From: a virus | Taxonomy: Duplodnaviria > Caudoviricetes | Virus record (IMG/VR): IMGVR_UViG_3300021364_000005 | Direction: 5' to 3' (one strand) | Length of the DNA stretch: 64,000 bases | In this document: piece by piece, positions 1 through 64,000 of the stretch | Layout: each line of letters begins with the position of its first letter | How positions within the stretch are numbered: the stretch's first letter is position 1 | Translations under genes and position numbers: made by a program | Notes under the pieces: model-generated | What the model was told of the DNA's origin: nothing | Databases searched by the model: none | What the model saw: the letters and a program-made list of their open reading frames with translations, nothing else

Positions 1-2
1 CA

Positions 3-3000
3 ACTGCTGGCTATGTTAATTCAGACGATGTTGATTATGAAATAGCAACCTACAATGATATTTTAACACTTGATGCAGCATCTATATTAATAGATCAATA
101 TGTGTGGGTCGGTTTAGATAAAGATAATGACTGGAATGTATTCAAGGTTGAAAATACTGATTTAAAAATTGGTATTAATGACTACCAAACTGATACAAGG
201 CTAACATTTTATAAAGAACATAATTTAGAAATTGGCGATATTTTTATCATAGCTACAGAAAAAAGTGGTGAAGAAAAGTTAGTTAAAGTTAAGAATATTG
301 AAAATGAATATGTCACTATTGATAAAATAGATATTACTGAAACTGACGTACCTATTAGGAAGTTTGTATCTAAAAGATATACTAATATAAGTAATTTTGC
401 AGCAGCAGTTGATAGCACTACTATTAACGATTTAGCATGGGTTGACCAAGTAGAAAATGAAAATACTTGGGGAGTTTACGAAAAAGGAAGTTATAATTAT
501 AGCAAAGTTTCCGAATTAGATAATACAGGAAAAACAGGATATTACTTTAATGATATATCTTCTGATCAAAGAAATGTTTTACTTGCTGTAGGATATACAG
601 GTGATAATCAAGTTGAGGTGTTTTCAAGAGCAACTGATACTTCTAACTTAGTAATAGAAGGTAATATACTCGAAGATACAACAGTAGCAAGTAATCAAAG
701 TTTTGGTAGTAGTGTTGCAGTTAGTCCTGACCAGAAGTATATTGCTGTAGGAAGCCCTGATGCAACAAGTATTAAAACAAACCTTATAGGTTCATGGAAT
801 CCAAACACAGCGTATGCAGTTGGTGATATTTTAAAACACAACAATAGGTATTGGACTGCGCAACGACCAATACTTGCTAGTTCAGGTCCTCAATCTTATA
901 ATACCTACGAACCATATCCTATACTTAAAGATAACTTATCCGATAGTACTGAAGCTAATTTTTTAGTTGCAGGAAACTATCCTCTTACAAATACAAGGGC
1001 TAACCATTTTTTAATTAGAGCAACAGATGTACAATTTAGAGCAATACCGGTAGGGAGTACTCTACATTTACATTGGAACAGGTTTAGCGTAAGCCATATT
1101 AATCCAACTTTACGAAGAGATCCTTTTGAAGGCACAGTAACTGGTTTAGATTATAATTGGCTTACAGGTGCTCATGTTATTTCCGATAAAGTAGATATGA
1201 TTCTTAATATTCCTTTTGCTTTGCTTTCGGTTGCAGTTGGTGATATATTGCAAACAAGCACAGGTGAAGGAGAAATAAATTATGTTTATCAAAACGGAAA
1301 TGGATTTATAGTATATCTAAAAAATACAACAGGACAATTTGCAGCTACAGGAAAAATTTATAATTCAGCTAATGACGAGATTGGCGATTATGAATACGAA
1401 ATACCAGACGATACGCATACAAGTTTAGGCGGCTATTGGATGATTAGTACTAATAGTATTAGTGCAGGCGGTGTAGACTTTATAGATGTAATAGTTGATA
1501 ATTCTCCAGGGCTTATTATTAAAGATGTAAAGCAAGCAGGAGATTTGACTGCTGTAGAAAGTTACTACAATGTTACTGAAGATGTTGGTGTCGTAGGAAC
1601 TATATCCAATGGCAACGAAAAAGTATCACTTATAGGTAAGTTTAAAGACCCAGATACAGGATATCCTGCTCCAAGCGGATACGAATATAGAAATTTATGG
1701 TTTGTAAGACTAGGGTCTACAGCTCCTACATTTAATATTGGCGATTCGATTAGATTACAAGAAAATACTTTCTTGCAAGATATAGAATGGGAAAATGAAT
1801 TTCCAATAATAAATGATAACAGTGATCCAATTTTTGATAATAACCACGAAGTTGTGGAAAAAATTGACGGTTATATAAGAATTCAATTACAACCAGATCA
1901 AGTAGGAACGCATAACTTTGTAAAGGGCGATCAATTAGAAGATGCTAACACTGGCGCAATTTTCAATATATTCCATGCTACTATTGATGCTGGGTTTTTA
2001 ACGCAGACATTGTATGTTAATATTGACGGTACAAGTCCTGTTCAAACATTTAGTAACGGTAGCGATTATGGCGACAGCACAAGAGTTATTCGCAGACGTA
2101 GCGGAGAGGTAAACAGAGACGCAGGATTTATGCAAGAATCAAGTGTAGCAACAGCAGGCGGTTCGATATCTCCTTTATATGTTTTTGATTCAAGACAGCA
2201 CCTTGCTAATCCTGCACTAATTAATTATGATTTGCCTGTCTACGGCACTGATTTATATTATGGTGCTGAATACTGGATTAGACCTCAAGGTAGAACAGAA
2301 CTAGGCGATGCTAGAGCAGCAAATGAACCTACACCAAATAATGCGGATTGGTTACTTACAACTAGCATTGATGTAATACCTACAGGCGGAACATTATATA
2401 CAGGAACAGGATTTGTAAGTGTTTATGAAAGACAAGATATAGGTGTATATGCATTAGAGAAAAGATTTGTTTTACCTTTCAATTTTGCTAATGTTGGTAA
2501 AAATTTAGATTTCAAAATTGTTAATGGTACATATGTCCTTTTCGTAGGTGCTCAAGATAAATTACTATTTGTTAAAAAAGGAACTGAAGGAAGTAGAACA
2601 TTTAATTGGGAAGTAAGTTTAGATAAAGACTTTAGAGATGTATTCTCAATGAGTGCTGAATATTATATAGGCGATGTTGTAATTTATAATGCCGAATTAT
2701 ATAGAGCAAAAACAAATATAGCAAGCGGCAGTTCATTTAATATTCTAAATTGGGACTTAATAGATAACGATATTGATTATACAGGTTATGTTCCTAGACC
2801 TACTACAGTTGCTGGTAATGATAGTAGCTTACTTTCGTTGTTTACTGATATCGATAGTGTAGCTGCTGATTATGAACTTAGCGATAACGGACAAGTCCTT
2901 GCATTATATGCAACAAGAGATGATACAGATCCAAATGTTACACAAAATGATAAAATAGCTGTTTATAGATATGTAGATAATGCATATAGACTACAAAACG

Positions 3001-6000
3001 TTATAGATATTCCAGACGATAGTGTTAACGATCAGGAGTATAAGCATAATTTTTCAATGTCTTCGGATGGATCAAAAATTGCAGTTGGATTATATAAATC
3101 CGATGCAAATGGTTTATACGATGCAGGAAAGGTTTTAGTTTACGAATATCAAAGTGCATCACTTGGTTGGATTTTAATTGACACAATTATTAGTCCATCT
3201 AACGATGATTCTGAAAACTTTGGTTATGATGTTGCTTTTGTAGGGAACAGTTTAGTAGTAAGTAGTTTGTACGGAGATAATAGAAAAGACTGGACACTAT
3301 CAGATAATACTACATTTGATAATGGATTTACAAGTTTTTATCTTAGTGATAATATTGATGTAGGCAGCGTATACGTTTATGATTTGTTACAAGGCAAATA
3401 TATATTTGCTACTAGAATTGATACAAGTGTTAATCTTACTAAAGATTTAAGGAAAAACGGATTACATCTTTACGGGCTAAACGGACACGAAACTCTTTGT
3501 GATTATAAATTTAATAATCAAACTATATGGAATAGGAAGCGCCAGCAATTAAGGGTTGTAGATATTGATAAATTTAAAGGTCCTTTCCTTTACGATAAAT
3601 CTACCAAGGAAATGATTAATTACATTGATATAGTTGATCCTATTCAAGGTAAAATTGCAGGCCCTGCAGAGCAAGAATTAAGATTTAAAAGTCATTGGGA
3701 TCCTGCAATCTTTTCTAATGCAGACGAAGCTGATACAAATATAATTGTTGACAAATTCAAGGCCTGGGGCCCAGAACAAACAGGATACTTATGGTGGGAT
3801 TTATCAACAGCAAGATTTAAAAATCCATACCAAGGCAGCGCAATTTACCAGTTAAACAATTGGAATACATTATTTACAGGTGCAAGCATTGATGTTTATG
3901 AATGGGTAGAATCAGATTATGACCCTGAAAACTGGACAGCTCTTGCAGACACAGAAGAAGGATTAAACGAAGCAATAAGTGGACAGCCTAAATACGGTAT
4001 TGACACATATTCTTTAAAGAAGAAATACGATCCAATCACTCAATCTTTTGTTAACAAATATTATTTCTGGGTAAAGAATAAAAAAACATTGCCTGCTTTA
4101 AAAGAAAGAGTTACTACTGCATTTGATGTTGCAGCGTATATTGCAGATCCTAGATCTGTCAACTATAAGTATGCTGTTTTATTGACATCATTTAGATATG
4201 CTGTACTAAATTCTAGAGCAGATATAAAAGATAGAGATACAGTTGTAAACTTTACATGGCACACTTTAGAAAATAAAGATCTTAATATTCATAATCAGTA
4301 TCAACTTATAAGTGACGGGTTATACACAAGTAAACCTAATGCAGAGCTTGTAACAAAATGGTTTGATAGCTTAGTAGGATTTGATAAAAATCTTAAAGAA
4401 GTTCCTGATCCTATGTTATCACCAAAGCTAAAATACGGCACATTGTCTAGACCAAGACAAAGTTGGTTTGTAAATAGACTTGAAGCATTAAAGGTAGTAA
4501 TTGAACGTGCAAATCTTGCTTTACGTAAAAAAGTTATTGTAGATGATTTTGATTTTACTGCTTTAAATTCTTACGATGAAGAGCCAAGTCCAAGTTCAAG
4601 AGAGTATGATTATGTAGTTGACACTGAAATAGATTTACAGTTTATAGGCGTAAATAATTTTAAACAAGCTGTTCTCACTCCTGTTTGGACTAACGGCAGA
4701 CTTACTGATGTGATCATAACAAATCCTGGATCAGGTTATATTGATCCTAGTTACACAACAGGAACAAGAAAAGGACCTCTAGTTAAAGTAGTAGGCACAG
4801 GTACTGGAGCAGAAGTAGAATGTACTATCAACTCCTTTGGAAGTATTACAAATGTAAGGATCGTTTCGTCGGGTGAAGGTTATGCTGACACAGGTGTTTT
4901 AAGCATAAGAGGGCTTACGGCATTAGTTAACGCAGATAGCACAATTAACAACAAGTGGGCGATCGCTGAATATGCTCCATCTACTCAACTTTGGAATAGA
5001 AAAAGCACACAGAATTTTGACACAAGATTGTATTGGAAGTATGTAGACTGGTTTGCATCAGGATATAATCAATTTACCGAGCCGACATTTATTTTAGAAT
5101 ATTCATACGAGTTAGAATCATTACAAGATAGAATAGGAGATGTTGTAAAGATTAACAATGTAGGAACAGGAGGATGGTTACTTCTTAAAAAGGTAGATGA
5201 TCAAGATAGTGTAGATTACAGTGTAAATTACGAAACAGTTGGTAGACAAAACGGAACTATTGAAATTGATAAAGGGTTATATGACTTCAGAGGAACAATA
5301 AGTGGGTATGATGGTTACAGTTACGATATAACAATTTATGATGGTGTACCTATTTCTGAAACAAGAATAATATTAGAAACTTTATTCAATAGTATATTTG
5401 TTGATGATTTAGCTATAGAATACAATAAAATATTCTTTGCAAGTATTAGGCATATATTCAGTGAAGGCCAAACACCTGACTGGTTATTTAAAACAAGTTT
5501 TGTTAAGGCAAAACATAATTTTGGCAGCTTAGATCAAAAAACACATTTCCAAAACGATAATCTTTCAAGTTATGAAAGCTATATTAGAGAAGTTAAGCCT
5601 TATAAAACACAAATTAGAGAATACATCAGTGCTTATAATAAAATAGATCCAAGTGCATCTAGGGTAACTGATTTTGATTTAATGCCTTGGTATGATCCTG
5701 CCAAAGGTAAAATTGCACCACAAGTGACACAAGTTAAAGATGGTGTCATAACCGTTGATAATAATTTAGAATATCCTTGGAAGAGCTGGATTGACAATGC
5801 AACTTACTATGTAGATAGTATAGAAGTTGTTGATGGCGGATCTAACTTCACCATGGAGCCTCAAATTACATTAGAAGGAGGTGGCGGAGAAGGTGCAACT
5901 GCTAGAGCCTATATTAGTAGAGGTAAAATAACTTCAATAGAAGTGTTAACAAATGGATCAGGATATGTATCAGCACCTACTGTAGTTATTAATGGTAGTC

Positions 6001-9000
6001 AAACTGAAGGCGGAACACCAGCCATAGCAGTGTCAAGAATTGAAAATGACACTGTAAGGAAAATTAAAACCACTATGAAGTTTGATAGAACTAGTGGTGA
6101 ATTTGTTTATTTAGATTTATCAAAGACAGAAACATTTACTAGTTTAACAAACCAATTTAAATTTGACTTAAAATGGCCAATTGATTTTGCTGAGGAATTA
6201 GAAATTGATATAGATGGTGCAGAAGTTTTAAGTAGTTTATATACTATAGGAAATGAACAAGATAAAACATTTAATGAGTATTATATTGAAAGAGGATTTG
6301 TTGAATTTACAGAACCGTTAGATCCAAATCAAATTGTTACTATAAAATATAATATATCTCCTGCGTTATTAAAAGCATCTGATAGAGTGCATCATTTCTA
6401 TAAACCGATATCAGGAATGCCGGGCTACGACCAAGTAGTTAAAGACCTAAGTCAAGTTATGCAAGGTATAGATTACGGTGGCGTAGAAATCACGAGTTTT
6501 GACTTTGATACTGATGCAGGATGGGATTCAGATGGTTGGTATACAAGTGCGTATGATCAGTTTGACGGGCTGTATGAAGATATTGTATTTAGAGCAGACG
6601 GATCGACAAGATCTGTAACATTGACTACACCTTTAGAATTAGGAACAGTTTACAATCTTTATCTTAATGGTGTAAAGGTTGATGATCCTAACTTTGGAAC
6701 TGCGCAACAAACAAATATAAATGCATTAGGAAGTAGTATTACAGGCGACGGAACGTCTACAGAAATTGATGTAAGTAATTATAACATCCAAGACGGCGAT
6801 GTTTTCATTATTAGAAAAATTACTAGTGACGGAACATTTATACCAGACGGAGCAAGCTACGATGCACAATTATCCGGTGGTAACTTTTCCTATGGTAATG
6901 CTAAAGGAATAACAGCAGGCGAAATAATTGTTGACGGTGACGGATTTGTTACTCCTACTACAAGCAGAAGTACAGACGAACACGTTCCAGGACAAGTTTT
7001 AGATACAGTAGATATAAAAGTTTACGAAAGAATAAGTAATGGCCAAGGGGTAATTGTTTCAAGAATACATTATTTCAACGCAGATGAAGAAGAACAAATA
7101 TTAGCAACAAAGCAGTCTGAATTAGCAAGTTTAAATGTAGATTATACAACTGAAGAATCTGATCTTGAAAGTTTTAATTCACAACTTGCTACACTTCAAA
7201 CCGAACTTGCAACTTTAGAAACAGAACGAGACAATTTACAAGCATATGCTGATAGTATTGATCTAACAACATCTGAATATCTTGCTTTACAATCAGAAAA
7301 AACAGATTTAGAAGATGATATTGCAACAGCGCAATCAGAACTTTCTTCGCTACAAAGTCAATTAAGTACTGCCCAAGGAGATCTTGCTAATTTAGAATCT
7401 CAAAAAACATCTGTAGATTCTCAGCTTGTTACAGCGCAGCAAAATTTAGCAACAGCCCAGGGTGAGCTATCAAGTTTACAGCAACAATTAAGTGCTGCAC
7501 AGGCAGACTTGCAAAATTATTTGCCCTCTGATCCTGAGTACGGGCAAATACAAGCGTTAATACAAAGTTTACAATCTCAGATTACAGCTAAAAATGGACA
7601 AATTAGTAATCTACAGTCTCAAATTTCTAGCTTACAGAGTCAGTCTAGTTCTTTAGCAAGCCAGATTGCAAGTAAACAAAGTGAGGTAACTTCGTTACAA
7701 GGACAAGTAACATCTAAGAACACTCAGATAACTAGTTTGCAAAATGATTTACAAACAGTTAACACTGAAATAAGCGATTATCAGCAAGCATATAATCTTG
7801 CATTAGCTGATGTGTCTGCTAAAGAAGGTGAAATAAGTAATAAAGAAACTGATATTAGTATTAAACAAGGACAGATAGCAACACAGAATACTTTAGTTAG
7901 CAATATTGAAAACGCAATAGCAGCAAAAGAAGTAGAAGTAGATCAAGCACAAGCTGCAATTGATGCGTTATTGGTAGATTACGATATTGGTATAACACCA
8001 TTAAAACAAGAAAACTTAATTGTAAGATTTAGTAACGGAACTGATGACAATAGAATATTAGATTATTCAGAATATACTGTTAACTACTCTGCAAAAACAA
8101 TTAGTCTTAAGAATGCACCTCCAAGTAGAACTACTATAAACACATTAGTAGTAGGTAGCAATGGTAGTGAAATATTAGACAGTGGAAGATTTATTGGTGA
8201 TGGAAGCACAACTGAATTTTTAACTAAACTTACATATCAAGAAAATTTACAAGCTGTAATTACTGTAAACGGAATTCAACGAAGTGCAAAAGCTTCAGAA
8301 GGAAAAGCAGCAGATGTAGAAATACTTATGAGCAGCGATGATTATGAATTAGAAAACGCTGTACTATTAAGTTTTGGCGCTGCACCAAAAGCAGGAGATT
8401 ACATCAATTACATAATATTTGGTAGCGATACTGAAACATTTAGTGAAGTAATTATTGATGATTTCCAAGCTGACGGAAGTACTGCAACATTTGAACTAAC
8501 GCAGCAGCCTTATAACAAGCAGCCTGCGGATATTCATACTTTAGTTCTAGTAGGAAATAACGTACTAGATACAGGATATAACACAAGATTTAATAAGACA
8601 AGTGCAAAGTTTTATCCTCTAAGTCAGCAAAACATACCTTACTACAGTAAAAATCCGCAGGAAATTATTGTTTATGCAAATGGTATTTTACAAACACATA
8701 CAGAAAGTTACAGATGGTATACTGAAAATAGTACATTAGAATTATTTGATGGAAAGTTTGCTACAGATGATGTTATAGAAGTTTATACAAAAAATGAAAA
8801 TTATGAAATTAGTAATTCATTCATTACATTAAGTAATATACCAACAGCTGGTACCATTAAAGTATTCCAATTTAGTAATCATGATTTGCTAGAAATAAAG
8901 CGTTCTACTCAAACAGTTTTGAAGAGAGCAACACTTGTTGTTGGTACAGATGATTGGAGAGAATATAGTGATGGTGCAATAGGAAGAATACGTTTAGAAA

Positions 9001-9878
9001 ATCCAGTGATAAATGAAAATTATGTATGGATTGCATTAAACGGAACACTGTTAAGTCCAAACACAGATTATGGATTGCTACCTGATTACAAAACAGTAGA
9101 AATTTATAAAGAAATACAAGAAGGTAACGAAATAGATGTAATTCACTTTAGTGGCGATGTATCAAGTGAACGTTTTGGATACAAACAATTTAAAGATATT
9201 TTAAATAGAACACACTACAAGAGAATTAATGCCCAAACTGAAACTGTTTTAGATCAACCTCTGGCGCAAAATGATTTAAGAATATATGTTAAGGATGGAA
9301 GTAAATTAGATGAACCTAATAAAAAATATAACTTACCTGGCATATTATTTGTTAATGGCGAACGTATAGAATACTTTGTAAAAGAAGGCAACGTTTTGAG
9401 ACAAATAAAAAGAGCTACGCTTGGTACTGGTATAAACAAAACTTTACCAGTAGGAACTATAGTTAGCAATTTAGGTGCTGCTGAAACAGTTCCATATCAA
9501 GATAAAACTTTGATTACTGAATTTACATCAGATGGATCGTCGGCTGACTTTGAATTAGACTTTTCAGCACAGTATGGCGTAAACCAATTTGAAGTTTTTG
9601 TTGAAGGCAAGCGTTTAAGAAAAACAGCTATTGAAGTTTTTGATCCTGCAATTGATATTGTAAGTCCGCAAGCAGATGTAACACATCCAGCAGAATTCAG
9701 TGTACATGGCACAAATGATAATATTTTAAGATTGTTAAATGTTCCAGATGCAGGAACAAAAATTAAAGTAGTGAGAAAAATAGGATCTCAATGGAGACAA
9801 GAAGGAGTCAGTATGAAAAGCAGTAAAACTTACATTACTGATTTCTTAAGAAAAGGAACAACCGGGCTACCCGAATAA
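3..9878 (+). CDS. Giant virion structural protein (baseplate/tail-associated), 5'-truncated by the window edge
   Basis: The frame is open from the window start (TAGYVNSDD...), so the ORF-track start at 102 is internal. It has beta-propeller-type repeats (FGSSVAVSPDQKYIAVGSP, FGYDVAF), two CBM5/12-like segments, GSGY-type beta repeats, several F.xDGST..F repeats and a ~300 aa coiled-coil insert. It sits directly upstream of tail-fibre genes. Confidence 0.75.
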   Translation, partial: TAGYVNSDDVDYEIATYNDILTLDAASILIDQYVWVGLDKDNDWNVFKVENTDLKIGINDYQTDTRLTFYKEHNLEIGDIFIIATEKSGEEKLVKVKNIENEYVTIDKIDITETDVPIRKFVSKRYTNISNFAAAVDSTTINDLAWVDQVENENTWGVYEKGSYNYSKVSELDNTGKTGYYFNDISSDQRNVLLAVGYTGDNQVEVFSRATDTSNLVIEGNILEDTTVASNQSFGSSVAVSPDQKYIAVGSPDATSIKTNLIGSWNPNTAYAVGDILKHNNRYWTAQRPILASSGPQSYNTYEPYPILKDNLSDSTEANFLVAGNYPLTNTRANHFLIRATDVQFRAIPVGSTLHLHWNRFSVSHINPTLRRDPFEGTVTGLDYNWLTGAHVISDKVDMILNIPFALLSVAVGDILQTSTGEGEINYVYQNGNGFIVYLKNTTGQFAATGKIYNSANDEIGDYEYEIPDDTHTSLGGYWMISTNSISAGGVDFIDVIVDNSPGLIIKDVKQAGDLTAVESYYNVTEDVGVVGTISNGNEKVSLIGKFKDPDTGYPAPSGYEYRNLWFVRLGSTAPTFNIGDSIRLQENTFLQDIEWENEFPIINDNSDPIFDNNHEVVEKIDGYIRIQLQPDQVGTHNFVKGDQLEDANTGAIFNIFHATIDAGFLTQTLYVNIDGTSPVQTFSNGSDYGDSTRVIRRRSGEVNRDAGFMQESSVATAGGSISPLYVFDSRQHLANPALINYDLPVYGTDLYYGAEYWIRPQGRTELGDARAANEPTPNNADWLLTTSIDVIPTGGTLYTGTGFVSVYERQDIGVYALEKRFVLPFNFANVGKNLDFKIVNGTYVLFVGAQDKLLFVKKGTEGSRTFNWEVSLDKDFRDVFSMSAEYYIGDVVIYNAELYRAKTNIASGSSFNILNWDLIDNDIDYTGYVPRPTTVAGNDSSLLSLFTDIDSVAADYELSDNGQVLALYATRDDTDPNVTQNDKIAVYRYVDNAYRLQNVIDIPDDSVNDQEYKHNFSMSSDGSKIAVGLYKSDANGLYDAGKVLVYEYQSASLGWILIDTIISPSNDDSENFGYDVAFVGNSLVVSSLYGDNRKDWTLSDNTTFDNGFTSFYLSDNIDVGSVYVYDLLQGKYIFATRIDTSVNLTKDLRKNGLHLYGLNGHETLCDYKFNNQTIWNRKRQQLRVVDIDKFKGPFLYDKSTKEMINYIDIVDPIQGKIAGPAEQELRFKSHWDPAIFSNADEADTNIIVDKFKAWGPEQTGYLWWDLSTARFKNPYQGSAIYQLNNWNTLFTGASIDVYEWVESDYDPENWTALADTEEGLNEAISGQPKYGIDTYSLKKKYDPITQSFVNKYYFWVKNKKTLPALKERVTTAFDVAAYIADPRSVNYKYAVLLTSFRYAVLNSRADIKDRDTVVNFTWHTLENKDLNIHNQYQLISDGLYTSKPNAELVTKWFDSLVGFDKNLKEVPDPMLSPKLKYGTLSRPRQSWFVNRLEALKVVIERANLALRKKVIVDDFDFTALNSYDEEPSPSSREYDYVVDTEIDLQFIGVNNFKQAVLTPVWTNGRLTDVIITNPGSGYIDPSYTTGTRKGPLVKVVGTGTGAEVECTINSFGSITNVRIVSSGEGYADTGVLSIRGLTALVNADSTINNKWAIAEYAPSTQLWNRKSTQNFDTRLYWKYVDWFASGYNQFTEPTFILEYSYELESLQDRIGDVVKINNVGTGGWLLLKKVDDQDSVDYSVNYETVGRQNGTIEIDKGLYDFRGTISGYDGYSYDITIYDGVPISETRIILETLFNSIFVDDLAIEYNKIFFASIRHIFSEGQTPDWLFKTSFVKAKHNFGSLDQKTHFQNDNLSSYESYIREVKPYKTQIREYISAYNKIDPSASRVTDFDLMPWYDPAKGKIAPQVTQVKDGVITVDNNLEYPWKSWIDNATYYVDSIEVVDGGSNFTMEPQITLEGGGGEGATARAYISRGKITSIEVLTNGSGYVSAPTVVINGSQTEGGTPAIAVSRIENDTVRKIKTTMKFDRTSGEFVYLDLSKTETFTSLTNQFKFDLKWPIDFAEELEIDIDGAEVLSSLYTIGNEQDKTFNEYYIERGFVEFTEPLDPNQIVTIKYNISPALLKASDRVHHFYKPISGMPGYDQVVKDLSQVMQGIDYGGVEITSFDFDTDAGWDSDGWYTSAYDQFDGLYEDIVFRADGSTRSVTLTTPLELGTVYNLYLNGVKVDDPNFGTAQQTNINALGSSITGDGTSTEIDVSNYNIQDGDVFIIRKITSDGTFIPDGASYDAQLSGGNFSYGNAKGITAGEIIVDGDGFVTPTTSRSTDEHVPGQVLDTVDIKVYERISNGQGVIVSRIHYFNADEEEQILATKQSELASLNVDYTTEESDLESFNSQLATLQTELATLETERDNLQAYADSIDLTTSEYLALQSEKTDLEDDIATAQSELSSLQSQLSTAQGDLANLESQKTSVDSQLVTAQQNLATAQGELSSLQQQLSAAQADLQNYLPSDPEYGQIQALIQSLQSQITAKNGQISNLQSQISSLQSQSSSLASQIASKQSEVTSLQGQVTSKNTQITSLQNDLQTVNTEISDYQQAYNLALADVSAKEGEISNKETDISIKQGQIATQNTLVSNIENAIAAKEVEVDQAQAAIDALLVDYDIGITPLKQENLIVRFSNGTDDNRILDYSEYTVNYSAKTISLKNAPPSRTTINTLVVGSNGSEILDSGRFIGDGSTTEFLTKLTYQENLQAVITVNGIQRSAKASEGKAADVEILMSSDDYELENAVLLSFGAAPKAGDYINYIIFGSDTETFSEVIIDDFQADGSTATFELTQQPYNKQPADIHTLVLVGNNVLDTGYNTRFNKTSAKFYPLSQQNIPYYSKNPQEIIVYANGILQTHTESYRWYTENSTLELFDGKFATDDVIEVYTKNENYEISNSFITLSNIPTAGTIKVFQFSNHDLLEIKRSTQTVLKRATLVVGTDDWREYSDGAIGRIRLENPVINENYVWIALNGTLLSPNTDYGLLPDYKTVEIYKEIQEGNEIDVIHFSGDVSSERFGYKQFKDILNRTHYKRINAQTETVLDQPLAQNDLRIYVKDGSKLDEPNKKYNLPGILFVNGERIEYFVKEGNVLRQIKRATLGTGINKTLPVGTIVSNLGAAETVPYQDKTLITEFTSDGSSADFELDFSAQYGVNQFEVFVEGKRLRKTAIEVFDPAIDIVSPQADVTHPAEFSVHGTNDNILRLLNVPDAGTKIKVVRKIGSQWRQEGVSMKSSKTYITDFLRKGTTGLPE
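7086..7973 (+). repeat. Heptad coiled-coil insert (two ~146 aa arms around a PSDP turn) in the giant structural protein
   Basis: S/Q/L/T/A-rich heptad pattern. The only prolines in the segment are in LPSDP at 7521-7535. Confidence 0.75.
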
Positions 9879-9881
9879 ATA
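9875..9881 (+). promoter_or_regulatory. T4-like late promoter motif ATAAATA
   Basis: ATAAATAC overlapping the stop of the giant gene, ~25 nt before the ATG at 9906. Confidence 0.5.
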
Positions 9882-9905
9882 CAATTACTGAAAGTGAGAT
9901 ATAGT

Positions 9906-10508
9906 ATGCTGCAAGATAAACATGGTGTAATGGTACAAGGTCATATAAAGATATTTGACCCAGAATCTGGTGAGGTTATAGTTGATAAGCGTAATGCTAT
10001 TCATTACGAAAATATGAGTATTGCTTTAGCTGAAAGTTTAGCTAATCAGGGCAATGGTTTTATTTGGAGTATGGATTTTGGCAATGGCGGCACAAATCTA
10101 GATCCTAGCGGTGTAATTACATATCTTACACCAAACTCAACAGGTACAAATGCAAGTTTGTACAATAAAACATTTTCAAAAGTTGTAGCAGATAGTCCGT
10201 CAAACACAGATAAAATTAGAAACAAAATAGAAACTCGCCATGTTAACGGGACAAATTATACTGATGTATTTGTAAGTTGTTTACTAGATTATGGAGAGCC
10301 ACAAGGCCAAGCAGCATTTGACACTACTGACAGCAACGAAAATTTGTATGTATTTGATGAATTAGGGCTAAGAAGTTACAGTGAGTCGGGCGAAGGAAAA
10401 TTAATTACTCACGTTATTTTCCATCCAGTACAAAAGTCATTAAACAGATTAGTACAAGTAGACTATACTGTGCGTATACAAAGTTTAACTGGATTTAATG
10501 AGGGGTAA
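9906..10508 (+). CDS. Conserved phage protein, probably virion/baseplate-associated
   Basis: ATG at 9906 (MLQDKHG) is preferred over the track start at 9894. Located between structural genes; no enzyme motif seen. Confidence 0.5.
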   Translation: MLQDKHGVMVQGHIKIFDPESGEVIVDKRNAIHYENMSIALAESLANQGNGFIWSMDFGNGGTNLDPSGVITYLTPNSTGTNASLYNKTFSKVVADSPSNTDKIRNKIETRHVNGTNYTDVFVSCLLDYGEPQGQAAFDTTDSNENLYVFDELGLRSYSESGEGKLITHVIFHPVQKSLNRLVQVDYTVRIQSLTGFNEG

Positions 10509-10511
10509 TAG

Positions 10512-12566
10512 ATGCCATATACTATAAGACATACTGATGAACCAAACAACGGATCTATCACAGTAGAAGATAGAACAGTTGACGAGTCAACAAGTTTAAA
10601 ATTACCTGGCAAAAATGTTACAGCATATGGCACAGTAATTGGCGAAAACTTTTTACACTTATTAGAAAATTTTGCTGCAACAACAGCACCAAGTAATCCT
10701 GTTCAAGGTCAACTTTGGTACGATAGTACTCCAAATGCAAATACATTAAAAATTTATGATGGTACAACATGGTTACCGTCAGGTGGAGTTAAAAAAGGAA
10801 ATTCAGAGCCTTTAGCAGCAAACAGTCTACTGGGCGATTTGTGGGTAAACACAGATACTCAGCAACTGTATTTGTTTACAGGATCTAACTGGATTTTAGT
10901 AGGACCTGATTTTAGTGAGGGGTTAAGCACAGGTATTAAACCGCAAACTATTCTTGGTAAGGACAATGTTTCATACACTGTAATGACAGTAGAAGTAAAA
11001 GCAAAGCCTGTAATTATTATATCATCGAATAGTTTTGAACCTAAAGCAGCTATAGGTGGATTTGCATCAATTGAACCTGGTATTAATCTTAGCACTGAAA
11101 ATATAACAAATCAAGGGATACCAGAGTATAACGGTCCTGCTAATACTGCATCGAATCTACAAATAGGTAGCTTAAAAATACCTGCATCAACATTTGTTAG
11201 AAATGACATCAGTAACACAATTTCAGAAGAACTTAAAATCAGTACAAACAACGGTATAAAGTTAGGTGAAGCACAAAATTATAGTTTGACCGTTGACGGT
11301 GCAAGTGCTAGTTTAACAAACCAAGCACCTACTTCAAGTATTGATTTAAGGATAAACACTGGCACACAAGTTACGCCTATTATGAGATTAAATTACGATA
11401 AAACTGTAGGTATAAACAGAACAGATCCTTCAGAAGCACTAGATGTAAATGGTAACATTAGAACTAATGCAAAAATGTTAGTAGCAGGTACTGACAATGC
11501 TACAGGACTTAATACAGGTGCGTTACAAACTACAGGAGGCGCCAGCATTGCAAAAGATTTTTATGTCCATCAAGATGTTGACATAAACGGTGCATTAAGT
11601 GTAGGAGGAAATATTACTCCTACTACAAATAACTCTACATTCTTAGGAAGTAATAGTTTTAAATTTGGTGGAGTTTATGCATCTACTTTTTATGGAAATT
11701 TAGTAGGAAATATTACAGGTACTGTAACAGGGGTAATGAATGGACCAGCTACTAAACTAGCTAGTCCTACAGACTTTAGTTTACAGGGAGATGTAAGCAG
11801 TAACACTATATCCTTTAACGGACAACAAACTGGAGGAGTAGCAACATTTACTACAGCTATAGACCCAGACTTTATCAACAATAAACCAGCAGCAACATCA
11901 ATAGGTGATACAGATGAAATACTTATCAATCAGCCTACCGATGTAAATGCACCTTTAAAGAAAGCAACAAAGGCAGCATTCTTAGGAAGTATTCCAAAAA
12001 CACCTCCAGGAGTTATACTTCCTTATGGCGGCGATAGTGATCCTGATCCTGCAAGTGTTGGAGGCGGTGTTTGGCTTTTATGTGACGGCAGAGAAGTTTT
12101 AATTAGTGCATATCCTGATCTATATGCACTAATAGGTTTAAAGTTTAAAGGAAATCCAGCAACAAGTTATTTTGGTCTACCTGATATGAGAGGTAGGGTA
12201 CCAATGGGGGCTGATAATCTTGGCGGTGTAAGCGCAGATAGAGTTACAGCTAATACAGCAGATATAATAGGTAATGCAGGTGGTTCTGAAAAGCACACAA
12301 TAGTACAATCTGAATTACCAGATCACGTGCATGATATGTATAATGATAATAACAATAGACAATATTATGCAGCTAGAACAACACCTGAAAGTGCAACTAC
12401 AGGAACAGTAAGTATTCCAACACCAGCAGGAGTAAACACGCAAACATCAAGTGCTATTTTAGATAGTGGCGGTATTAAAAATTATTCTGCGCAGACTGCT
12501 ATGGATATAATGAGTCCTTATATGACACTTAATTATATTATCTACACCGGTAAGGACATAACATGA
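10512..12566 (+). CDS. Tail fibre protein with C-terminal phage tail collar domain
   Basis: Collar-type motif PPGVILPYGG...WLLCDG...YPDLYALIG...FGLPDMRGRVPMG. The N-terminal ENFLHLLENFA/GQLWYD module is shared with the next two genes. Confidence 0.8.
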   Translation: MPYTIRHTDEPNNGSITVEDRTVDESTSLKLPGKNVTAYGTVIGENFLHLLENFAATTAPSNPVQGQLWYDSTPNANTLKIYDGTTWLPSGGVKKGNSEPLAANSLLGDLWVNTDTQQLYLFTGSNWILVGPDFSEGLSTGIKPQTILGKDNVSYTVMTVEVKAKPVIIISSNSFEPKAAIGGFASIEPGINLSTENITNQGIPEYNGPANTASNLQIGSLKIPASTFVRNDISNTISEELKISTNNGIKLGEAQNYSLTVDGASASLTNQAPTSSIDLRINTGTQVTPIMRLNYDKTVGINRTDPSEALDVNGNIRTNAKMLVAGTDNATGLNTGALQTTGGASIAKDFYVHQDVDINGALSVGGNITPTTNNSTFLGSNSFKFGGVYASTFYGNLVGNITGTVTGVMNGPATKLASPTDFSLQGDVSSNTISFNGQQTGGVATFTTAIDPDFINNKPAATSIGDTDEILINQPTDVNAPLKKATKAAFLGSIPKTPPGVILPYGGDSDPDPASVGGGVWLLCDGREVLISAYPDLYALIGLKFKGNPATSYFGLPDMRGRVPMGADNLGGVSADRVTANTADIIGNAGGSEKHTIVQSELPDHVHDMYNDNNNRQYYAARTTPESATTGTVSIPTPAGVNTQTSSAILDSGGIKNYSAQTAMDIMSPYMTLNYIIYTGKDIT

Positions 12567-14362
12567 GCTACAAAATAAACAAAACAGATGGCACTCTTTT
12601 AGTAGATCTAATAGATGGCGTTCAAAATGATAAAGCAACTGATATTATCTTGATCGGAAGAAATAGTACAGGATTTGGCGAAGCATTTAACGAAAATCTT
12701 GTAAAAATGTTAGAAAACTTTTCTAATACAAGTGCTCCAGCAAATCCTTTAGAAGGACAGTTATGGTTTGATACCACTACTGACACTTTGAAAGTATATG
12801 ATGGGACTGATTTTAAAAATGCTGGTGGTGCATATGTTCAAGCATCTGTGCCTAGCATGGCAAAAGGCGATTTATGGTATAACACAACAACTAATCAAAT
12901 GTTTACATTTGATGGAGATGACACACAACTTGTAGGACCGTTGTATACTAACACTCAAGGAATAACAGGCGAAGTACCTGACACAATACAAGATTTACAA
13001 GGATTTCCTAGGGCAGTAATTAAACATTATGTAGGTGGAAACTTGCTAGGTTTGTGGAGTAATTTAGAATTTAAAATTTCTGCTACAAATACTGATGATG
13101 TGATTCTTGGATTAGAACAAGATGCGTTAAACAATAGAATAGTCAGACGAGGATTTAATATCCTTGATAGCGATTATTTAATTAGAGGTACGGTTACTAA
13201 TGCTCAAGGAATTGGCGGAGTTGATATAAGTAAACTGGTTCGTACAGATGTAACTAGCACAATAGATGCAAGCCTAATAATTAGAGGCCCAGACGGCTTA
13301 AAGTTTAGTAGTGTTCATCAACAAAAGTATAATCCAGCAGAGTTTGCTATTACAAACTTAGTTGCAAATGATGACTTATCTTTAAACGTTGTAGGAAGTG
13401 CTACAGGAGCATTAACACAATCTGCTCTTTACATTGATAGCAGCACAGCACATATAGGTATGTATAATAGAGTGCCCGAAGCTATGCTTCATATAGGTAC
13501 GTCTACAAACCCTGGTAGCTTAATTGTAGAAGGCGATTTAACAGTCAAAGGAAATAGTGCATTTATCGAAGCAAGCACTTTGCGAGTAGAAGATAAACAA
13601 ATTGAGCTAGGAATGCTTGCTGATAGTACGCAAGGTAATGATGCTGCTATAGACGGCGCTGGCATAGTGGTTGCATCATCAGATGGCAGTAAAGATTTAC
13701 TTTGGGTACAAAGCACAGGTTCTTGGACATCAAACCAAGATTTTGATTTGCAAGCAGGTAAAGAATATAAAATTAACGGAGTATCGGTATTAACAGGTAC
13801 AGCATTGGGTGCAAATATTACAAGTGCTCCTGGACTAACTTCGATTGGCACACTTACAAGTTTTGGAACTAGTTTCTTAACGATTAGTGGAACTTCAATA
13901 ACAACAACTAATGGACAGCATTTAAATCTTGCTCCTGCCGGAGATGTTGTTGTTAACAATAGTGTTGTTAGAGGATTAACAGCTGGCAATACAGATGATA
14001 GTGCAGCTACAAAAGGATATGTTGATACACAAGTAAACAGCAGTGATATTGCTATTGAAATGGATGCTACCGGATTATCTAATACTGATATAAGAAATTA
14101 TTTAAATCAACTATTTCCTACAAATGCACAGAATAGAAGTTGTAGAGTATTAGCTACAAGTTATGCATTTACAGGCACAGCAGATGTAGAAACTGCTAAA
14201 CAAACAACAACAGTAACAGTAGATAGAAACGGTAATTTAGAGTCAGAAAATGTAATCAAAACTGTTTCATTTAGTGATGCTGATGTAACAGTAACAATGA
14301 CACCAACGAGGGTGGTTAAGACATTCCAGTGGGATGGAAGCACATGGCTTTTCATATCATAG
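12563..14362 (+). CDS. Tail fibre/baseplate fibre paralog
   Basis: N-terminal ENLVKMLENF...GQLWFD module; G/T/S-rich fibre-like body. Confidence 0.7.
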   Translation: MSYKINKTDGTLLVDLIDGVQNDKATDIILIGRNSTGFGEAFNENLVKMLENFSNTSAPANPLEGQLWFDTTTDTLKVYDGTDFKNAGGAYVQASVPSMAKGDLWYNTTTNQMFTFDGDDTQLVGPLYTNTQGITGEVPDTIQDLQGFPRAVIKHYVGGNLLGLWSNLEFKISATNTDDVILGLEQDALNNRIVRRGFNILDSDYLIRGTVTNAQGIGGVDISKLVRTDVTSTIDASLIIRGPDGLKFSSVHQQKYNPAEFAITNLVANDDLSLNVVGSATGALTQSALYIDSSTAHIGMYNRVPEAMLHIGTSTNPGSLIVEGDLTVKGNSAFIEASTLRVEDKQIELGMLADSTQGNDAAIDGAGIVVASSDGSKDLLWVQSTGSWTSNQDFDLQAGKEYKINGVSVLTGTALGANITSAPGLTSIGTLTSFGTSFLTISGTSITTTNGQHLNLAPAGDVVVNNSVVRGLTAGNTDDSAATKGYVDTQVNSSDIAIEMDATGLSNTDIRNYLNQLFPTNAQNRSCRVLATSYAFTGTADVETAKQTTTVTVDRNGNLESENVIKTVSFSDADVTVTMTPTRVVKTFQWDGSTWLFIS

Positions 14363-14363
14363 G

Positions 14364-14370
14364 ATAAATA
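14364..14370 (+). promoter_or_regulatory. T4-like late promoter motif ATAAATA
   Basis: ATAAATAC in the gap before the ATG at 14397; AGGGG SD-like sequence downstream. Confidence 0.5.
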
Positions 14371-14396
14371 CATTATAGTTAGGGGTAACACGAGAT

Positions 14397-15860
14397 ATGG
14401 CATACCAAATAGACAATTTTAGAGGACAATTTTTAACAACTGTTGATGATGGAACTATCAACAATGCCACCGATCTAAAACTTGTAGGTAAAAACTACGC
14501 AGGATATGGTGAAATACAAAACGAAAATTTTGTTCATTTATTAGAAAATTTTGCATCAGGCCAAGCACCAGGTAAGCCTATTCAAGGACAACTATGGTTT
14601 GATGCTACATCGGGAGCAGAGAAGTTAAAATTTTACGACGGTACTGCTTGGAGAACAGCTGGAGGCGCTGAAGTAAGCCCGCAGCCAGGCCCAACCGGAT
14701 TAGTTGAAGGTGACTTTTGGTGGGATACAACAAACGAACAGTTATATGCTAGAGGTGCAAACGGTTTTGTACTTGTAGGACCGCAAAGCACAGGCGCAGG
14801 AAATGTTACCCAAATGCGCAGTGTTACACTAAACGACAACGGAACTCCTGCCACAGCTCATAATGTAATACTTGCAACAGTTGATAATGTTGTACAATAT
14901 ATCATTAGCAATTCTACATTTACTATTTCAGCAGCTGATGCTATCGTAGGATTTGATGTTGTACATGAAGGACTAACATTAAAAAATACCCAAAATAATT
15001 ATGCAGGACAAACACAAGGTGCTCCTCGATATTGGGGTACAGCAACTAATGCTGATAGACTAGGCGGCGTTGCTGCAAATCAATACCTTACAGCTCTTAA
15101 TGCAACGTTTACACAAAATGTTCATTTTGATGATCCAGGATTTACAGTAGGCGATGATAATGATTTGCTTGTTGACATCAACGGTAACGAAGCTAGAGTT
15201 CAGCAAAAAGTAGGCGACACTATTGGTTTTTATGTTAACGACCAAGGTACATTACGCAGTGTAATGAGTGTTAAGCACAGTTCAGTAGAGCCGGGTGCTG
15301 CTACTGCTACTTTAGGGGTTGCAAATAATAGATGGGATACAGTTTTTGCTGATAACTTTGATGGAAATGCAACAAGTGCAACTGGACTTAAATTAACAGG
15401 AAACATTTATTATCCTGATTTTAACGATAATCCAAATACAGTAGCATTAAGAGATGCCAACGGCGACCTTGAAGCAAGATTTTTTAACGGAACTGCAACT
15501 GCTGCAAAATATGCAGACCTTGCAGAGATTTACAGCACTAGCGAAGAATTACCAACAGGAACAGTAGTAGCTGTAGGTGGTGAAGCAGAAGTCCGTCCAG
15601 CTAAAGTAAGTGATTTTGTAGTTGGAGTTATTTCAGCAGAACCTGCTTACTTAATGAATAGCACAGCAGATGGACAAGCTGTTGCTTTAAAAGGGCGTGT
15701 GCCTGTAAGAGTGAAAGGACCTGTTTCAAAAGGACAAGCTGTATATGCTTGGCAAGATGGTGTTTGTAGTACAATAGCATCAACTGGCATGGTAGGTATT
15801 GCTTTAGAAGGCTGTAATGATGATTCGGAATGCCTAATTGAGTGTGTTTTGAAGGTATAA
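14397..15860 (+). CDS. Tail fibre paralog with a C-terminal intramolecular-chaperone (peptidase G2-like) domain
   Basis: Shared N-terminal ENFVHLLENFA/GQLWFD module. C-terminal YADLAEIY...GVIS..PAYLMN...VALKGRVPVRV resembles autocleaving fibre chaperones. Confidence 0.7.
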   Translation: MAYQIDNFRGQFLTTVDDGTINNATDLKLVGKNYAGYGEIQNENFVHLLENFASGQAPGKPIQGQLWFDATSGAEKLKFYDGTAWRTAGGAEVSPQPGPTGLVEGDFWWDTTNEQLYARGANGFVLVGPQSTGAGNVTQMRSVTLNDNGTPATAHNVILATVDNVVQYIISNSTFTISAADAIVGFDVVHEGLTLKNTQNNYAGQTQGAPRYWGTATNADRLGGVAANQYLTALNATFTQNVHFDDPGFTVGDDNDLLVDINGNEARVQQKVGDTIGFYVNDQGTLRSVMSVKHSSVEPGAATATLGVANNRWDTVFADNFDGNATSATGLKLTGNIYYPDFNDNPNTVALRDANGDLEARFFNGTATAAKYADLAEIYSTSEELPTGTVVAVGGEAEVRPAKVSDFVVGVISAEPAYLMNSTADGQAVALKGRVPVRVKGPVSKGQAVYAWQDGVCSTIASTGMVGIALEGCNDDSECLIECVLKV

Positions 15861-15863
15861 ATA
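15856..15863 (+). promoter_or_regulatory. T4 late promoter consensus TATAAATA
   Basis: Exact TATAAATA 24 nt before the ATG at 15888. Confidence 0.6.
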
Positions 15864-15887
15864 GATTAATAAGGAAGTGTAACTGCA

Positions 15888-16868
15888 ATGACTACAGTTA
15901 GTATAGGTGACGTAATTACAGCAGCTCAGTATAATGATCTGCAAACTAGAGTACAAAAAGTTTTAGGAAACGGAACCGGTGATTTTGGTTACGGAGAAAC
16001 AGTTACGAGCAGTTCGGTTGCAATTTCAAAAATTATTGAAGCAACTGACATGAACAACCTATATACAGATATTGTTAAGTGTGCTGTGCATCAAACTGGA
16101 AGCATTCCTACAACAATTTCTCAACTTGCTGTTGCAGATATAATTGGTGCAGATGCAAGTACAACTCCTAATGAAACAGTTAAAGGTCATAATGACTATA
16201 ATAACGCTATTGGTGTAATTGAAGCAGGTAGACTTAGTGTAGCTACTGCTCAAACAAGTTACGAATCTAAATTACAAAGCCAACGAAGTTCAGCTTGGGG
16301 ACAGAATCCAGATGTAATCACACATACATTCACAGTGACTTTTCCAGGAAATTATACCACTAAAGATACAAGCGGTAATACATATACTACTACAGGTGCA
16401 GATCATATGCGCCATTTCTTTAATGCAGGTGGTCTTATAATTTTTGCTGCAAGCCTATCAGGAGGTAGCGGTGCAAAATATAATGACTGGAACAGTATGC
16501 TTACAAATATGGGAAATATTTATTTTGCTAGAACAGCAACAACTGCATCTGGTACAGGAACAACTACAACAATTGGATATGAAGATTTAACAACATCCTA
16601 TCAAACAATTTTTACAAAATCAGGCAGTGGAGTGTATGCAGAAAACGATTACAACATTGCTGCTAGATCACAAACATCAGATACCATACAATTTAGAATA
16701 CAATTTAGAGATGATGATGCTGGCGACCAACAAGGTGGATATTTACCAGGTCCTGCTGTAGACGAAAACGTTGGCGGCACTGTTACAAGTAGCATAAGCC
16801 AGCGTAGAGCAACTGGCTCGTATGTGGAAGTTATCACTCCTACTTACGCAACCGACTCTAACCTATAA
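15888..16868 (+). CDS. Putative virion structural protein (fibre-associated)
   Basis: T/S/G-rich, follows the fibre genes and has a late-promoter motif. Confidence 0.5.
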   Translation: MTTVSIGDVITAAQYNDLQTRVQKVLGNGTGDFGYGETVTSSSVAISKIIEATDMNNLYTDIVKCAVHQTGSIPTTISQLAVADIIGADASTTPNETVKGHNDYNNAIGVIEAGRLSVATAQTSYESKLQSQRSSAWGQNPDVITHTFTVTFPGNYTTKDTSGNTYTTTGADHMRHFFNAGGLIIFAASLSGGSGAKYNDWNSMLTNMGNIYFARTATTASGTGTTTTIGYEDLTTSYQTIFTKSGSGVYAENDYNIAARSQTSDTIQFRIQFRDDDAGDQQGGYLPGPAVDENVGGTVTSSISQRRATGSYVEVITPTYATDSNL

Positions 16869-16873
16869 ATCAC

Positions 16874-16902
16874 TTGACAACAACTAAGTAACGTAGTATA
16901 AT
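16874..16902 (+). promoter_or_regulatory. Consensus sigma70 promoter heading the enzyme operon
   Basis: TTGACA (16874-79), 17 bp spacer, TATAAT (16897-902). GGAGG at 16911-15 precedes the ATG at 16921. A late-like TATAAAT lies at 16864-70. Confidence 0.8.
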
Positions 16903-16920
16903 CTAATTATGGAGGATACT

Positions 16921-17241
16921 ATGAAAAAAGAATACGAAGATTTTCTCAATACATTTTCTTCTTTGTCAGCCCAACACACGGTGCAATTTAAAAATAGCTA
17001 TGTTATGTATTACGGTGGAGGAAAGTTTACACTTACCTACGGGTTTTTAGCATATTTAGATAAAGCAAAAGATGATGAAATCTTAATTGACGATAATTAC
17101 TTGCCTGTTGAAATCAGCAATATGGAAGATTTTAGAAATGAAGCTAACGATACTTTCAAAAAAGCAGTAGCAGAACATCACAAAAGATATCAAAAATTAG
17201 TTCAAAACGATAGAACGATAGGATCGCTATTTGATGACTAA
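16921..17241 (+). CDS. Hypothetical protein (weak resemblance to tail-fibre-associated small proteins)
   Basis: GGAGG SD 5 nt before the ATG at 16921; no clear motif. Confidence 0.55.
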   Translation: MKKEYEDFLNTFSSLSAQHTVQFKNSYVMYYGGGKFTLTYGFLAYLDKAKDDEILIDDNYLPVEISNMEDFRNEANDTFKKAVAEHHKRYQKLVQNDRTIGSLFDD

Positions 17242-18082
17242 AGGATTTTTGATGATTGCTATGAATAATCCTAAAGTAGATTATTTGAAGCAAGCATACT
17301 ATTCAGCGAAACGTTTATATGAATTGACTGGTTTAAAATCAGCAGTAGTAACTGATGGCGAAGGATATATCAGACGAGTATTTGAGGACTATAAAAAATA
17401 TATAGATGTTATTAACAGCAGAACTATTACAATAGATAGAAAGAACACACAAAGACGTTACTATGATGGACATCATTCTTACAAAATGTTGCCATTTCAA
17501 AACGAATTTAGAGTTGCAGCATTTGATGTGTCACCATATGATGAAACATTATTGATAGACACAGATATATTATGGAATAACAAAGATATATTTAAAGTAT
17601 TTGATGATGCATATCTAAATGACTTTGCTTTATATAAAAAATGTGTGCCTTTAAATCCTTCAGTTGATTATGACGAGTTTATGACTATCAATCATGCTGG
17701 TATAGATTTTTATTGGGCAACTTGTGTTTACTTCAAAAAAACAGATAGAGTAAAGAAATATTTTGATACTGTAAAACATTTATATGATAACTGGGACTAT
17801 TTTTCTGTAGCGTTTGATTTACGTAGAAAGGTATTTAGAAATGATTACTTGTTTAGTCTTGCGTTACATTATATGAATGATTTTACAACTAATACATTTG
17901 CAAGCGAATTGCCTGGCACACTTTATTTTACAATCGATAAAGATATTTTGCTAGAAAATACACACAAGCAATGTTTTGATTTATCTCATGGTGATGTTTA
18001 TGCGTATACAGAAGTACAGAATGAAAACATACACGTAATGAATAAATTTAGTTTAGGAAGAGTCTATGACCAGAACGGATAA
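17234..18082 (+). CDS. Glycosyltransferase-like protein (GT-A, nucleotide-diphospho-sugar transferase)
   Basis: SPYDETLLIDTD DxD motif; ND.LF acceptor-region motif. Confidence 0.65.
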   Translation: MTKGFLMIAMNNPKVDYLKQAYYSAKRLYELTGLKSAVVTDGEGYIRRVFEDYKKYIDVINSRTITIDRKNTQRRYYDGHHSYKMLPFQNEFRVAAFDVSPYDETLLIDTDILWNNKDIFKVFDDAYLNDFALYKKCVPLNPSVDYDEFMTINHAGIDFYWATCVYFKKTDRVKKYFDTVKHLYDNWDYFSVAFDLRRKVFRNDYLFSLALHYMNDFTTNTFASELPGTLYFTIDKDILLENTHKQCFDLSHGDVYAYTEVQNENIHVMNKFSLGRVYDQNG

Positions 18083-18782
18083 AGGTGTTTTAATATTCGC
18101 TCAAGGCGAGCAATATATAAATTGCGCTACCACGCTTGCCCAGAGTATAAAGCGGTTTAGCAACATATCAGTATACATTGCTAGTGACTTTGAAAACGAC
18201 CTAGCAGTCAACAGCGAATGGAAGATAGAGAATAGATGCACTGCATATGATATATCACCTTTTGATAAAACATATGTGTTTGACGCTGACACAATATTAA
18301 CTACACCGTTGCCTGAACTTGTAAATGATTTAAGTTTTTCAATGTCTCCTGTTAATTACAATGGAGAATTAGTTTTACAAGATACAAAGCATAGGAAAGT
18401 ATTTTTAGAAAACAACTTACCTAATGTTTATACAGGATTTTATTATTTTGAAAAAAATGATAAAGTGCAACAGTTCTTTAACCTAGTTAAAGATATTACT
18501 TTAAATTGGCAAGAATATTATAAAGTTTTAAATCCTCAACCTAAACATTTAAGTATGGACGTAACATTTGCACTTGCTGTAAAATTAAGTGGCGTTGATT
18601 ACGGAGATTGTAATACACAGATTAATTTTATACACGGTAAGTTTTTTAATAATGATTACAAATTAGATTTATATGATGAAGTATATGTTGATTACTATAA
18701 ACAAAAGGGCGTTCTTCATTACGTAGAAAAGTCTCAATTTACAAAATATAAGGAGTGGTTAGATGAAATTTATTCCTCCTAA
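18066..18782 (+). CDS. Glycosyltransferase-like protein, paralog of the preceding gene
   Basis: SPFDKTYVFDAD DxD motif; NVYTGFYYF aligns by eye with FYWATCVYF in the paralog. Confidence 0.65.
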   Translation: MTRTDKGVLIFAQGEQYINCATTLAQSIKRFSNISVYIASDFENDLAVNSEWKIENRCTAYDISPFDKTYVFDADTILTTPLPELVNDLSFSMSPVNYNGELVLQDTKHRKVFLENNLPNVYTGFYYFEKNDKVQQFFNLVKDITLNWQEYYKVLNPQPKHLSMDVTFALAVKLSGVDYGDCNTQINFIHGKFFNNDYKLDLYDEVYVDYYKQKGVLHYVEKSQFTKYKEWLDEIYSS

Positions 18783-19272
18783 ATTTTACGTACAGTTTGA
18801 TCCTGTTTCAAAAGAAATAACAGGATGTTACAACGTACAACCATCAGATAATTTTATAGAAATTACTGAAGATGAATATGTTGTTTTTGCTCAAGATACA
18901 TCAGTTTTTAACAAAAAGATTGCAAAACTTAACGAAGACACAAAGACTTGGATACTTACAGATAAGATTGTTGAACAGGTTAAATATGAACCTGGAGTGT
19001 TTTTGCTTAATAAAAATGATAACGATGTAAAAGTTGTTAAAAAAGAAAGCGAATGGGAGTTTCATTTTCCAGAACATTTTCCAACAGGAGTAGGTGTAGT
19101 AATTGGATTAAGTAACACAAGAAATCCGTTTAAAATATTTAAGTCGTTTTATATTTGGTGTGATGGTACAAATCCAATTCGTAAATTTTTCACTACTGAA
19201 GAGGAAAAAGGCGAAGTATTTTTGTTTGCAAATAATATTTTTAAAGATGCAAGCTATGAGGTAGAAAAATGA
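18763..19272 (+). CDS. Hypothetical protein
   Basis: Overlapping in-operon ORF; the N-terminus loosely resembles tail fibre assembly proteins. Confidence 0.5.
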   Translation: MKFIPPKFYVQFDPVSKEITGCYNVQPSDNFIEITEDEYVVFAQDTSVFNKKIAKLNEDTKTWILTDKIVEQVKYEPGVFLLNKNDNDVKVVKKESEWEFHFPEHFPTGVGVVIGLSNTRNPFKIFKSFYIWCDGTNPIRKFFTTEEEKGEVFLFANNIFKDASYEVEK

Positions 19273-20885
19273 TTTTGAATATGTTTGACTATGATGTTAT
19301 ATACCTCAGCTATGACGAGCCTAATGCTGAAGAAAACTATTACGATCTCAAACTTAAAATACCATGGGCTAAACGTGTACACGGTGTAGAAGGATCAGAT
19401 GCTGCACATAAAGCCTGTGCAGAATTAAGTTCAACACAACGATTTATAACTATTGACGGTGATAATAAAGTTAGTAAAGATTTTCTATCAACTCATGTAG
19501 AAATTGTAGAAGGTGTTGATATTAAAAAGCACGTTATAAGCTGGAGCGGTTATAATACTATAAACGGACTAACATATGGTAACGGAGGCATTAAGTGTTG
19601 GGATAAAGATACTGTTCTGAATATGCGTACACATGAAAATGCAGATCCTGATAATATTCAAGCTCAGGTAGACTTTTGCTGGGATTTAGAATATATTCAA
19701 ATTGATAAGATAATGAGTACGGTTTATAATAATTCTACACCACAGCAAGCCTGGCGTGCTGGTTTCCGTGAAGGTGTAAAAATGTCATTGATTGATGGAG
19801 CCAGGGTTGACATAGAAACTTTTAAAAAAGTGCATTGGAAAAATTTGCATAGGCTTTATGTTTGGCTAATGGTAGGTGCAGATGTTGAAAACGGCTTGTG
19901 GGCAATATACGGTGCTAGAGAAGGTTTGTACAAAACTATGTGTACAGATTGGGATTATGTAAATGTGCGTGACTTTGAATATTTAAATAACCTTTGGAAA
20001 GAAAAAATACAAACTGAAGATGATTTACTAGAAGCGTGTATAGATTACGGAGAACGTATTGTTGCAGAACTTGAACTTCCTATCGATAGTAATCCATTGG
20101 CACCTGATCAAAGTAAGTTTTTTAAAACTGTTTATAAAAGTCCTCCTAGACAAAGCCATCACTATATTGAATGGCAAGAAGCTCCTATTAGGCAAACAAA
20201 CGAATATGATATTTTTATGCTTACATACAATGAACCAAACGGAGATGAAAATTTCGAAAAGTTAAAAAGCAGATTTCCTAGAGCGCAACGTGTTCATGGT
20301 ATAAAAGGAATACATAATGCACACAAACAAGCTGCAAAAATATGTAGAACAAATATGATGTGGATAGTTGACGGTGATGCAGTAATAGCAGATGATTTTA
20401 ACTTTGATTATGTTGTAGAGAATAATGATAAGGATGCAGTTCATGTTTGGCGTAGTAAAAATCCTGTTAACGGATTAGAGTATGGATACGGCGGAGTAAA
20501 ACTCTTGCCTACAAAAGAAACTAAAATTATGCGTACAGATACTACTGACATGACTACTAGTATAAGCAGCAAATTTAAAAAGATGGATCAAGTAAGTAAC
20601 ATCACAGCATTTAACACAGATCCATTTACTACATGGCGTAGTGCATTTAGAGAGTGTTGTAAACTTGGAAGTAAAGTTATTGAAAGACAAAATGATGCTG
20701 AAACGCAAAATAGGTTAGATGTTTGGACAACTTATGTCAATGAAGATGCGCCGTTTGCTGAATATGCACTAGCAGGCGCAAGAGCTGGTAAACAGTACGG
20801 TGCTACAAATAAAAACAACGAAATGCGGCTAAGACAAATTAATGATTTTGATTGGCTGTTGGAGAAATTTAATGAGTCAGAATAA
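19269..20885 (+). CDS. Two-domain (tandem-duplicated) glycosyltransferase-like protein
   Basis: Repeated module YD(V/I)..L.Y.EPN..EN...RVHG..G...AHK..A......(I/V)DGD at about aa 7 and aa 313. Confidence 0.6.
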   Translation: MILNMFDYDVIYLSYDEPNAEENYYDLKLKIPWAKRVHGVEGSDAAHKACAELSSTQRFITIDGDNKVSKDFLSTHVEIVEGVDIKKHVISWSGYNTINGLTYGNGGIKCWDKDTVLNMRTHENADPDNIQAQVDFCWDLEYIQIDKIMSTVYNNSTPQQAWRAGFREGVKMSLIDGARVDIETFKKVHWKNLHRLYVWLMVGADVENGLWAIYGAREGLYKTMCTDWDYVNVRDFEYLNNLWKEKIQTEDDLLEACIDYGERIVAELELPIDSNPLAPDQSKFFKTVYKSPPRQSHHYIEWQEAPIRQTNEYDIFMLTYNEPNGDENFEKLKSRFPRAQRVHGIKGIHNAHKQAAKICRTNMMWIVDGDAVIADDFNFDYVVENNDKDAVHVWRSKNPVNGLEYGYGGVKLLPTKETKIMRTDTTDMTTSISSKFKKMDQVSNITAFNTDPFTTWRSAFRECCKLGSKVIERQNDAETQNRLDVWTTYVNEDAPFAEYALAGARAGKQYGATNKNNEMRLRQINDFDWLLEKFNESE

Positions 20886-21873
20886 AGAATTCTTACACGG
20901 ACTACAAGACTACTTTGACTATAAAGAAGATCAGCGTAGTAAAGATTTTATAAAAAGTATATTAGATATTTGCTATTCTCAAAATCCGAAAAATGTTTTT
21001 TGTGATACTTTTATCAAAAAACATATAATGGAAAATGATAATGCTAAAGATATTCTTTTAAATGATGTTAGTAAGATTTTGTATGCTAACGATGTAAGAG
21101 AACAGATGGTAAATTCTTTCCTGCCAAGAGATTTAGCATTTGTATATGGTAGTAACGATTTTGAAAGAGCATTAGTGTTTTGGGCTTTAGAGCAAATAGA
21201 AATTTCTACTGAAACAAAACTTACTAGATATATTTTAGATTATCTTAAAAAAGATGGAGATCCGAATATTATTAGCGATGCATTTAGTAGAAGTCAAATG
21301 CGTAGCAAAATATGGCTGGCACAAGAGCTTGCAAGGATTGGCGGAAGCAGCACATTTAAAAATATAGTTTTGTTAGCAGGGTGGTATGGACAATTTGTAG
21401 AAATTTTAACAACACAGTTTCTGTTTGAAAAATGTAGAATAATAGAATTAGATAAAGATGCTTGTTTACAAAGTGATTTTAATTTTAATCTTAATAGACT
21501 AGAAAATTATAAAGTAAAGAGTATTAACGAAGACATAAACAATCTTACATTACATACTTCAGGTTACGAATGGAATATTGAAAATTTTAAAACTGGACAA
21601 AGTTATACAGAAAAGTTTAGTCCTGATTTAATTATTAATACAAGCTCAGAACACATGGATACAGAATGGTACAATCAAATAAGATTTAAGCAGTGGGATA
21701 AAAAACCTATTGTTGCAATACAAAGTAATAACTTTTTTGACATCGAAGATCATGTAAATTGTGTACACAGTATCGATCATATGAAGAAAATTTACCCAAT
21801 GGAAAATATATTGTTTGAAGGTGAGCTACAGCTAAAAGGATATAAGCGTGTCATGCTTATTGGGAGACCATAA
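20872..21873 (+). CDS. Class I SAM-dependent methyltransferase-like protein with N-terminal extension
   Basis: IVLLAGWYG motif I, IIELD motif II, DLIINTSSEH. ATG at 20872 (MSQNK) is preferred. Confidence 0.6.
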   Translation: MSQNKEFLHGLQDYFDYKEDQRSKDFIKSILDICYSQNPKNVFCDTFIKKHIMENDNAKDILLNDVSKILYANDVREQMVNSFLPRDLAFVYGSNDFERALVFWALEQIEISTETKLTRYILDYLKKDGDPNIISDAFSRSQMRSKIWLAQELARIGGSSTFKNIVLLAGWYGQFVEILTTQFLFEKCRIIELDKDACLQSDFNFNLNRLENYKVKSINEDINNLTLHTSGYEWNIENFKTGQSYTEKFSPDLIINTSSEHMDTEWYNQIRFKQWDKKPIVAIQSNNFFDIEDHVNCVHSIDHMKKIYPMENILFEGELQLKGYKRVMLIGRP

Positions 21874-22100
21874 TGAATTTAGAAGATTTTTCAGTCAGAG
21901 AATTACAAAGAGAAAGTGCCCGTGCGCTAAGTACAATGCAGGCTACAAATAATAATATTTGGCAATTTAATAAACAGGCACATCATAATAGTTGGAACTG
22001 GTATAAAGCAGTTATTGAATGGTATGTTGGTCAATACGGAGATTTGCCAAGTAAGGTTGGCCCAGGAAAAGATGTAAAGTTAGTATCTGATGAAATTTGA
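21873..22100 (+). CDS. Small hypothetical protein (75 aa), candidate peptide substrate
   Basis: TAATG-coupled start; aromatic-rich centre including WNWYK. Confidence 0.6.
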   Translation: MNLEDFSVRELQRESARALSTMQATNNNIWQFNKQAHHNSWNWYKAVIEWYVGQYGDLPSKVGPGKDVKLVSDEI

Positions 22101-22440
22101 TAAAACATTTAAGTTGTACTTGATAAAAGGCCAAAGGGTTGATTTAAGTATTAAAATATCTGAATCTATGGTTGTTGGATATAGATTTAGGATAAAAGAG
22201 TTTGAAAATATTATAAAAGGTTGGGAAAACGGATTTGAAGGTGATACTTCTGGAGGATATGTTTTTATAGAATACAAAAAATATGGACCACGACCAGAAC
22301 GTAGATACGATCCATATGTGCGGTTTAGTATTAGCAACAATGGACTTACTAATCATCACAGGGTAACATATGATGATATGTATGACCTTACCAAAGAATG
22401 GAATCACCAAAAAACAAACAAAATGTATTGGGACGTATAA
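22090..22440 (+). CDS. Hypothetical protein
   Basis: In-operon ORF overlapping both neighbours. Confidence 0.55.
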   Translation: MKFDKTFKLYLIKGQRVDLSIKISESMVVGYRFRIKEFENIIKGWENGFEGDTSGGYVFIEYKKYGPRPERRYDPYVRFSISNNGLTNHHRVTYDDMYDLTKEWNHQKTNKMYWDV

Positions 22441-23522
22441 TGTATAGATACGAGGATATAAAGGAAGTACATTTAGAAGTTACACAACGCTGCCAAGCGG
22501 CGTGTCCTATGTGTGACCGAAATATGAATGGCGGCGCTGATAATCCTCATATCACTAATGCAGAATTGTCTTATAAAGATTGTGTTAACATATTTAAACC
22601 TGCCTTTATAAAACAGTTAAAGACAATGTATATGTGTGGTAACTTAGGAGATCCTATTGTTGCAAAAGATACATTAGAAATATTCAAATATTTTAGAGAA
22701 CACAATCCTAATATGTGGTTGAGCATGAATACAAACGCAGGAGCAAAGGATGAACAGTGGTGGCGTGACCTGGCGCAAACTTTTGGTCGTATGGGCGCAG
22801 TTATCTTTAGTGTTGACGGGCTTAGTGATACTAATCACATTTATAGACAAAATGTTGTTTGGGATAATGTAGAACGTAATATGAAAGCGTTTATCAATGC
22901 AGGCGGCAGAGCTCGTTGGGACTTTTTAATTTTTGGACATAACGAGCATCAAGTCGACGAAGCCGAAAAACTTGCAAATGAATGGGGCTGCGAAAAATTT
23001 ATTAAAAAGAAAACCGGTAGATTTATTACAGTTAAAAGCGAAGCAAAAGAACAGCACCAAGCAACAAACAGAAAAGGCGAGGATACTGCTACTCTTGTAA
23101 AGCCTAAGAAAAAAGAAAATGTAAATCTTGCACTTTTAAAACAAAAAGAAATTGAAAAAACATATGGCAGTATGAAAGACTACTATAACCAATGTTCTAT
23201 AAAATGTAAAGTTGCTGAACAAGGTAGTATTTTTGTAACAGCAGAAGGACTACTTATGCCCTGTTGTTGGACTGCCGGGCGTATGTACAAATGGTGGCAT
23301 CCAGATCCTAAAGTAGAGCAGGTATGGGATTTTATAGATGCAGCTGGAGGTAAAGAAGGTATAAGCATTATAGACAACGACATTGAAGATGTAGTTGGCG
23401 GAAAACTTATAAGCTCTATAACTGAAAGCTGGAATAAAAATAGTTTAGATGAAGGCAAGTTGGGAGTTTGTGCGCAAAAATGTGGAACAGAATTTGATCC
23501 ATTTGCGGAGCAATTTAAGTGA
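22440..23522 (+). CDS. Radical SAM protein with C-terminal SPASM/twitch-like domain
   Basis: CQAACPMC (CxxxCxxC), GNLGDP, SVDG; C-terminal C...MPCC...CAQKC. TAATG start at 22440. Confidence 0.9.
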   Translation: MYRYEDIKEVHLEVTQRCQAACPMCDRNMNGGADNPHITNAELSYKDCVNIFKPAFIKQLKTMYMCGNLGDPIVAKDTLEIFKYFREHNPNMWLSMNTNAGAKDEQWWRDLAQTFGRMGAVIFSVDGLSDTNHIYRQNVVWDNVERNMKAFINAGGRARWDFLIFGHNEHQVDEAEKLANEWGCEKFIKKKTGRFITVKSEAKEQHQATNRKGEDTATLVKPKKKENVNLALLKQKEIEKTYGSMKDYYNQCSIKCKVAEQGSIFVTAEGLLMPCCWTAGRMYKWWHPDPKVEQVWDFIDAAGGKEGISIIDNDIEDVVGGKLISSITESWNKNSLDEGKLGVCAQKCGTEFDPFAEQFK

Positions 23523-24250
23523 TATTTCCTCCTACTAAAAAATTACATCTCGGACTGACTTATAAATGCACTCTTGCTTGCTTAGAATGTTGTAGAACTA
23601 ATACTCGTAGGGATCAAATTCCACATATAACAGAAGAGTCTCATTTAAAGTGGGAGCAGTATAAAGATCTTTTACAAAGACAGTATAAGCATATTGAAAT
23701 GTGTGGTAATTGGGGAGACCCGATTTATTATCCTGATTTAATTCAATTAGTAAATTATATACACGAAGTCCAAGATGATTGTTACATAAGTCTGCATACA
23801 AACGGAAGTTATGTTAAGCCTAATACATGGCAAAGGTTAGCAGAAGCAATGTCAAAAAAAGATGAACTAATTTTTAGTTTAGACGGCACAAAGGATACTA
23901 ACCACAAATACAGGATCAACAGTGATTGGAAAAGTATTGCTGCTGGCGTGAACACAGTTTTTAATTATAAACACAGACCTTTGTTAACACAAAAAACTCT
24001 TTTATTTTCATATGTAGAACAAGATATGAAAAATGTTATACATCAAGCTATGAATATGGGATTTGATCGTATACGTTTTGATTATCCTATTACATCAGAA
24101 AAAACCGCAGATTTAAAACCTACTCGCACGGTTGAGGAAAATATTTTAGAAATGTCTAAATATGTTACCCCAACAAGGATCAGAAGATTAGGCGCTTCCT
24201 TTCCTGTTGTTTATGTTTACTTTAGGAGTGAAAATGTCTTTAAAGATTGA
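23519..24250 (+). CDS. Radical SAM protein lacking its own SPASM domain
   Basis: CTLACLEC, GNWGDP, SLDG; paralog of 22440 that ends before the auxiliary-cluster domain. Confidence 0.85.
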   Translation: MIFPPTKKLHLGLTYKCTLACLECCRTNTRRDQIPHITEESHLKWEQYKDLLQRQYKHIEMCGNWGDPIYYPDLIQLVNYIHEVQDDCYISLHTNGSYVKPNTWQRLAEAMSKKDELIFSLDGTKDTNHKYRINSDWKSIAAGVNTVFNYKHRPLLTQKTLLFSYVEQDMKNVIHQAMNMGFDRIRFDYPITSEKTADLKPTRTVEENILEMSKYVTPTRIRRLGASFPVVYVYFRSENVFKD

Positions 24251-24515
24251 TCCCGCTTGTATCAAACACCAAGGTTATTTTCTAGAATTAGATGGAACTT
24301 ATCTTCCGTGTTGCTGGTTGTTGACTGACTGGAAAGCAATAGACGAGCTGAAAGAACTTTATGGTGAAGATTGGGATAAACTTAAAATACAAAATAATTC
24401 TCCTGAAGAAATTGAAAAGCTGTGGCAGAAAATTGTAGATACTTGGTATGACAAACCTATAAGTAGGTGTGCAATTATGTGTCCTAAAAAAGGTAGGTTT
24501 GCTGAATATGAATAG
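24234..24515 (+). CDS. Stand-alone SPASM/twitch Fe-S domain protein
   Basis: AGGAG at 24224-28 before the ATG at 24234; PAC...LELDGTYLPCC...RCAIMC. Confidence 0.75.
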   Translation: MSLKIDPACIKHQGYFLELDGTYLPCCWLLTDWKAIDELKELYGEDWDKLKIQNNSPEEIEKLWQKIVDTWYDKPISRCAIMCPKKGRFAEYE

Positions 24516-25773
24516 ACTACCTTGCCACCAACCTTATAACACTATGGTATTTTTTAGTGCAACTAATGATATTAGTTGGTGTTGTAAGATGCAACCTACC
24601 ACTATAGATCCAACAACCGACGATTGGTTTTACAATAACAGGTATTTAAATTCTGTAAGATCAACTTTACAAGCAGGACATTTTCCAGATGCTTGCCACC
24701 GTTGTGCAATAGCCGAAAAAAACAATCAAAAAAGTTGGCGTCATTTAGAAGGCCAAGTTCCTCAGAAATATGCTGACGGATACTCACAAGAGCGCAAATC
24801 AGTGTTTCAGCGTATAGAGTTTTATTTTGATAATACTTGTGATTGTGCTTGTTTGTATTGTGGAGCGGGATTAAGCAGTAAATGGCAGCAAGAATATAAA
24901 AATGTTGACGAGCAAATATTTAAAGAAATTGCACCTTTCTTTAAGGTAGATGAGTTATATAAAACTGAAGAAAAAAATATTATCAAGCTATTGGACTATC
25001 TTGTATATCTAGGTAAAGAATTGCCTAAGCACGAAACAATGGTTGATTTTGCTTTTTTAGGAGGAGAACCTTTTTTAAGTCCACAAATTAAAAATGGAGA
25101 GTTTCAAAAATTTGTAGAAGCTTTTTACACTCATGCTCCTGCTGATTTCCGTATGGTTTTAAGTTTTGTAACAAATTGTAACAATCCTGATAAGGTCTGG
25201 GAACGTAATTGGAAAACTTTAGAAACTTTACGTAACAAGTATAATATAGGTTTAAACATTGCACTTAGTTTAGAAAGTATAGGCAAAGTTACTGAATATG
25301 TTAGATATGGCTCTGATTGGAATACTGTAGATAAAAACATAGACAAATGGCTTAGTAAAGATTGGACACAAGTACATTTTAACAATGCATACAATGCATT
25401 TGCGATTGAAACTTTGCCCGAGTTTGTTGAATACATGGTAAACAAAGGAAAGCAACACAACAGACAAATAGAAGTTAGTCCTAATGTTGTTTATGATCCT
25501 ATTGAACTTAGTCCTATGGTGTTGCCAAAAACATTTGACAAATATTTCGATAAAGCAATAGATCTTGTTTATCAAAACAAACAGCATTTTGTTGACAGTA
25601 ATTATAATGGTTACAGTGCATTGATCAAAACTTTTCAAGAGCTAAAAGACAAATTAGGTACACATACAGATAAAAAAGATAAAATGAACACATTTGTCCA
25701 GTATTCCAAGAAGTACCGCAATTTGGAATTAAATACAGTAGCCCCTAAAGTTGCAAAGTATTTAAATGAATGA
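24508..25773 (+). CDS. N-terminal twitch-domain radical SAM protein
   Basis: N-terminal CHQPY..WCC..CHRC; CDCACLYC; FLGGEP. Confidence 0.85.
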   Translation: MNRLPCHQPYNTMVFFSATNDISWCCKMQPTTIDPTTDDWFYNNRYLNSVRSTLQAGHFPDACHRCAIAEKNNQKSWRHLEGQVPQKYADGYSQERKSVFQRIEFYFDNTCDCACLYCGAGLSSKWQQEYKNVDEQIFKEIAPFFKVDELYKTEEKNIIKLLDYLVYLGKELPKHETMVDFAFLGGEPFLSPQIKNGEFQKFVEAFYTHAPADFRMVLSFVTNCNNPDKVWERNWKTLETLRNKYNIGLNIALSLESIGKVTEYVRYGSDWNTVDKNIDKWLSKDWTQVHFNNAYNAFAIETLPEFVEYMVNKGKQHNRQIEVSPNVVYDPIELSPMVLPKTFDKYFDKAIDLVYQNKQHFVDSNYNGYSALIKTFQELKDKLGTHTDKKDKMNTFVQYSKKYRNLELNTVAPKVAKYLNE

Positions 25774-26839
25774 ATATCTAAAACAACCTCATAAGATACA
25801 GTTTGAACTTAGTAGTATGTGTAATGCATTGTGTCTAGGTTGTGTTCGTACGGATACAAGAAACTTTAATCAGTCAAAGCCACTTATTCCTAAAAAACAA
25901 ATTGTAGAAGTTGATACATTTGTAAAGCTACTTTCAAGCGAAGAAATGTCTACAGTTAAAATACTAGAGTTTTGTGGAACTGTTGATGATCCTCTTATGC
26001 ATCCAGATTTTCTTACTCTACTTGAACGAGCATACGAAATAAATCCAAATTATAAAATAAACATTCATACAAATGCAAGTCTACGAAACGAAAATGATTT
26101 TGTAAAATTAGCACAAATTTTAAAGAAGTTTAAAGAACACGAACTATTGTTTAGTATTGATGGCATTGGAGAAACACATACTATATACAGACAGTTTACA
26201 AATTATGATAAAATAATTTCAAATGCAAAAGCATTTATAAATGAAGGCGGCAGGGCTGTATGGCAATTCTTAATTTTTCCTTGGAATGAACATCAAGTCG
26301 AGGAAGCAAAAGAAATAAGCAAAGAATTAGGATTTGCTGTATTTTTACGAAGACATGATAGATCTATTGCAACTGGGCTAGGTTTAGAAAAAATACAAGG
26401 TAAGAAAAGAAAAAATACTTTGTACGATATAGTTGAAGAACATTCCATGGAGCAACTTTTAGAAAGTTATGAAAATATTAACGAAGTAGAAATTGCTTGT
26501 AATAACCAAGAAAAAGGAATGTATTTTGTAAGTTTTGATAGTAAGTTATGGCCATGTTGTTTTATTCCTAACGGATTTTTACAACAGCAACCTCGCAAAG
26601 TAGAATATTTACAAAAAAGATTATATGATACTTACGGTAAAGATTTTAATGATCTAACAAAAAAGACTGTGAAAGAAATTGTTACCAATGACTTTTACAA
26701 AAATGATCTTGTAGAGAGCTGGGATAACCCTGTAGCTTTAGGAAAATGTGGCAAGATAACAAGATGTGCAGAAACTTGTAATGTTTATAAATTAAAAGCA
26801 TTGCCAATTGGTAAACCAAAGGTGTATAGTAATGTCTAA
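25766..26839 (+). CDS. Radical SAM protein with C-terminal SPASM/twitch-like domain
   Basis: CNALCLGC, GTVDDP, SIDG; C-terminal C...WPCC...CAETC. Confidence 0.9.
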   Translation: MNEYLKQPHKIQFELSSMCNALCLGCVRTDTRNFNQSKPLIPKKQIVEVDTFVKLLSSEEMSTVKILEFCGTVDDPLMHPDFLTLLERAYEINPNYKINIHTNASLRNENDFVKLAQILKKFKEHELLFSIDGIGETHTIYRQFTNYDKIISNAKAFINEGGRAVWQFLIFPWNEHQVEEAKEISKELGFAVFLRRHDRSIATGLGLEKIQGKKRKNTLYDIVEEHSMEQLLESYENINEVEIACNNQEKGMYFVSFDSKLWPCCFIPNGFLQQQPRKVEYLQKRLYDTYGKDFNDLTKKTVKEIVTNDFYKNDLVESWDNPVALGKCGKITRCAETCNVYKLKALPIGKPKVYSNV

Positions 26840-28154
26840 TACTTATTGTCCTATTCCTTGGATATTCCAAGCAGTTAGGAATAACGGAGATATAAGAGTT
26901 TGCTGTCAAGCAAATGTAACAAAGAATCAAGGAGTAGTAAGACACCCAGACGGAACTCCATATAACGCTGGGCGTGATAACATGGAAGAAGCACGTAATG
27001 CAGAGCTTATGAAAGAAATTCGTAAGAATATGATTGCTGGTAAATGGAGTGAAGAATGTGGCAGATGTATGAAAGAAGAAGCTAGTGGACTTAATAGTAG
27101 ACGTCAGTACGAATTAGAAAACTGGGATTATAGTTTTGAACAAGCTGTTTCTTCAACCGAGAAAGACGGCACTATAACAAATCCGCAACTACGTTACTAT
27201 GACTTACGATTTGGAAATATGTGTAATCTTGCTTGTAGAATGTGCGGACCTACTGACAGCCATACATGGTATGAACAATGGTTAGGATATCACGGCGGTG
27301 ACGGATATGACGATACTCACGGATATGTAAAACTACAAAAAAATGAAAAAGGTAGATTGTATACAAATGATTATGACTGGCATAGTAGCGAAACTTTTTG
27401 GGAACAAATAGAAAAAAACATTTCTAACATAGAACACGTTTACATGGCAGGCGGAGAGCCTATGATGATCGAACGTCATTATGAGTTTTTGCAAAAGTGT
27501 ATAGATGGCAATCATGCAAAAAATATTATTATAGAATATAATACCAACATGACAAATTTGCCTGATAGAGTTTTGGATATGTGGACACACTTTAAACAAG
27601 TGAGAGTTGGTGCAAGTATAGATGGTATGGGCGATGTTGTAGAATATCAGCGTTGGCCTTTAAAATGGAAAAGTGCATATCGTAATTTACAAAAATTAGA
27701 CGACTATGCATATAATAATAAAAATATAATTGCTTGGTTAGCGTTTACAGTTACAGCATATAATGTATGGCACGTACCAGAGTTTATGTGGTGGAAACTA
27801 AAAGAAAGTGGATTTAAGGCTATTAACAGCACAAAGAAACGTCCTATAATTACACATCATGTTGCACATGGACCAAAACGTGCAAATATAAAAATATTAG
27901 ATAAAAAAATGAAAGACCATTTAGAATATCATTATGCTAGATGGTCGGATAGATTTATTGATGATAAAGAACTTTCAATGGATGTAAAAAACAATGCTGC
28001 TTCTATTATGGAAAGTGTTTTAAAGTTTGCAAAGAGTGAAGACGCTTCAGATAAACTTCCTGAGTTTGTAAGGTTTACTAAGTACTTGGATAAGCAAAGA
28101 AATCAGTCTGTGGTAGATGTAGTACCACAATACGAGGAATTATTTAATGAGTGA
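26832..28154 (+). CDS. N-terminal twitch-domain radical SAM protein
   Basis: YCPIPW..VCC..CGRC; CNLACRMC; AGGEP. Confidence 0.9.
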   Translation: MSNTYCPIPWIFQAVRNNGDIRVCCQANVTKNQGVVRHPDGTPYNAGRDNMEEARNAELMKEIRKNMIAGKWSEECGRCMKEEASGLNSRRQYELENWDYSFEQAVSSTEKDGTITNPQLRYYDLRFGNMCNLACRMCGPTDSHTWYEQWLGYHGGDGYDDTHGYVKLQKNEKGRLYTNDYDWHSSETFWEQIEKNISNIEHVYMAGGEPMMIERHYEFLQKCIDGNHAKNIIIEYNTNMTNLPDRVLDMWTHFKQVRVGASIDGMGDVVEYQRWPLKWKSAYRNLQKLDDYAYNNKNIIAWLAFTVTAYNVWHVPEFMWWKLKESGFKAINSTKKRPIITHHVAHGPKRANIKILDKKMKDHLEYHYARWSDRFIDDKELSMDVKNNAASIMESVLKFAKSEDASDKLPEFVRFTKYLDKQRNQSVVDVVPQYEELFNE

Positions 28155-29547
28155 GAAAGTTTCAGATACCTTTTGCATTTTGCCTTGGGTACATTTAAGT
28201 ACTAGACCTGATGGTAGTATGCGTGTGTGTTGTACTGCTAATGCAAGTTCGGTAGGAGCAACTAATGATAAAGAACACGGCGGCCAAGTTGGTGTATTAA
28301 AAACTGAAGATGGCAAGCCTAACAACTTGAACGTAAGTGACTTTCTTACAAGCTGGAATAGCACATATATGAAGAATGTGCGAAAGCAAATGTTAAATGG
28401 CGAAATGCCGCCTAGTTGCTTGAAGTGTTATAAAGAAGAAGCAGCTGGACATAACTCTAAACGTATGTGGGAAACTGCCTATTGGAGTAAGCGTGTTGAT
28501 GTAGATAAGCTAATTGAAAACACAGAAGACGATGGAAGTGTACCTCCTGAGCTTACATACATAGATTTAAGATTTGGAACAAAATGTCAGCTTGCTTGTG
28601 TGATGTGTTCTCCTCATGATAGCAGCGGATGGATACCAGACTATAAAAAAATATTTCCTGATGTGCAGAATGAAAGCCTAAAGGAAACTATGCAGTGGAA
28701 AGATAAAGGTAGCTATAACGGCAGTAGTTATAATTGGCATAAACAAAACCCTAAGTTCTGGGAACAATTTTATGCACAAATACCTTATATGCAACAGATA
28801 TATTTTGCAGGTGGTGAAAGTTTAATAATTGAAGAGCATTATGAAATATTGGAAGAATGTATCCGTCAAGGTTACGCAAAAGATTTGGAACTACGTTATA
28901 ACTCAAATGGCGTTGAGTGGAGAGATGATTTATTCGAATTATGGAAAGAGTTCAAACTTGTAAGATTCCATTATAGCGTTGACAGCATCGGGAACATGAA
29001 TGATTACATACGTTACCCTAGCAAGTGGGAACGTACAAGAGAAGTATTTCATATACTTGACACACAAACAAGCAACAACGTAGAAGTTACAGTTGCTTGT
29101 GCAGTACAAGCACTAAACATTTACTACATTCCAGATTTTATTAAATGGAAACTACAAGAAGGCTTTAGTAAAATTAATATGTGGCCATTTGGTGCAGGCG
29201 GCATTAATTACCACTTTGTGTACCATCCACCGCACCTTAATGTTAAAGTATTGCCTAAATGGTTTAAAGAAGAAGTGCGTAAAAAGTATGAAGAATTTAT
29301 TCCATGGTGGGAAGAAAATTGGGAACTAGGTGTACCTAGTTGGCATAAAGGTAAAGTTGATTACGACAAATGGCGTAGTGCAAGTTATGGTGTTGATCGT
29401 TTAATGGGAATGGTGAAATTTATGGAAAGTGAGGATTGGAGCAATCGTCTGCCTGAAACAAAAGAATTTTTAGAGTTATGTGATAAGCAGCGCGGTAATA
29501 GATTTGAAGATACGTTTCCGGAAATGAAAGGAATATTTGATGGATAA
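28147..29547 (+). CDS. N-terminal twitch-domain radical SAM protein
   Basis: FCILPW..VCC..CLKC; CQLACVMC; AGGES. Confidence 0.9.
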   Translation: MSEKVSDTFCILPWVHLSTRPDGSMRVCCTANASSVGATNDKEHGGQVGVLKTEDGKPNNLNVSDFLTSWNSTYMKNVRKQMLNGEMPPSCLKCYKEEAAGHNSKRMWETAYWSKRVDVDKLIENTEDDGSVPPELTYIDLRFGTKCQLACVMCSPHDSSGWIPDYKKIFPDVQNESLKETMQWKDKGSYNGSSYNWHKQNPKFWEQFYAQIPYMQQIYFAGGESLIIEEHYEILEECIRQGYAKDLELRYNSNGVEWRDDLFELWKEFKLVRFHYSVDSIGNMNDYIRYPSKWERTREVFHILDTQTSNNVEVTVACAVQALNIYYIPDFIKWKLQEGFSKINMWPFGAGGINYHFVYHPPHLNVKVLPKWFKEEVRKKYEEFIPWWEENWELGVPSWHKGKVDYDKWRSASYGVDRLMGMVKFMESEDWSNRLPETKEFLELCDKQRGNRFEDTFPEMKGIFDG

Positions 29548-30367
29548 ATTGGAAAGACTTGAAACAGACCCTGTAATGAAAGTGCAAAATATTGTACCTG
29601 AAGAATACCATAGTGAATGGAAAAAAACTTGGGGAGATAGTTTTTCTGAAGAGAACTTTTTCGATCATGACGAATTAGAATGGCTTACAGATTTAATGTA
29701 CAAACAACATCACGCTAGGCGTGTAAAGAAAAATGGCACATTACATTACTTTGTCAATAATGAATTAATTAAAGAAAAGTTCTACGACAAAATAAAAGCA
29801 GCAGTTCCAGAACTTGACGATACTGAGTGGCACGGTAATTTTTTAATTACTGCTACACCGTACAACTTACACATTGACACAGCAGACGAAAAAGTTTATA
29901 ACGGCACAGTGCCAGGCAAACAAATTATTATACCTTTGTTTACTTGTTGGACTGGTAATAAAGACAAAGACGAGGATTGGTATCCAGAGTGTGGTACTGC
30001 TGTATTTAAAAACAGATTTTTAATGTACGGCACAAACTTTGCAAAAAGTGATAACGAATACGATACAAATGTATTTTATACGCAGCGCCAATATCAAGAC
30101 TTAGTTTGTTACGATAAGCAAGGCGAAAGAATGGATGTAGACTGGAACAAAGAATTTCCAGATGATTTGTACAAAAAGCATTTCGATCATTTTAAAAAGC
30201 GTTGGTTGGATGGATTTGAGTTTGAAGCAGTGCATAATTGGAAACGTGGTAATTTAATTGTATTTGATAGATGTCAAGCACACAGCGGTGTAAACTTTCA
30301 AAAATGCGGAGTTACACTAAAGGCAGGATTGTCCTTGATGACTACTACACGGAATAATAATGTTTAA
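29540..30367 (+). CDS. 2OG-Fe(II) oxygenase-like (double-stranded beta helix) protein
   Basis: LHID...QAHSG HxD...H triad; paralog of 40500. Confidence 0.55.
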   Translation: MDKLERLETDPVMKVQNIVPEEYHSEWKKTWGDSFSEENFFDHDELEWLTDLMYKQHHARRVKKNGTLHYFVNNELIKEKFYDKIKAAVPELDDTEWHGNFLITATPYNLHIDTADEKVYNGTVPGKQIIIPLFTCWTGNKDKDEDWYPECGTAVFKNRFLMYGTNFAKSDNEYDTNVFYTQRQYQDLVCYDKQGERMDVDWNKEFPDDLYKKHFDHFKKRWLDGFEFEAVHNWKRGNLIVFDRCQAHSGVNFQKCGVTLKAGLSLMTTTRNNNV

Positions 30368-32774
30368 ATTAGAAAATATAGAACTTGTACATTTCGAAGT
30401 GACAGGTAAATGTAATGCTAGATGTCCTATGTGTAGTAGACATACTAAAGACGGATTCTTACAGCCACATATGCCTCAGACTCATTTATCTAAAGAAATA
30501 TTCTACAAGTTTTTTACACACGAATTTTGTACTCAACTAAAACACGTTTATCTAAGTGGAGTATACGGTGATCCGTGTATGCATCCCGATCTTGTAGAAT
30601 TTTGTGCCCATTTAGCAAAGTATGATATTGAAGTTGCTATCGACACAAATGGTGGATATCGCAAAGCTGAGTTTTGGTCAGCACTTGCAAAGACGGGTGT
30701 ACAAGTTAATTTTGCTATAGATGGATTAGAGGATACAAATCATTTATATCGTAGAGGTGTGAGATGGGATGTTGTAGATCGAAATATTAGAGCTTACTCA
30801 GAAGCAGGCGGCAATGCACAATGGAACTTTATTGTTTTCGAACATAACGAGCACCAAGTTGACGAAGCAAGACGGTTTGCTGATGAGCTAGGTTTTGATT
30901 TTAGAACTAAAATTACACAAAAGTTTAGTAGCTCCAAAACTTGGGATGTATACGAAGATGGTAAAAAGTTATACGAACTAACACCACCGGAAAATGAAGA
31001 ATATAGACATCCACACATTTCAGAACGTCCGTATGCTGCAACACAAATTTTTGAATTTGATTTAAAATCTCCACGTTGGAATGAACTTGATGATGTTGAA
31101 ATTGACTGTAAAGCATTACAGCGTAAAGAAATATTTTTAAGTTATGAAGGTTATGTATTGCCTTGTTGCTACGTAGGTACGCTTTATAATGATAGCCCTG
31201 GTACATATCAAATTAACCAAAACTTAGATTTGACTAAATTTAAAATTGCTGATTTAGATTTAGAAACTATAGTAAACAACATGAATGTTATTGCTGATAC
31301 ATGGAATACTAAGAAAGTTTGTGACGGAAAATTAATCACCTGTGCAAGAACTTGCAAAAAGAATAATGCACTTAAAACTCAGTTTATTAAACAGCCAAGC
31401 AAGAGCTTTTGTGTTCTGCCATGGATTCATGCACAGACAAAACCCAATGGGCAGATTAAGCCTTGTTGTAGATTTGATCATAGACACAAAGCGTATAAAA
31501 ATGAGGACGGCTCGTATATTTGGGATAGATTTAATATTAACAAAGGAATGACATTTAAAGAAGCAGTTGAATCTCCAGAATGGCAAGAGATAAGAGACGC
31601 TATGATGGAAAACATAGAAGTGCCAGGCTGTCGTAAATGTTATGCAGAACAGTTAAGAAATCTAGAAGATAAAAAACGTGCAAGAAGTATGCGTGTAAAA
31701 GAAAATTGGTTCTGGAATAAAAACAACCAGTTTGAATTAGAACCACCTAATGAATTAGGAAAATTACGATACATAGAACTAGCATTAGGAAATTTTTGCA
31801 ATTTGAAATGTAGAACTTGCACCGCTGATCTAAGTAGCACATGGACAGAAGATGAAAATACACTTAGTGAATTTTATGATGACAGACACAAATATAAACA
31901 CATTGTTCATGTCGATCAAAATTGGAAAGTTGAAGATTTTGAATATGTAGAAGAAATAAAATTTACTGGTGGTGAGCCTATGCTGCATCCAAACTTTATT
32001 AAAGTTATGGATCTAATTATTAGCACTGGTAGAGCTGATCAAGTAAACCTAGATATTTTCACTAATGTTAGTTGGGTACCAAAAGCAAAAGTATTAGATA
32101 GGCTTAACCAATTTAAGGCTGTAAAAATTAATTTAAGTATTGACGGACTAGGTGCTGTCAACGATTATGTTAGATCACCAAGCGATTGGCCTACAGTTGA
32201 AGAATCGGTTATTGAATGGATTAAAGAAGAAGCAAAGTATCCTGATAGATATGCAATTAAATGGGCACCTTGTTTGAGTATCTATAATGTGTGGCAGTTT
32301 ACAGATATGGTAGACTGGTGGATAGATTTACAATTAAAATATAAAGGTAAAGATTTTTGGAATAGTATAACTAGAGATAATATTAGTCCTAGCGAAAGAG
32401 TCAAACAACTTAATATGATTATAAATCTTGTACATGATCCAAAATATCTTTCTCCTACACTTTATCCTGAAAAGGAAATCCTTGTAGACAAAATACAAAA
32501 ACAAAAAGATAAATTTTATAATTTACTTATGACTACGTTTAATGGTGACGACAGAGACAGATGGCTGCTTGGAATGCACTTTGATAGTTTATACGATAAA
32601 GTTATTAGCACTGTCAAACGTCCAGTTAACGAAGATGACTTGAAAACGTTTATAGAATATACAGTAGATTTAGATAAGTTACGAAATCAAGATATTAGAA
32701 CTGCTATTCCTCATGTTTGGGATAAGGTTAATGAATATTATGATTTAGAATATAAAGGAAGAATACCTGCATGA
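30360..32774 (+). CDS. Double radical SAM fusion protein (rSAM-SPASM + twitch-rSAM)
   Basis: CNARCPMC/GVYGDP, then SPASM (C..LPCC..CARTC), then FCVLPW..PCC..CRKC and a second CNLKCRTC/TGGEP. Confidence 0.9.
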   Translation: MFKLENIELVHFEVTGKCNARCPMCSRHTKDGFLQPHMPQTHLSKEIFYKFFTHEFCTQLKHVYLSGVYGDPCMHPDLVEFCAHLAKYDIEVAIDTNGGYRKAEFWSALAKTGVQVNFAIDGLEDTNHLYRRGVRWDVVDRNIRAYSEAGGNAQWNFIVFEHNEHQVDEARRFADELGFDFRTKITQKFSSSKTWDVYEDGKKLYELTPPENEEYRHPHISERPYAATQIFEFDLKSPRWNELDDVEIDCKALQRKEIFLSYEGYVLPCCYVGTLYNDSPGTYQINQNLDLTKFKIADLDLETIVNNMNVIADTWNTKKVCDGKLITCARTCKKNNALKTQFIKQPSKSFCVLPWIHAQTKPNGQIKPCCRFDHRHKAYKNEDGSYIWDRFNINKGMTFKEAVESPEWQEIRDAMMENIEVPGCRKCYAEQLRNLEDKKRARSMRVKENWFWNKNNQFELEPPNELGKLRYIELALGNFCNLKCRTCTADLSSTWTEDENTLSEFYDDRHKYKHIVHVDQNWKVEDFEYVEEIKFTGGEPMLHPNFIKVMDLIISTGRADQVNLDIFTNVSWVPKAKVLDRLNQFKAVKINLSIDGLGAVNDYVRSPSDWPTVEESVIEWIKEEAKYPDRYAIKWAPCLSIYNVWQFTDMVDWWIDLQLKYKGKDFWNSITRDNISPSERVKQLNMIINLVHDPKYLSPTLYPEKEILVDKIQKQKDKFYNLLMTTFNGDDRDRWLLGMHFDSLYDKVISTVKRPVNEDDLKTFIEYTVDLDKLRNQDIRTAIPHVWDKVNEYYDLEYKGRIPA

Positions 32775-34006
32775 GTAACTTCTGTCCTATGCCCTGGGTG
32801 CATATGAATTTAAAACAAGAAGGCAAAGTAAGTGCTTGCTGGAGATATCCTGATAGGATAGGCGACTATACACAAAGTTCATTAAAAGAAATTTGGAACG
32901 GTGAGGAAGTAGTAAAACTTAGACAAGCATTACTGGATGGAGAGCGTCCTGAAGGCTGCCGTAGTTGTTGGGATATGGAAGACAGTGGTGTAAAAAGCAC
33001 AAGGCAACAAACAACAGAAGATTATAAAAATTTTATTACTGAAATAGGTGCAGAAGTTTTAGGCACTGAATTGCCTTTCAATAACGTTCAAAGTGTTGAA
33101 GTAAGGTTTGATAATATTTGTAATTTAATGTGTAGACACTGTAGTCCTGATTACAGCAGCAAGTGGGAAGTTGCTGTGAAAAAGGATCAGGCGCTAATGG
33201 ATAAAATGGTAGAATACGGAACATATAGAAAACAAAACTACCATGTGAAACTTACCGATGAAATTATAAACGAAATTACTCAAGAGCTTGCTCCTAACCT
33301 AAAAGAGATAATGCTTGCAGGTGGTGAACCATTATACCACGAAAAGCATTATGACTTTATAAAAGACTTACTTCCTCATGCTAAAAAAATACAACTAAGT
33401 TATAACAGTAACCTTACTACTACAGAATATAAAGGTGCAAGCATTATTGATTTATGGAAAAATTTTAGACGTGTATTGTTAAGAGTTAGTATTGATGGCG
33501 ATCCAAGTTGTTATGATTATGTAAGAGTTCATAACGATTTACAAAAAATTGAAAACAATATTAAAAAAGTATTACAATTATCAAATGTTAGATTGAGTGC
33601 AACTTGTACTACTAGTATATTAAACATTACTAGACTGACAAGTATTGCAGAATATTATTTAAGTTTAGGGGCTTATTTTCATACAAGCCTAGTGCAATAT
33701 CCTCGAGCATTAAATCCAAGGCTTTTACCTCAAGAACTTAAAGATAAAACTACAAGAGATTGGAACACTTGGCTTGAAGATGTAGACTTACATATTGATC
33801 GATGTGTTAGTAAAGAGTTTCCTGGTGATAAAGAATTACATAAATCAAGAATAGTTAAGTTTGGAAATAGTGTTATAAAATATATGAACAGTAAAGATGA
33901 ACATCAGTACTGGAATGAATTTGTTGATTATACCAAAGCATTAGATGCTTATCATAAAACTAGTCTTGTTGATGTCTATCCAGAATTTCAACCATACTTT
34001 GATTAA
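32771..34006 (+). CDS. N-terminal twitch-domain radical SAM protein
   Basis: FCPMPW..ACW..CRSC; CNLMCRHC; AGGEP. Confidence 0.9.
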   Translation: MSNFCPMPWVHMNLKQEGKVSACWRYPDRIGDYTQSSLKEIWNGEEVVKLRQALLDGERPEGCRSCWDMEDSGVKSTRQQTTEDYKNFITEIGAEVLGTELPFNNVQSVEVRFDNICNLMCRHCSPDYSSKWEVAVKKDQALMDKMVEYGTYRKQNYHVKLTDEIINEITQELAPNLKEIMLAGGEPLYHEKHYDFIKDLLPHAKKIQLSYNSNLTTTEYKGASIIDLWKNFRRVLLRVSIDGDPSCYDYVRVHNDLQKIENNIKKVLQLSNVRLSATCTTSILNITRLTSIAEYYLSLGAYFHTSLVQYPRALNPRLLPQELKDKTTRDWNTWLEDVDLHIDRCVSKEFPGDKELHKSRIVKFGNSVIKYMNSKDEHQYWNEFVDYTKALDAYHKTSLVDVYPEFQPYFD

Positions 34007-35444
34007 ATGTTTCAATACTATCTAAGTATTGCATATCGTCAATAGGACTTTTGTATTCTATATACTTTATATTTGATCCTAATGTATCTATACCTGCTCT
34101 TAGTTTTTTAAGTAAGTTTTTCCTACCAAAGTTTATAGCATTAAAACTAAAGCCAGCTATATCACTAAAAGTGATAAGTGCTTTATCTTGTTCATTTAGT
34201 TTATATTTTACCTTGTACATTTCTGTAAGGCCGTTACATACAACATATTGATGATCTAAATTTTTGTAAACATTCCACGCTTCCAAAAACTTATCTTGAC
34301 CACCAAATGAATTGATTAGCTCAGTGTACATTTTATTGTCTTTACCTTCATAATCTTCTGTATAATTATTAGGTATTTGATCTGCTAAAATGTTTTTCAA
34401 GGACATAAAGTGTCCGTCCCAGTTATTATTTAGATAACGCCGAAATCTTATTATTTCATCATGATAATCGTAATGTACAATTTTTTTAATATTAGTTTTA
34501 TTGACTAAAGCAAGCTCCATTGCCTTGAAGCCGCTTGCTGTTGCAACTATTGTATTACAATCATTGTATATATTTTCATATTTCTTATTACTAAAATCGT
34601 TAGTATTGTTATCCCATACCCAAGTTGTTTCTGTATTCCAAACAAAATACGACCATGGTTCTAAATTGCTACTAAAGTCTTTTTTATGTGCAAGATGTGT
34701 TATTGCTTTTACTAAATTAGTTTCATGGATAGGATCAACTTGTTGCCACGCCTTCCAGAAATTGTTCCATTTATCTATACTTTTATCTGGATAGGTGTTA
34801 ATACATTCATTTCTTATATCTTGCGGAATGTTTTGTATTCGTAAGTTATGCTCTGCACTTGCTTGTATAAATCCACAGCCTTTGTCATTTTTTACCTTAA
34901 CAATATTCCTAGCACTTTGGTCCCAAGTTACTTCTAAAGGTGTATAATTGTCGTGTATGTTTTCGACACTAGACTTTAGTTTTCTTATTTCGATAGTGCC
35001 GCCGTCGGTAGTGTATTTAGGCGATCCTATTGATTTCCATTTTTTAAAATTTATAATCAATGTAATAGGAAAAATGTAATACTGGTTAAAGAAATGCTCT
35101 AAATGCTCTTTGTGATTAAACTTTGCCCATTCATATCTATCTATTAAGTGACCAGCAAATAACCAGTCATCGTCTTGTCTTTGTATGAACTTTATTACGT
35201 TACGTTGATATTCATACCAGCGTTGAAATATCACTCCACCGAATGTGACTAGTAAATAGTCAGGTTGGTCTTCTCTTTTTAAATATTCTTCTAGTAAAGA
35301 ATCAACATCTTTTGCGTGATGAAAGCCATAAAACGGAACATCAGCTTCGTTCATTTTACAAATTCTACTATAGAAAATATTAAAGTCTTCTTTTAAATCG
35401 TTATCGACTTCGTATTCCCAGACAAAACTGTGTGCAATTTTCAC
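33960..35444 (-). CDS. Hypothetical protein (494 aa), possible transferase
   Basis: Long ORF with a GTG start coupled to the upstream TGA; no motif recognised with confidence. Confidence 0.6.
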   Translation of the reverse strand: MKIAHSFVWEYEVDNDLKEDFNIFYSRICKMNEADVPFYGFHHAKDVDSLLEEYLKREDQPDYLLVTFGGVIFQRWYEYQRNVIKFIQRQDDDWLFAGHLIDRYEWAKFNHKEHLEHFFNQYYIFPITLIINFKKWKSIGSPKYTTDGGTIEIRKLKSSVENIHDNYTPLEVTWDQSARNIVKVKNDKGCGFIQASAEHNLRIQNIPQDIRNECINTYPDKSIDKWNNFWKAWQQVDPIHETNLVKAITHLAHKKDFSSNLEPWSYFVWNTETTWVWDNNTNDFSNKKYENIYNDCNTIVATASGFKAMELALVNKTNIKKIVHYDYHDEIIRFRRYLNNNWDGHFMSLKNILADQIPNNYTEDYEGKDNKMYTELINSFGGQDKFLEAWNVYKNLDHQYVVCNGLTEMYKVKYKLNEQDKALITFSDIAGFSFNAINFGRKNLLKKLRAGIDTLGSNIKYIEYKSPIDDMQYLDSIETFNQSMVEILDRHQQD

Positions 35445-36175
35445 CCTGTAATTCCTATTTTATGCTTTAAGTATGATCTATAAACTAACCTATTCCAGTC
35501 GTCGTTTGTAATACCGTGTACAATCATATGATATCTATATTCGTCACTATGATTGTATACACAATGTACATTGTATAAATTTAAACTAATCATAGTTCCT
35601 TGCTTCCAAGGCAATATACCATGGCCGTCCATATAAAAATGGCAACCTTCAGGGTTATTTAATGCAATATTAGTAGGACCTATATGGTTTTCTTCTATAG
35701 CTACGCTATCCTTATGAGGCCAAATATACCCGCCTGGTGCTAATCTCATTATGCGTATTCTAAAGAATTTATCATACGGCATATTTTCTGTAAAGTATTT
35801 TTTAATATTTGGAGTAAAATCGCTAATGTCTGTCCAACGCCACGGAGCGTTTTCATTTGTCATACCATAAACATGGGGTGCCTCTGTATGAATACTACTT
35901 ATTCCGTGTAATACTAAACTGCTCCAGCCGCTATGTCTTTCATGGTGTCTATGTGGTATATAGTGCCTGTCAAATTGTTTTGCTTCTTCTAGCATAGCAT
36001 TCCAATCACAATCCCAATGATTGTCCGTTTCGATTGGCAAGTAGGGAATGTCACCGTGCCGTCTTACTTCTGATCCGTTTTGCAAGTCGCCTGGCAAAAC
36101 TAGTTCTTTATGAAACTTATTTCTCTCTGCAAAGTCTATTGCTGGTTCGTCACTAATACCATATTCGTTTATCAA
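35441..36175 (-). CDS. Aspartyl/asparaginyl beta-hydroxylase family 2OG-Fe(II) oxygenase
   Basis: RIRIMRLAPGGYIWPHKD...VHCVYNHSDEYRYHMIVHG. Confidence 0.75.
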   Translation of the reverse strand: MINEYGISDEPAIDFAERNKFHKELVLPGDLQNGSEVRRHGDIPYLPIETDNHWDCDWNAMLEEAKQFDRHYIPHRHHERHSGWSSLVLHGISSIHTEAPHVYGMTNENAPWRWTDISDFTPNIKKYFTENMPYDKFFRIRIMRLAPGGYIWPHKDSVAIEENHIGPTNIALNNPEGCHFYMDGHGILPWKQGTMISLNLYNVHCVYNHSDEYRYHMIVHGITNDDWNRLVYRSYLKHKIGITG

Positions 36176-36201
36176 CGATTTCTCCTAATTTATTATATAC
36201 G

Positions 36202-36220
36202 TATTTATATGTGATAAATA
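36202..36220. promoter_or_regulatory. Back-to-back divergent late promoter motifs
   Basis: TATAAATA on the minus strand (36209-36202) and ATAAATA on the plus strand (36214-20), the latter 5 nt before the ATG at 36226. Confidence 0.55.
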
Positions 36221-36225
36221 TTGCT

Positions 36226-37395
36226 ATGCAAAGATTAGACAGTACTAAAATTTTTTGTAGTGCAGCTTGGACTGACCTAAACATAGATTTTGGTAAACGT
36301 ACAAAAACACACTGCTGTAAAGCAAAAAAAGAAACTTTTCCAGATACTATTCCTATGGAGTTTTGGAATGAAAGTGATATGATACTCGACAGGAGAGAAA
36401 AACTTGTAGAAAAAGTACCTCATGGAGATTGTAGTTATTGCTGGATTGACTATAGTAAAACAGGGTTTGCTTACAGAGACATAAAAAATAAATGGGGCAA
36501 CATTCTGCCTTATGGAAATAACCATTTAGAATATATAGAAATTAATCTTGATAATATATGTGATATGAGCTGTTTGTACTGTAGTGCTATGTGCAGTTCT
36601 CAAATTGCAGCAGAAGAAGGAGTTTTAGATAAACGTAGGGAATTCGTTAAAGAAGAAGATTTTGATAGTTTTATGACCTTTCTAGAGAATACTCTTTCTA
36701 AAACAAAAAAACAGATTACTATAAACTTCATGGGCGGTGAACCTACACTTAGTCCTTACTTTTTCAAAATAATTTACAAATTGCATGAAAAGTTTTCTAG
36801 AAAAAAAATTAATTTAAGTTTACTTACTAACGGCAATAGCAATGAAAAAACTATGCAAAAAATGAAAGATGTGTTGGATTTTGTTAATAATTGGGACTGG
36901 CATATAGGACTTAGCCAAGAAGCTACAGGGGAAGTAGCTGAGCTTACTAGATGGGGGTGTAAGTGGGAAACTTGGCAAAAGAATTATGAGTTTTATCTTT
37001 TTCATAAATCTGTAAAACTTTTAATATTAGCTCCTACTCCTAATAGATTAAGTTTGCATGACTTACCTAATTTTGTTGATTACATTACAGAAAGCATTAG
37101 GCGTGTAAATCCAAAGAAAGAAATCGCCTGGGCAGGTAATTGGGTAAGTGATCCTAAGGTGTTAGATATTGCACATTTAGATGAAAGTAACAAAAAGTAT
37201 GTGAAAAGAGCTAAAAAGAAATTAAGCCGTCATAAGAAAAATATACAAGATTGGGATGATACTATGAAATGGATAGATACTTTAGAAAAACGTATTGGAA
37301 CAATGTCTCCCGACTACAAAGAGTTAAATGAATTTATAGACAATAAAGCTAAGAATAAGAAGACTACAAGATTGGAGCGATTTAAACATGGATAA
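36226..37395 (+). CDS. N-terminal twitch-domain radical SAM protein
   Basis: FCSAAW..HCC..CSYC; CDMSCLYC; MGGEP. Confidence 0.85.
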   Translation: MQRLDSTKIFCSAAWTDLNIDFGKRTKTHCCKAKKETFPDTIPMEFWNESDMILDRREKLVEKVPHGDCSYCWIDYSKTGFAYRDIKNKWGNILPYGNNHLEYIEINLDNICDMSCLYCSAMCSSQIAAEEGVLDKRREFVKEEDFDSFMTFLENTLSKTKKQITINFMGGEPTLSPYFFKIIYKLHEKFSRKKINLSLLTNGNSNEKTMQKMKDVLDFVNNWDWHIGLSQEATGEVAELTRWGCKWETWQKNYEFYLFHKSVKLLILAPTPNRLSLHDLPNFVDYITESIRRVNPKKEIAWAGNWVSDPKVLDIAHLDESNKKYVKRAKKKLSRHKKNIQDWDDTMKWIDTLEKRIGTMSPDYKELNEFIDNKAKNKKTTRLERFKHG

Positions 37396-38116
37396 GATAG
37401 GCGAAGCAAAAAGACATCAACAAGCAAATTACTGGTTCAATTGGATGCGGAGCGGTAAAGCAATGTACGAACCAACACCAGAAGATATAAAATGCGAACT
37501 ACAACTCCAGGCTATGTCTGATATGGAACCGTTGATGTTTACGGTTGATTACAATGACTTTGAAAAAGAAATAGAAAAGTGGAACGATAAGTGGGTTCCA
37601 TATCTTCCTCGGGAAGGCGTAAGTAATGATAGACAAGGATTACTACTAGTTGGGTTAGATGGCGACAGTCCTAGTGATAGTTTAAGTTTACCAGAGGCTA
37701 GGAAACGCACAGGAGATAATACTTTAATAGAAACAAGTTTTACACAGCCTACAGAATTGTTCAATGACTTAACTTGCTTACATCCTATATTAAAACATTG
37801 GTCTCCACTTGGCAGAACTATGCTTGTAAAAACTAATGCAGGCGGCTGGTTCCCGCCACATAAAGATTGGCCTTTTTTAACCAGACATTGCTTTAGAGTA
37901 ATTATGTTTATTGGACCAAATGTTGATCATGAAAGTTACGAATGGCACATGAATGGAAAAACATGGCCTATAAAGCAAAATGCATCCTACTATGTTGATA
38001 CTAGAAAAACGCATAGAACGCATAGTTGGAATAATGATAGTATACATTTAATAATGAACATTCCTAAAACTTGGGAAAATGTTTTAAAATTAATGAGTGT
38101 AACAAGGTACTTTTGA
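37388..38116 (+). CDS. Aspartyl/asparaginyl beta-hydroxylase-like 2OG-Fe(II) oxygenase
   Basis: GRTMLVKTNAGGWFPPHKD...THRTHSW...HLIMN. Confidence 0.7.
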   Translation: MDKIGEAKRHQQANYWFNWMRSGKAMYEPTPEDIKCELQLQAMSDMEPLMFTVDYNDFEKEIEKWNDKWVPYLPREGVSNDRQGLLLVGLDGDSPSDSLSLPEARKRTGDNTLIETSFTQPTELFNDLTCLHPILKHWSPLGRTMLVKTNAGGWFPPHKDWPFLTRHCFRVIMFIGPNVDHESYEWHMNGKTWPIKQNASYYVDTRKTHRTHSWNNDSIHLIMNIPKTWENVLKLMSVTRYF

Positions 38117-38643
38117 TGTTAATATCTGGAAACCCTAATTACGGAATTGCTAAAGCATTGCATGAAATATATCCAAATGCAACTTTTGCAAGCAGAGCTT
38201 CAGGGTATGATCTTACTACTAAACAGGGTAGAGACAAGTTTGCAAATGAAGCAGTTCATCATGATGTGATAATAATTAATGCAGCACTATGGCAATTTCA
38301 ACAAACTGTTTTACTAGATGCAGTTTATAAAAATGTAAGTGTTGAAACACATATAATTGTTATAGGTAGCACTACTGATAGAGTAAAAAATGGTAAACCC
38401 TGGTTATACAATGCAGAAAAGAAAGCCCTTAGAGACTATAGTAATACACTCGCTATAGGATCTGTTTGGGGTCAACAACCAAAAGTTAATTATATAAGTT
38501 TTGGTACTTTGAGTAATAATCAAGAAAAGCATCCTGAACGCAAATGTTTAGATATTAACGAAGCAGCTGAATGGATAGCAGTTTTAATTAATGCTCCTAA
38601 ACACTTAAATATTAATGAAATAAGTATAGATCCTGTACAATAA
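38116..38643 (+). CDS. Short-chain dehydrogenase/reductase (SDR)
   Basis: LISG..YGIAK Rossmann start, IINAA, IGS, YNAEK (YxxxK). Confidence 0.75.
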   Translation: MLISGNPNYGIAKALHEIYPNATFASRASGYDLTTKQGRDKFANEAVHHDVIIINAALWQFQQTVLLDAVYKNVSVETHIIVIGSTTDRVKNGKPWLYNAEKKALRDYSNTLAIGSVWGQQPKVNYISFGTLSNNQEKHPERKCLDINEAAEWIAVLINAPKHLNINEISIDPVQ

Positions 38644-38646
38644 AAC

Positions 38647-38674
38647 TTGACAAAATTTAAAAAGGTGTTATAAT
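38647..38674 (+). promoter_or_regulatory. Sigma70 promoter with extended -10, probably producing a leaderless mRNA
   Basis: TTGACA (38647-52), 16 bp spacer, TGnTATAAT (ending 38674); the ATG follows 6 nt later at 38681. Confidence 0.7.
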
Positions 38675-38680
38675 ATAAAT

Positions 38681-39811
38681 ATGACTGAAGATTTAAAATG
38701 GAGCAATTACGATTTTACTAAGATACCATTTAATGATATTGTTGGTGTTGGTCAACGCACTTTGCTTTATCGTGATATATTTACAGTATCATGGCTACTT
38801 GGTAGATTCTGCAATTACAGATGCTCCTACTGCTGGCCCTACGCAAGAAGCGATCGTAAAGACCACCGTCCTACCGAGCTCTGCCTGCTCACAGTGGATG
38901 AAATTAAACGTCAAGCCAGAGACAACGGCTTCAATTCTTTCCACTTCTCCTTGTCGGGAGGAGAGCCTACTTTCCATCCTGGATACTTGGACATACTAAA
39001 GCATTTGGCAGATGATGTAGAAAACACAAACTACACTAGCATACACATGACGTCAAACTGTTCACGTCCAATGAAATGGTTTGAAAAGTATGTTGATTAT
39101 GCAAAGCCATTTCATAGAGCTAGTATCACAGCAAGTTTGCATACAGAACATTTAGATACACAAGAAAAAATGCAAGACTTTGCAGACAAGTTGATATTGT
39201 GTCAGGAGCATGATGTACAAGTTACAATTAATATGGTTATGGTGCCAGACTGGTTTGAACGTGATTGGGAGAATGCTTTATTCTTTCATGAGCAAGGTAT
39301 CAACGTCACCCTTAAACCGCAGTCCGACCCTACGGCGTCGAGAGTCGTTGACGGATACACAGACGAAATGCTCAAGAGACTATGGAACGGAATGCCACAA
39401 CGTGCATATACAGAAAGCAAACGGCAATGGGCGGAAAGACCTAAACCGTCATTCGAAGTACCTAAAGGAATAATGGGTAAGAATGATGCAAGTGTTCCGT
39501 GGCATATGCAAGTAGAGTTTGAAGACTCTAAAGGCAAGAAGTGGTATATGGACCAGGCAGAGCGTTTCAATGCATTTAATTTTAATAAGTTCAAGGGATG
39601 GAATTGCAATGCAGGATATCAAGGTATTATTATTAGAGAGCCTGATGGAAGCATCAAGCGTAGTTATTCTTGTCATGATGTGCCACTTGGCAACATAGAA
39701 ACAGGATTTAAATTATTTGATGCTCCGGCACCGTGTATTACAGAAAGCTGTGTGAGCTCTGCTGATAGTAAAATTCCAAAAAGGAGAGGGCAATGGAATG
39801 GACAGACATAA
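38681..39811 (+). CDS. Radical SAM protein with C-terminal Cys-containing auxiliary domain
   Basis: CNYRCSYC, SGGEP; C-terminal CNAG...C...CITESC. Confidence 0.9.
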   Translation: MTEDLKWSNYDFTKIPFNDIVGVGQRTLLYRDIFTVSWLLGRFCNYRCSYCWPYARSDRKDHRPTELCLLTVDEIKRQARDNGFNSFHFSLSGGEPTFHPGYLDILKHLADDVENTNYTSIHMTSNCSRPMKWFEKYVDYAKPFHRASITASLHTEHLDTQEKMQDFADKLILCQEHDVQVTINMVMVPDWFERDWENALFFHEQGINVTLKPQSDPTASRVVDGYTDEMLKRLWNGMPQRAYTESKRQWAERPKPSFEVPKGIMGKNDASVPWHMQVEFEDSKGKKWYMDQAERFNAFNFNKFKGWNCNAGYQGIIIREPDGSIKRSYSCHDVPLGNIETGFKLFDAPAPCITESCVSSADSKIPKRRGQWNGQT

Positions 39812-40503
39812 TACAGAAACGTCATACTACGTTTGCTTGGGACGAAACTAGAATACCATCTAAAGATGATATTATAAGTGTATTACAAGAAGTTTACCAA
39901 CACATACCAAGCAAAAATTTACAATTTCCTTACCAAGTAAGACTACTGCGTAATGATGATTATGCAATAAAAAAAGAAATCTTTTCAATCTGTAAACGTA
40001 ATGGCCATGCTACAGAAGAAGAAGATAGAGGCAATCCGCAAGTGTTAGCACCTTGGTTACTTGGTATGAATTCAAGGTATGTTTCCGATCTTGAAGTAAG
40101 ATACGAAACAGAGTCTAAACGTGGCTTGTATAACGGACTAGGTGCAGGACAAGTTAGAGACAATGATCCTAATGGTTATCAGTCTAGAAGTGAAAATTTA
40201 GAGATTGGAATTTTTCTAGGATACGTAATGCTTGCTCTTGCAAACAGAGGAATACAGTCAGGTGTATGTCAAAATATATGTAATGATTTTGAACGTGCAA
40301 GTGAAATATTTAAACTTGCAGAAGATGAAAGGGCAATGGAATTTAGATTCATTATGGGAATAGGATACGGAAAAGATTCTAGTGCAGATGCTAGATATTT
40401 TGATCCTAGGATTAACAAAATGAAAGCAATTCCTTTTCCTCCTGACAGAGTAGAGGAAGTATATCCAAGACCCGATTTTGAGGATATATTTAAAATACTA
40501 TGA
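39793..40503 (+). CDS. Nitroreductase-family flavoprotein
   Basis: IQKRHT..W, PSK, EIG.FLG.VMLA....GIQSG, MGIGY. Confidence 0.7.
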   Translation: MEWTDIIQKRHTTFAWDETRIPSKDDIISVLQEVYQHIPSKNLQFPYQVRLLRNDDYAIKKEIFSICKRNGHATEEEDRGNPQVLAPWLLGMNSRYVSDLEVRYETESKRGLYNGLGAGQVRDNDPNGYQSRSENLEIGIFLGYVMLALANRGIQSGVCQNICNDFERASEIFKLAEDERAMEFRFIMGIGYGKDSSADARYFDPRINKMKAIPFPPDRVEEVYPRPDFEDIFKIL

Positions 40504-41207
40504 GAAATAATCTACAAATACAAGAAATAAAAGATACACATTCTCATGCTGTACAACTACATAACATTGTTCCTGATTGGAAAATAGATTTTCTTAAAGA
40601 GCACTACGAAAATGCAGCTGATGTACGAAAAGTACAAAAAGAAACAGGACCTAAAGTTCTTTATGTAAGAGAAGGTGCAGAAGTTATCGATGATATTTTA
40701 ATGAGTTTACGTACAGAGTTTGGAAACTTTAGAGTGAGGTCAGCACATTTTTTCGAAGTAGAACATCCTCATGTAATACATAACGATGACGATTTTGATT
40801 ATCCTAAAGCATACAAAGCATTTACAATTCCTATTCATACAGAAGGGGCTAAGTCAGATAATGCTAAGTTAATTATGTTTAACCAATATTATTATGGAGG
40901 CCCTAGAAAGTTTATGAACGGGGGCCCTGTACAGAAAAAGAATTATTATAATAGTCATTTATACGAATATACAAAAGTTGAAAATAAAGATAACACAGGT
41001 ATTCCTGAAAAGTTTAAAAAATTTTATCTTAGTCATTTGAAAGAAAACTGGTTACAAGGATTAAGTGTAGATAGATACTTTCCTTGGCAAATTGGTTCTA
41101 TAATTGCTTTTGATAGTCTTCAGTTACATTGTGCAAGTGATTTTAGGCAAGCAGGCATAACAAAAAAATTAGGCTTGAGTATTTTTACGGAGTTAGAATG
41201 GAATTAG
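40500..41207 (+). CDS. 2OG-Fe(II) oxygenase-like protein, paralog of 29540
   Basis: IHND...QLHCA HxD...H triad; shares the HLK..WLQG...W..G..I.FD motif. Confidence 0.55.
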   Translation: MRNNLQIQEIKDTHSHAVQLHNIVPDWKIDFLKEHYENAADVRKVQKETGPKVLYVREGAEVIDDILMSLRTEFGNFRVRSAHFFEVEHPHVIHNDDDFDYPKAYKAFTIPIHTEGAKSDNAKLIMFNQYYYGGPRKFMNGGPVQKKNYYNSHLYEYTKVENKDNTGIPEKFKKFYLSHLKENWLQGLSVDRYFPWQIGSIIAFDSLQLHCASDFRQAGITKKLGLSIFTELEWN

Positions 41208-41665
41208 AAATAAGCGACTTCCAGCTTCGCAGGCCTCACTGGAGAGGACGCAATAAATTGATTGCAGGATTAATGGAGCCTAATAAATCTGTAATTGATT
41301 TAGGATGCGGAGCAAAAAATTTGTTATGGTATTACAGAAATCCTTTGAGATATCTAGGACTAGATGGTATGCCTATCGAAGAAGTTGATATGGTTGTTGA
41401 TTTGGACAGTGACTGGAGAGATACTGTAGAACATAATTGGGACTATTCTGTAAACAGTGGAATATTAGAATGGTGCAACGGCAGACGATTATTAAAGCAT
41501 CAAAAGGGCATTGCAAAAGAATATATATTTACTTGGTGGCCTGCATCAAGACCTCCTGTTAGAGCTTCTTTTGATGCTTTTGAATCCTGGGTCGAAGAAG
41601 ATTACATAATTAATGAAGTGCATGATTGGGGACCACAAAAAGTTTACAAGTGTGTTAGTTTATGA
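41198..41665 (+). CDS. Small class I SAM-dependent methyltransferase
   Basis: VIDLGCG motif I, YLGLD, SGILEW. Confidence 0.7.
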   Translation: MELEISDFQLRRPHWRGRNKLIAGLMEPNKSVIDLGCGAKNLLWYYRNPLRYLGLDGMPIEEVDMVVDLDSDWRDTVEHNWDYSVNSGILEWCNGRRLLKHQKGIAKEYIFTWWPASRPPVRASFDAFESWVEEDYIINEVHDWGPQKVYKCVSL

Positions 41666-42687
41666 AAAAATGTTTATACCCACAAAATGTTCTTATTGTA
41701 GGCAATGATGGAAGTACTATTAGTTGCCCACTTGAGTTTGCTAATGAAAAATTAGCAAATATTTCTGATGGGTTAGATAATGCGTGGAATAATCCTGCAT
41801 ATGACAACTTTAGAAATAATCTTGATACATATTTAGAAGATAAAACAAAAATTTGTTGGCAATGTAATAAGTTAGAAAAAAACGGAGCAATAAGTTTACG
41901 TACAGAAAACAAACCATTATCTGATAATGTCGAATTAAAAGCAATACAATTTAAATTAAGTAACAGATGTCAATTAGTATGTGCCCATTGCGGACCTTTA
42001 CTTAGTAGCAGTTGGGCAAAATTTATAGGAAGACCAGATATTATCGAAGATTTTGATCTTCCTGAAAGTGTTTTAGATGAACTAGCGGAAAAAATTAAAC
42101 ACTTAAAATATATTAGGTTTACAGGCGGCGAACCTTGGATGGATCCTATTCACTGGAAAATTTTAAAAAAACTTTCAACTGTTGATAAAGGAAATTGCGA
42201 ATTACATTATATTACAAACGGACTGTCGACTTATAGAAAAGAGCTATGGGAAGGTTGGAACAAAGTTCAAATAATGCTTAGTGTAGATGGGTGCAATGAA
42301 CACTATGAGTGGTTCCGTAGAGGCGCAGCTTGGGATAAATTATATCAAGCATACGAGAATTTAAAACTAATTAGTAATGTAAATATAAAAATTAATTACA
42401 GTCTCACACCTTGGACTATAGAATCGTTGGATAAAACGAGAAGTTATTTTGATGAAGAATTGGGTGTTGTGCCTATAATGTCTCCTGCTCATTGTAGTAT
42501 AGCAAGTATTACTACAGATGAATATGAATATTTGGGCTTGACAAATTATTCAGAATATAGTAATATAATAGGAAGTAATCCTAAGTCTTTGAAATCTTTA
42601 AAGTCTTGGGCAACAACATGGGATATACGATGGAAAACAAACAACTGGGCAGAACAGATTCACCCGTGGTTAAATCTTATAAATTAG
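41662..42687 (+). CDS. N-terminal twitch-domain radical SAM protein
   Basis: CLYP..SCP..CWQC; CQLVCAHC; TGGEP. Confidence 0.85.
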   Translation: MKKCLYPQNVLIVGNDGSTISCPLEFANEKLANISDGLDNAWNNPAYDNFRNNLDTYLEDKTKICWQCNKLEKNGAISLRTENKPLSDNVELKAIQFKLSNRCQLVCAHCGPLLSSSWAKFIGRPDIIEDFDLPESVLDELAEKIKHLKYIRFTGGEPWMDPIHWKILKKLSTVDKGNCELHYITNGLSTYRKELWEGWNKVQIMLSVDGCNEHYEWFRRGAAWDKLYQAYENLKLISNVNIKINYSLTPWTIESLDKTRSYFDEELGVVPIMSPAHCSIASITTDEYEYLGLTNYSEYSNIIGSNPKSLKSLKSWATTWDIRWKTNNWAEQIHPWLNLIN

Positions 42688-43259
42688 AAGATTATCCTAT
42701 GCAGGATATTTTAAAGTTTGCTGAAAGGGCAAGCTATTACAAAGAAGATCCTGCAAGTGTTAATATGTGGCATAGGCATTGGCATGACCGTCCTGAAACA
42801 TTGCCGTACTTGATTTTTTGTAGCGAACGATTTGCAAACGGAAATGGGCAATTTTTTGTAACAACCTTTGATGACAAGTTAGTTGCTATTAGTGGTATAC
42901 AGGTAAGCCCGTTCAGCAAAGAAATTGCTTTAGGTGGTGTAAGGTCTTGGGTCAATCCTGAGCTAAGAGGAAGATTTGTTATTGGTAGGCATTTATTACC
43001 TTTACAAAAACAATGGGCAATTGATAACGGTATTAAAGCAATATGTCTTACATTTAACAGTTATAATAAAAAACTAATTAATTATTTTAAACGTTCTGGT
43101 TTGGGTATAAAGAAAAACAGAAATCCTAACAGTATGTTTTTTAACGGTGTACACGAAGTACCGCATACTTGTAATATTCAATACACCGAACAATGGGTAA
43201 TTTATGATAAGATTGATTTAGATTTTGAATTCGACTGGAGTAAAATAAAACATGAATAA
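42666..43259 (+). CDS. GNAT-like acyltransferase (start uncertain)
   Basis: VRSWVNPELRGR motif A-like stretch. Start could be 42606, 42666 (GTG) or 42699. Confidence 0.55.
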   Translation: MVKSYKLEDYPMQDILKFAERASYYKEDPASVNMWHRHWHDRPETLPYLIFCSERFANGNGQFFVTTFDDKLVAISGIQVSPFSKEIALGGVRSWVNPELRGRFVIGRHLLPLQKQWAIDNGIKAICLTFNSYNKKLINYFKRSGLGIKKNRNPNSMFFNGVHEVPHTCNIQYTEQWVIYDKIDLDFEFDWSKIKHE

Positions 43260-44022
43260 ATACCATATGATGTTCCAATCTAAAACTAACACATTAAATG
43301 TAATACAAGCCGGCTGCTTAATTTTAGCACTAGCCGGTTTTCCATTTATTGAATTTACATTAGGAAATATTGTTATAGCAGTGTTATTCTTTTACGTGTT
43401 TAGTATTCTTGGTTTAAGTTTGACACTACATAGATATTATTCTCACAAAAGTTTTAAGTTTAAAAATGAAACACTTAGACAGATTTTTTCTCATATTGCT
43501 TTATTAGCAGGACGAGGAAGCCCTTTAGGCTGGGTGTATATACATAGGTTGCATCACAGATATTCTGATACAGAACAAGATCCACACGGACCTACTAGTA
43601 TGGGATTTAGATTGCTTGGGTTTGCTCCAAGAGACGAAGAGAAGGATAAAGTAAAAGTCTTTATGATTAAAGACATGATGACGCCTGAACATCTACGTTG
43701 GCATAATTATTACCTTCTATATATCCTTGGTTTTGTAATAGTTCTTGGATTAATCAATTTTGAATTGCTATATTTTATTTGGGTGCTTCCTGTTTTAGGA
43801 ATACAATTTAGTCAAAATTGTTTTAACTATTTTGCACACAAATGGGGTTATAGGAATCATGCTACAAAAGATGATAGTACAAATAATATTTGGCTATGGC
43901 CGTTCATTTGGGGCGATGCCTGGCACAATAACCATCATAACAATCTAGTAAAAATGACAACAAAGGAAAATTGGTGGGAATTTGATCCAGTAGTTCCTAT
44001 CTCTAGTATAATTAGGAAATAA
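43252..44022 (+). CDS. Membrane fatty acid desaturase (delta-9-like)
   Basis: His boxes HRYYSH, HRLHH, HNNHH; hydrophobic segments. Confidence 0.9.
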   Translation: MNKYHMMFQSKTNTLNVIQAGCLILALAGFPFIEFTLGNIVIAVLFFYVFSILGLSLTLHRYYSHKSFKFKNETLRQIFSHIALLAGRGSPLGWVYIHRLHHRYSDTEQDPHGPTSMGFRLLGFAPRDEEKDKVKVFMIKDMMTPEHLRWHNYYLLYILGFVIVLGLINFELLYFIWVLPVLGIQFSQNCFNYFAHKWGYRNHATKDDSTNNIWLWPFIWGDAWHNNHHNNLVKMTTKENWWEFDPVVPISSIIRK

Positions 44023-44025
44023 ATA
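44019..44025 (+). promoter_or_regulatory. Late promoter motif ATAAATA 4 nt before the start codon
   Basis: ATAAATACGTTATG. Confidence 0.5.
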
Positions 44026-44029
44026 CGTT

Positions 44030-44803
44030 ATGCATTTATTAAAGAGTAATACACTTATTGCACAACTTGTGCTACTAATTTCAGCTATTGGTACAGCAAT
44101 AGGTTACTATACCTATGGTTTTACTTTAGGTACAATCCTATTACCTATATTAGGATATTTTCTATATGTAGGACTTGGAATAAGTGTAACCTTCCATAGG
44201 TATTTGACACACAAAGCATATGAAACTTATCCTATTTTAGTTAAAATTGGAACTTTGTTAGGATCACTTAGCAATACTGGTAGTAGTATTGTTTGGGTTG
44301 CAATACATATGAATCATCATCGTCATGCTGATACTGAAAAAGACCCACATAGTCCTAGACACCAAGGACTTAAAACTTTTGCATTAGAATACGATTTAGA
44401 TACCAGTCGTGTTAGATGGAAAATGAAACATCTGATCGGAGATCCATTCCATATGTTTTTGCATAAGTACTACTTTGCTGTTATTGCAGCTTGGAGTTTG
44501 CTTCTGTTTTTAATTGGTGGATTTTATTTAATGGTATTTTTACATTGGTTTCCTATGATCATTAGCGGCGTAATGAGTAATATTGTAAACTATATTGGCC
44601 ATAAGCCAGACTGGTGGGGCGGTTATAGACGTTATGATACTCGTGACGATAGCATAAACAATTGGTTATGGGCAATACCAAGTTGGGGCGAAACACTACA
44701 TAATAATCATCATAAACGCCCATACAGTGCTACTCATGGAGAACGCTGGTGGGAAATTGACATCGGTGGTTATATTGTAAGGATGATTCGTACGGATGTT
44801 TAA
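44030..44803 (+). CDS. Membrane fatty acid desaturase, second paralog
   Basis: His boxes HRYLTH, HMNHH, HNNHH. Confidence 0.9.
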   Translation: MHLLKSNTLIAQLVLLISAIGTAIGYYTYGFTLGTILLPILGYFLYVGLGISVTFHRYLTHKAYETYPILVKIGTLLGSLSNTGSSIVWVAIHMNHHRHADTEKDPHSPRHQGLKTFALEYDLDTSRVRWKMKHLIGDPFHMFLHKYYFAVIAAWSLLLFLIGGFYLMVFLHWFPMIISGVMSNIVNYIGHKPDWWGGYRRYDTRDDSINNWLWAIPSWGETLHNNHHKRPYSATHGERWWEIDIGGYIVRMIRTDV

Positions 44804-46370
44804 AGGTGTTAATTGTATTCTGTTCACAGGCAGTAGTAGAACAGATCCGTTCCGCACACAAGAAAAACTAGACAGTGCATATGCTCAAGTAATACGTCCT
44901 TTGGGTGCGTATCAAATTGCAAATTTACTTAGGCAAGAAGGATATACTGTACAAGTTATAGACAGATATCCTTGGATTATTAGGAATTCTGATGATTTGT
45001 TTCCTATTCTTGAAAGGTATCTAGGTGAAGATACATTATGGATAGGGTATAGTAATACCTTTTTTGAGCATAGAATACAACAAAGTAAAATAAAAGATGG
45101 TTATCAAAGTCCTGAAGCAGACAGTATTGTTCTTAGCGACAGGGGAGTTCGCTATCTGAAAAGAAAAGCGTATGAAGCAAATCCTAATATAAAATTTTTA
45201 GTAGGCGGAGCAAAGACTTGGAGATGGAGCCAAGGCGACGAAAGGTTATTTGATTACTATGTTGAAGGCTATGCAGACGAAGCAGTCATACGCTTAACTA
45301 ATTATTTGGCAGGCAAAGGCGAAAAGCCGCCTATGAAAAAGAATGATGATGAACATAGTTATACAATTAACTATGATCAAAAAGGCAGCCTGTTTGATTT
45401 CAACAATAGTCATCACCATTGGCACGAAAGTGATCATTTAATGTGGGGAGAATCTCTTCCTATCGAAATTGCAAGGGGTTGTATTTTTAAATGTGCTTAT
45501 TGTAGTTTTCCATTAAATGGAAAGAAGAAACTAGACTTTATACGTGATCCGCAAAAACTCATAGATGAGCTAACAGAAAATTACGAAAAGTACGGAGTCT
45601 ATCAATACATTTATAGTGACGATACACACAACGATAGTGTAGAAAAGTTAGAGTTGTTATATAACAAAGTTTATAGTAAACTACCTTTTAAAATTGAATT
45701 TAGCACTTACTTAAGATTAGACCTTTTAGCTGCTCATAGCCATACTATAGAATTACTTCACGCAAGCGGATTGAGAGGAACATTTTTTGGAATTGAAAGT
45801 TTCAATCATGAAGCAAATAAAACTGTGGGCAAAGGTGCAAGTGAACAAAAAATCTGGGATAACTTATACAAATGTAAAGAAGTATGGAAAGATGACGTTG
45901 TAATACATAGTGGTTTAATAGTAGGATTGCCAAATGATAGTGCAAAAACTATTACTGCTTGGCTTGAAAAAGCAGTTGCTCCTGATAGTCCTATAGACTT
46001 TAGTATGATAGCAGAATTACAAATATTTCCAAAGTGGGGTAGAGATAGTCACTGGATGAATAAGATAGAGTTAAATCCGGATTTTTACGGTTATAAATTT
46101 GATGATCCTGAAAATGACTGGAATTGGACAAATAATACAGGACTTACAAAAATTCAAGCTATGGACATTGCACAGGTTTATAGACAAAAACAACTTCTTA
46201 ATAAACCTAATATGGGATGGATGACTTATTTACGCTGTGCAAGTGTAGGGCAAACAGTTGAGCAATATAAAAATACAACAATGAAAGAACACGTAGTTAT
46301 ACGAGATAAAGTTTTTCGTGACTACTGTGACAAACTATTAAATGCAGACGTTTCAATTCACAGAAAATAA
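44796..46370 (+). CDS. Cobalamin-binding-domain radical SAM protein
   Basis: N-terminal RPLGAYQIA..L...G..VQVID and VGG; EIARGCIFKCAYC; FFGIESF. Confidence 0.8.
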   Translation: MFKGVNCILFTGSSRTDPFRTQEKLDSAYAQVIRPLGAYQIANLLRQEGYTVQVIDRYPWIIRNSDDLFPILERYLGEDTLWIGYSNTFFEHRIQQSKIKDGYQSPEADSIVLSDRGVRYLKRKAYEANPNIKFLVGGAKTWRWSQGDERLFDYYVEGYADEAVIRLTNYLAGKGEKPPMKKNDDEHSYTINYDQKGSLFDFNNSHHHWHESDHLMWGESLPIEIARGCIFKCAYCSFPLNGKKKLDFIRDPQKLIDELTENYEKYGVYQYIYSDDTHNDSVEKLELLYNKVYSKLPFKIEFSTYLRLDLLAAHSHTIELLHASGLRGTFFGIESFNHEANKTVGKGASEQKIWDNLYKCKEVWKDDVVIHSGLIVGLPNDSAKTITAWLEKAVAPDSPIDFSMIAELQIFPKWGRDSHWMNKIELNPDFYGYKFDDPENDWNWTNNTGLTKIQAMDIAQVYRQKQLLNKPNMGWMTYLRCASVGQTVEQYKNTTMKEHVVIRDKVFRDYCDKLLNADVSIHRK

Positions 46371-47295
46371 TTGGTCAAGTTGGCGATACAACGAAGGAGA
46401 TCTGCATAGTAGAAGTCCTAGTGACGATGCAGTCTTTGAAGTTGTATACAAGCAACAGCAAGTTAAAATAGGTACACTATGGCAAGAAGCAGTAAAAGGT
46501 GCTAAAAGCACTATTGATGCTCATCCTGGAAAAAAGCCTAGTTTATTTTTTAGTGGGGGTGTTGATAGTGAAGTTATGCTTAGAGCATTTATTCATATAG
46601 GTTCTAATCCCGATGTATATATTGTTAGATATAATAATGATATAAATTTGTACGATGTAAGTTATGCTGTGTCAATTTGTAATTCTCTTGGTGTTGACTT
46701 TAAAATTATTGATATTAATTTGTTTAAGTTTTTTGAAAATGATGCAGAACAAATAAGCGAACTTGCACAATGTGATAGACCAAGAATGCTTCCACAGTTA
46801 TCCTTTGCAGATTATGTAGATGGCCTTCCAATCTTATGTATGGCAGATATTACATGGCAGCGCAGCGATTCTGATTATACCAAAAAAGGCATTTGGAAAG
46901 CATGGGAAATAGAAAGCGACTGTGCGTGTGATAGGTATAATATTGCTGTTGGCAGGGAAGCAATTTATCAATGGGGCAGATGGTCACCTGGTATATTACT
47001 AGCGCACACAAGATGGGAATGGTTTCATAAACTTATAAATGACAAGTATTACGGAAAGTTAGGAAATAGCAGCACTAAGTTTGAAGGATTTAGCAGTGAA
47101 TTTCCTGATATGATTCCTAGAAAGAAAAAAGTTGGCTTCGAAAAATGCGAAGATGTTATAAGTGAATTTGAAAGTTTTCTAAAAAAGAAATATAATGGAT
47201 TACCATTTCGTAGGCAAAGTGAATACACATTAGACGAAATGTGGTTTAAAATTACTGGTAAGAACTACGCTGCCAATAACGTTTTGGCTCTGTAG
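46342..47295 (+). CDS. PP-loop (N-type ATP pyrophosphatase) protein
   Basis: LFFSGGVDSE. Confidence 0.7.
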   Translation: MQTFQFTENNWSSWRYNEGDLHSRSPSDDAVFEVVYKQQQVKIGTLWQEAVKGAKSTIDAHPGKKPSLFFSGGVDSEVMLRAFIHIGSNPDVYIVRYNNDINLYDVSYAVSICNSLGVDFKIIDINLFKFFENDAEQISELAQCDRPRMLPQLSFADYVDGLPILCMADITWQRSDSDYTKKGIWKAWEIESDCACDRYNIAVGREAIYQWGRWSPGILLAHTRWEWFHKLINDKYYGKLGNSSTKFEGFSSEFPDMIPRKKKVGFEKCEDVISEFESFLKKKYNGLPFRRQSEYTLDEMWFKITGKNYAANNVLAL

Positions 47296-48154
47296 AGTTT
47301 GTTAAGAAATTTATTGTTTCTTCAATGTTTAAGAATACTTGATTCTCTCTGTACCTGTGTTCCATACCATTAATGATATAATCTATTTTCTCACAACCTT
47401 GATATTTTGGTACATATATTAATTCATCTTTCCAATTCTTTCCGTAAAAGATTGGTTTGATAAACAAGTCCCAATAGTTAATAACACTAATAGGTTCTTC
47501 TTCTAAGTAAGACAGCCCTTTCATTTGGTAATAGTCCCATGCATTACAAAATGCTGTTACTGTGCCGTCTTGTAAAACACTAAGCAATATATGCTCGTCT
47601 TTTTCGAAACCCACTGCTGTACGGTCGTTACACAGCGTCTTGTGTGCCCTTAAACGTGCATACTCTACACTGTTTGCTGTTTCTAGCAGGTAGTGTTTTC
47701 CATTATGTACATAAGGATCTGGACCATTAAATCCTTCTACTAGTGTTGTATTTTTTGGAAGTTTATTTAAGAAAAATGCGTGTAGTATTTGATTAGGTGG
47801 GATTTGCAGATCTTCTGATGTAGCAATTATATCATCCTTCACTTCGTATGGATCTATCTTAATTATTGTTACATCTATATTAAACTTATCTACACAAGCC
47901 TTTACGTTTTCTAGTTCATTGTCATTGTAATTAGGAAGATGTAAAAACGCACAATCTATTTGAATGCCTGCATCTTGAAAAGCTAAAAGGGTTGCTTGAC
48001 TATCCAACCCTCCGCTAAAACTTAAAATTAAATTATTGTAATTATTTTTTATAAAGTTAGCCCGCTCAGTAAACTCCTGTCTAACAGAACCTACTGGGCG
48101 GGTAACTGGGTGCAAATCTATATAGAATTTGCCATCTTCAAAACCGTATGACAT
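47252..48154 (-). CDS. PP-loop (N-type ATP pyrophosphatase) protein
   Basis: LSFSGGLDSQ; convergent paralog of 46342. Confidence 0.7.
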   Translation of the reverse strand: MSYGFEDGKFYIDLHPVTRPVGSVRQEFTERANFIKNNYNNLILSFSGGLDSQATLLAFQDAGIQIDCAFLHLPNYNDNELENVKACVDKFNIDVTIIKIDPYEVKDDIIATSEDLQIPPNQILHAFFLNKLPKNTTLVEGFNGPDPYVHNGKHYLLETANSVEYARLRAHKTLCNDRTAVGFEKDEHILLSVLQDGTVTAFCNAWDYYQMKGLSYLEEEPISVINYWDLFIKPIFYGKNWKDELIYVPKYQGCEKIDYIINGMEHRYRENQVFLNIEETINFLTNSTEPKRYWQRSSYQ

Positions 48155-48669
48155 TATGCAGTTTTGGGTTTTCTACCACGTTTCTTAGGTGCTTCCTTCT
48201 TAGGTGCTTCCTCGGCTAAGCTAGGATCCATTAGCTCTGTAACGGTTCTCATCCAAGGGAAGATATTCCATACACGTTCGTGTGCATAATACAAGAACAT
48301 ATTAATAGCTGTTGAAAGTCCAGCAAAGATTGTTGCTGATCCCCAGCTTCCTGTTACTAAGAAAGGAATAATAAAATTATTAGATGTAATGACTGCACGC
48401 CATGTAATCATTTTTAAAACTGCACGAAATTCTCTTTCGTCAAATGTCTCGTCTTTTTGCTTTCTAAGCAGCGAGAAAAAATTCCAAATTCTTTCATGTA
48501 ACCAGTACAAGAAACTATTAATAATAGTAGCAATACCAGCAATCTTAAGCCCAACTAGTAAACTACCAGTTGCTAAGAAGCCATTTACTACATGAGAGAT
48601 TGTAAGTAATACTCTCCATGAAACCATCTTAGAGATAGTTCTGTATTGTCTTTCATTGAACTTTACCAT
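48154..48669 (-). CDS. Membrane protein with two tandem DUF2061-like modules
   Basis: K(M)(V/I)(S/T)WR...Y(W/Y).HER(I/V)WN occurs twice; AAGGAG SD. Confidence 0.65.
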   Translation of the reverse strand: MVKFNERQYRTISKMVSWRVLLTISHVVNGFLATGSLLVGLKIAGIATIINSFLYWLHERIWNFFSLLRKQKDETFDEREFRAVLKMITWRAVITSNNFIIPFLVTGSWGSATIFAGLSTAINMFLYYAHERVWNIFPWMRTVTELMDPSLAEEAPKKEAPKKRGRKPKTA

Positions 48670-48697
48670 GAGATCTCCTTTTGTATAAAGTACGTAG

Positions 48698-49879
48698 TTA
48701 TTTATTGATGATTAATTTTTCAGGGATTATTTCTGAATTCATACGACCTACTTCAAATTGCTTTCCATGTATTTGTAATCCGTCTGCAAATCCGTGTTCG
48801 TAGGCTATAAAATTGCTTGCATTTTTCTTTACATAATCTAAACCTTCTAACCATATAGCGTGTTCTTTAGTTCCTTGATAGCCATTTATCCACCAATGAT
48901 CAAATTCAGAATACCAGTCTAAAGTTGCTTTATCTGCTTGCCACCAATTGTCATTCCACGTAGAATATATTAGTGGACGTAATTCTCTTTCGTGTATATG
49001 TCTATACACGTCAGCAGTCATATTTTTATGAAACCACCATTTTTGTTTGTTTGGATTAGCCTCTAACCATCGTTTAATTACGAATGCTTGTTTTGCTACA
49101 ATTGGTAATCCTTCAGGACACCAATAAAAATACTCAACTACACTGTTGTCATACTCTTTAATATGATTAGCAACGGTAATTATGTTAGTAGCTCTGTCAG
49201 CAAATCTTACGTAAAATTTACCATTTGAATGTATAAAACATCTAGGCTTTTCAATACCTAAAACAAGTGCAATTTTTTTCTCTTTATCAAAGCGTTTTCT
49301 AACTTCATTGAAATGCAAATAATTAAAACGTGTAACATTTAAAGGGTTAAGCCCTTCTTTTTTACCTTGTATCCAACTAGCATCTTTAGCAGTTAGCCAA
49401 TGTTCAAACAGGTATTCTGTCATATCAGTAACTGTAATTTTTATTTTAGGATATTTTTTATTGATTTCTTTTAATCTTGGTATAGTTTGTAAATCGTGTT
49501 CAGCTGCCGCATTCCTTGGATCTTTATTACTAGGATCTATTACAGTGTATTTTCTACTAGCAGATTCCATCGTATTACAAATTAATTCGTCAACGTGTAG
49601 TCCTTGACGTAAAAAGCTCATCAAAACATTATGGCTGTCAGCACCTCCGCTGTAACTTATCATTATATAATCGTATTCTTCTCTGAGTTGTTTTGCACGT
49701 TTATCATACAGTTGATCTAACGTCTCTTTTGGTTCTATATTCCAAGGAAACATATCCATAGCCAAATTATTAAAATGCCATTTGACTTCTGCATTTTGTG
49801 TTTGTGCATAAAAACAAGCATCTAGTTTGCTTTCAAACTCAATGCTATTAACAGAGTAATACCCTAGTTTTTTATTCAT
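48698..49879 (-). CDS. PP-loop (N-type ATP pyrophosphatase) protein
   Basis: ISYSGGADSHN; close paralog of 52571. Confidence 0.75.
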   Translation of the reverse strand: MNKKLGYYSVNSIEFESKLDACFYAQTQNAEVKWHFNNLAMDMFPWNIEPKETLDQLYDKRAKQLREEYDYIMISYSGGADSHNVLMSFLRQGLHVDELICNTMESASRKYTVIDPSNKDPRNAAAEHDLQTIPRLKEINKKYPKIKITVTDMTEYLFEHWLTAKDASWIQGKKEGLNPLNVTRFNYLHFNEVRKRFDKEKKIALVLGIEKPRCFIHSNGKFYVRFADRATNIITVANHIKEYDNSVVEYFYWCPEGLPIVAKQAFVIKRWLEANPNKQKWWFHKNMTADVYRHIHERELRPLIYSTWNDNWWQADKATLDWYSEFDHWWINGYQGTKEHAIWLEGLDYVKKNASNFIAYEHGFADGLQIHGKQFEVGRMNSEIIPEKLIINK

Positions 49880-49886
49880 CACAAGT

Positions 49887-49917
49887 TATTTACTCAAATA
49901 AAACACGTAGATAAATA
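49887..49917. promoter_or_regulatory. Divergent late promoter motifs
   Basis: TAAATA on the minus strand (49892-87) and ATAAATA on the plus strand (49911-17), the latter 6 nt before the ATG at 49924. Confidence 0.45.
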
Positions 49918-49923
49918 AAACTG

Positions 49924-50868
49924 ATGAGTAAAGTTTTTCCTTCAAAATATCCTATACTTGCTGCACCTATGAATCAAGTATCAGAGGTTAATTTAGCTGT
50001 TGCGTGTTATAACAGCGGAATTTTTCCTAGTATAAGCACATTATGTTTTGTAAATAATAGACAGATAGATTGGGAAGAATTAACTAGGCAACTTAATTTA
50101 TACAAAAGTCAAACACAAAGTAACAATTTATTGCTAAGTGTTCCTGACAAATTATTTTTCAGCGATACATTTCAGTGTTTAAAAGATCAAAAATTATTTT
50201 CTCATTTAGAGATTATTTGCACAGATCTAAGACTTAATGATAACATAACACTTAGTCAACATGATATTAACAATTTTAATAATTTAAACAATAAATTTCA
50301 ATCTTGGAAAAATAACGGCTATAAGTTTATCTATAAAAGTTTGGCTAGATTTGTAATTTATGATATCTATAAAAATTACAAAAATGATTTATTTGATGCA
50401 TTTGTTATTAAAGGTCCTGATGCAGCAGGAATGGTTATAGATAGGAAGAACGGTAATAACTTACTACAGGACTGTAATGAAGTTATTGAAAAATGTTCTG
50501 ATATAAAACTTATTGCATCGGGAGGTATAGGCTCAAAAAAAGATATAGATGATCTTTTACATATAGGAGTTGATAGTGTATCTTTAGGAACTATTTTTGC
50601 ATCTAGTAAGGAAAGTATATTGTCTGAAACAACAAAAACAAAAATGGTTAAGGCTGGCGCAAATAGTTTGAATAGATTTGCAAACTCCAATCAAAATGCA
50701 TTACAGTTTAGTGTTGTCAACAATGACGACTTTAATCATACTAATAGTTTAAAACAAGGAATATCTACTGGCAATCAAGGACATATTTTTGCAGGAAAGG
50801 GTATACAACACATAACGCAGATTCAATCTGTTAATAACATCGTTAAGGATTTAGTAAATGAAACGTAA
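49924..50868 (+). CDS. Nitronate monooxygenase / FabK-like FMN TIM-barrel oxidoreductase
   Basis: PILAAPM, IASGGIG, LGT.F..SKES. Confidence 0.7.
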   Translation: MSKVFPSKYPILAAPMNQVSEVNLAVACYNSGIFPSISTLCFVNNRQIDWEELTRQLNLYKSQTQSNNLLLSVPDKLFFSDTFQCLKDQKLFSHLEIICTDLRLNDNITLSQHDINNFNNLNNKFQSWKNNGYKFIYKSLARFVIYDIYKNYKNDLFDAFVIKGPDAAGMVIDRKNGNNLLQDCNEVIEKCSDIKLIASGGIGSKKDIDDLLHIGVDSVSLGTIFASSKESILSETTKTKMVKAGANSLNRFANSNQNALQFSVVNNDDFNHTNSLKQGISTGNQGHIFAGKGIQHITQIQSVNNIVKDLVNET

Positions 50869-52228
50869 TTTTAGTTTAGATACCTTCTGTCCAGAAGTAT
50901 ATAGTCAAATAGAGATAGATGCAGAAGGTGACTACAAAATATGTTGCCTAGCAAATTTTGATAAAGACTTTGGTATGTGTTTAGATGAAAATGGAGAAGT
51001 AATGAATGTTGCTACCCATTCTATTGAAGAAGCTATCAACAGTGAAACGCATAAGCAGCATAGATTACAACTAGCAAAAAATGAAAGACCGTTGAGGTGC
51101 AGAAGCTGCTATGATAGCGAGGATGCAACAAAAGGGTTGGCAGAATGGGGTAAAAGTGCTAAGAGGGGTAGAAGTAAGCGTCAACGTGTATTATGGCAAA
51201 CTGGTGCAAGTATACCTGAATATGTAAAGTTTGAACAAGCTGAACAAATGACAAATGCTGACGGAAGCACTTCTGCTAAAGTTGTTAATTTAGATCTACG
51301 TTTTGGTAATCTTTGTAACCAAAAATGTATCATGTGTAGTCCCCAGCACAGTAATTTATGGTACGATGATTGGGTTACGCTAGGCTATGGTGATCCTTTA
51401 TATAATAGAGATAAAGGTATCTATAAAAAAGGCGATGCAAAAACATTTAAATTTTACAAAGATGAACACGGAAAAACAAAAATGACAGGCACTGAGCGTT
51501 GGTGGGAAACTGATACTTGGTGGGAATCATTTGATAAGATTGCTCCCGACCTGCGATACATTTATTTTACTGGAGGCGAACCTTTGGTTGTTCCTGCGAT
51601 GCAAGAATGCTTAGATAGATTAATAAATGCGGGATATGCTGAAAACATACAGTTAAGATATGATACTAATTTAAGTGTAATAAACAAAAAAGTTATAGAT
51701 AAATGGAAGCATTTTAAAAAAGTTTGGTTGTGTGTTAGCATAGATGATACTGAAGAAAGATACAACCTTATAAGATTTCCTGGTAATTACGATAGAATAA
51801 AGGCAAATACTTTACAGTTAAAAGAAGCAGGAATACCTATTCATTACATAAGCACTTGTGTAGGTATTGCAAGTCCGTATAGTGTTATACGTATTAGTCA
51901 ACTTGCAAAAGAACTAGAAGTAGATACATATTTTAGATTTCTAGAAGGTCCTAACTGGTTAGATATTAGGAATTATCCTGCTAGTGCAAAACAAGAAATA
52001 ATAGAAAATTTACAAAAGCATAGCGGCGATCCACTTTATGACAAGTGGGCAAAAGGTGAAATAAAACTTTTACAAAAGTATATGGATCATAGTGAAGAAA
52101 AGTACCTAAAAGAATTCATTAGAGTAATGGATATACTCGATGAGAATCGGGGAACTAATTGGAGGTCTGTGTTAACAGATGTAGTAGATTTGTTTAAAAA
52201 TCATTGTCCTCATATATACAAAGATTAA
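50858..52228 (+). CDS. N-terminal twitch-domain radical SAM protein
   Basis: FCPEVY..ICC..CRSC; CNQKCIMC; TGGEP. Confidence 0.9.
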   Translation: MKRNFSLDTFCPEVYSQIEIDAEGDYKICCLANFDKDFGMCLDENGEVMNVATHSIEEAINSETHKQHRLQLAKNERPLRCRSCYDSEDATKGLAEWGKSAKRGRSKRQRVLWQTGASIPEYVKFEQAEQMTNADGSTSAKVVNLDLRFGNLCNQKCIMCSPQHSNLWYDDWVTLGYGDPLYNRDKGIYKKGDAKTFKFYKDEHGKTKMTGTERWWETDTWWESFDKIAPDLRYIYFTGGEPLVVPAMQECLDRLINAGYAENIQLRYDTNLSVINKKVIDKWKHFKKVWLCVSIDDTEERYNLIRFPGNYDRIKANTLQLKEAGIPIHYISTCVGIASPYSVIRISQLAKELEVDTYFRFLEGPNWLDIRNYPASAKQEIIENLQKHSGDPLYDKWAKGEIKLLQKYMDHSEEKYLKEFIRVMDILDENRGTNWRSVLTDVVDLFKNHCPHIYKD

Positions 52229-52533
52229 AGATTTTCTTCCATAGTCCTTGAAATACAAACAATTTCACAAGCTGTGTTGTATTCTAATTCTCTAGCCTGT
52301 TCGGCCATCCATTCTGCATCATTTGTTACATCATTCAAGTCTACACTATCAACCCATTCGCTCACATATTGTATAACTAATTTAGAGTCATCTAAAAAAG
52401 ATGCTTCTCTAAACTTAGTGCATAGTCCTGTGTCAATAGCAATTTCTTGAATGTGATCTAAAAAAGACTGTTGTGGTGCATAAAATTCTACCTCTGTGTG
52501 AGGACGAATAAACTGTCTTGTAAATCTTTTCAT
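52225..52533 (-). CDS. Hypothetical protein
   Basis: GGAG SD upstream of the ATG at 52533 (MKRFTRQF). Confidence 0.55.
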   Translation of the reverse strand: MKRFTRQFIRPHTEVEFYAPQQSFLDHIQEIAIDTGLCTKFREASFLDDSKLVIQYVSEWVDSVDLNDVTNDAEWMAEQARELEYNTACEIVCISRTMEENL

Positions 52534-52559
52534 TTTTAATCTATCTCCGTTTTGTTCCA

Positions 52560-52566
52560 ATAAATA
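52560..52566 (+). promoter_or_regulatory. Late promoter motif ATAAATA 4 nt before the start codon
   Basis: AATAAATACTATATG. Confidence 0.5.
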
Positions 52567-52570
52567 CTAT

Positions 52571-53773
52571 ATGTTAAAACACAAAGCACTTGGTTACTAT
52601 GTTGTTAATGGCAAAACTTTTTCTAGTAAGATTGCTGCTTGTATTTATGCAACGCAAAATCATGCAAGTATAAGATGGCATTTTAACAATGAAATATTTG
52701 ATTATTATCCCTGGCACATAGAACCTGAAGAAAGTTTAGATGAACTTTATTATCGTAGAGCTAGGCAACTGCGTGAGCAGTACGATTATATCTGTTTAGC
52801 ATTTAGCGGAGGTGGTGATAGTAACAACATACTAGAAGCATTTTTGCGTCAAGGATTATTCATTGATGAAGTTGTAACAAACATCATGGATGATAAAAAT
52901 AAACTTACTACCAATAATAGTTTACAGATTAGTAATTGGAACGAAGGTGCTGAGTATAAACTCCAAACTGTAGATAGACTTAAAGAACTACAAAGTCGAT
53001 CTCCTAATACTAAAATAAGTGTTATTGATCTAAGTAAAGGATTGTTTGAAATATTTAATTCCTACGGAGATGCAGGTTGGATAGAAAAAACTAGAGAACG
53101 AATGAACCCTAGCGGATTTATGCGTCATAATTTTTTACACATGAAAGAAATACGTAAAAGATTTGATAAAGATAAAAAGATTTGTATGTTATTAGGAATC
53201 GAAAAACCTCGCACTTTTGTAAAAGATGGTATGTTTAAAATGGCTTTTAGCGATAAGGCTGTTAATATAGCTACAGTATCAGAGTTTATTGAAGACTACG
53301 ACAATACAGAAGTAGAATATTTTTATTGGCATCCTGATGCTGCTGCAATAATTGCCAAGCAATGTCATGTTATAAAGCGTTGGTTAGAATTCAATCCTAG
53401 ATTTTTAAAGTATTGGTTGCCTAAAGACACAGGCGAAATATGGAGTAACCATAGGAAGTATCACGAAAGGATACTTAGACCTTTGATATATAATTCAACA
53501 TGGCATGAAACTTATTGGCAGGCAAATAAAAGTACTAAAGATTGGTATTCTGAAATTGACGACTGGTTTTGGAAGCAACACAGCGGAACAAAGGAACACG
53601 CTATATGGAGAGCCGGTTTAGATTATGTCAAAGAAAATGCAAAAGATTGGATGATGCCTGGTGACACCGAAGGTTTAAAAGGATTTTTGCATAGTTATGA
53701 TATTGGAAAACTAAAAACTATTAATGCAGGTCAACCCACACACCGTTCGCATATGCTTGGACTTTATTCGTAG
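52571..53773 (+). CDS. PP-loop (N-type ATP pyrophosphatase) protein
   Basis: LAFSGGGDSNN; aligns by eye over its length with 48698. Confidence 0.75.
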   Translation: MLKHKALGYYVVNGKTFSSKIAACIYATQNHASIRWHFNNEIFDYYPWHIEPEESLDELYYRRARQLREQYDYICLAFSGGGDSNNILEAFLRQGLFIDEVVTNIMDDKNKLTTNNSLQISNWNEGAEYKLQTVDRLKELQSRSPNTKISVIDLSKGLFEIFNSYGDAGWIEKTRERMNPSGFMRHNFLHMKEIRKRFDKDKKICMLLGIEKPRTFVKDGMFKMAFSDKAVNIATVSEFIEDYDNTEVEYFYWHPDAAAIIAKQCHVIKRWLEFNPRFLKYWLPKDTGEIWSNHRKYHERILRPLIYNSTWHETYWQANKSTKDWYSEIDDWFWKQHSGTKEHAIWRAGLDYVKENAKDWMMPGDTEGLKGFLHSYDIGKLKTINAGQPTHRSHMLGLYS

Positions 53774-55310
53774 TAGTATTGTAAATCATCATACCATTTT
53801 CGCCAGTCAGTGCATCTCTTGTAGTAGTATCCATATTTGCTAATTTAGCATAGTTACCGAACGTTGTTCCTTGGTCTGGTTTAAATGTAGCAGCTATTGC
53901 TGTACTACCTGCTGCATCTGTTGTGTGTATTTCTACATTAGTTGGTACTACATTAGTGCTAACTGTTCCATCTACCTTAGCTACAATTTTTGCACTATCT
54001 ATATAGTCAGTGCCGTCATGTCCTCTCCATTGGATTCTATGCAATACGTCAGTGTCTTGTACTGCTGCTGGAGCGGTAGTTGTTCCTCTACTAAATGCAA
54101 GTCCTAGTCTTGGACCAACGCCAGGAAAGTTTGTTGCGCCAATTGAATAGAAAGGCATTCCTGTTGGAGCTGATGTTATACCTGCATGAATACCAAAAGT
54201 TCTAAATGTTCCTGCACTGTCAATACTTGCTCGTGTAATTGGTGCACCTGAACTATTGTTAGTAACAAATTCAAGTAGGCCTGGTAATTGTTCGTCAGCT
54301 ACTGTGCCGTCAGGGTCAACACTTGCTTTGATACTTGCGTTAGAACTTATATCATTACCGTCCCAGCCGCCAAAGATAATTTGTCCTGTTGCGTCACCTG
54401 CTTGTACAGGTGCCGGACTGTCTATAGTGCCTCTATTGAATAGTACACTTATAGTTGCTCCGCCGTTGTCATCATAGAATCTCTCAAAACGTCCAGCTGC
54501 AAAAGCATAGTTGTCTGCTTCACTTTTAACTAGTATTCTGTCTAATGTTGCTGTTCCTTTTACAGCTTCTGCTAGTAAACTACCCGCAACACCGTCTACT
54601 AGTAATGTGCTACCGTCTGAATAAACACTACCTGTTAAGTCGCCATCTACACTACCAGTTACATCTCCAGTTAAGTTACCAGTTACATTACCAGTTACAG
54701 AACCTGTATATTGAGCAGACGCTCCATCGGCACTTGGATTTAAAACTGTTACTAGACCGTCGTTAGATTTAACAGGACCTAGTAGTTCTCCAGTTACTGT
54801 TCCGTTAACATCACCTACTAAGTCACCTTGAAAGTTTGTTGAAACAACATTTGTTGCAACAACATTACCTGTTAAATCACCAGTAACGTTACCTGTTAAG
54901 TCACCTATAAAATCGTTTGCTGTCATGGTTGACGCTGCCATTTCTAAATTGCCAGTATCTACCATTGTTGAGCTGTCGCTGCCTAAAATGTTTATTTCGT
55001 AAGAATTGCCTGCAACAACACCATCTCCTGTACCGCCTGATGGTGCCGGAACTGTTACCCATGCACTTTGTGATGCATTATATTGTAAGTACTCACCGTC
55101 GGCTACTGCTCCTGCTTCTACATCGGTAAGGTCTGTTAATACAGTAGCACCGCCACCGCCGCCACCTGTAGTATCAACTGCAACACCGCCTGCTGTTGTT
55201 CCGTCTCCTACAAATAATTTTTTGGTATCAGTTACATAAACTAATTCACCTTCTGCTGGTGTAACTAGTAAACGTTCTGCGTCTGTTCCTCTTCTTAAGC
55301 GTAATGCCAT
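53721..55310 (-). CDS. Tail fibre-like virion protein with Mtd_N/hyaluronidase-type N-terminal domain
   Basis: MALRLRRGTDAER...GEL.YVTDTKKLFVGDG; G(N/D)xT tetrapeptide repeats; an ATAAATAC motif lies upstream at 55348-42. Confidence 0.7.
   Translation of the reverse strand: MALRLRRGTDAERLLVTPAEGELVYVTDTKKLFVGDGTTAGGVAVDTTGGGGGGATVLTDLTDVEAGAVADGEYLQYNASQSAWVTVPAPSGGTGDGVVAGNSYEINILGSDSSTMVDTGNLEMAASTMTANDFIGDLTGNVTGDLTGNVVATNVVSTNFQGDLVGDVNGTVTGELLGPVKSNDGLVTVLNPSADGASAQYTGSVTGNVTGNLTGDVTGSVDGDLTGSVYSDGSTLLVDGVAGSLLAEAVKGTATLDRILVKSEADNYAFAAGRFERFYDDNGGATISVLFNRGTIDSPAPVQAGDATGQIIFGGWDGNDISSNASIKASVDPDGTVADEQLPGLLEFVTNNSSGAPITRASIDSAGTFRTFGIHAGITSAPTGMPFYSIGATNFPGVGPRLGLAFSRGTTTAPAAVQDTDVLHRIQWRGHDGTDYIDSAKIVAKVDGTVSTNVVPTNVEIHTTDAAGSTAIAATFKPDQGTTFGNYAKLANMDTTTRDALTGENGMMIYNTTTNKVQAYANGVWVDLH
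54620..54915 (-). repeat. G(N/D)(V/L)T tetrapeptide repeats in the fibre shaft
   Basis: GDLTGNVTGDLTGNVV and GSVTGNVTGNLTGDVTGSVDGDLTG. Confidence 0.6.
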
Positions 55311-55352
55311 GCTGACAACTCCTAAAATACATTCTATAATGTATTTATGCCT

Positions 55353-55667
55353 TTATCTTCTTTTCTTCATGAATAAAGCAGTGCGTTTTTGTATATCTGC
55401 TTTAACCTTTTTAGTATCTAGTCTAAAGTCAACATTGTCGATATTTTCTCCGTATTCATCAAAAAAATCACCAACAATGGTTTCTAAATCAGTTTTACCT
55501 TTGCGAGCTTTAGGACGTAAATCTACTTCCCAAATTTTGCCATCTTTAAAACTGACTCGGATAGCAGCCAAGTACTCAAGGGGTACAACTTTAACGTCAA
55601 TATCCTTGAGTACTTCTGGCCAATGCTGAACAACATCTTGGGGGAGTTTTCCTGTTTTTTTAGGCAC
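55353..55667 (-). CDS. Hypothetical protein
   Basis: Probable GTG start at 55667, coupled to the upstream stop. Confidence 0.55.
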   Translation of the reverse strand: MPKKTGKLPQDVVQHWPEVLKDIDVKVVPLEYLAAIRVSFKDGKIWEVDLRPKARKGKTDLETIVGDFFDEYGENIDNVDFRLDTKKVKADIQKRTALFMKKRR

Positions 55668-56277
55668 TGCTCTTAGTTTTACGCTTTGTAGGAACAAGTT
55701 CTTCTGCTTGTTCTCTTAGCTTTTTAGCTTCCTTAAATAGGGCGTCTGCTTGCGAACGATACTGTGCGGCAAGATCTTCATCAGTTAATACACCGTCAGT
55801 ACTAGGTTGTGCTTCGCTTACAGGTTGTTCTACTTTTTCTGGCTGTTCAGCTACAGATGGTTCTCCTAAATCTCTTTGTCTAGGGGCTTGCTCACTCATA
55901 GCAAGATCTTCAATTGAAATACCTTTTTGCTCAGCAATCAACCTGTTAAGTTCATCTAAACTTACACTTGTTTGTGTATTAGGTACCATTTCGATTTCAC
56001 TTGTTTTCATTTTAACAAGTTTTTGGCTAGCATGAAAACGTGGCAGCATTCTACTACCATCATTTAAAAGTGCTCTATCCATTGCTTGGCCAAACTCTTG
56101 TGCAGTTTGACCTGCATTACTTTCAAGAAGATTAATCACAGCATCATGATCTTCTGGTGAAAGATTTTCTGTTGGCAGTATTAAACAACTATTCGGATCG
56201 CCTGGAATAGTTCTAAATACTACTGCACATTTTCTCTGGTTGGACTTAATACGTCCAACGTGATTGAGATTAGCCAT
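55660..56277 (-). CDS. Hypothetical protein
   Basis: 205 aa ORF with an 8 nt overlap with the upstream gene. Confidence 0.6.
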   Translation of the reverse strand: MANLNHVGRIKSNQRKCAVVFRTIPGDPNSCLILPTENLSPEDHDAVINLLESNAGQTAQEFGQAMDRALLNDGSRMLPRFHASQKLVKMKTSEIEMVPNTQTSVSLDELNRLIAEQKGISIEDLAMSEQAPRQRDLGEPSVAEQPEKVEQPVSEAQPSTDGVLTDEDLAAQYRSQADALFKEAKKLREQAEELVPTKRKTKSSA

Positions 56278-56554
56278 TCACTGCTGCCTCAACTGCTGCG
56301 TCGGTAGTAGCTTCTGCTTGTGCTTCATTAGCTTGCTGTGATGCCGCAATGGCAGCTAAGAAGTTTTCTAGTTTGGTGTAGGTTTGTCCTACAACGGTCA
56401 TTTCGTTTGGTTTAAATGCACCGCGTTGGCTTGCTACATCAATAATAGTTTTTAATGCACTCAAGTCCTGTACTGTAAGATCTACAGGAGGAGCAGCAGC
56501 TTCTGTTGCTTGCTCGGTCTGAGGTGCTTGAGTTTCAGTTGTTTGTTCAGACAT
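56270..56554 (-). CDS. Hypothetical acidic, Ala/Gln-rich protein
   Basis: AAGGAG SD before the ATG at 56554; ATAAATA at 56583-77. Confidence 0.6.
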   Translation of the reverse strand: MSEQTTETQAPQTEQATEAAAPPVDLTVQDLSALKTIIDVASQRGAFKPNEMTVVGQTYTKLENFLAAIAASQQANEAQAEATTDAAVEAAVNG

Positions 56555-56593
56555 TATTTTATCTCCTTTGTGCAAATATTTATTGTGTCTAAA

Positions 56594-56872
56594 TTAGTTA
56601 TACTTTAAAAGTGGACAAGCTAACATGAAATAACTAAGTTCTTTTTGATTTTCAAATCCAACTGTAAGTTTTGTTTGCATTGTTCCATCCTTTACTACGG
56701 TTCTTGGAGTAACAAAGTATCTACCTTTTAAGTTTGTATCAATCCATCTTGTGATAGAATCTTGTAAGTTATACCTTTGTTCTAAATCAACAGTGTCAAA
56801 AAACTCCGGCAAGAAATCTACTTTCCTGTTACCGAATATATTTAATGGATTTGGTTCTTTAAGCCGCGTCAT
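56594..56872 (-). CDS. Hypothetical protein
   Basis: ATG at 56872 overlapping the end of the vWA gene. Confidence 0.55.
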   Translation of the reverse strand: MTRLKEPNPLNIFGNRKVDFLPEFFDTVDLEQRYNLQDSITRWIDTNLKGRYFVTPRTVVKDGTMQTKLTVGFENQKELSYFMLACPLLKYN

Positions 56873-58172
56873 AGTGAACTGTCTGACCAAATGGTCCTTC
56901 TAAGTTTTTATCTCTGTTGCTGTGAATTAAAAATACTGTATCGCAGTAGTCTGGGTCACCCCATGAATCCCAAGCATACCCGTCTGTAAACATAATAAAC
57001 TTTTTAGGTTGTATGTCTTGTTCTTTCATATAGTTCCAGTTGCACATAAAATCAGTGCCGCCACCGCCATAAATTTCATAATCGGTTAACGTTTCTCCGC
57101 CGTCTGCTGTAAATGTTTGTTCGTTGTATACAGCAGTATCAAAACACCATACAGTAATTTTGTAATCTTTGTATTCGTCCATAATGCCTTTAATTTCACT
57201 TAAGAAATCTTTAGCTTGTGCATCACCAATAGACCCGCTCATATCAATACTAACACAAAGATCAATAGTGTCCTCAAAGTTCATACCTGGAAGTATTGCA
57301 CCAGTATGCCATGCTTTGCGTGATGGGCGACTAAATGTATAATCATTGCGTATTGTGCTTTGAATCTGTTGACGCAAAATTTCACGCCAATTCATTTTAG
57401 GCTCAGTAAGCTCTTTAATCATACGCTGTACTTCACCAGGCGTATTGCCAGCACCTGCTGCCTGTGCAGCCTGCATTACACCTTCTTTAATTTCATCTTT
57501 AATTTTGCGAAGTTCTTCTTTAGAATACTTAGGTTTGCCTTTAGAAACAGCGTTGCCGTTGCTGTCAGTAGTTTCTTCACTACCGCCACCTTCGCCTTCG
57601 TCGTCTCCGTCTAGGTCTAGGTGCTCGTCTAACAGTTCACCTAATTGCTTAAGGTATTCTTCACCATTCTTCTTTGCTTCTTCGTAAATGTCATCATACA
57701 CATCTTCTGATGACCAGTTATCATATTTAAAGTCTTGGAAGCAATCTACAAGTTTAGGTTTTTCACCAATACGATCACGTACAAGCAAGTTGTTTACAAT
57801 ATAGTCGGCAGCAATGTTATAGATAAGTGGTATTCTATCACCTCTACGTCCTAAATGATCAAATACGCAATGTAGGATTTCGTGTGCAATAACAAACTCA
57901 ATTTCCTTGTTTGACATTGCATTAAAAAATTGTGTGTTGTAGTAAAGGTTACGCCCATCAACCGCCGCTGTAGGACACCAATCATCACCGCATACAATTC
58001 TAAGACGTGTAGCCATGTTACCAAAGAACGGATGTCGAAGCAACAAACCAACTCGTGCAACGACAATTCTGTCTAAGACTTCTACACGCATTGCTTCTAA
58101 TGCTTCTTGCGAAATATCCGGATCAGGTGTCCAGTGTTTCGTGCCCTCTAAGTTTCTCATTGGATATGCCAT
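56859..58172 (-). CDS. HEXXH metallopeptidase-like + vWA domain protein (MoxR partner)
   Basis: AHEILH; DMSGSI MIDAS motif; GGGTDF; FTDG. Confidence 0.85.
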   Translation of the reverse strand: MAYPMRNLEGTKHWTPDPDISQEALEAMRVEVLDRIVVARVGLLLRHPFFGNMATRLRIVCGDDWCPTAAVDGRNLYYNTQFFNAMSNKEIEFVIAHEILHCVFDHLGRRGDRIPLIYNIAADYIVNNLLVRDRIGEKPKLVDCFQDFKYDNWSSEDVYDDIYEEAKKNGEEYLKQLGELLDEHLDLDGDDEGEGGGSEETTDSNGNAVSKGKPKYSKEELRKIKDEIKEGVMQAAQAAGAGNTPGEVQRMIKELTEPKMNWREILRQQIQSTIRNDYTFSRPSRKAWHTGAILPGMNFEDTIDLCVSIDMSGSIGDAQAKDFLSEIKGIMDEYKDYKITVWCFDTAVYNEQTFTADGGETLTDYEIYGGGGTDFMCNWNYMKEQDIQPKKFIMFTDGYAWDSWGDPDYCDTVFLIHSNRDKNLEGPFGQTVHYDAA

Positions 58173-58200
58173 GTTCTAACCCTTTTGCTACTATACTTAT

Positions 58201-58228
58201 ATTATATAGTCTTTCAATTAAAAGTCAA
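58201..58228 (-). promoter_or_regulatory. Sigma70-type promoter for the vWA gene
   Basis: TTGACT, 16 bp spacer, TATAAT on the minus strand. Confidence 0.65.
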
Positions 58229-58230
58229 GA

Positions 58231-58258
58231 GAAAATGGGTAGTTTCCTACCCATTTTC
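58231..58258. terminator. Perfect 12 bp hairpin, probable intrinsic terminator after the AAA gene
   Basis: GAAAATGGGTAG-TTTC-CTACCCATTTTC directly after the stop at 58263. Confidence 0.7.
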
Positions 58259-58262
58259 GATA

Positions 58263-59348
58263 TTAATCAGCTTGTGCGGCAGTAATATACTTGCCAAACC
58301 GATCATGGAACTCATCAAAGCATTCAACTTCATCAGGATCGATTGGAAGTTGATATTGTGTAAGAGCAAGTTTGATACCCATTACAACAAGTTCGGTTTC
58401 AAAATTGTCCATTGCAAAGCGTAAGAAGTTGTTAACTTTATCGTCAAACTTCTTATCATTTGCATCACACGCTTCTTTTAGTTCATAGCAAAGACTCACA
58501 GTTAAGGAATACATGGCACTGATTTCTTTAGTACCGATCGTCTCTACTTTCCCGTCAAGGATGTCAGTTGGATTAGGCATACTGGCAGCAATTTTACGGT
58601 GAGCCATAAATTTAACTGCAAGTCCTTCACCGACTGCACCACTGACAAGATCTGTTGTTGTATTCTCATCATCATCGTCATCTAACAGTTCTGAAACAAA
58701 CGACCAAGAACGAGGCGTTGCAAAAGAACGGCTTGGCGACTTAGGATCAAAGTCATACAAATCTTTTTTACTAAATGTCAAATAACCAACAACATCGTTG
58801 TGAATACGGTTATCAACTGCCCACTGAAACCAATCATCAAAGTTTACAGCAAGCTCTAAGTGTACAAAACGGTTAGCCAACGGAGCAGGCATACGATATG
58901 TTACACCTTTGTCAGCTTCGCGGTTACCAGCCGCAACAATAAGAACATTGTCTGGTAGTTTGTATTGACCAACCTTACGATTAAGAATTAGCTGATATGC
59001 AGCCGCTTGTACAGCAGGCGCAGCCGAATTCATTTCGTCTAAGAATAAAATAATCCATTTATGTTGTTTTGCAGTTTCTTCGTCTGGAAGTTCTGCAGGT
59101 GCAGCCCACACCATTTTATTATCGTTTGCGGCATAATAGGGGATGCCTTTAATGTCTGTAGGTTCCCAAAGAGACAAACGAACATCAATTACAAGTGCTT
59201 CCATATCAACACCAATTTGATGAATAATGTCCGACTTACCAATACCTGGAGGACCCCAAAGAAACAGAGGACGCTTTTTCTTAAAAGCTCGTGTAATTGA
59301 TTTTTTAGCCTGGTTAGGGCTTACAGTACGTAGTGCTACGCTTTCCAT
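58263..59348 (-). CDS. MoxR-like AAA+ ATPase
   Basis: Walker A GPPGIGKS, Walker B ILFLDE, AAGN sensor, PLANRF arginine finger. Confidence 0.9.
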   Translation of the reverse strand: MESVALRTVSPNQAKKSITRAFKKKRPLFLWGPPGIGKSDIIHQIGVDMEALVIDVRLSLWEPTDIKGIPYYAANDNKMVWAAPAELPDEETAKQHKWIILFLDEMNSAAPAVQAAAYQLILNRKVGQYKLPDNVLIVAAGNREADKGVTYRMPAPLANRFVHLELAVNFDDWFQWAVDNRIHNDVVGYLTFSKKDLYDFDPKSPSRSFATPRSWSFVSELLDDDDDENTTTDLVSGAVGEGLAVKFMAHRKIAASMPNPTDILDGKVETIGTKEISAMYSLTVSLCYELKEACDANDKKFDDKVNNFLRFAMDNFETELVVMGIKLALTQYQLPIDPDEVECFDEFHDRFGKYITAAQAD

Positions 59349-59396
59349 TTTGTATTCCTTTTACTAGTGCCATTTGTTATTACTAACTATACATAT

Positions 59397-59425
59397 AATA
59401 TAGCACCGCTTTAGTAAAAGGTCAA
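59397..59425 (-). promoter_or_regulatory. Sigma70-type promoter for the AAA gene
   Basis: TTGACC, 17 bp spacer, TATATT (TG extended) on the minus strand. Confidence 0.55.
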
Positions 59426-59814
59426 CCTTTTTCTGCGTTTTTTTGTCGAGAAATTGCTTTTGTTAGTCCAAATTTTCTTACATCGCCACTAAAAAGACTA
59501 AGCTCTAATGCTTTCTTTTCGTTCGTTACACAAATACTTCTTGGACCTAAGTAATATGGACAGTCGATAAACTGATCTAACCATATAATTACATTTGTCG
59601 TAAACTCCATATCTTTGGGATATGGTACATCGTAAATCTTTAAGTCTAATTTTTCTACCAGAAAGTCATAGCCATCTTCTGTCAATCGAAGTCCACCGCT
59701 TTCCTTGTTTCTAGTATTTTTCCAAAGTCTGTGTAAGTAGTCTTTTACTGTAGCTTCATTTATAGAAATATCAGCTTGCTTCAGAAAAATTTTAGTATAA
59801 AGTTCTTTATTCAT
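59422..59814 (-). CDS. Hypothetical protein
   Basis: In-operon ORF with 8 nt overlap. Confidence 0.6.
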   Translation of the reverse strand: MNKELYTKIFLKQADISINEATVKDYLHRLWKNTRNKESGGLRLTEDGYDFLVEKLDLKIYDVPYPKDMEFTTNVIIWLDQFIDCPYYLGPRSICVTNEKKALELSLFSGDVRKFGLTKAISRQKNAEKG

Positions 59815-60103
59815 TGTTTTCTGTCACTTTTTCGCCGTCTGTTAGTTTAACAACGCAAAACTGATCAGTATTAAATAATTCATTCAGTCTAGTAGCAAGA
59901 TTAAATGCATGACCGGGATTAGAAAAACTAGTCTTCTTATACTTAGGTCCGGGGTAATTTGTTAATGCATTAGAACTTTTTAAATTAAATGGAGCATCAT
60001 TATAAAATACAGCCCAAATAGAATCTGCCTCTAAAACTTGCTCCATTCTGTAAGTTTTTTTATTTATGTACTCTAAAATTACTTTGGGCTTAGGTCTGCT
60101 CAT
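59807..60103 (-). CDS. Hypothetical protein
   Basis: ATG start; ATAAATA upstream at 60134-28. Confidence 0.6.
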   Translation of the reverse strand: MSRPKPKVILEYINKKTYRMEQVLEADSIWAVFYNDAPFNLKSSNALTNYPGPKYKKTSFSNPGHAFNLATRLNELFNTDQFCVVKLTDGEKVTENNE

Positions 60104-60141
60104 ATACGTATCCTTTATATACGTATATATTTATCTCTTTT

Positions 60142-60384
60142 TTACCAAGAATTCCCACCGTCAACGGAGATATTGACTACTTCGTTTTGTCCTGAATATT
60201 GCTTTTGAAGTAATTGTTCTAAGTCACCATTTAGTCTTGACATAACTTCACCTAAAGTAAATGCTAAACCTTTTGCTTGTTGCATTGTAAGTTTAACTTC
60301 TTTGGCATTACTTGAATCTGCTGCCTTTACATTTTGAATAAACGATGTTATAGGAAATGTATTAATTGGTTGATCTGACTGCAT
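60142..60384 (-). CDS. Hypothetical protein
   Basis: 80 aa in-operon ORF. Confidence 0.55.
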   Translation of the reverse strand: MQSDQPINTFPITSFIQNVKAADSSNAKEVKLTMQQAKGLAFTLGEVMSRLNGDLEQLLQKQYSGQNEVVNISVDGGNSW

Positions 60385-60841
60385 ATGATAACTCCTCTCT
60401 CATTACACTAGATGTTTTAAAGGGTCCTTTATAATTATACTTTTGTAAAGTTACTAGTTTCGGACAGAAACTTTTAACCCAACCTTTATCAAATTGGATA
60501 ATGTAATAACCAGCACAATACAGACTTTTAGATTTCTCACTTTTCGTAAATAAAGGAAGTTTGTTTTTTACATCATAAATGATATTATAAGGTGTAGTGC
60601 TTGTAGGGAAATCATATGCAATTTTATCTACTGACTCAGCATCACTGACAGTGTTCTGTGACCATTGTATTTTTGTTCCAAGGTCTTTAGTAAGAGCATT
60701 TTTTGTAGGATAAAGTTTTGTACCTGTATCGCAAGTGTACATATATTGTTCATCTGATACAGAAAGAGTACCGATATTACTACCGTTACTTTCTAATATC
60801 CAAAACTTGTTATCAATAATTGTTTTTGCTTTAATTGTCAT
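60362..60841 (-). CDS. Hypothetical protein
   Basis: ATG at 60841 (MTIKAKT) overlaps the rnh stop. Confidence 0.6.
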   Translation of the reverse strand: MTIKAKTIIDNKFWILESNGSNIGTLSVSDEQYMYTCDTGTKLYPTKNALTKDLGTKIQWSQNTVSDAESVDKIAYDFPTSTTPYNIIYDVKNKLPLFTKSEKSKSLYCAGYYIIQFDKGWVKSFCPKLVTLQKYNYKGPFKTSSVMREELSYAVRSTN

Positions 60842-61821
60842 ATAGGTAGCCTCGCTTGTAATGGTTCTGAAAATGTCTGTACTTGGTCTGCTACTCGTTG
60901 CATATCCCACTTAGCACAGAACTTTAATAACCGTACCCCTACGGTATTAATTTGTTTTTGTTCTACTTGATTGATAGTAGTATTAATTATCTCTCTAATA
61001 TCTTCTGGTTGTGCTGTTAAGTCGCACAATGTTACATTGCGGTTGTAGTCGTCCAAAACACGGTGCTCAACGCCATTATGATCAACCCAACGCTGTAGCA
61101 TAAGATTATTCCAGTTATAACCTTTCGTAGATTTATCTTCAAATGCTTCAATTAGTCCTACCTTATTCTTTGTGCCTTTCTTACGTACACCAGGATATGC
61201 GGAGAACACATTATCACTTGTGTCGCCACGCATACACTTTTCAAATAACATCCATTCAGGATGCGGTGCAGGCTTAGGTTCTTTAGTTTTCTTATCAATA
61301 ACCTCTTTGCCTTTGTCGTCAAAGTAACCTTCATGTGTAATAGTTGTGTTACTAACACCATTATATTGACGCACATTAGGTGCAATTAACTGTGCGAAGT
61401 CACCATCAGTTGAAATAATAACATGATTGTCATTAGGGTGTGTCTGCACCCATCCTGCAATAAGATCATCTGCTTCTAGCACCTTATTATGTAATACAGT
61501 GCAGTTAGTTTTTTCAGATACAAATGCTTTAAACTCGTCAAATACTTCAAAGAAAATTTTATCTTCTTCTGCTTCTCGTGGGCTCATAGCATCACGATGC
61601 TCTTTGCGGTTGCGTTTGTAAGGCTCATAATAGTCTTTACGCCAACTACGTCCTTCTAAGCAAAAAACAACATGATCAGCATTAAAGTCATTCCATGCTT
61701 TTCTGATACTCTGTAGAGTAACGTGTAATGCCATGCCTACTTTCGTGTCAATATCTCCACGCACTACATGACGGGCACGGAAAAACGTATTCATTGTGTC
61801 TACAAGTACATAAGTTGCCAT
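60838..61821 (-). CDS. rnh: T4-type RNase H / 5'-3' exonuclease (flap endonuclease fold)
   Basis: LVDTMN, EADDLIA, ISTDGDFAQL, GDTSDN. Confidence 0.85.
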   Translation of the reverse strand: MATYVLVDTMNTFFRARHVVRGDIDTKVGMALHVTLQSIRKAWNDFNADHVVFCLEGRSWRKDYYEPYKRNRKEHRDAMSPREAEEDKIFFEVFDEFKAFVSEKTNCTVLHNKVLEADDLIAGWVQTHPNDNHVIISTDGDFAQLIAPNVRQYNGVSNTTITHEGYFDDKGKEVIDKKTKEPKPAPHPEWMLFEKCMRGDTSDNVFSAYPGVRKKGTKNKVGLIEAFEDKSTKGYNWNNLMLQRWVDHNGVEHRVLDDYNRNVTLCDLTAQPEDIREIINTTINQVEQKQINTVGVRLLKFCAKWDMQRVADQVQTFSEPLQARLPI

Positions 61822-61854
61822 AATTATAACCTATCTATATTAATTATATGTACT

Positions 61855-61883
61855 ATTATTACATATATGTGTTAATTTGTCAA
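61855..61883 (-). promoter_or_regulatory. Sigma70-type promoter for rnh
   Basis: TTGACA, 17 bp spacer, AATAAT with TG extension on the minus strand. Confidence 0.5.
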
Positions 61884-62285
61884 GCAAAATTCTTCCTCAA
61901 TATACCGTTTTAGTTCATGATCCCCGACATTTTCAGGTAGTTCTTTTTTATAAAATAGTCTATAACTGTCTGATCCGTACTTACCAATTCCGTATAGTTC
62001 TGTTGCATCATTTCCGTCCCAGTCACCGAACTGTTCACTCATGCGATATAGTCTTTCTGCTCTTATCCTACGCATACCAAGTGGTGCAATTACTTCTTCA
62101 ATCTCTTTGCGTGTTGCATAAAGCAATGCTTCATGGGTTGGCCAGCGTTTGAAAAATTTAGGAAGTACAGATTTAACTTGTTTTCTTCCAGTTTGGTTGA
62201 GACATATGACACCTACCATATGCTGCCATATGTTATCTACCTGTTGTTGTACCATTAAATCGTCACGCATGGTTTCCTCATACAT
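61872..62285 (-). CDS. HhH-GPD DNA glycosylase, MBD4-like
   Basis: I.LNQT, PLG...RA, ELYGIGKYGSDSY HhH motif with catalytic Asp. Confidence 0.8.
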   Translation of the reverse strand: MYEETMRDDLMVQQQVDNIWQHMVGVICLNQTGRKQVKSVLPKFFKRWPTHEALLYATRKEIEEVIAPLGMRRIRAERLYRMSEQFGDWDGNDATELYGIGKYGSDSYRLFYKKELPENVGDHELKRYIEEEFCLTN

Positions 62286-62859
62286 AGCTAGTGTTGAAAC
62301 TTATTACTTGTCTTTTCTCAGTGCTTGTTTCCATTTTAGTCTCATGTTCTAACCAGCTAGGAAAGATGTAAAGCGTTAAAGGTTTTGGTTTGACATAGTG
62401 ATAGTATGTATTATGTTCATTCTCGCCATCGAATAAGTCAAACATCCTGTAAGGTTTAAGAGGGCTATGAAACATCAGTTCGGCACTATCATCTGCGCCT
62501 TGCACATACAATGCACCACTGCATACACTTCCTTCGTGTCTATGCGGCATCACTTTTGCACCTTTAGATGTTATGTTAGTCCAACAATTTGTAATGCCTA
62601 ATTTGCGCAAGTTTAATAGTTTCTCGTATTCTGCAATACAAGTAAACAAAATATCACCTAACCAATCAAAACCTTCTGCATCAGTTAATAAATTTTGATA
62701 CACAGCATAAGTGCTTACACCATCTCTTATTAAGTCGTGTGTCTCGCAAACTGATTCTAAATTTTTTAACTGTTCTATTTGGCTTTCATTTATAACTTCT
62801 TCTAAATTATATTCTAATATGCTAGTCGGAAAGACGCTATGTAAGCCAATTTGTATCAT
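62278..62859 (-). CDS. Putative 2OG-Fe(II) oxygenase (phage TIGR02466-like)
   Basis: WTN...PHRH..SVCSGALYV...IFPSWLEH...R..ISFN. Confidence 0.75.
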   Translation of the reverse strand: MIQIGLHSVFPTSILEYNLEEVINESQIEQLKNLESVCETHDLIRDGVSTYAVYQNLLTDAEGFDWLGDILFTCIAEYEKLLNLRKLGITNCWTNITSKGAKVMPHRHEGSVCSGALYVQGADDSAELMFHSPLKPYRMFDLFDGENEHNTYYHYVKPKPLTLYIFPSWLEHETKMETSTEKRQVISFNTSYV

Positions 62860-63257
62860 GAAACTTCGCTTTTGCCTTTATCAATTGGTACAACGTTAAT
62901 AAACCCTGCACCTCTATCGGTGCTTTGTCCCTCTGCTTCTAACATATTGTAAACAATATCACGGAACCAACGATCCACAATTTCTTCTTCTGGATCACCT
63001 TCACTACCGTATCCTGCTGTCATTAGTTCTTGTATAAAATATTCATTCCAATCTAATTCAAAAAAGCCATTGCGAACATTTTCTTCGTTTACTTTAACAT
63101 CAAGTACACTTACCCAAGGTTCTTTACGCTTTGTTGCATACGCTTTAGGATCTTTCTTTTTAAGAAGTTCAGCTTTTTCAGTTTCTATTTGTTTTTTTTC
63201 TGCTTCTAAACGCTCTTCTTCTTTTTTGTCTCTTACGAGTTTATTCCACCAACCCAT
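62856..63257 (-). CDS. Hypothetical protein
   Basis: 133 aa ORF with ATGA-type coupling. Confidence 0.6.
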   Translation of the reverse strand: MGWWNKLVRDKKEEERLEAEKKQIETEKAELLKKKDPKAYATKRKEPWVSVLDVKVNEENVRNGFFELDWNEYFIQELMTAGYGSEGDPEEEIVDRWFRDIVYNMLEAEGQSTDRGAGFINVVPIDKGKSEVS

Positions 63258-63412
63258 TATAGTCCTGCCTCCCTAGCACGTTTTTCTAAATCTACGTCTG
63301 CTTCTTTACGATTAACTGCATCGTATGAAGGATAACCTTTTTCAAATACAGGAGCTTCAAATGCTTGTTCATGCTTCTTTGCTTTCTCCACAGTCTTAGG
63401 TCCCCCATGCAT
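63257..63412 (-). CDS. Possible small ORF (51 aa)
   Basis: Fills the gap between queE and the next gene; it is the C-terminal part of the 185 aa track ORF. Confidence 0.25.
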   Translation of the reverse strand: MHGGPKTVEKAKKHEQAFEAPVFEKGYPSYDAVNRKEADVDLEKRAREAGL

Positions 63413-64000
63413 TTCCGAATAAGCTAATGTGGAGTCTTGGACTGAATCGCCATCCTCGCTCCATGCACGAGTTGGCCACTTCTGCCACGTTAAGATTATA
63501 CTCTTCCGAACGTCCGCCAAGCGGCATAAGATATACTGGACACTCGACGCCTGCATCACGATATTCTTGAACAGCACGACCAACTTCTTCAAAGTCGTCC
63601 ATACTAGCCACGACAAATTTAAAATACTGGCTACTGTTAGTAACACTGGCGTAATCACTAGCAACATCAGGCAAGATAGCATCACTCCAAGATTCTCCTG
63701 AAACGGAGAGTTTAGGCGAACAACTAAATGTTGTTTTGAATCTTGCATTGTCTGAAAGATATCGCTTGAAATCTTTGTGTAAAGGTTGTGTAGTGTTTGT
63801 TTCAAATGTAACATTTTTTAAGTCCCTCATTTTCGGATGTTCAAACAGCTCGACATACAGTCGTTGCCAAGCAAGTAATGGCTCACCGCCAGTAAGAATA
63901 AGATGAATGTCTTGTCCATTATCCATAGTCCATTTACCTTCTGGTAGTAAACTAATCAAATGATCAACAACTTCATCTACTTCTGCTAGTTTGTTAAAGT
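63396..64000 (-). CDS. queE: 7-carboxy-7-deazaguanine synthase-like radical SAM protein, 5'-truncated
   Basis: LILTGGEP, TFETN, SCSPK, KFVV, YLMP, FSPRLH; the frame is open to the window end, so CxxxCxxC lies outside the window. Confidence 0.8.
   Translation of the reverse strand, partial: FNKLAEVDEVVDHLISLLPEGKWTMDNGQDIHLILTGGEPLLAWQRLYVELFEHPKMRDLKNVTFETNTTQPLHKDFKRYLSDNARFKTTFSCSPKLSVSGESWSDAILPDVASDYASVTNSSQYFKFVVASMDDFEEVGRAVQEYRDAGVECPVYLMPLGGRSEEYNLNVAEVANSCMERGWRFSPRLHISLFGNAWGT

Follow-up and report, generated by a model that had tools for sequence, protein, structure and literature searches.

The window, a stretch of 64,000 nucleotides from an uncultured marine jumbo phage (a myophage), opens within a reading frame on the plus strand (3–9878) that extends past its 5′ edge and encodes a piece of 3,291 residues (P0001). 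The full-length protein, P0004, counts 5,186 residues and matches the piece at an offset of 1,895, so that 1,895 N-terminal codons precede the window. P0001 matches the phrog_10938 profile “virion structural protein” (E 6.6e-69), and the N-terminal 2,000 residues of P0004 match the same profile at E 2.6e-240, which places the protein in this family of RaK2 gp465-like giant virion structural proteins. The features discussed below are as follows, with residues in P0001 numbering and helices and strands as predicted by AlphaFold2.

3–9878, plus strand: C-terminal 3,291 codons of the giant virion protein P0004, open at the 5′ end
6825–7034, plus strand: highly conserved stretch before the insert (DGDGFVTPTTS..E.VPGQVLDT), invariant in many alignment columns
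7053–7076, plus strand: predicted beta strand just before the hairpin (residues 2351–2358; DSSP 151–158, pLDDT ~93), the N-terminal edge of the insertion site
7068–7988, plus strand: whole insert relative to homologs without it (residues ~2356–2662, 307 aa), seen as a gap between conserved anchors
7083–7511, plus strand: arm 1, the predicted ascending helix (residues 2361–2503; model helices 161–218 and 224–303)
7236–7271, plus strand: “knuckle” of arm 1, AYADSIDLTTS, a heptad discontinuity with a predicted five-residue helix break (model 219–223)
7512–7535, plus strand: predicted hairpin tip, N-Y-L-P-S-D-P-E-Y (non-helical model residues 304–310)
7533–7967, plus strand: arm 2, the predicted descending helix (residues 2511–2655; model helix 311–455)
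7791–7835, plus strand: heptad discontinuity of arm 2, DYQQAYNLALADV, a register shift at core positions 241–255 of 303
7980–8420, plus strand: predicted post-hairpin beta strands (DYDIG...) and small beta-sandwich domains (DSSP 460–461, then 472–606)

The gene that precedes the giant protein gene lies beyond the 5′ edge, and the upstream context was therefore taken from relatives. In two of these (L003 and L004), in RaK2 and in PA5oct, the giant-protein gene directly follows a gp6-like wedge gene, and the order gp5-like, gp25-like, gp6-like, giant protein and fibre-like genes is found in the relatives as well as in RaK2 and PA5oct. This gene order supports a baseplate context in which the giant protein would occupy the position of T4 gp7, as do RaK2 gp465 and PA5oct gp355. 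The RaK2 and PA5oct proteins share 25–32% identity with residues ~1179–1907 of the window protein but lack its coiled-coil segment, and T4 gp7 has about one fifth of the length of the marine giant proteins and gave no sequence match to the window protein. In T4, each tail holds six copies of gp7, which is a monomer (PMC3004832, Table 1). Homology to gp7 was not found with phmmer or with a C-terminal profile against PDB sequences, and a stoichiometry of six per virion is thus suggested by analogy only. Solved structures yielded no baseplate protein to sequence queries with the N-terminal 2,500 residues, with the window piece or with a profile of the last 460 residues. The Foldseek matches were weak: to chains of 5iv5, a T4 baseplate entry (E about 1e-2), and, for the beta-rich host region, to phage baseplate and tailspike N-terminal domains. 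Nothing in the phage collection matched nt 6000–9000 at the DNA level.

Residues 2362–2657 (nt 7086–7973) form a heptad segment with the motif PSDP (residues 2508–2511, nt 7524–7535) at its midpoint. The initial annotation described a heptad segment with prolines only at its centre, and this was borne out: P2508 and P2511 are the sole prolines between residues 2330 and 2665, and with the boundaries used there 146 residues lie before the turn and 146 after it. At the 3.3% proline content of the protein, a stretch of 296 residues would hold at most two prolines with a probability of 0.003. The heptad register runs through each arm and is interrupted once per arm, about equally far from the base (56–66 residues in arm 1 and 48–62 in arm 2), giving the two consecutive heptad segments split by a helix-breaking turn that are expected of antiparallel hairpins. 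The knuckle of arm 1 is partly conserved, reading RDANDLTxSxY in relatives, and aromatic residues are conserved in the discontinuity region of arm 2.

Arm 1 was correctly described as rich in Leu and acidic residues (L 17%, D+E 18.5%, I 2%; net charge about −24). For arm 2, a proposed enrichment in Ile and Lys stands for Ile (10%) and fails for Lys, which at 4.8% equals the protein mean (4.9%) and is elevated only relative to arm 1; this arm is itself net acidic (+7/−16, about −9), and the two arms together carry +11/−44, a strongly net acidic rod. In the assigned register, position a is Leu and d is Leu/Ala in arm 1, a is Ile/Val and d is Leu/Lys in arm 2, and Gln dominates the e and g positions that flank the core. 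The Leu-versus-Ile asymmetry, which is clear in four of six long homologs and weaker in the other two, fits packing of one arm on the other rather than of each arm on itself. With 143–151 residues per arm at ~0.1485 nm per residue, the rod length comes to 21.2–22.4 nm, in fair agreement with the ~22 nm estimated earlier. Independently drawn boundaries are in close accord, conserved flanking motifs giving arms of 151 and 148 residues and the AlphaFold2 model the helices described next.

The AlphaFold2 model, built with 117 sequences, predicts a strand, helix 161–218, helix 224–303, a turn, helix 311–455 and then further strands (helices 2361–2418, 2424–2503 and 2511–2655 in P0001 numbering). 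The pLDDT is 93–98 across most of the coil, a confidence that derives mostly from the heptad pattern because only seven of the aligned sequences span the long coil. The flanks are beta-rich in both AlphaFold2 models, in keeping with the beta-rich surroundings noted before; the conserved segment at 6825–7034 has a pLDDT below 50 in both (fragment residues 75–144 and 84–147). Each of the top structural matches is an antiparallel hairpin formed within one chain and aligned across both arms, and it is from these matches, not from contacts, that the antiparallel geometry of the model was read. The best is the PrgA stalk (6z9l_A; Z 16.0, rmsd 5.0 Å over 287 residues, model 162–455), alongside the chemoreceptor 2ch7_B (301 residues aligned, model 156–459), Smc 5xg2 (Z 14.8), Rad50, the dynein stalk and HlyD. 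The predicted fold is accordingly a two-helix antiparallel rod, and the helix-turn-helix reading is predicted with high confidence, neither disorder nor a one-way coil being obtained.

A one-way arrangement has precedents on phage particles, since T4 fibritin and P22 gp26 are also coiled-coil rods, of the parallel trimeric kind, whereas the window rod would be one chain folding back to where it starts. Were the segment such a parallel homotrimeric fibre, PSDP would be merely a hinge. Matches to tail needles (PDB 4lin, gp26, weak, E 5e-7 in arm 1; phrog_1219) point in this direction, but all fall within one arm and are put down to heptad composition; generic long coiled coils score alike. Since the model and all its matches are hairpins, the turn sits at the midpoint, and the T4 protein at the gp7 position is a monomer, we give this arrangement next to no probability; the co-variation of the arm lengths and the short loop in homologs, both described below, argue against it as well.

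Homologs were compared using the best 120 and the best 150 of more than ~600 family members. The gap between the conserved anchors spans 307 aa in the window protein vs ~13 aa in about 110 of the best 120 homolog clusters. In the model of a homolog without the insert, strand 155–161 and strand 168–170 are joined at this site by a six-residue loop, and the post-hairpin strands are present too, loop-joined to the preceding strand. It follows that the 307-aa insert must begin and end at adjoining points, which differs from the distant ends of a one-way coil of the gp26 or fibritin type, and the insert takes the place of the six-residue loop between two strands, in line with the earlier proposal that it is looped out of a beta domain. 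A lineage-specific origin had also been suggested and is upheld, the insert being missing from about 110 of the best 120 clusters, from RaK2 and from PA5oct; the ten insert-bearing clusters among the best 120 form one clade (support 98) in a tree built from the flanks only. These sequence comparisons are best explained by a single origin of the hairpin in a sub-lineage of the giant-protein family.

Arm lengths, measured with fixed boundary motifs, are 28/26, 28/29, 38/38, 60/61, 144/141, 151/148 (n=3) and 158/155 (n=2) in the ten clusters; in the short variants P0009 (58 aa) and P0013 (61 aa) the turn was placed by eye, and P0009 lacks a proline at that point. Every indel among the six long versions measures exactly 7 residues, with an equal count in each arm (0/0, 1/1 or 2/2), so that the anticipated symmetry of indels about the turn holds at one heptad per arm. 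Similar symmetric hairpins are found in two other loops of the relatives' proteins, and across the 13 hairpins that include these two insertion sites the arm lengths are equal to within 3 residues and correlate at r = 0.9999. With a randomly placed turn, the joint chance of this equality over nine length classes would be ~4e-15, a figure that overstates independence because the length classes are phylogenetically related.

Taken together, we put at roughly 0.78 the probability that residues 2361–2655 form an intramolecular two-stranded antiparallel coiled-coil hairpin, a rod of ~21–22 nm. As predicted, the rod would emerge from a short loop joining neighbouring strands of a small beta sandwich, itself located in the last quarter of the 5,186-aa protein, with ~145–150 residues per arm accounting for its length. 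By the assigned heptads, arm 1 would pack through its Leu (a) and Leu/Ala (d) on Ile/Val (a) and Leu/Lys (d) of arm 2, with one matched discontinuity about one third of the way up and the N-Y-L-P-S-D-P-E-Y tip closing the rod. After its single origin, the hairpin would have been lengthened or shortened only equally in both arms. By analogy with the monomeric T4 gp7, six such rods might be carried per virion.

Several known proteins share this architecture in part. The alpha-hairpins of HlyD, AcrA, MacA and EmrA are likewise antiparallel two-helix coiled coils looped out of a beta domain, and HlyD (5c21_B) matches the model with Z 11.3. In this family of periplasmic adaptors, hairpin length varies between homologs and the tip is conserved. 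The adaptors have no sequence relationship to the phage rod, and their hairpins sit on a lipoyl domain instead of on a small beta sandwich of a baseplate protein; the phage rod is about twice as long and has no known TolC-like partner. The enterococcal PrgA stalk is also a long single-chain antiparallel coiled coil, but bears at its far end a globular domain, skipped in the alignment (model 162–455 vs chain 164–673), where the phage rod has a seven-residue tip; at 12% identity, the match reflects resemblance of fold only. The arms of SMC, Rad50 and MukB and the dynein stalk, to which 5nnv (Z 14.0), 7zr1 and 3wuq also belong among the matches, are long intramolecular antiparallel coils with local discontinuities that resemble those of the phage rod. 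They link ATPase heads to a hinge, hook or microtubule-binding domain, whereas the phage rod has neither head nor apical domain: its flanks are beta strands with no match to an ATPase family, and its apex is seven residues long.

The role of the hairpin is proposed more tentatively, at slightly less than even odds. It may be a dispensable, solvent-exposed projection, a whisker or spacer rather than a core element of assembly, in which the conserved tip, and not the variable Ser/Thr/Gln surface, would be the part that makes contact. The tip is among the most conserved stretches of the insert, reading LPSDPEY, LPGSSEY or LPGTTQY in relatives, and conservation is centred on the tip, the SLQSQ repeat region and the base (peaks at residues ~2503–2508, ~2540–2543 and 2654). 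Over most of its length the rod bears variable, low-complexity Ser/Thr/Asn/Ala at surface positions b, c and f, and we counted this variable surface together with the confined conservation in favour of a free-standing projection.

A molecular ruler or strut, whose exact length would be needed for building or triggering the baseplate, was considered because the long clade is held to a narrow 144–158 residues per arm and the arms stay equal. However, about 110 of the best 120 homolog clusters have no rod and are the same as rod-bearing ones in total protein length and gene neighbourhood, and a strict assembly ruler is unlikely since such close relatives do without it. It is further weakened by P0009, in which the flanking domains are 61% identical to those of the window protein yet the arms are cut to about 28/26, by the sister clade with 28–61 residues in each arm, and by the tolerance of one-heptad steps (~1 nm) among the long versions. 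We therefore regard a ruler as very improbable.

Alternatively, the hairpin would not stand free and would instead bundle, as four helices or more, with its counterpart in an adjacent wedge or with a different protein of the virion, bracing the baseplate periphery or holding fibres. The best structural matches include chemoreceptor hairpins (2ch7, 3zx6) that function as four-helix-bundle dimers, the conserved tip and knuckle would suit contacts, and some relatives carry two hairpins in adjacent domains. Against this, the b, c and f positions are poorly conserved over most of the rod, the charge of the two arms disfavours self-association, and no additional gene accompanies the hairpin in the gene neighbourhood. 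In the two-hairpin relatives measured (n=2), the lengths match in P0011 but differ in P0013. On this evidence bundling appears unlikely, and a free-standing projection is the reading we retain.

A further reading, which we consider distinctly improbable, is that the hairpin is a portable, length-tunable cassette with a conserved P-G/S-x-P-E/Q-Y tip, copied among at least three beta-domain loops of the giant proteins, selected for length by paired heptads to bring its tip to a set distance, and acting as a stand-off gauge or tip sensor. If so, the reach of the tip would be matched to the thickness of the host outer layer or to fibre position, and the natural series from ~4 to 23 nm would document tuning driven by the host.

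The very large phages of the sea known only from uncultured material have unexplored baseplates, whose proteins of ~5,000 residues at the gp7 position have no solved relative; the hairpin supplies one well-defined structural element in such a giant protein. Searches of the literature on coiled-coil hairpins in baseplates and on RaK2-like baseplate structures found no such element described. With exactly one heptad gained or lost per arm, it is also an unusually clean case of antiparallel coiled-coil evolution, and the natural length series (none, ~4, 6, 9, 12 and 21–23 nm) could be used to probe the role of the rod. The finding leaves knowledge of how contractile tails work unchanged.

Several other candidate relationships were set aside. 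Pfam families matched in the coil (Cast, Filament, Phage_scaffold, DUF7491 and others) fell below curated cut-offs and, like the PHROG annotations “minor head protein”, “SbcC-like”, “tail needle” and “Rz-like spanin”, were attributed to coiled-coil composition. The long coil-matching proteins P0124–P0130 were rejected as relatives, being generic multi-repeat coiled coils; the PSDP turn aligns with nothing in P0124 and P0125. The tip motif alone was rejected as a diagnostic, as three homologs also carry TPGTPEY or TPGTSEY outside any coil, in a loop of their C-terminal domain. Origin of one arm as a duplicate of the other was discarded too, the arms being alike only weakly and in composition. 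The sole DNA repeat is a 2.4-copy array of a 21-nt unit at 7820–7870.

The heptad segment at nt 7086–7973 corresponds to residues 2362–2657 of P0001, the window's 3,291-residue piece of a giant protein, with the PSDP motif at residues 2508–2511, where the initial annotation had placed the turn of a symmetric, antiparallel coiled-coil hairpin of ~22 nm. The two prolines of this motif are indeed the only ones in residues 2330–2665, against about ten expected (P = 0.003), and a register tracker followed the heptads continuously through both halves apart from one discontinuity in each, comparably far from the base (56–66 residues in arm 1, 48–62 in arm 2). The description holds but for one point: the second arm had been called Ile/Lys-rich, which is correct for isoleucine only, as lysine (4.8%) is at the protein mean (4.9%). 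Both arms are acidic in net charge (+4/−28 in arm 1, +7/−16 in arm 2), with Gln prevailing at the e and g positions. The core consists of Leu at a and Leu/Ala at d in arm 1, and of Ile/Val at a and Leu/Lys at d in arm 2. The Leu/Ile contrast between the arms is shared by four of the six homologs with long arms (~144–158 residues) and is less marked in the remaining two, the pattern predicted for arm 1 packing against arm 2 and not against itself.

An AlphaFold2 model of residues 2201–2830 was built from 117 sequences, of which only seven cover the coil. It orders the chain as strand 151–158, helix 161–218, a five-residue break, helix 224–303, a seven-residue turn containing PSDP and helix 311–455, followed by beta domains, with pLDDT values of 93–98 across most of the coil and 71–84 near the tip. 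A separate AlphaFold2 model of P0012, a homolog without insert, has a six-residue loop between strands 155–161 and 168–170 at the insertion point, so the start and end of the 307-residue insert must meet, in keeping with a helix-turn-helix rod looped out of a beta domain as first proposed. The top ranks of Foldseek and VIA-align comprised only single-chain antiparallel coiled coils aligned over both arms, including PrgA (Z 16.0, rmsd 5.0 Å over 287 residues), the cytoplasmic hairpin of a chemoreceptor (alignment of 301 residues), Smc, Rad50, the dynein stalk and HlyD, and from these matches to the model we infer an antiparallel geometry. The alpha-hairpin of the HlyD/AcrA periplasmic adaptors and the PrgA stalk share the architecture of a single-chain antiparallel coiled coil emerging from or attached to a beta domain, although the phage hairpin belongs to neither family. 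An SMC/Rad50 arm was rejected because ATPase heads and an apical domain are lacking, and a trimer of the fibritin or gp26 type was likewise rejected.

Arm lengths were counted with fixed boundary motifs, the turns of P0009 (a close relative with a short hairpin) and P0013 being picked by eye, and amounted to 28/26, 28/29, 38/38, 60/61, 144/141, 151/148 and 158/155 residues. The homolog alignment that the initial annotation had named as its own check yielded indels symmetric about the turn: in the six long forms each is exactly seven residues, and their number per protein is equal between the arms (0/0, 1/1 or 2/2). Arm 1 is three residues longer than arm 2 in every long form. Over 13 hairpins from all sites, arm lengths differ by at most three residues and correlate with r = 0.9999, where the length classes are phylogenetically related, so that a chance figure for arm symmetry is an upper bound on its significance. 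P0009, with flanking domains 61% identical to those of the window's protein, has retained only ~28 residues at the start and ~26 at the end; the distal part has been removed symmetrically to leave a shorter hairpin. Topology, structure prediction, arm-length co-variation and arm complementarity are four independent lines that agree on the antiparallel hairpin. The structural inference is solid. Neither a trimeric fibre running one way nor a disordered linker is at all likely. Evolution by paired heptads is neat and overturns nothing in current understanding; a literature search returned no description of such a hairpin in any phage baseplate protein.

The conserved flanks (residues 2201–2355 and 2663–2830) served as anchors in 120 homolog clusters of ~5,000 residues. 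They are separated by ~13 residues in ~110 clusters and by 62, 65, 84, 129, 293, 307 (three clusters) or 321 (two clusters) residues in the other ten. A tree from the flanks only places these ten together in one clade (support 98; one change), with an inner clade of the six long forms and P0009 (support 100). The insert is thus lineage-specific, as had been supposed. No coil was found in the RaK2 and PA5oct proteins, nor a new one at the main site in 104 further representatives (50% identity clustering), and 3 of 80 IMG/VR loci carry the long form.

Hairpins and tip-like motifs at other sites of homologs:
P0011 residues 4112–4242, P0013 residues 4247–4363, P0058 residues ~4165–4300: second hairpin of the sister clade, within a loop that belongs to the preceding beta domain (consensus RIDDPNF...PTN)
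P0175 residues 3719–3886: third-site hairpin in a more distant, 4,511-residue homolog, in a loop of the beta domain downstream, following VKVNNTIL..YKYTPNF
P0079 residue 4899, P0178 residue 1735, P0224 residue 4366: TPGT(P/S)EY outside a coil, in a loop of a conserved C-terminal domain (R..LTPGTPEY.EY..LTTG)

The second site lies ~170–250 residues upstream of the main one and is without a hairpin in the window's protein. Its arms measure 60/58 in P0011 and 53/52 in P0013, with the tip TPG(T/S)(P/Q)EY. The two P0011 hairpins align tip on tip (38% identity over 109 residues, E 8e-15), suggestive of copying within the gene. The P0175 hairpin (arms 83/81, tip TPGTPQY) matches the upstream hairpin of P0011 tip on tip (E 7e-7) and that of the window from the arm-1 discontinuity, or knuckle, to the tip (E 4e-5). 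Since its base resembles the knuckle sequence, the long hairpin may consist of a shorter module plus a basal stalk added beneath it. Occurrence of the motif in non-coil loops means that it is not diagnostic by itself. Between the same anchors, P0208 carries a 92-residue, beta-rich and Gly/Thr-rich insert without a coil (~1900–2010), which points to loops of the beta-domain chain as general insertion hot spots.

The single open frame (3–9878, + strand) is already running at the window start, and a database search identified P0001 as the last 3,291 residues of the 5,186-residue P0004 (offset 1,895 residues). The protein matches phrog_10938 (giant virion structural proteins), and residues ~1179–1907 are 25–32% identical to RaK2 gp465 (3,326 aa) and PA5oct gp355 (3,857 aa; its annotation records detection in virions by mass spectrometry), whose genes each directly follow an annotated baseplate wedge subunit.

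Gene order in two marine relatives:
1, gp53-like (one of the two relatives only)
2, hub and lysozyme (gp5-like)
3, gp25-like
4, gp6-like wedge protein of ~1,150 aa (phrog_10646 and phrog_219)
5, giant protein
6, 200-aa protein
7, fibre-like genes

The window's downstream genes are those of the marine relatives, including three fibre-like proteins. Gene order in these relatives, RaK2 and PA5oct, together with these downstream genes, puts the giant protein in the gp7 place of a T4 baseplate module; a search detected no direct homology to T4 gp7, and gp7-like is therefore a positional label only. T4 gp7 is a monomer with six copies per tail (PMC3004832, Table 1).

Surface positions of the hairpin vary freely in low-complexity Ser/Thr/Asn/Ala/Gln sequence. 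Conservation peaks at the tip, the SLQSQ repeat region and the base and is partial at the knuckle, whose sequence is common to all long forms. The long rod is missing from most family members and from one close relative. No extra gene accompanies the hairpin in the neighbourhoods examined (window and relatives). Variable surface, conserved tip, no accompanying gene and most relatives lacking the rod fit a dispensable, solvent-exposed rod with the tip as working end, which by analogy with T4 would be present six times per virion; we give this reading a probability of roughly 45%. Rods bundling with one another or with a different protein are improbable, and a strict assembly ruler is highly improbable.

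Other features of the window (G+C 32–41%) and of the giant protein:
795–869, + strand, and P0004 residues 1424–1453 (before the window): a pair of carbohydrate-binding modules (CBM_5_12), each scoring above the Pfam cut-off (E 1.5e-6 and 2.8e-8)
6825–7034, + strand: segment DGDGFVTPTTS.GPEE.VPGQVLDT, with many residues invariant in >100 homologs
10512–15860, + strand: three fibre-like genes in a row (684, 599 and 487 aa) with a common N-terminal module (phrog_14394 and phrog_15511) and differing C-terminal parts
22398–34006, + strand: radical SAM gene run, including an 804-aa protein with two radical SAM domains

A weak FG-GAP repeat also occurs in the giant protein. The segment at 6825–7034 has pLDDT <50 in both AlphaFold2 models and may need a partner in the assembled baseplate in order to fold. 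The three fibre-like genes look like a set of alternative fibres docking on one common site.

Follow-up and report, generated by a model that had tools for sequence, protein, structure and literature searches.

The gene island described here is, on balance, best read as a locus of modular make-up that assembles and tailors a glycan, in a lytic-type jumbo phage with a RaK2/PA5oct-type backbone (about 304 kb, longest contig), seated in a fixed hypervariable slot beside the tail fibres. It lies within a window of 64,000 nucleotides (IMG/VR record IMGVR_UViG_3300021364_000005), the whole stretch of DNA that was analysed, and its features are collected in Table 1. That the island carries out glycan chemistry is likely. 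As the acceptor, we tentatively put the fibre or virion proteins of the phage itself first among the candidates; a host envelope glycan is the less probable alternative.

The original prediction had described 13 radical SAM genes with 14 domains, tightly packed between fibre genes, and this layout held throughout. A motif scan found CxxxCxxC in exactly 13 genes (22398, 23519, 24469, 25766, 26808, 28147, 30360 with two motifs, 32771, 36211, 38681, 41662, 44796 and 50858) and in no further ORF of the window. Pfam Radical_SAM scored above cut-off in 11 of them, and 24469 and 25766 were assigned through NCBIfam and paralogy. On the left, the fibre genes were recognized by a Collar domain (10512), a Peptidase_G2 chaperone domain (14397) and shared N-termini, and beyond them part of the giant backbone protein is homologous to a PA5oct/RaK2 'virion structural protein'; on the right, Mtd_N and tail-fibre PHROGs mark the flanking fibre. 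The contig is of phage origin, neither cellular nor chimeric. In independent assemblies of related jumbo phages the island occupies an identical slot with both junctions kept, and the clustering is conserved.

Table 1 Features of the island and its flanks.
Feature	Position	Strand	Basis
Giant structural protein of the virion (3258 aa), backbone neighbour on the left	102..9878	+	CBM_5_12 and coiled-coil Pfam matches
Four fibre-type genes 10512, 12563, 14397, 15888	10512..16868	+	Collar, Peptidase_G2, shared N-termini, virion-structural PHROGs
Perfect sigma70-type promoter TTGACA-17-TATAAT, left island edge	16874..16902	+	12/12 matches
Island, beside tail-fibre genes of large marine phage	16909-53773		39 genes, coding fraction 0.99
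110-aa protein, first island gene	16909..17241	+	resembles residues 112-211 of 33960(-)
Two paralogous GT8/glycogenin-like glycosyltransferases 17231, 18066	17231..18782	+	profile vs PDB: glycogenin E 1e-3
169-aa protein	18763..19272	+	no family match
Predicted tandem double GT-A glycosyltransferase 19269	19269..20885	+	AF2 model pLDDT 80.6, Foldseek; both DGD motifs invariant
Probable class-I SAM methyltransferase 20842	20842..21873	+	GxG-type motif by eye; kept in relatives and RsoM2USA
116-aa protein	22090..22440	+	orthologues in 11 loci
Radical SAM genes 22398, 23519, 24469 (N_Twi), 25766; auxiliary-cluster protein 24207 after 23519	22398..26839	+
Free SPASM protein	24207-24515	+	aligns with auxiliary domain of 30360
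N_Twi radical SAMs 26808, 28147 (core gene)	26808..29547	+	NF033640 382 and 423 bits
2OG-oxygenase-like 29537	29537..30367	+	HxD...H invariant; motif only
804-aa fusion of both radical SAM paralogue classes, 30360	30360..32774	+	two Radical_SAM domains; NF033640 330 bits, residues 347-787
N_Twi radical SAM 32771	32771..34006	+	NF033640 327 bits
Late operon, 35441 then 33960	33960..36175	-	Asp/Asn beta-hydroxylase-family 2OG oxygenase, then 494-aa protein with weakly GT-A-like N-terminus
N_Twi-like radical SAM 36211	within 36211..38643	+	NF033640 165.7 bits, slightly below cut-off
Cupin/2OG-like 37388, SDR-like 38071 (core gene)	within 36211..38643	+	motif only
Second perfect sigma70-type promoter TTGACA-16-TATAAT	38647..38674	+	ATAAATA motif overlapping
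Radical SAM 38681, core gene	38681..39811	+	Pfam E 6e-16
Nitroreductase-like 39793, 2OG-like 40500, small methyltransferase-like 41198, GNAT 42606	within 39793..43259	+
N_Twi-like radical SAM 41662	within 39793..43259	+	NF033640 160 bits
Two FA_desaturase-family membrane di-iron enzymes	43252..44803	+	Pfam E 7e-14, 7e-17; 37% mutual identity
B12-binding radical SAM 44796, methyltransferase type	44796..46370	+	Pfam Radical_SAM and weak B12-binding
PP-loop ATPases 46342(+), 47252(-), 48698(-); DUF2061 membrane protein 48154(-)	46342..49882	mixed	SGGxDS motifs
NMO/FabK-like FMN TIM-barrel protein 49924	within 49924..52228	+	E 2e-19
N_Twi radical SAM 50858	within 49924..52228	+
111-aa protein (-); PP-loop ATPase 52571 (+)	52225..53773	mixed	52571 49% identical to 48698
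Tail fibre, right island edge	53721..55310	-	Mtd_N (Pfam E 1e-11), tail-fibre PHROGs, late promoter

All three proposed glycosyltransferase-like genes were retained, and a weak fourth, 33960(-), was added. The GT8/glycogenin-like genes 17231 and 18066 have an invariant DxD motif and are kept in marine relatives and in the cultured Ralstonia phage RsoM2USA. Judging from its AF2 model, 19269 is a tandem GT-A glycosyltransferase, with Foldseek matches to K4CP chondroitin polymerase (top match, E 7e-7), LH3, Mimivirus R699, LARGE1 and PBCV-1 A64R; its equivalent consists of two separate genes in the relatives G001 and L034 and in RsoM2USA. In the minus-strand operon, 35441 matched PF05118 (Pfam, E 1e-10), and structure rows of the protein atlas indicated a weak GT-A likeness for the N-terminus of 33960 and also contained a fused 688-aa PF05118 cluster. 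The two genes are likewise adjacent in the related locus L081. A fused hydroxylase of this kind is an arrangement found in LH3 and Mimivirus as well.

Eight radical SAM domains resemble the family NF033640 (N_Twi_rSAM), six above its cut-off and two slightly below, and in all of them a four-Cys twitch at the N-terminus precedes the CxxxCxxC and GGE motifs. The family is defined computationally and thus provides an architecture, not a reaction; to our knowledge, it has no characterised member. The radical SAM paralogues of the window share 20-35% identity with each other versus 55-62% with orthologues elsewhere (28147, 32771). Being closer to outside orthologues than to one another, they appear to form a toolkit of old, distinct enzymes and not a set of recent duplicates. 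The core enzyme 28147 (AF2 model, pLDDT 83) shows 82-89% identity across 80 IMG/VR loci, orthologues of 38681 show about 86% in marine relatives (up to 91%), and 32771 shares 55% identity with its counterpart on a contig that was binned into a Bdellovibrionales MAG. The halves of the fusion 30360 are separate genes in G001 and L081. The free SPASM protein, too, was correctly called: four relatives likewise encode it as a small ORF of its own behind the radical SAM partner, and we therefore rejected a frameshift artefact at 24207-24515. The B12-binding enzyme 44796 gave weak NCBIfam matches to PhpK and to B12 radical SAMs of the ladderane type. By profile comparison, the N-terminal twitch of NF033640 matched the twitch domain of BtrN (E 2e-6), a carbohydrate-oxidising radical SAM enzyme. 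Among solved structures, the closest are generic ones (SkfB, CteB, viperin, MoaA, BlsE and anSME), and half of them are peptide enzymes.

Hundreds of related phages share the gene set, and it is also found in predatory bacteria. Relatives of the phage, including one complete 383-kb genome, have 8-14 radical SAM matches each, and the gene content of the island differs strongly among them. Its conserved core is glycan machinery, namely the two GT8-like genes, the tandem GT-A, the probable methyltransferase and three radical SAMs. The claim of a dedicated chemistry island stands as far as a phage island is concerned, but not as a single fixed pathway: the slot is hypervariable and modular, combining a small core that is conserved with tailoring genes that can be exchanged. 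In the complete relative, the variable part in the same slot encodes a GDP-mannose 4,6-dehydratase (E 3e-89), a ColD-type 3-dehydratase (E 4e-56) and, as a further enzyme, a second NDP-sugar epimerase/reductase, which together make up a 3,6-dideoxyhexose route; the island in the window itself lacks a nucleotide-sugar starter enzyme. RsoM2USA carries a reduced version after a fibre-like gene, in the order GT8, GT8, an unassigned gene, GT-A half, N_Twi radical SAM, GT-A half and methyltransferase-like gene, just downstream of genes whose products are virion-borne by mass spectrometry (PMC8504454). Among Bdellovibrionota, 19 of 101 genomes encode NF033640 radical SAMs above cut-off, versus none of 14 control genomes. 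One Bdellovibrionota chromosome holds a compact cassette with orthologues of 28147 (62% identity) and 38681 (61%), a GT-A half (37%), a 38071-like gene (35%) and a 22398-like gene, adjoining a WbpM-type Polysacc_synt_2 gene, an NDP-sugar epimerase and a polysaccharide lyase. Since this cassette unites orthologues of both island halves, it ties both halves to one pathway. Another bacterial cluster contains a sugar nucleotidyltransferase, an APH-like kinase, a GT2 and SGNH enzymes.

These neighbourhoods bear on two further readings. Direct modification of fibres or of a small peptide, with the radical SAMs acting as RiPP- or anSME-type maturases (cross-links, epimerised or C-methylated residues) and the glycosyltransferases as a separate add-on, would fit the fact that SPASM/twitch enzymes are known mostly as peptide maturases, the presence of TvgB (8VPO), SkfB, CteB, SuiB and anSME among the top sequence and structure neighbours, and the Asp/Asn hydroxylase-family enzyme. 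We consider it improbable, as the neighbours in bacteria and in the relative phage are sugar genes and not peptide genes, and the fibre proteins contain only 0-4 Cys. Nor did the 99% coding island yield an RRE domain, a leader peptidase, an exporter or any small ORF resembling a precursor; the few small ORFs present are devoid of Cys or repeats. We give equally little credence to a plastic slot that merely gathers independent functions, such as lipid desaturation, redox enzymes and separate radical SAM activities. Core genes co-occur in marine phages, a soil phage and bacteria, the entire right half is syntenic in the relative G004 (35-84% identity), and the bacterial cassette has orthologues of both halves as direct neighbours, even though the strong differences in gene content and the two temporal promoter classes would suit such a collection. 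Lipid desaturases, moreover, are known cyanophage auxiliary genes. T4-like marine phages have hypervariable fibre-linked regions that gather auxiliary metabolic genes (PMC7029224).

The remaining tailoring families fared unevenly. The two desaturases and the NMO/FabK-like gene were confirmed (Table 1), as was the GNAT (22.4 bits versus a cut-off of 20.7). For the four 2OG oxygenase-like genes, HMM evidence backs 35441, and 29537, 37388 and 40500 were assigned by motif; the same applies to the two methyltransferases (20842, 41198), the SDR (38071) and the nitroreductase (39793). HMM and PDB searches with these seven motif-assigned proteins returned no significant match. The SGGxDS motif is intact in all four PP-loop ATPases; HMM matches to QueC/PP-loop families are weak for two, and the protein atlas backs a third, 48698, whose clusters are exclusively viral and which it groups with Asn-synthase/QueC-like folds. 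No sugar-chemistry role is evident for the desaturases, the NMO-like protein or the PP-loop ATPases, which may serve another function. The faint QueC likeness of the PP-loop proteins, together with an early-type promoter, could speak for glycosyltransferases and tailoring enzymes that decorate a hypermodified DNA base. This is highly improbable: the likeness covers the P-loop only (16 bits versus a cut-off of 150), Pfam detected no base-modifying, DNA-binding or nucleotide-kinase families in the island, and in bacterial chromosomes the core cassette sits among polysaccharide genes. Overall, the RiPP, lipid and DNA alternatives named in the original prediction gained little positive support and are the weaker readings.

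Two promoter classes divide the island. The left operon has conserved sigma70-type (early-type) promoters, that at the left edge recurring at the equivalent site in 10 of 11 relatives, and the right half has T4-type late promoters. The late motif ATAAATA lies upstream of genes in 11 of its 17 occurrences (0.3 expected); it precedes the fibre genes 14397 and 15888 as well as 49924, and TATAAATA at 36202-36209 lies by the minus-strand operon 33960..36175. The ATAAATA scan found no late motif at the GT-rich left operon. With its conserved sigma70-type promoter, this operon is no less compatible with host takeover than with virion decoration. Of the proposed glycan decoration of virion or fibre, the glycan remains the best-supported product class; the virion or fibre is a candidate target, with a host-envelope glycan as a live alternative. 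A virion acceptor is suggested by the solubility of all the glycosyltransferases, by late promoters on the hydroxylase/GT-like pair and the right half, as on the fibre genes, and by the existence of a fused hydroxylase form. We know of no glycosylated phage protein observed in this clade.

The early-type promoter upstream of the GT operon also agrees with a remodelled host envelope, in which LPS, capsule or another surface polysaccharide would be altered during infection and block superinfection or adsorption of progeny to debris. The core's bacterial homologues adjoin O-antigen/capsule-type genes, colitose-type genes typical of O-antigens occur in a relative's island, and such a role has been suggested for GT8 genes of pelagimyophage host-recognition clusters (PMC7029224). 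Nevertheless, we regard envelope remodelling as unlikely. Pfam searches of the 39 genes revealed no polyprenyl-phosphate transferase, flippase, polymerase, ligase or Gtr-type membrane glycosyltransferase, seroconversion would benefit a lytic-type phage only briefly, the right half is transcribed late along with the fibres, and the module stays fibre-linked in phages from very different environments, a soil phage isolated on Ralstonia and uncultured marine phages.

Under the favoured glycan reading, soluble glycosyltransferases would assemble a glycan in the cytoplasm, employing the two GT8-like enzymes and the two-domain GT-A protein with its bifunctional-polymerase architecture, and possibly the fourth GT-A-like protein paired with the Asp/Asn-hydroxylase-family oxygenase. 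The conserved core (radical SAMs 28147, 38681 and 22398, SDR-like 38071 and the probable methyltransferase 20842) may supply an unusual sugar unit. Swappable enzymes, namely N-terminal-twitch radical SAMs, the B12 radical SAM, 2OG-type oxygenases, PP-loop ATPases, GNAT and di-iron enzymes, could then diversify it, with amidation and acylation alongside C-H chemistry (oxidation, epimerisation, deoxygenation, C-methylation). The enzyme families, the conserved core, its association with fibre genes in phages and polysaccharide genes in bacteria, and the promoter classes are observed, whereas it is inferred that the radical SAMs work on sugars and which molecule serves as acceptor.

The high radical SAM load was thought unusual for phages; it is present, but not unique to this phage, given the 8-14 matches in relatives and two precedents mentioned in passing. 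Nishimura et al. 2017 (PMC5332604) noted 12 radical SAM genes in the T4-like marine genome TARA_ERS488813_N000010, in the context of Fe-S cluster supply only and without locus structure, product or a glycosyltransferase link. Zaragoza-Solas et al. 2020 (PMC7029224) noted that a hypervariable island linked to fibre genes contains radical SAM cassettes, without analysis of radical SAM families or a core cassette. The pelagimyophage and cyanomyophage host-recognition clusters of that study share with our island a large hypervariable insertion in the structural region and commonly an Asp/Asn beta-hydroxylase, but they belong to a 150-190 kb T4-like pelagiphage backbone, not a RaK2/PA5oct-like jumbo phage, their right flank is gp14, unlike here, and their radical SAM load is far lower.

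As for the enzymes, BtrN and BlsE share the radical SAM core and one auxiliary [4Fe-4S] twitch cluster with the phage proteins, and BlsE is among their sequence and fold neighbours; however, the twitch is C-terminal in BtrN and N-terminal in the phage enzymes, overall identity is 12-17%, and peptide maturases score equally or higher. Soluble virus-encoded GT-A enzymes adjoining structural genes are also known from PBCV-1 (A64R) and Mimivirus (R699/L230-type), A64R and R699 being fold neighbours of 19269. Mycobacteriophage Che8-type cassettes likewise represent virus-encoded virion glycosylation, and, unlike the island, none of these viral systems is known to carry numerous radical SAMs. Finally, K4CP, heparosan synthase and LARGE1 resemble 19269 in having two GT-A domains per chain, each with a DxD motif. 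At 8-10% identity and a whole-chain TM of about 0.2, only this domain plan is common to them, and the bifunctional polymerases are single chains, whereas the 19269-type halves are separate genes in several relatives.

We defined radical SAM genes by the CxxxCxxC cluster motif together with a Pfam score above the gathering cut-off, and genes are named here by the start positions of their ORFs in the window. A regular-expression scan of all window ORFs returned 14 CxxxCxxC motifs in 13 genes, all inside the island, with two in the product of 30360; window genes outside the island contained none. These counts are exactly those of the original prediction, whose remark that the locus holds almost no intergenic DNA was likewise borne out by a coding fraction of 0.99 and a single gap of more than 41 nt, which is the largest at 216 nt. 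Eleven of the 13 genes scored above the gathering cut-off of Pfam Radical_SAM (PF04055), and the assignment of 24469 and 25766 is via NF033640 or paralogy only. The coordinates of the island and of related features are compiled in the table.

Coordinates of the island, its control elements and related features in the window and in relatives
Feature	Position	Strand	Description
Sigma70 promoter, left operon	window 16874-16902		12/12 consensus in a 40-nt gap at the head of the operon
Island	window 16909-53773		39 ORFs
Left operon	window 16909-34006		17 kb; no ATAAATA late motif
Split radical SAM	window 23519-24515		core gene overlapping a separate 102-aa auxiliary-cluster gene (24207) by 44 nt
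Fused radical SAM	window 30360-32774		804 aa; radical SAM core and auxiliary domain, then twitch and radical SAM core (one per paralogue class)
ATAAATA, example sites	window 14364, 15857, 36208(-), 49911, 52560, 55348(-)		motif precedes fibre genes 14397, 15888 and 53721 and, in the island, 35441(-), 44030, 48154(-), 49924 and 52571
Second sigma70 promoter	window 38647-38674		perfect consensus in a 37-nt gap before 38681; overlapped by a late-type ATAAATA
Tail fibre	window 53721-55310	-	Mtd_N (major tropism determinant N-terminus)
DUF2201/MoxR pair	window 56859-59348	-	DUF2201 metallopeptidase/VWA protein and MoxR-type AAA ATPase; 62-88% identity in relatives; backbone, not island
2OG-Fe(II) oxygenase	window 62278-62859	-	phrog_81 (E 9e-33), outside the island; PHROGs class moron / auxiliary metabolic gene / host takeover
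G001 variable part	L083 12387-18521 (G001 237.4-243.5 kb)		GDP-mannose 4,6-dehydratase (E 3e-89), ColD-type PMP-dependent 3-dehydratase (E 4e-56), second epimerase/reductase
N_Twi gene between GT-A halves	L034 1766-4666; L099 9001-12009		examples; arrangement of some relatives and of RsoM2USA
Small protein in the bacterial cassette	L093 11733-12626		297 aa, S-x-S-K-G-x-G; resembles a small PLP-dependent enzyme; no window counterpart

All-against-all BLAST combined with NCBIfam sorted the radical SAMs into four groups. The first comprises eight domains in which a SPASM/twitch-like Cys domain lies N-terminal to the radical SAM core. The corresponding family, NF033640 (N_Twi_rSAM, cut-off 170 bits), is matched over its full length, with an N-terminal four-Cys twitch before the core, by 28147 (423 bits), 26808 (382), the C-terminal half of 30360 (330), 32771 (327), 50858 (293) and 24469 (174), and 36211 (166) and 41662 (160) fall slightly under the cut-off. 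Invariant residues are C10, C28, C91 and C94 of the twitch, C147/C151/C154 and a GGE motif. The auxiliary domain is C-terminal in the second group (i.e., 22398, 23519, 25766 and the N-terminal half of 30360), 38681 forms a group of its own, and 44796 is a B12-type radical SAM. To our knowledge, NF033640 has no characterised member. Literature searches on the family name and on a role of twitch radical SAMs in making polysaccharides retrieved nothing relevant, and a Foldseek search with the 28147 model returned generic radical SAM neighbours only, by which sugar and peptide substrates are indistinguishable.

The two halves of the fusion protein 30360 are encoded by adjacent separate genes in G001, the 383-kb genome of a related phage, and on a contig of a Bdellovibrionales metagenome-assembled genome (MAG). 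Fusion in the window and adjacency elsewhere suggest that the two radical SAM classes act together. The product of 24207, predicted earlier as a free SPASM protein, turned out to be the detached auxiliary domain of 23519. Four relatives show this split as well (about 240 aa plus 96 aa), so that a frameshift is ruled out as its cause and the detached SPASM-like subunit seems real. Among themselves, the radical SAM paralogues of the window share only 20-35% identity. Identity is higher to proteins elsewhere: 62% between 28147 and a Bdellovibrionota protein, and 55% between 32771 and its counterpart on the contig binned in the Bdellovibrionales MAG. Judging from this closer match to distant orthologues, the paralogues are most probably old, distinct enzymes and not recent duplicates.

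The flanks of the island match jumbo-phage backbones. Their genes comprise one for a 3258-aa structural protein with homologues in PA5oct and RaK2, four of fibre type, the Mtd_N fibre gene, the DUF2201/MoxR pair and one for an RNase H-type 5'-3' exonuclease. A diversity-generating retroelement (DGR) reading of the Mtd_N fibre was rejected, as the window contains no reverse transcriptase and no TR/VR-like repeats. In G001, rated complete by CheckV, fibre genes and right-hand backbone flank the island just as they do in the window, and in a second assembly the whole right half from 41198 to 53721 is collinear at 35-84% identity and continues into the backbone. The cellular or chimeric origin that would have refuted the original prediction is thereby ruled out. 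Nor are the genes scattered in relatives: each of five relatives holds 8-14 radical SAM matches, nearly all clustered, and the slot is conserved. Relatives of the protein encoded by 28147 occur in 337 IMG/VR stretches, of which the 80 best-matching loci show 82-89% identity. A megablast search with 20 kb of island sequence gave no match among 50,697 phage records, the protein homologue search yielded metagenomic orthologues only, with generic names, and a single-protein scan of genome contigs matched one MAG contig and no other.

The relatives share a frame formed by the fibre genes, a 16909 homologue, two GT8 genes, the tandem GT-A gene, a methyltransferase-like gene, 22398, 28147 and 38681, between which the radical SAM paralogues and tailoring genes vary from one relative to the next. 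A pure grab-bag of auxiliary genes is contradicted by this conserved core and by the synteny of the right half.

We then assigned the remaining enzymes. The three predicted GT-like genes were recovered as two GT8/glycogenin-like genes with an invariant DxD motif (17231 and 18066) and the tandem GT-A gene 19269. A weak further candidate, 33960(-), has a weakly GT-A-like N-terminus and shares a late operon with the hydroxylase 35441; a fused hydroxylase form is present in the protein atlas. The model of 19269 (pLDDT 80.6) consists of two GT-A domains with an invariant DGD in each, and structurally it comes closest to K4CP, heparosan synthase and LARGE1, all two-domain polymerases, and next to LH3, Mimivirus R699 and PBCV-1 A64R. 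No sequence match to 19269 was found anywhere, its profile gave nothing significant against the PDB, and the protein atlas returned unnamed viral-only clusters. The four predicted PP-loop ATPases all retain an intact SGGxDS motif. Their resemblance to QueC and Asn synthase is confined to the surroundings of the P-loop, and a QueC identity was rejected at 16-19 bits versus cut-offs of 150 (TIGR00364) and 22 (PF06508). The rest of the predicted enzyme list stood in part: HMMs confirmed two FA_desaturase proteins, a GNAT, an NMO/FabK-like FMN barrel and one of four 2OG oxygenases (Asp/Asn-hydroxylase family), along with a DUF2061 membrane protein, whereas the three further 2OG-like, two methyltransferase-like, SDR-like and nitroreductase-like proteins are recognisable at motif level only. 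Profiles of the 29537/40500 family and of 20842 gave nothing significant against the PDB, and PHROGs added no annotation for 20 unknown proteins.

Outside phages, NF033640 scored above its cut-off in 19 of 101 Bdellovibrionota genomes versus none of 14 controls, in some cases on megabase-sized contigs. One Bdellovibrionota chromosome (locus L093) carries a compact cassette of 28147 and 38681 orthologues, one 19269 GT-A half, a 22398-like radical SAM and a 38071-like protein, adjoining a WbpM-type Polysacc_synt_2 gene, an NDP-sugar epimerase and a polysaccharide lyase. Another bacterial cluster contains a sugar nucleotidyltransferase, an APH-like kinase, a GT2 and SGNH enzymes. The MAG contig (JAYUQP010000091.1; 178.7 kb, GC 42%), placed in Bdellovibrionales by binning only, has at least eight radical SAM genes of the N_Twi type and is syntenic with window 25766-36175 over one block. 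Among the phages, the variable part of the G001 island encodes enzymes that point to a colitose-type route; the G001 island stretch also encodes a 446-aa protein without a PDB relative. Gmd, ColD and the reductase/epimerase of such a GDP-colitose-type pathway are absent from the window's own island, and five relatives gave no NTP_transferase match. In RsoM2USA, a cultured soil phage that infects Ralstonia, the island is reduced, keeps the gene order and lies immediately 3' of a fibre-like gene. There, as in some relatives, an N_Twi radical SAM lies between separate GT-A halves. Products of ORF356, 359 and 361 of this phage, slightly upstream of the reduced island, have been detected in virions by mass spectrometry (PMC8504454).

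Taken together, the sugar-gene contexts in Bdellovibrionota and other bacteria, the sugar genes of G001 and the reduced island of RsoM2USA make glycan chemistry the best-supported product class, and we consider it likely. The core contexts in bacteria, G001 and RsoM2USA also tie both island halves to one pathway. Modification of DNA is unlikely given the bacterial polysaccharide context of the core. The production of a RiPP, or direct modification of a protein, is a weaker reading: the nearest solved radical SAMs do include peptide maturases, but in other genomes sugar genes lie alongside, and no precursor, RRE, protease or exporter was found, as judged from Pfam searches for RRE, peptidase and ABC families among the 39 island genes and from small ORFs that are not precursor-like. 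The lack of a recognisable precursor is, however, not proof against a RiPP.

ATAAATA is a rare motif, with 17 sites on both strands of the window; at 11 of these, a gene on the matching strand starts 8-45 nt downstream of the motif, versus 0.3 expected. We take it to be the T4-type late promoter of this phage. The promoter type at the head of the left operon is kept in position in 10 of 11 relatives despite diverged flanks, and the overlap of sigma70 and late motifs before the radical SAM gene 38681 suggests dual timing. By these motifs, the island falls into two temporal classes, of which the early GTs fit work on the host or a metabolite and the late enzymes fit work on the virion.

A virion or fibre protein is a plausible acceptor of the glycan, which we propose tentatively. 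The GTs are soluble, both GT8 genes and the tandem GT-A gene lie directly 3' of fibre genes here and in RsoM2USA, an arrangement expected of phage virion glycosylation cassettes, and the module is persistently linked to fibres in phages of very different environments. Moreover, the late pair of hydroxylase and GT-like protein is reminiscent of LH3 and Mimivirus L230, which hydroxylate first and glycosylate next. That the glycan is instead placed on the host envelope appears less likely: the early promoter, the O-antigen-type sugars and the proposal in PMC7029224 would suit such a role, but a membrane GT, flippase and polymerase are absent. By Pfam, none of the GtrABC, O-acetylase or Wzy-type seroconversion families occurs in the 39 island genes, whose only membrane proteins are the DUF2061 and two FA_desaturase proteins.

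A more far-reaching scenario, which we regard as speculative and rather unlikely, is that the N_Twi radical SAMs form a new class of carbohydrate-tailoring radical enzymes, and that a core cassette based on them is common to jumbo phages and predatory Bdellovibrionota, which expand it combinatorially; its product would be a hypermodified glycan on prey-meeting structures, be it phage fibres or the predator surface. Turnover of radical SAM genes would then diversify surface glycans, hence host range or evasion. The common cassette connects the biology of phages with that of predatory bacteria. If the radical SAMs tailor sugars, the clade holds at least a dozen uncharacterised radical reactions on carbohydrates. 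As these phages are abundant, an undescribed glycan may be common on marine virions or infected cells and would influence how viral particles adsorb, which hosts they infect and what becomes of them. The radical SAM load further implies a heavy demand for Fe-S clusters and reductant during infection. The reduced module of RsoM2USA makes the question accessible at the bench.

Radical SAM-rich phage loci have been described before. Nishimura et al. (PMC5332604) reported 12 radical SAM genes alongside Fe-S assembly genes in a marine T4-like genome, and Zaragoza-Solas et al. (PMC7029224) described a hypervariable host recognition cluster of pelagimyophages with fibres, GT8, radical SAM cassettes and sugar genes of the LPS type; neither study goes into the families of these radical SAMs, a core cassette or a product. 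A hypervariable slot with fibres, GT8 genes and radical SAM cassettes is confirmed for the window. The host recognition cluster of pelagimyophages and cyanomyophages spans VrlC to gp14. In the window, the giant protein upstream matches PA5oct/RaK2 structural proteins, and the right flank consists of DUF2201, MoxR and RNase H genes in place of gp14. The island is a variation on a kind of locus already known, with an extreme load of uncharacterised radical chemistry.

Follow-up and report, generated by a model that had tools for sequence, protein, structure and literature searches.

The radical SAM island of about 30 kb in an uncultured marine jumbo phage encodes eight enzymes or enzyme domains in which a twitch-like domain precedes the catalytic core. 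The enzymes are members of a catalogued but unstudied family, and the multi-copy phage arrays, with their split and fused forms, are not deducible from the family name. Sequence comparison indicates that the phage and predatory Bdellovibrio-like bacteria have a gene island in common. The best reading of the island, with the function taken from gene neighbourhood and with somewhat better than even confidence, is an oxygen-independent pathway for tailoring a sugar or glycan.

The radical SAM array and its domain order

All eight copies recognised in the preliminary description matched the family model NF033640 (N_Twi_rSAM; 398 positions, curated cut-off 170 bits) nearly end to end, as intact genes or domains at the positions given there, and all eight ORFs translate stop-free. 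A six-frame HMM scan of the window, the whole 64,000-nucleotide stretch of DNA that was analysed, gave no ninth full-length member. The genes are designated by their start positions.

24508..25773, + strand: N-twitch paralog 1, 421 aa; four-Cys N-domain, CxxxCxxC and GGE all present
26832..28154, + strand: N-twitch paralog 2, 440 aa; bacterial-chromosome relatives at 36-48% identity
28147..29547, + strand: N-twitch paralog 3, 466 aa; most conserved member of the island
31398..32774, + strand: N-twitch paralog 4, aa 347-804, the C-half of the 804-aa fusion 30360-32774
32771..34006, + strand: N-twitch paralog 5, 411 aa; aa 5-67 matched Pfam SPASM (E 1.4e-10)
36226..37395, + strand: N-twitch paralog 6, 389 aa; divergent, invariant Cys all present
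41662..42687, + strand: N-twitch paralog 7, 341 aa; shortest and most divergent; aa 4-69 matched Pfam SPASM (E 2e-6)
50858..52228, + strand: N-twitch paralog 8, 456 aa; NF033640 match

The bit scores were 174 (24508), 382 (26832), 423 (28147), 330 (30360 C-half, aa 347-787), 327 (32771), 165.8 (36226), 160.1 (41662) and 293 (50858), with E-values of 1e-47 to 1e-127 that exclude a chance match. The cut-off was passed by six of the eight; 36226 and 41662 fell marginally under it, yet aligned to almost the whole model and kept every key residue. Pfam Radical_SAM (PF04055) was above threshold in seven copies, and 24508 was picked up via NF033640 alone. The Pfam SPASM domain was found at the N-terminus of five (E 1.4e-10 to 4.6e-4), and an HMM of the N-twitch domain matched 8/8 (E 4e-18 to 1.5e-37). 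For three genes, the ORF list holds alternative upstream GTG/TTG starts, at 24469, 26808 and 36211.

SPASM and twitch domains have been described as C-terminal extensions (PMC9012708). Here the auxiliary domain was N-terminal in 8/8 copies, so the enzymes are twitch-like but permuted, and the inverted order reported earlier is real. The C-terminal order was retained by three relatives within the same island. An alignment of the eight gave four invariant N-terminal cysteines (C-x17/18-C ... C-x2-C), followed by CxxxCxxC and GGE, and in a second alignment of 112 diverse family members these elements were invariant or nearly so. The cysteine pattern first proposed thus stands at the four positions, but the second Cys of its 'CC' is not conserved (CW in 32771, CP in 41662). 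The invariance of the four cysteines, together with homology, suggests that they bind a second Fe-S cluster. The AlphaFold2 model of 32771 (pLDDT 94.4, pTM 0.92) was a confident single body with the N-domain packed on the core, and its first two cysteines were separated by a hairpin (residues 11-21). Profile-profile comparison of the N-twitch with the C-terminal twitch of the co-located paralogs gave a weak match (probability 57.5%, E 1e-4) with the CC in register.

The archetypal twitch radical SAM enzyme is BtrN, the butirosin 2-deoxy-scyllo-inosamine dehydrogenase. Its auxiliary cluster has four Cys ligands and an aminocyclitol is oxidised (PMC9012708). The phage enzymes are predicted to resemble BtrN in having one auxiliary [4Fe-4S] site, ligated by four Cys in a C...C...CxxC layout, and BtrN acts on a carbohydrate-like substrate by a two-electron oxidation without O2 (PMC9012708). 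The difference is that the BtrN twitch is C-terminal, whereas that of the phage enzymes is N-terminal. BtrN was not prominent in the sequence or fold searches.

Companion genes of the island

The island has 14 radical SAM cores in total: the eight N-twitch copies, three C-twitch relatives, one split pair and two others.

22398..23522, + strand: C-twitch radical SAM relative; core, then twitch (C-x18-CC ... C-x3-C); core-module member
23519..24250, + strand: core-only radical SAM, 243 aa, without auxiliary domain; Pfam Radical_SAM; first half of a split enzyme
24234..24515, + strand: stand-alone twitch gene, 93 aa (C-x16-CC ... C-x3-C), C-twitch HMM E 7e-9; second half of the split enzyme
25766..26839, + strand: C-twitch radical SAM relative by its Cys pattern, 357 aa; NF033640 core 66 bits, C-twitch HMM E 7e-43
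30360..31397, + strand: N-half of the 804-aa fusion; canonical radical SAM core with its own C-terminal twitch
38681..39811, + strand: radical SAM with C-terminal Cys, 376 aa; Pfam Radical_SAM 6e-16; core module
44796..46370, + strand: B12-binding radical SAM, 524 aa; Pfam Radical_SAM and weak B12-binding; accessory

The best NCBIfam match of 22398 was the NF033640 core (C-twitch HMM E 5e-41), and the gene was found at ~70% identity in 71 loci and at 44-46% in bacterial chromosomes. In the N-half of 30360, Pfam Radical_SAM covered aa 13-173, followed by Cys 250, 269/270 and 328/332 (C-twitch HMM E 1e-32); the two halves of this fusion are adjacent separate genes in locus L081. Orthologs of 23519 in L069, L021, L020 and L019 were likewise short (239-241 aa), and counterparts of the stand-alone twitch gene were kept in four loci, as a separate 96-aa ORF directly 3' of the core-only gene. 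Prediction of a complex between 23519 and 24234 scored 0.85, against 0.00 for the best control. The 38681 protein had a median identity of 87% in 33 loci and 58-65% to chromosomal copies. The 44796 product, with low-scoring PhpK-like and lipid-B12-rSAM-like matches, is by its sequence a probable methyltransferase and was found in 4/80 loci.

The genes and signals that accompany or bracket the radical SAM genes were as follows.

10512..15860, + strand: bracket on the upstream side, three tail-fibre-like paralogs with Pfam matches to phage tail Collar and Peptidase_G2
16874..16902, + strand: sigma-70 consensus (TTGACA-17-TATAAT), 12/12, by pattern match alone
19269..20885, + strand: tandem double GT-A-fold protein with DxD, 538 aa; internal repeat; core module
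20842..21873, + strand: conserved protein of no family, 343 aa; homologs in 72/80 loci; core module
33960..36175, - strand: divergent pair, an Asp/Arg beta-hydroxylase-type oxygenase (35441-36175) and a conserved 494-aa protein (33960-35444)
38071..38643, + strand: small SDR-like protein, 190 aa; weak SDR matches; core module
38647..38681, + strand: extended -10 sigma-70 consensus, 12/12 with TG; candidate promoter ending at the ATG of 38681
42606..50868, mixed strands: accessory tailoring region by Pfam/NCBIfam matches, mostly absent from relatives (0-7/80 loci); GNAT 42606, FA_desaturase-like 43252 and 44030, PP-loop ATPases 46342 (+) and 47252 (-), DUF2061 membrane protein 48154 (-), 394-aa protein 48698 (-), NMO/FabK-like FMN barrel 49924
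53721..55310, - strand: downstream bracket, fibre/receptor-binding protein; Pfam Mtd_N 1.3e-11

The candidate promoter at 16874 occupies the gap in front of the run of + strand genes to which the island belongs, and TATAAATA overlaps the candidate promoter at 38647..38681. The three upstream fibre-like genes have 33-39% mutual identity. The oxygenase matched Pfam Asp_Arg_Hydrox at 1.4e-10, and the 33960..36175 pair adjoins radical SAM genes in L081 and L084 too. The 20842 protein had no Pfam, NCBIfam or PHROG family match, and 38071 was found in 38 loci at ~58% identity.

The 19269 product is, from its model (pLDDT 90.5, with D63/D65 invariant), a probable glycosyltransferase. Among the loci retrieved, 80 from phages plus the bacterial ones, 84 ORFs contained its domain. 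The GT-A fold matches were modest (E 1e-5 to 1e-3) and included nucleotidyltransferases; apart from a few nucleotidyltransferases, the top Foldseek matches (E 2.6e-5 to 3.3e-3) were GT-A glycosyltransferases, and the best were the peptide S-glycosyltransferases SunS and ThuS. The fold matches also included A64R of PBCV-1, like the 19269 product a virus-encoded GT-A enzyme, with similarity at the level of the fold only (11-13% identity). PBCV-1 (Chlorovirus) is a eukaryotic virus without radical SAM tailoring; the glycosylation of its capsid is a precedent for a virus-built glycan on the virus's own virion protein.

Distribution in phages and bacterial chromosomes

The eight copies are mutually 17-25% identical and fall into eight deep clades, most of them closer to other phage contigs or bacteria than to one another, so they are not recent duplicates. 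The most conserved, 28147, was 82-89% identical (median 84%) in the 80 IMG/VR loci kept. Related phage contigs carry 5-9 family copies each, and gene content shows cassette-like variation among otherwise close phages. One ortholog alone was present in 337 IMG/VR contigs; uncultured aquatic phages carry the family very often, in line with the preliminary description, which places it mainly in uncultured aquatic sequences.

The suggestion that the family is largely phage-borne holds for the metagenomic clusters, the nearest large Atlas clusters being labelled 94-100% viral, but 110/401 sampled genomes of one bacterial phylum (putatively Bdellovibrionota) carry it above the cut-off, often in multiple copies and on Mb-size contigs. 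Housekeeping genes were also present at the eight bacterial loci that were inspected. The family cannot be called essentially phage-borne.

A core module is common to the phage and the chromosomal loci of three bacterial genomes, with identities of up to 59-65%. The 28147 protein was 59-61% identical to the chromosomal copies in L093, L095 and L098, and the 19269 domain 39-43% identical to those of L093 and L098. Homologs of 20842 were found in L095 and L098 (27-37%), and of 38071 in L098 (38%) and L093 (23%, with a weak adh_short match). The bacterial context was sampled at eight loci in six genomes of a single phylum, and all eight had glycosyltransferase and nucleotide-sugar gene surroundings. 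At one, the neighbours were four GT2, a PMT_2 GT-C and an FAD oxidoreductase; across another 96 neighbours, the families found most often were GT2 (8), NDP-sugar epimerase/4,6-dehydratase (3) and DegT sugar aminotransferase (3), followed by UDP-glucose dehydrogenase (2), RmlD (2) and nucleotidyltransferase (2). Other contexts were GT2 and Asn synthase in L084 and, in KVP40, a QueC-like gene close to two of the radical SAM genes, with a PF00534 glycosyltransferase gene close to another one.

The catalogue name of NF033640, 'twitch domain-containing radical SAM protein', carries no function, so the family is, as first described, without an assigned one, and full-text literature searches for an N-terminal twitch/SPASM or NF033640 found no paper. 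Radical SAM gene clusters have been reported in the Campylobacter phages CP220 and CPt10 (PMC2853527), and pelagimyophage host-recognition clusters are reported to combine glycosyltransferases with radical SAM cassettes beside tail fibres (PMC7029224). The carriers are again large T4-like phages whose many radical SAM genes sit in modules that can be exchanged, and the genes were mentioned without family assignment, permuted architecture or function (PMC2853527, PMC7029224). A tblastn search with three of the paralogs gave no match in the Campylobacter phages or HTVC008M.

Candidate substrates and the proposed pathway

The core of the 32771 model superposes on radical SAM enzymes of the twitch/SPASM type and on ones that act on sugars or nucleotides, namely SkfB, BlsE, anSME, MoaA, viperin and DesII (Z 11.8-13.5), and sugar-acting and peptide-acting relatives were tied in the fold search (Z ~12-13.5). 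By both sequence and structure the core matched SkfB (E 9e-12, Z 13.5), anSME and CteB best, and the hairpin-plus-Cys motif of the phage N-domain resembles their C-terminal domain. In those enzymes the auxiliary domain is C-terminal, the substrates are peptides and several have recognition domains, whereas the phage enzymes lie in a glycan-gene context with no precursor seen.

These relatives raise the possibility that the enzymes modify residues, cross-linking, epimerising or oxidising a tail-fibre or other virion protein or a ribosomal peptide, with the GT-A protein glycosylating the same target. The inclusion of peptide maturases (SkfB, CteB, SuiB, anSME) among the nearest solved relatives by sequence and fold, the Asp/Arg beta-hydroxylase-type oxygenase, the SunS and ThuS matches and the flanking fibre genes are all in its favour; the usual targets of an Asp/Arg hydroxylase are proteins or lipid A, which counts against the sugar reading. 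We nevertheless consider residue modification unlikely, since 1) the Pfam and NCBIfam output gave no RRE/PqqD-type domain in any of the eight, whose N-terminus is occupied by the twitch, 2) an unsystematic look at the ORF maps of this densely packed island showed no conserved short precursor ORF, and 3) the genes around the bacterial modules are nucleotide-sugar and polysaccharide genes rather than genes of peptides, proteases or exporters. The RRE is missing from some RiPP radical SAM enzymes, so its absence lowers the peptide reading and does nothing more.

The accessory region bears on a second alternative, quite improbable in our view, in which the island makes or remodels a lipid or other small metabolite, the substrates of its radical SAM enzymes being acyl or isoprenoid chains. 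The window has two FA_desaturase-family genes, the NMO/FabK-like FMN protein, the DUF2061 membrane protein and the B12 radical SAM with its weak similarity to lipid-biosynthesis types; the lipid-acting radical SAM GDGT-MAS was among the fold matches, and a PagP-annotated gene lies near a radical SAM block in Vibrio phage K566. The lipid-like genes, however, occur in 0-7/80 related loci and outside the module that the phage and the bacteria have in common, and so look like an add-on, while the conserved partners are the GT-A protein and, in bacteria, sugar genes. The FA_desaturase-like, FabK/NMO-like and lipid-type B12 radical SAM genes of the window would fit a lipid equally well.

Hypermodification of phage DNA bases or nucleotides seems very improbable. 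The PP-loop, QueC-like proteins of the island (46342, 47252) have counterparts beside the family's genes in KVP40 and L098; nucleotide-acting viperin- and MoaA-type enzymes are among the relatives. Against this, the island stands apart both physically and in its transcription, within the fibre region; the bacterial modules are located in glycan loci, and the QueC similarity is under family thresholds.

The preferred reading, a pathway that tailors a sugar or glycan, has against it that the phage island contains no clear gene for nucleotide-sugar synthesis. The earlier proposal of iterative action on one substrate such as a sugar gains from the bacterial glycan genes and the GT-A protein as far as the sugar is concerned, but iteration has no support; the ancient paralog lineages and the cassette-like variable island could equally serve several branches or products.

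We infer cluster binding, type of chemistry, sugar substrate and acceptor as follows. The CxxxCxxC cluster would split SAM to a 5'-deoxyadenosyl radical that takes one specific hydrogen from the substrate. The N-terminal domain would carry a second [4Fe-4S] cluster, fully ligated by four Cys as in BtrN, which would take up the substrate radical's electron. Typically the result would be an O2-independent two-electron oxidation or a related reaction (epimerisation, dehydration or deamination), and the substrates would most likely be sugars, as nucleotide-sugars or a growing glycan. An unusual sugar may be made and transferred by the core genes (28147, 26832, 22398, 38681, 19269, 20842 and 38071), with either a fibre protein of the virion or the envelope of the host as the possible acceptor. 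The cassette-like paralogs, together with the accessory 2OG hydroxylase, GNAT, PP-loop enzymes and B12 radical SAM, would then diversify the product between phage strains.

Family membership and architecture

Eight copies of a radical SAM family with an N-terminal twitch domain had been described in one locus of the window (24508, 26832, 28147, the C-terminal half of 30360, 32771, 36226, 41662 and 50858, genes being named by start coordinate). All eight reading frames were found to be intact and each matched NF033640 (N_Twi_rSAM), the NCBIfam family in which the twitch domain precedes the CxxxCxxC core, over essentially the whole model. The scores ranged from 160 to 423 bits; six of the eight exceeded the curated cut-off of 170 bits, and 36226 and 41662 fell slightly under it. 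A six-frame scan of the window with the family HMM returned precisely these copies and no further one.

The inverted architecture was borne out by the alignment, in which four invariant N-terminal cysteines preceded the CxxxCxxC motif in every copy. The elements invariant in all eight, C-x17/18-C ... C-x2-C, CxxxCxxC, GGE and three arginines, were also invariant or near-invariant across 112 diverse family members. The Pfam SPASM domain matched the N-terminus of five of the eight. SPASM has seven cysteines and two clusters, unlike the four-cysteine N-domain, which resembles instead the twitch-type auxiliary site of BtrN (PMC9012708). Judged from the sequences, the four cysteines fit a single fully ligated [4Fe-4S] cluster, as in the BtrN twitch. 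The AlphaFold2 model of 32771 was confident throughout (pLDDT 94.4, pTM 0.92), with a beta-hairpin between the first two cysteines, followed by helices and then by the radical SAM barrel. To our knowledge, no characterised radical SAM enzyme has an auxiliary cluster domain before the core.

The preliminary description was also right that the family has no assigned function, NF033640 being catalogued as 'twitch domain-containing radical SAM protein' and unstudied; a search of the literature for an N-terminal twitch or SPASM domain found no paper. Radical SAM arrays in large phages are already in print, mentioned without analysis. What goes beyond a plain instance here is the presence of eight copies, the fused, split and permuted forms side by side, and a conserved stand-alone twitch gene.

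Domain orders among the radical SAM genes

Between 22398 and 52228 (30 kb) lay 14 radical SAM cores; those other than the N-twitch paralogs were as follows.

Other radical SAM cores and the separate twitch gene.
22398, 25766 and the N-terminal half of 30360: C-terminal-twitch radical SAMs, with C-x18-CC ... C-x3-C after the core
23519: core-only radical SAM, 243 aa, auxiliary domain absent
24234-24515: stand-alone twitch ORF, 93 aa, which overlaps and follows core-only 23519 (split unit 23519-24515)
38681 and 44796: remaining cores, the latter B12-type

Despite their C-terminal twitch, 22398 and 25766 had the NF033640 core as their best NCBIfam match, and it ranked second for 23519, a close relative of the N-terminal half of 30360. 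Profile-profile comparison of the N- and C-terminal twitch domains gave a weak match that was in register (probability 57.5%, E 1e-4).

Four further phage loci also have the split pair, 23519 and 24234, as separate genes (41-53% identity). The predicted complex of the two proteins scored 0.85, against 0.00 for the best control, a score that concerns predicted binding only and may mirror likeness to the fused twitch enzymes that have been solved. Among solved complexes, 58 of 80 attained that mark, as did 2 of 110 mismatched pairs. At least 84% of contacts recurred between runs, with a partner pLDDT of at least 87, and the hairpin of the 24234 twitch paired with the first strand of the 23519 core. 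The modelling supports a predicted association of the core-only protein with the separate twitch.

Gene 30360 is a fusion whose two parts are separate genes in L081, a MAG contig, and at least 36 of the best 150 family representatives exceeded 700 aa in length, the majority of them having two matched stretches. The fusion in 30360, the split pair and the many long proteins together indicate that fission and fusion inside the tandem arrays are common in this family. We infer that such events would offer an easy way for the permuted order to arise: inside an array, a freed twitch, comparable to the 93-aa gene, would have been fused onto the next core downstream. The occurrence of fused, split and permuted forms together in one locus provides a rare natural series on domain-order change.

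Carriers, age and surroundings of the copies

A profile of the eight recovered 8,036 clusters (50% identity) at E <=1e-30 among 1.84 billion representatives, and 337 IMG/VR contigs bore one ortholog. The cultured carriers were KVP40-like Vibrio phages, Vibrio phages K566/K567 and Ralstonia phage RsoM2USA; K566 has four full-length members, and the N-terminal motif was present in at least one KVP40 member. Nearly all matches in a profile search of the protein database were orthologs of 32771, and family clusters were labelled '[bacterium]', with one partial 'Gammaproteobacteria MAG'.

The proposal that the family is largely phage-borne stood only in part. The nearest large Atlas clusters were 94-100% viral by label, also when a bacterial chromosomal copy served as the query, but the family occurred above the cut-off in 110 of 401 genomes sampled from a single bacterial phylum (Bdellovibrionota-labelled), that of a MAG titled Bdellovibrionales which, among the genomes of the collection, gave the best match to 32771; the name of the phylum is taken from the title of that one record. 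The 14 well-known control genomes all stayed below the cut-off. Many carrier genomes were multi-copy, with sites deep within contigs of 0.9 to 3.8 Mb, and one genome of that phylum had 11 copies. For six genomes, mis-binned phage contigs were rejected as the source of the bacterial copies, the hits being on contigs of 0.9-3.8 Mb and the sampled loci also bearing housekeeping genes; for the MAG contigs L081 and L084 such an origin is possible.

Pairwise identity within the eight was 17-25% in the alignment. The phylogeny that had been suggested included 119 representative domains taken from related loci, and each of the eight fell in a different deep clade; seven of the clades contained other phage or bacterial sequences as well, and 41662 stood alone on a long branch. 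Given these identities and clades, recent tandem duplication is excluded as the source of the copies. Among 80 related phage loci, 28147 was present in all (about 84% identity), 38681 and 22398 were 87% and 70% identical where present, and most of the remaining paralogs had distant counterparts or none. This sharply uneven conservation indicates that the island consists of a conserved core and exchangeable cassettes. Related contigs carried five to nine full-length family members each.

Comparable arrangements have been reported in pelagimyophages, where a hypervariable host-recognition cluster contains fibres, glycosyltransferases and 'radical SAM cassettes' (PMC7029224), and in Campylobacter phages CP220/CPt10, with 11-12 radical SAM genes within exchangeable modules (PMC2853527). 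Three fibre-like paralogs carrying tail Collar and Peptidase_G2 domains lay upstream of the island; on its downstream side were an Mtd_N fibre protein, a DUF2201 metallopeptidase-VWA protein, a MoxR-type ATPase and a 5'-3' exonuclease. The window, a portion of an uncultured phage, has a G+C content of about 33%. Megablast of 30 kb of it against 50,697 phage records gave zero matches, so that no cultured phage was found at the DNA level, and its IMG/VR relatives are up to 383 kb long (CheckV completeness 100%). Searches of Pfam, NCBIfam and PHROGs left ten conserved unknowns in the island without a family.

Further features of the window.
3-9878: giant ORF, at least 3,291 aa, running off the window start and preceding the fibre genes
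16909-17241: ORF of 110 aa, in which 103 aa align at 28% identity with a portion of a 494-aa unknown
33960-35444 (-): the 494-aa unknown, paired with the Asp/Arg hydroxylase, a pairing that recurs in L081 and L084
43252-50868: lipid-like sub-module with two FA_desaturase paralogs (37% identity), a B12 radical SAM, two PP-loop ATPases, a DUF2061 membrane protein and an NMO/FabK-like enzyme
48698-49882 (-) and 52571-53773 (+): unknowns of about 400 aa, 49% identical to each other, on either side of the last N-twitch gene
56859-59348 (-): the DUF2201 protein paired with the MoxR-type AAA ATPase

Only about 100 aa in the C-terminal part of the giant ORF were weakly like PA5oct-type virion structural proteins; with this weak likeness only, it was not equated with VrlC, which bounds the pelagimyophage host-recognition cluster. 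The DUF2201 protein had homologs of about 42% identity in PA5oct-like phages, Atu_ph07 and other jumbo phages (799 phage records). The proteins 48698 and 52571 had a short stretch in common with the PP-loop protein 47252 and matched no Pfam, NCBIfam or PHROGs family. The sub-module at 43252-50868 was missing from nearly all of the 80 related loci and looks like a strain-specific insertion.

Pattern matching identified two perfect sigma-70 consensus promoters, ahead of the island and of 38681, which would fit with early expression and with a role directed at the host. The T4-late-type motif TATAAATA was strongly depleted (3 sites against 11.5 expected in 64 kb), and two of its three sites were within or at the edge of the island.

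Promoter-type motifs from pattern matches.
15856: TATAAATA site, directly upstream of a gene start
36202 (-): TATAAATA site, directly upstream of a gene start
38674: TATAAATA site, directly upstream of a gene start
38647-38683: perfect extended -10 sigma-70 promoter, TTGACA-16-TGnTATAAT, ending 7 nt before the 38681 ATG

The rarity of TATAAATA and its placement at gene starts are what would be expected if it were a functional late-promoter motif avoided elsewhere. The bases of the promoter at 38647-38683 also include the T4-late-type motif, and with both types in the window these pattern matches do not separate the timing of expression. No Shine-Dalgarno sequence was visible before 38681, whose mRNA may be leaderless.

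Gene context and candidate substrates

The phage core module was found in chromosomal loci of three bacteria (L093, L095 and L098; contigs of 0.9-2.9 Mb).

Identity of the core module genes to the bacterial copies.
28147, N-twitch radical SAM: 59-61%
38681, radical SAM: 58-65%
22398, C-terminal-twitch radical SAM: 44-46%
26832, N-twitch radical SAM: 36-48%
19269 domain, GT-A/DxD: 39-43%
20842, unknown: 27-37%
38071, SDR-like: 23-38%

At up to 65% identity, sequence comparison implies gene transfer between Bdellovibrionota-labelled bacteria and abundant marine jumbo phages. In one genome the module was surrounded by four GT2 genes, an FAD oxidoreductase and a membrane glycosyltransferase of the PMT_2 type. 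Eight bacterial loci provided 96 more neighbours, whose top Pfam families were GT2, NDP-sugar epimerase/4,6-dehydratase, DegT-type sugar aminotransferase, UDP-glucose dehydrogenase, RmlD and nucleotidyltransferase, and no phage hallmark family was among the 25 commonest. EF-Tu, Dus and similar housekeeping genes adjoined the sugar genes in these loci. In the phage, 19269 has two tandem domains of about 230 aa each, with an invariant DxD; the top fold matches of its model (pLDDT 90.5) were almost all GT-A glycosyltransferases, including SunS/ThuS, cellulose and hyaluronan synthases, PBCV-1 A64R, ppGalNAc-transferases, TarS and RmlT.

Fold searches with the N-twitch model did not tell substrate classes apart, and it is because of the gene context that sugars are considered the most likely substrates. 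In the proposed pathway, 1) each enzyme would use the CxxxCxxC cluster and SAM to abstract a defined hydrogen atom from the substrate, 2) the four-cysteine N-terminal cluster would accept or relay the electron, as has been suggested for BtrN, 3) the GT-A protein 19269 would pass the product to an acceptor, and 4) the conserved core would build a basic unusual sugar, from which the variable paralogs, together with accessory enzymes, would generate diversity. Taken as a whole, sugar tailoring by radical SAM chemistry and GT-A transfer, with a core and diversifiers, is on balance probable.

Modification of protein or peptide residues would accord with the peptide-maturase relatives of these enzymes and with the hydroxylase in the island, but no recognition domains or precursors were seen and the bacterial context is one of sugar genes, which makes this alternative unlikely. 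That the product is a lipid or other metabolite is suggested by the desaturase-, FabK- and lipid-B12-like genes in the window; such genes are missing in nearly all relatives, and we consider the proposal quite improbable. The QueC-like PP-loop genes could point to hypermodification of DNA or nucleotides, for which we see very little likelihood.

Returning to sugar tailoring, a wider and distinctly tentative extension is that abundant ocean phages and Bdellovibrio-like bacteria practise an undescribed, radical-based and O2-independent editing of glycans, in which each paralog would act at a different C-H position of a sugar, exchange of cassettes would yield strain-specific glycans of fibres or host envelopes in a recognition arms race, and the permuted domain order would have been born in the arrays.

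NF033640-type genes are among the most repeated gene types of abundant marine jumbo phages. The occurrence of the family in cultured Vibrio phages (KVP40 relatives, K566) makes the question of its function directly testable by genetics and anaerobic biochemistry. If the substrates are indeed sugars, these phages would own a large, diversifying toolkit for O2-independent carbohydrate chemistry, with consequences for superinfection exclusion and the recognition of hosts as well as for new enzyme reactions.
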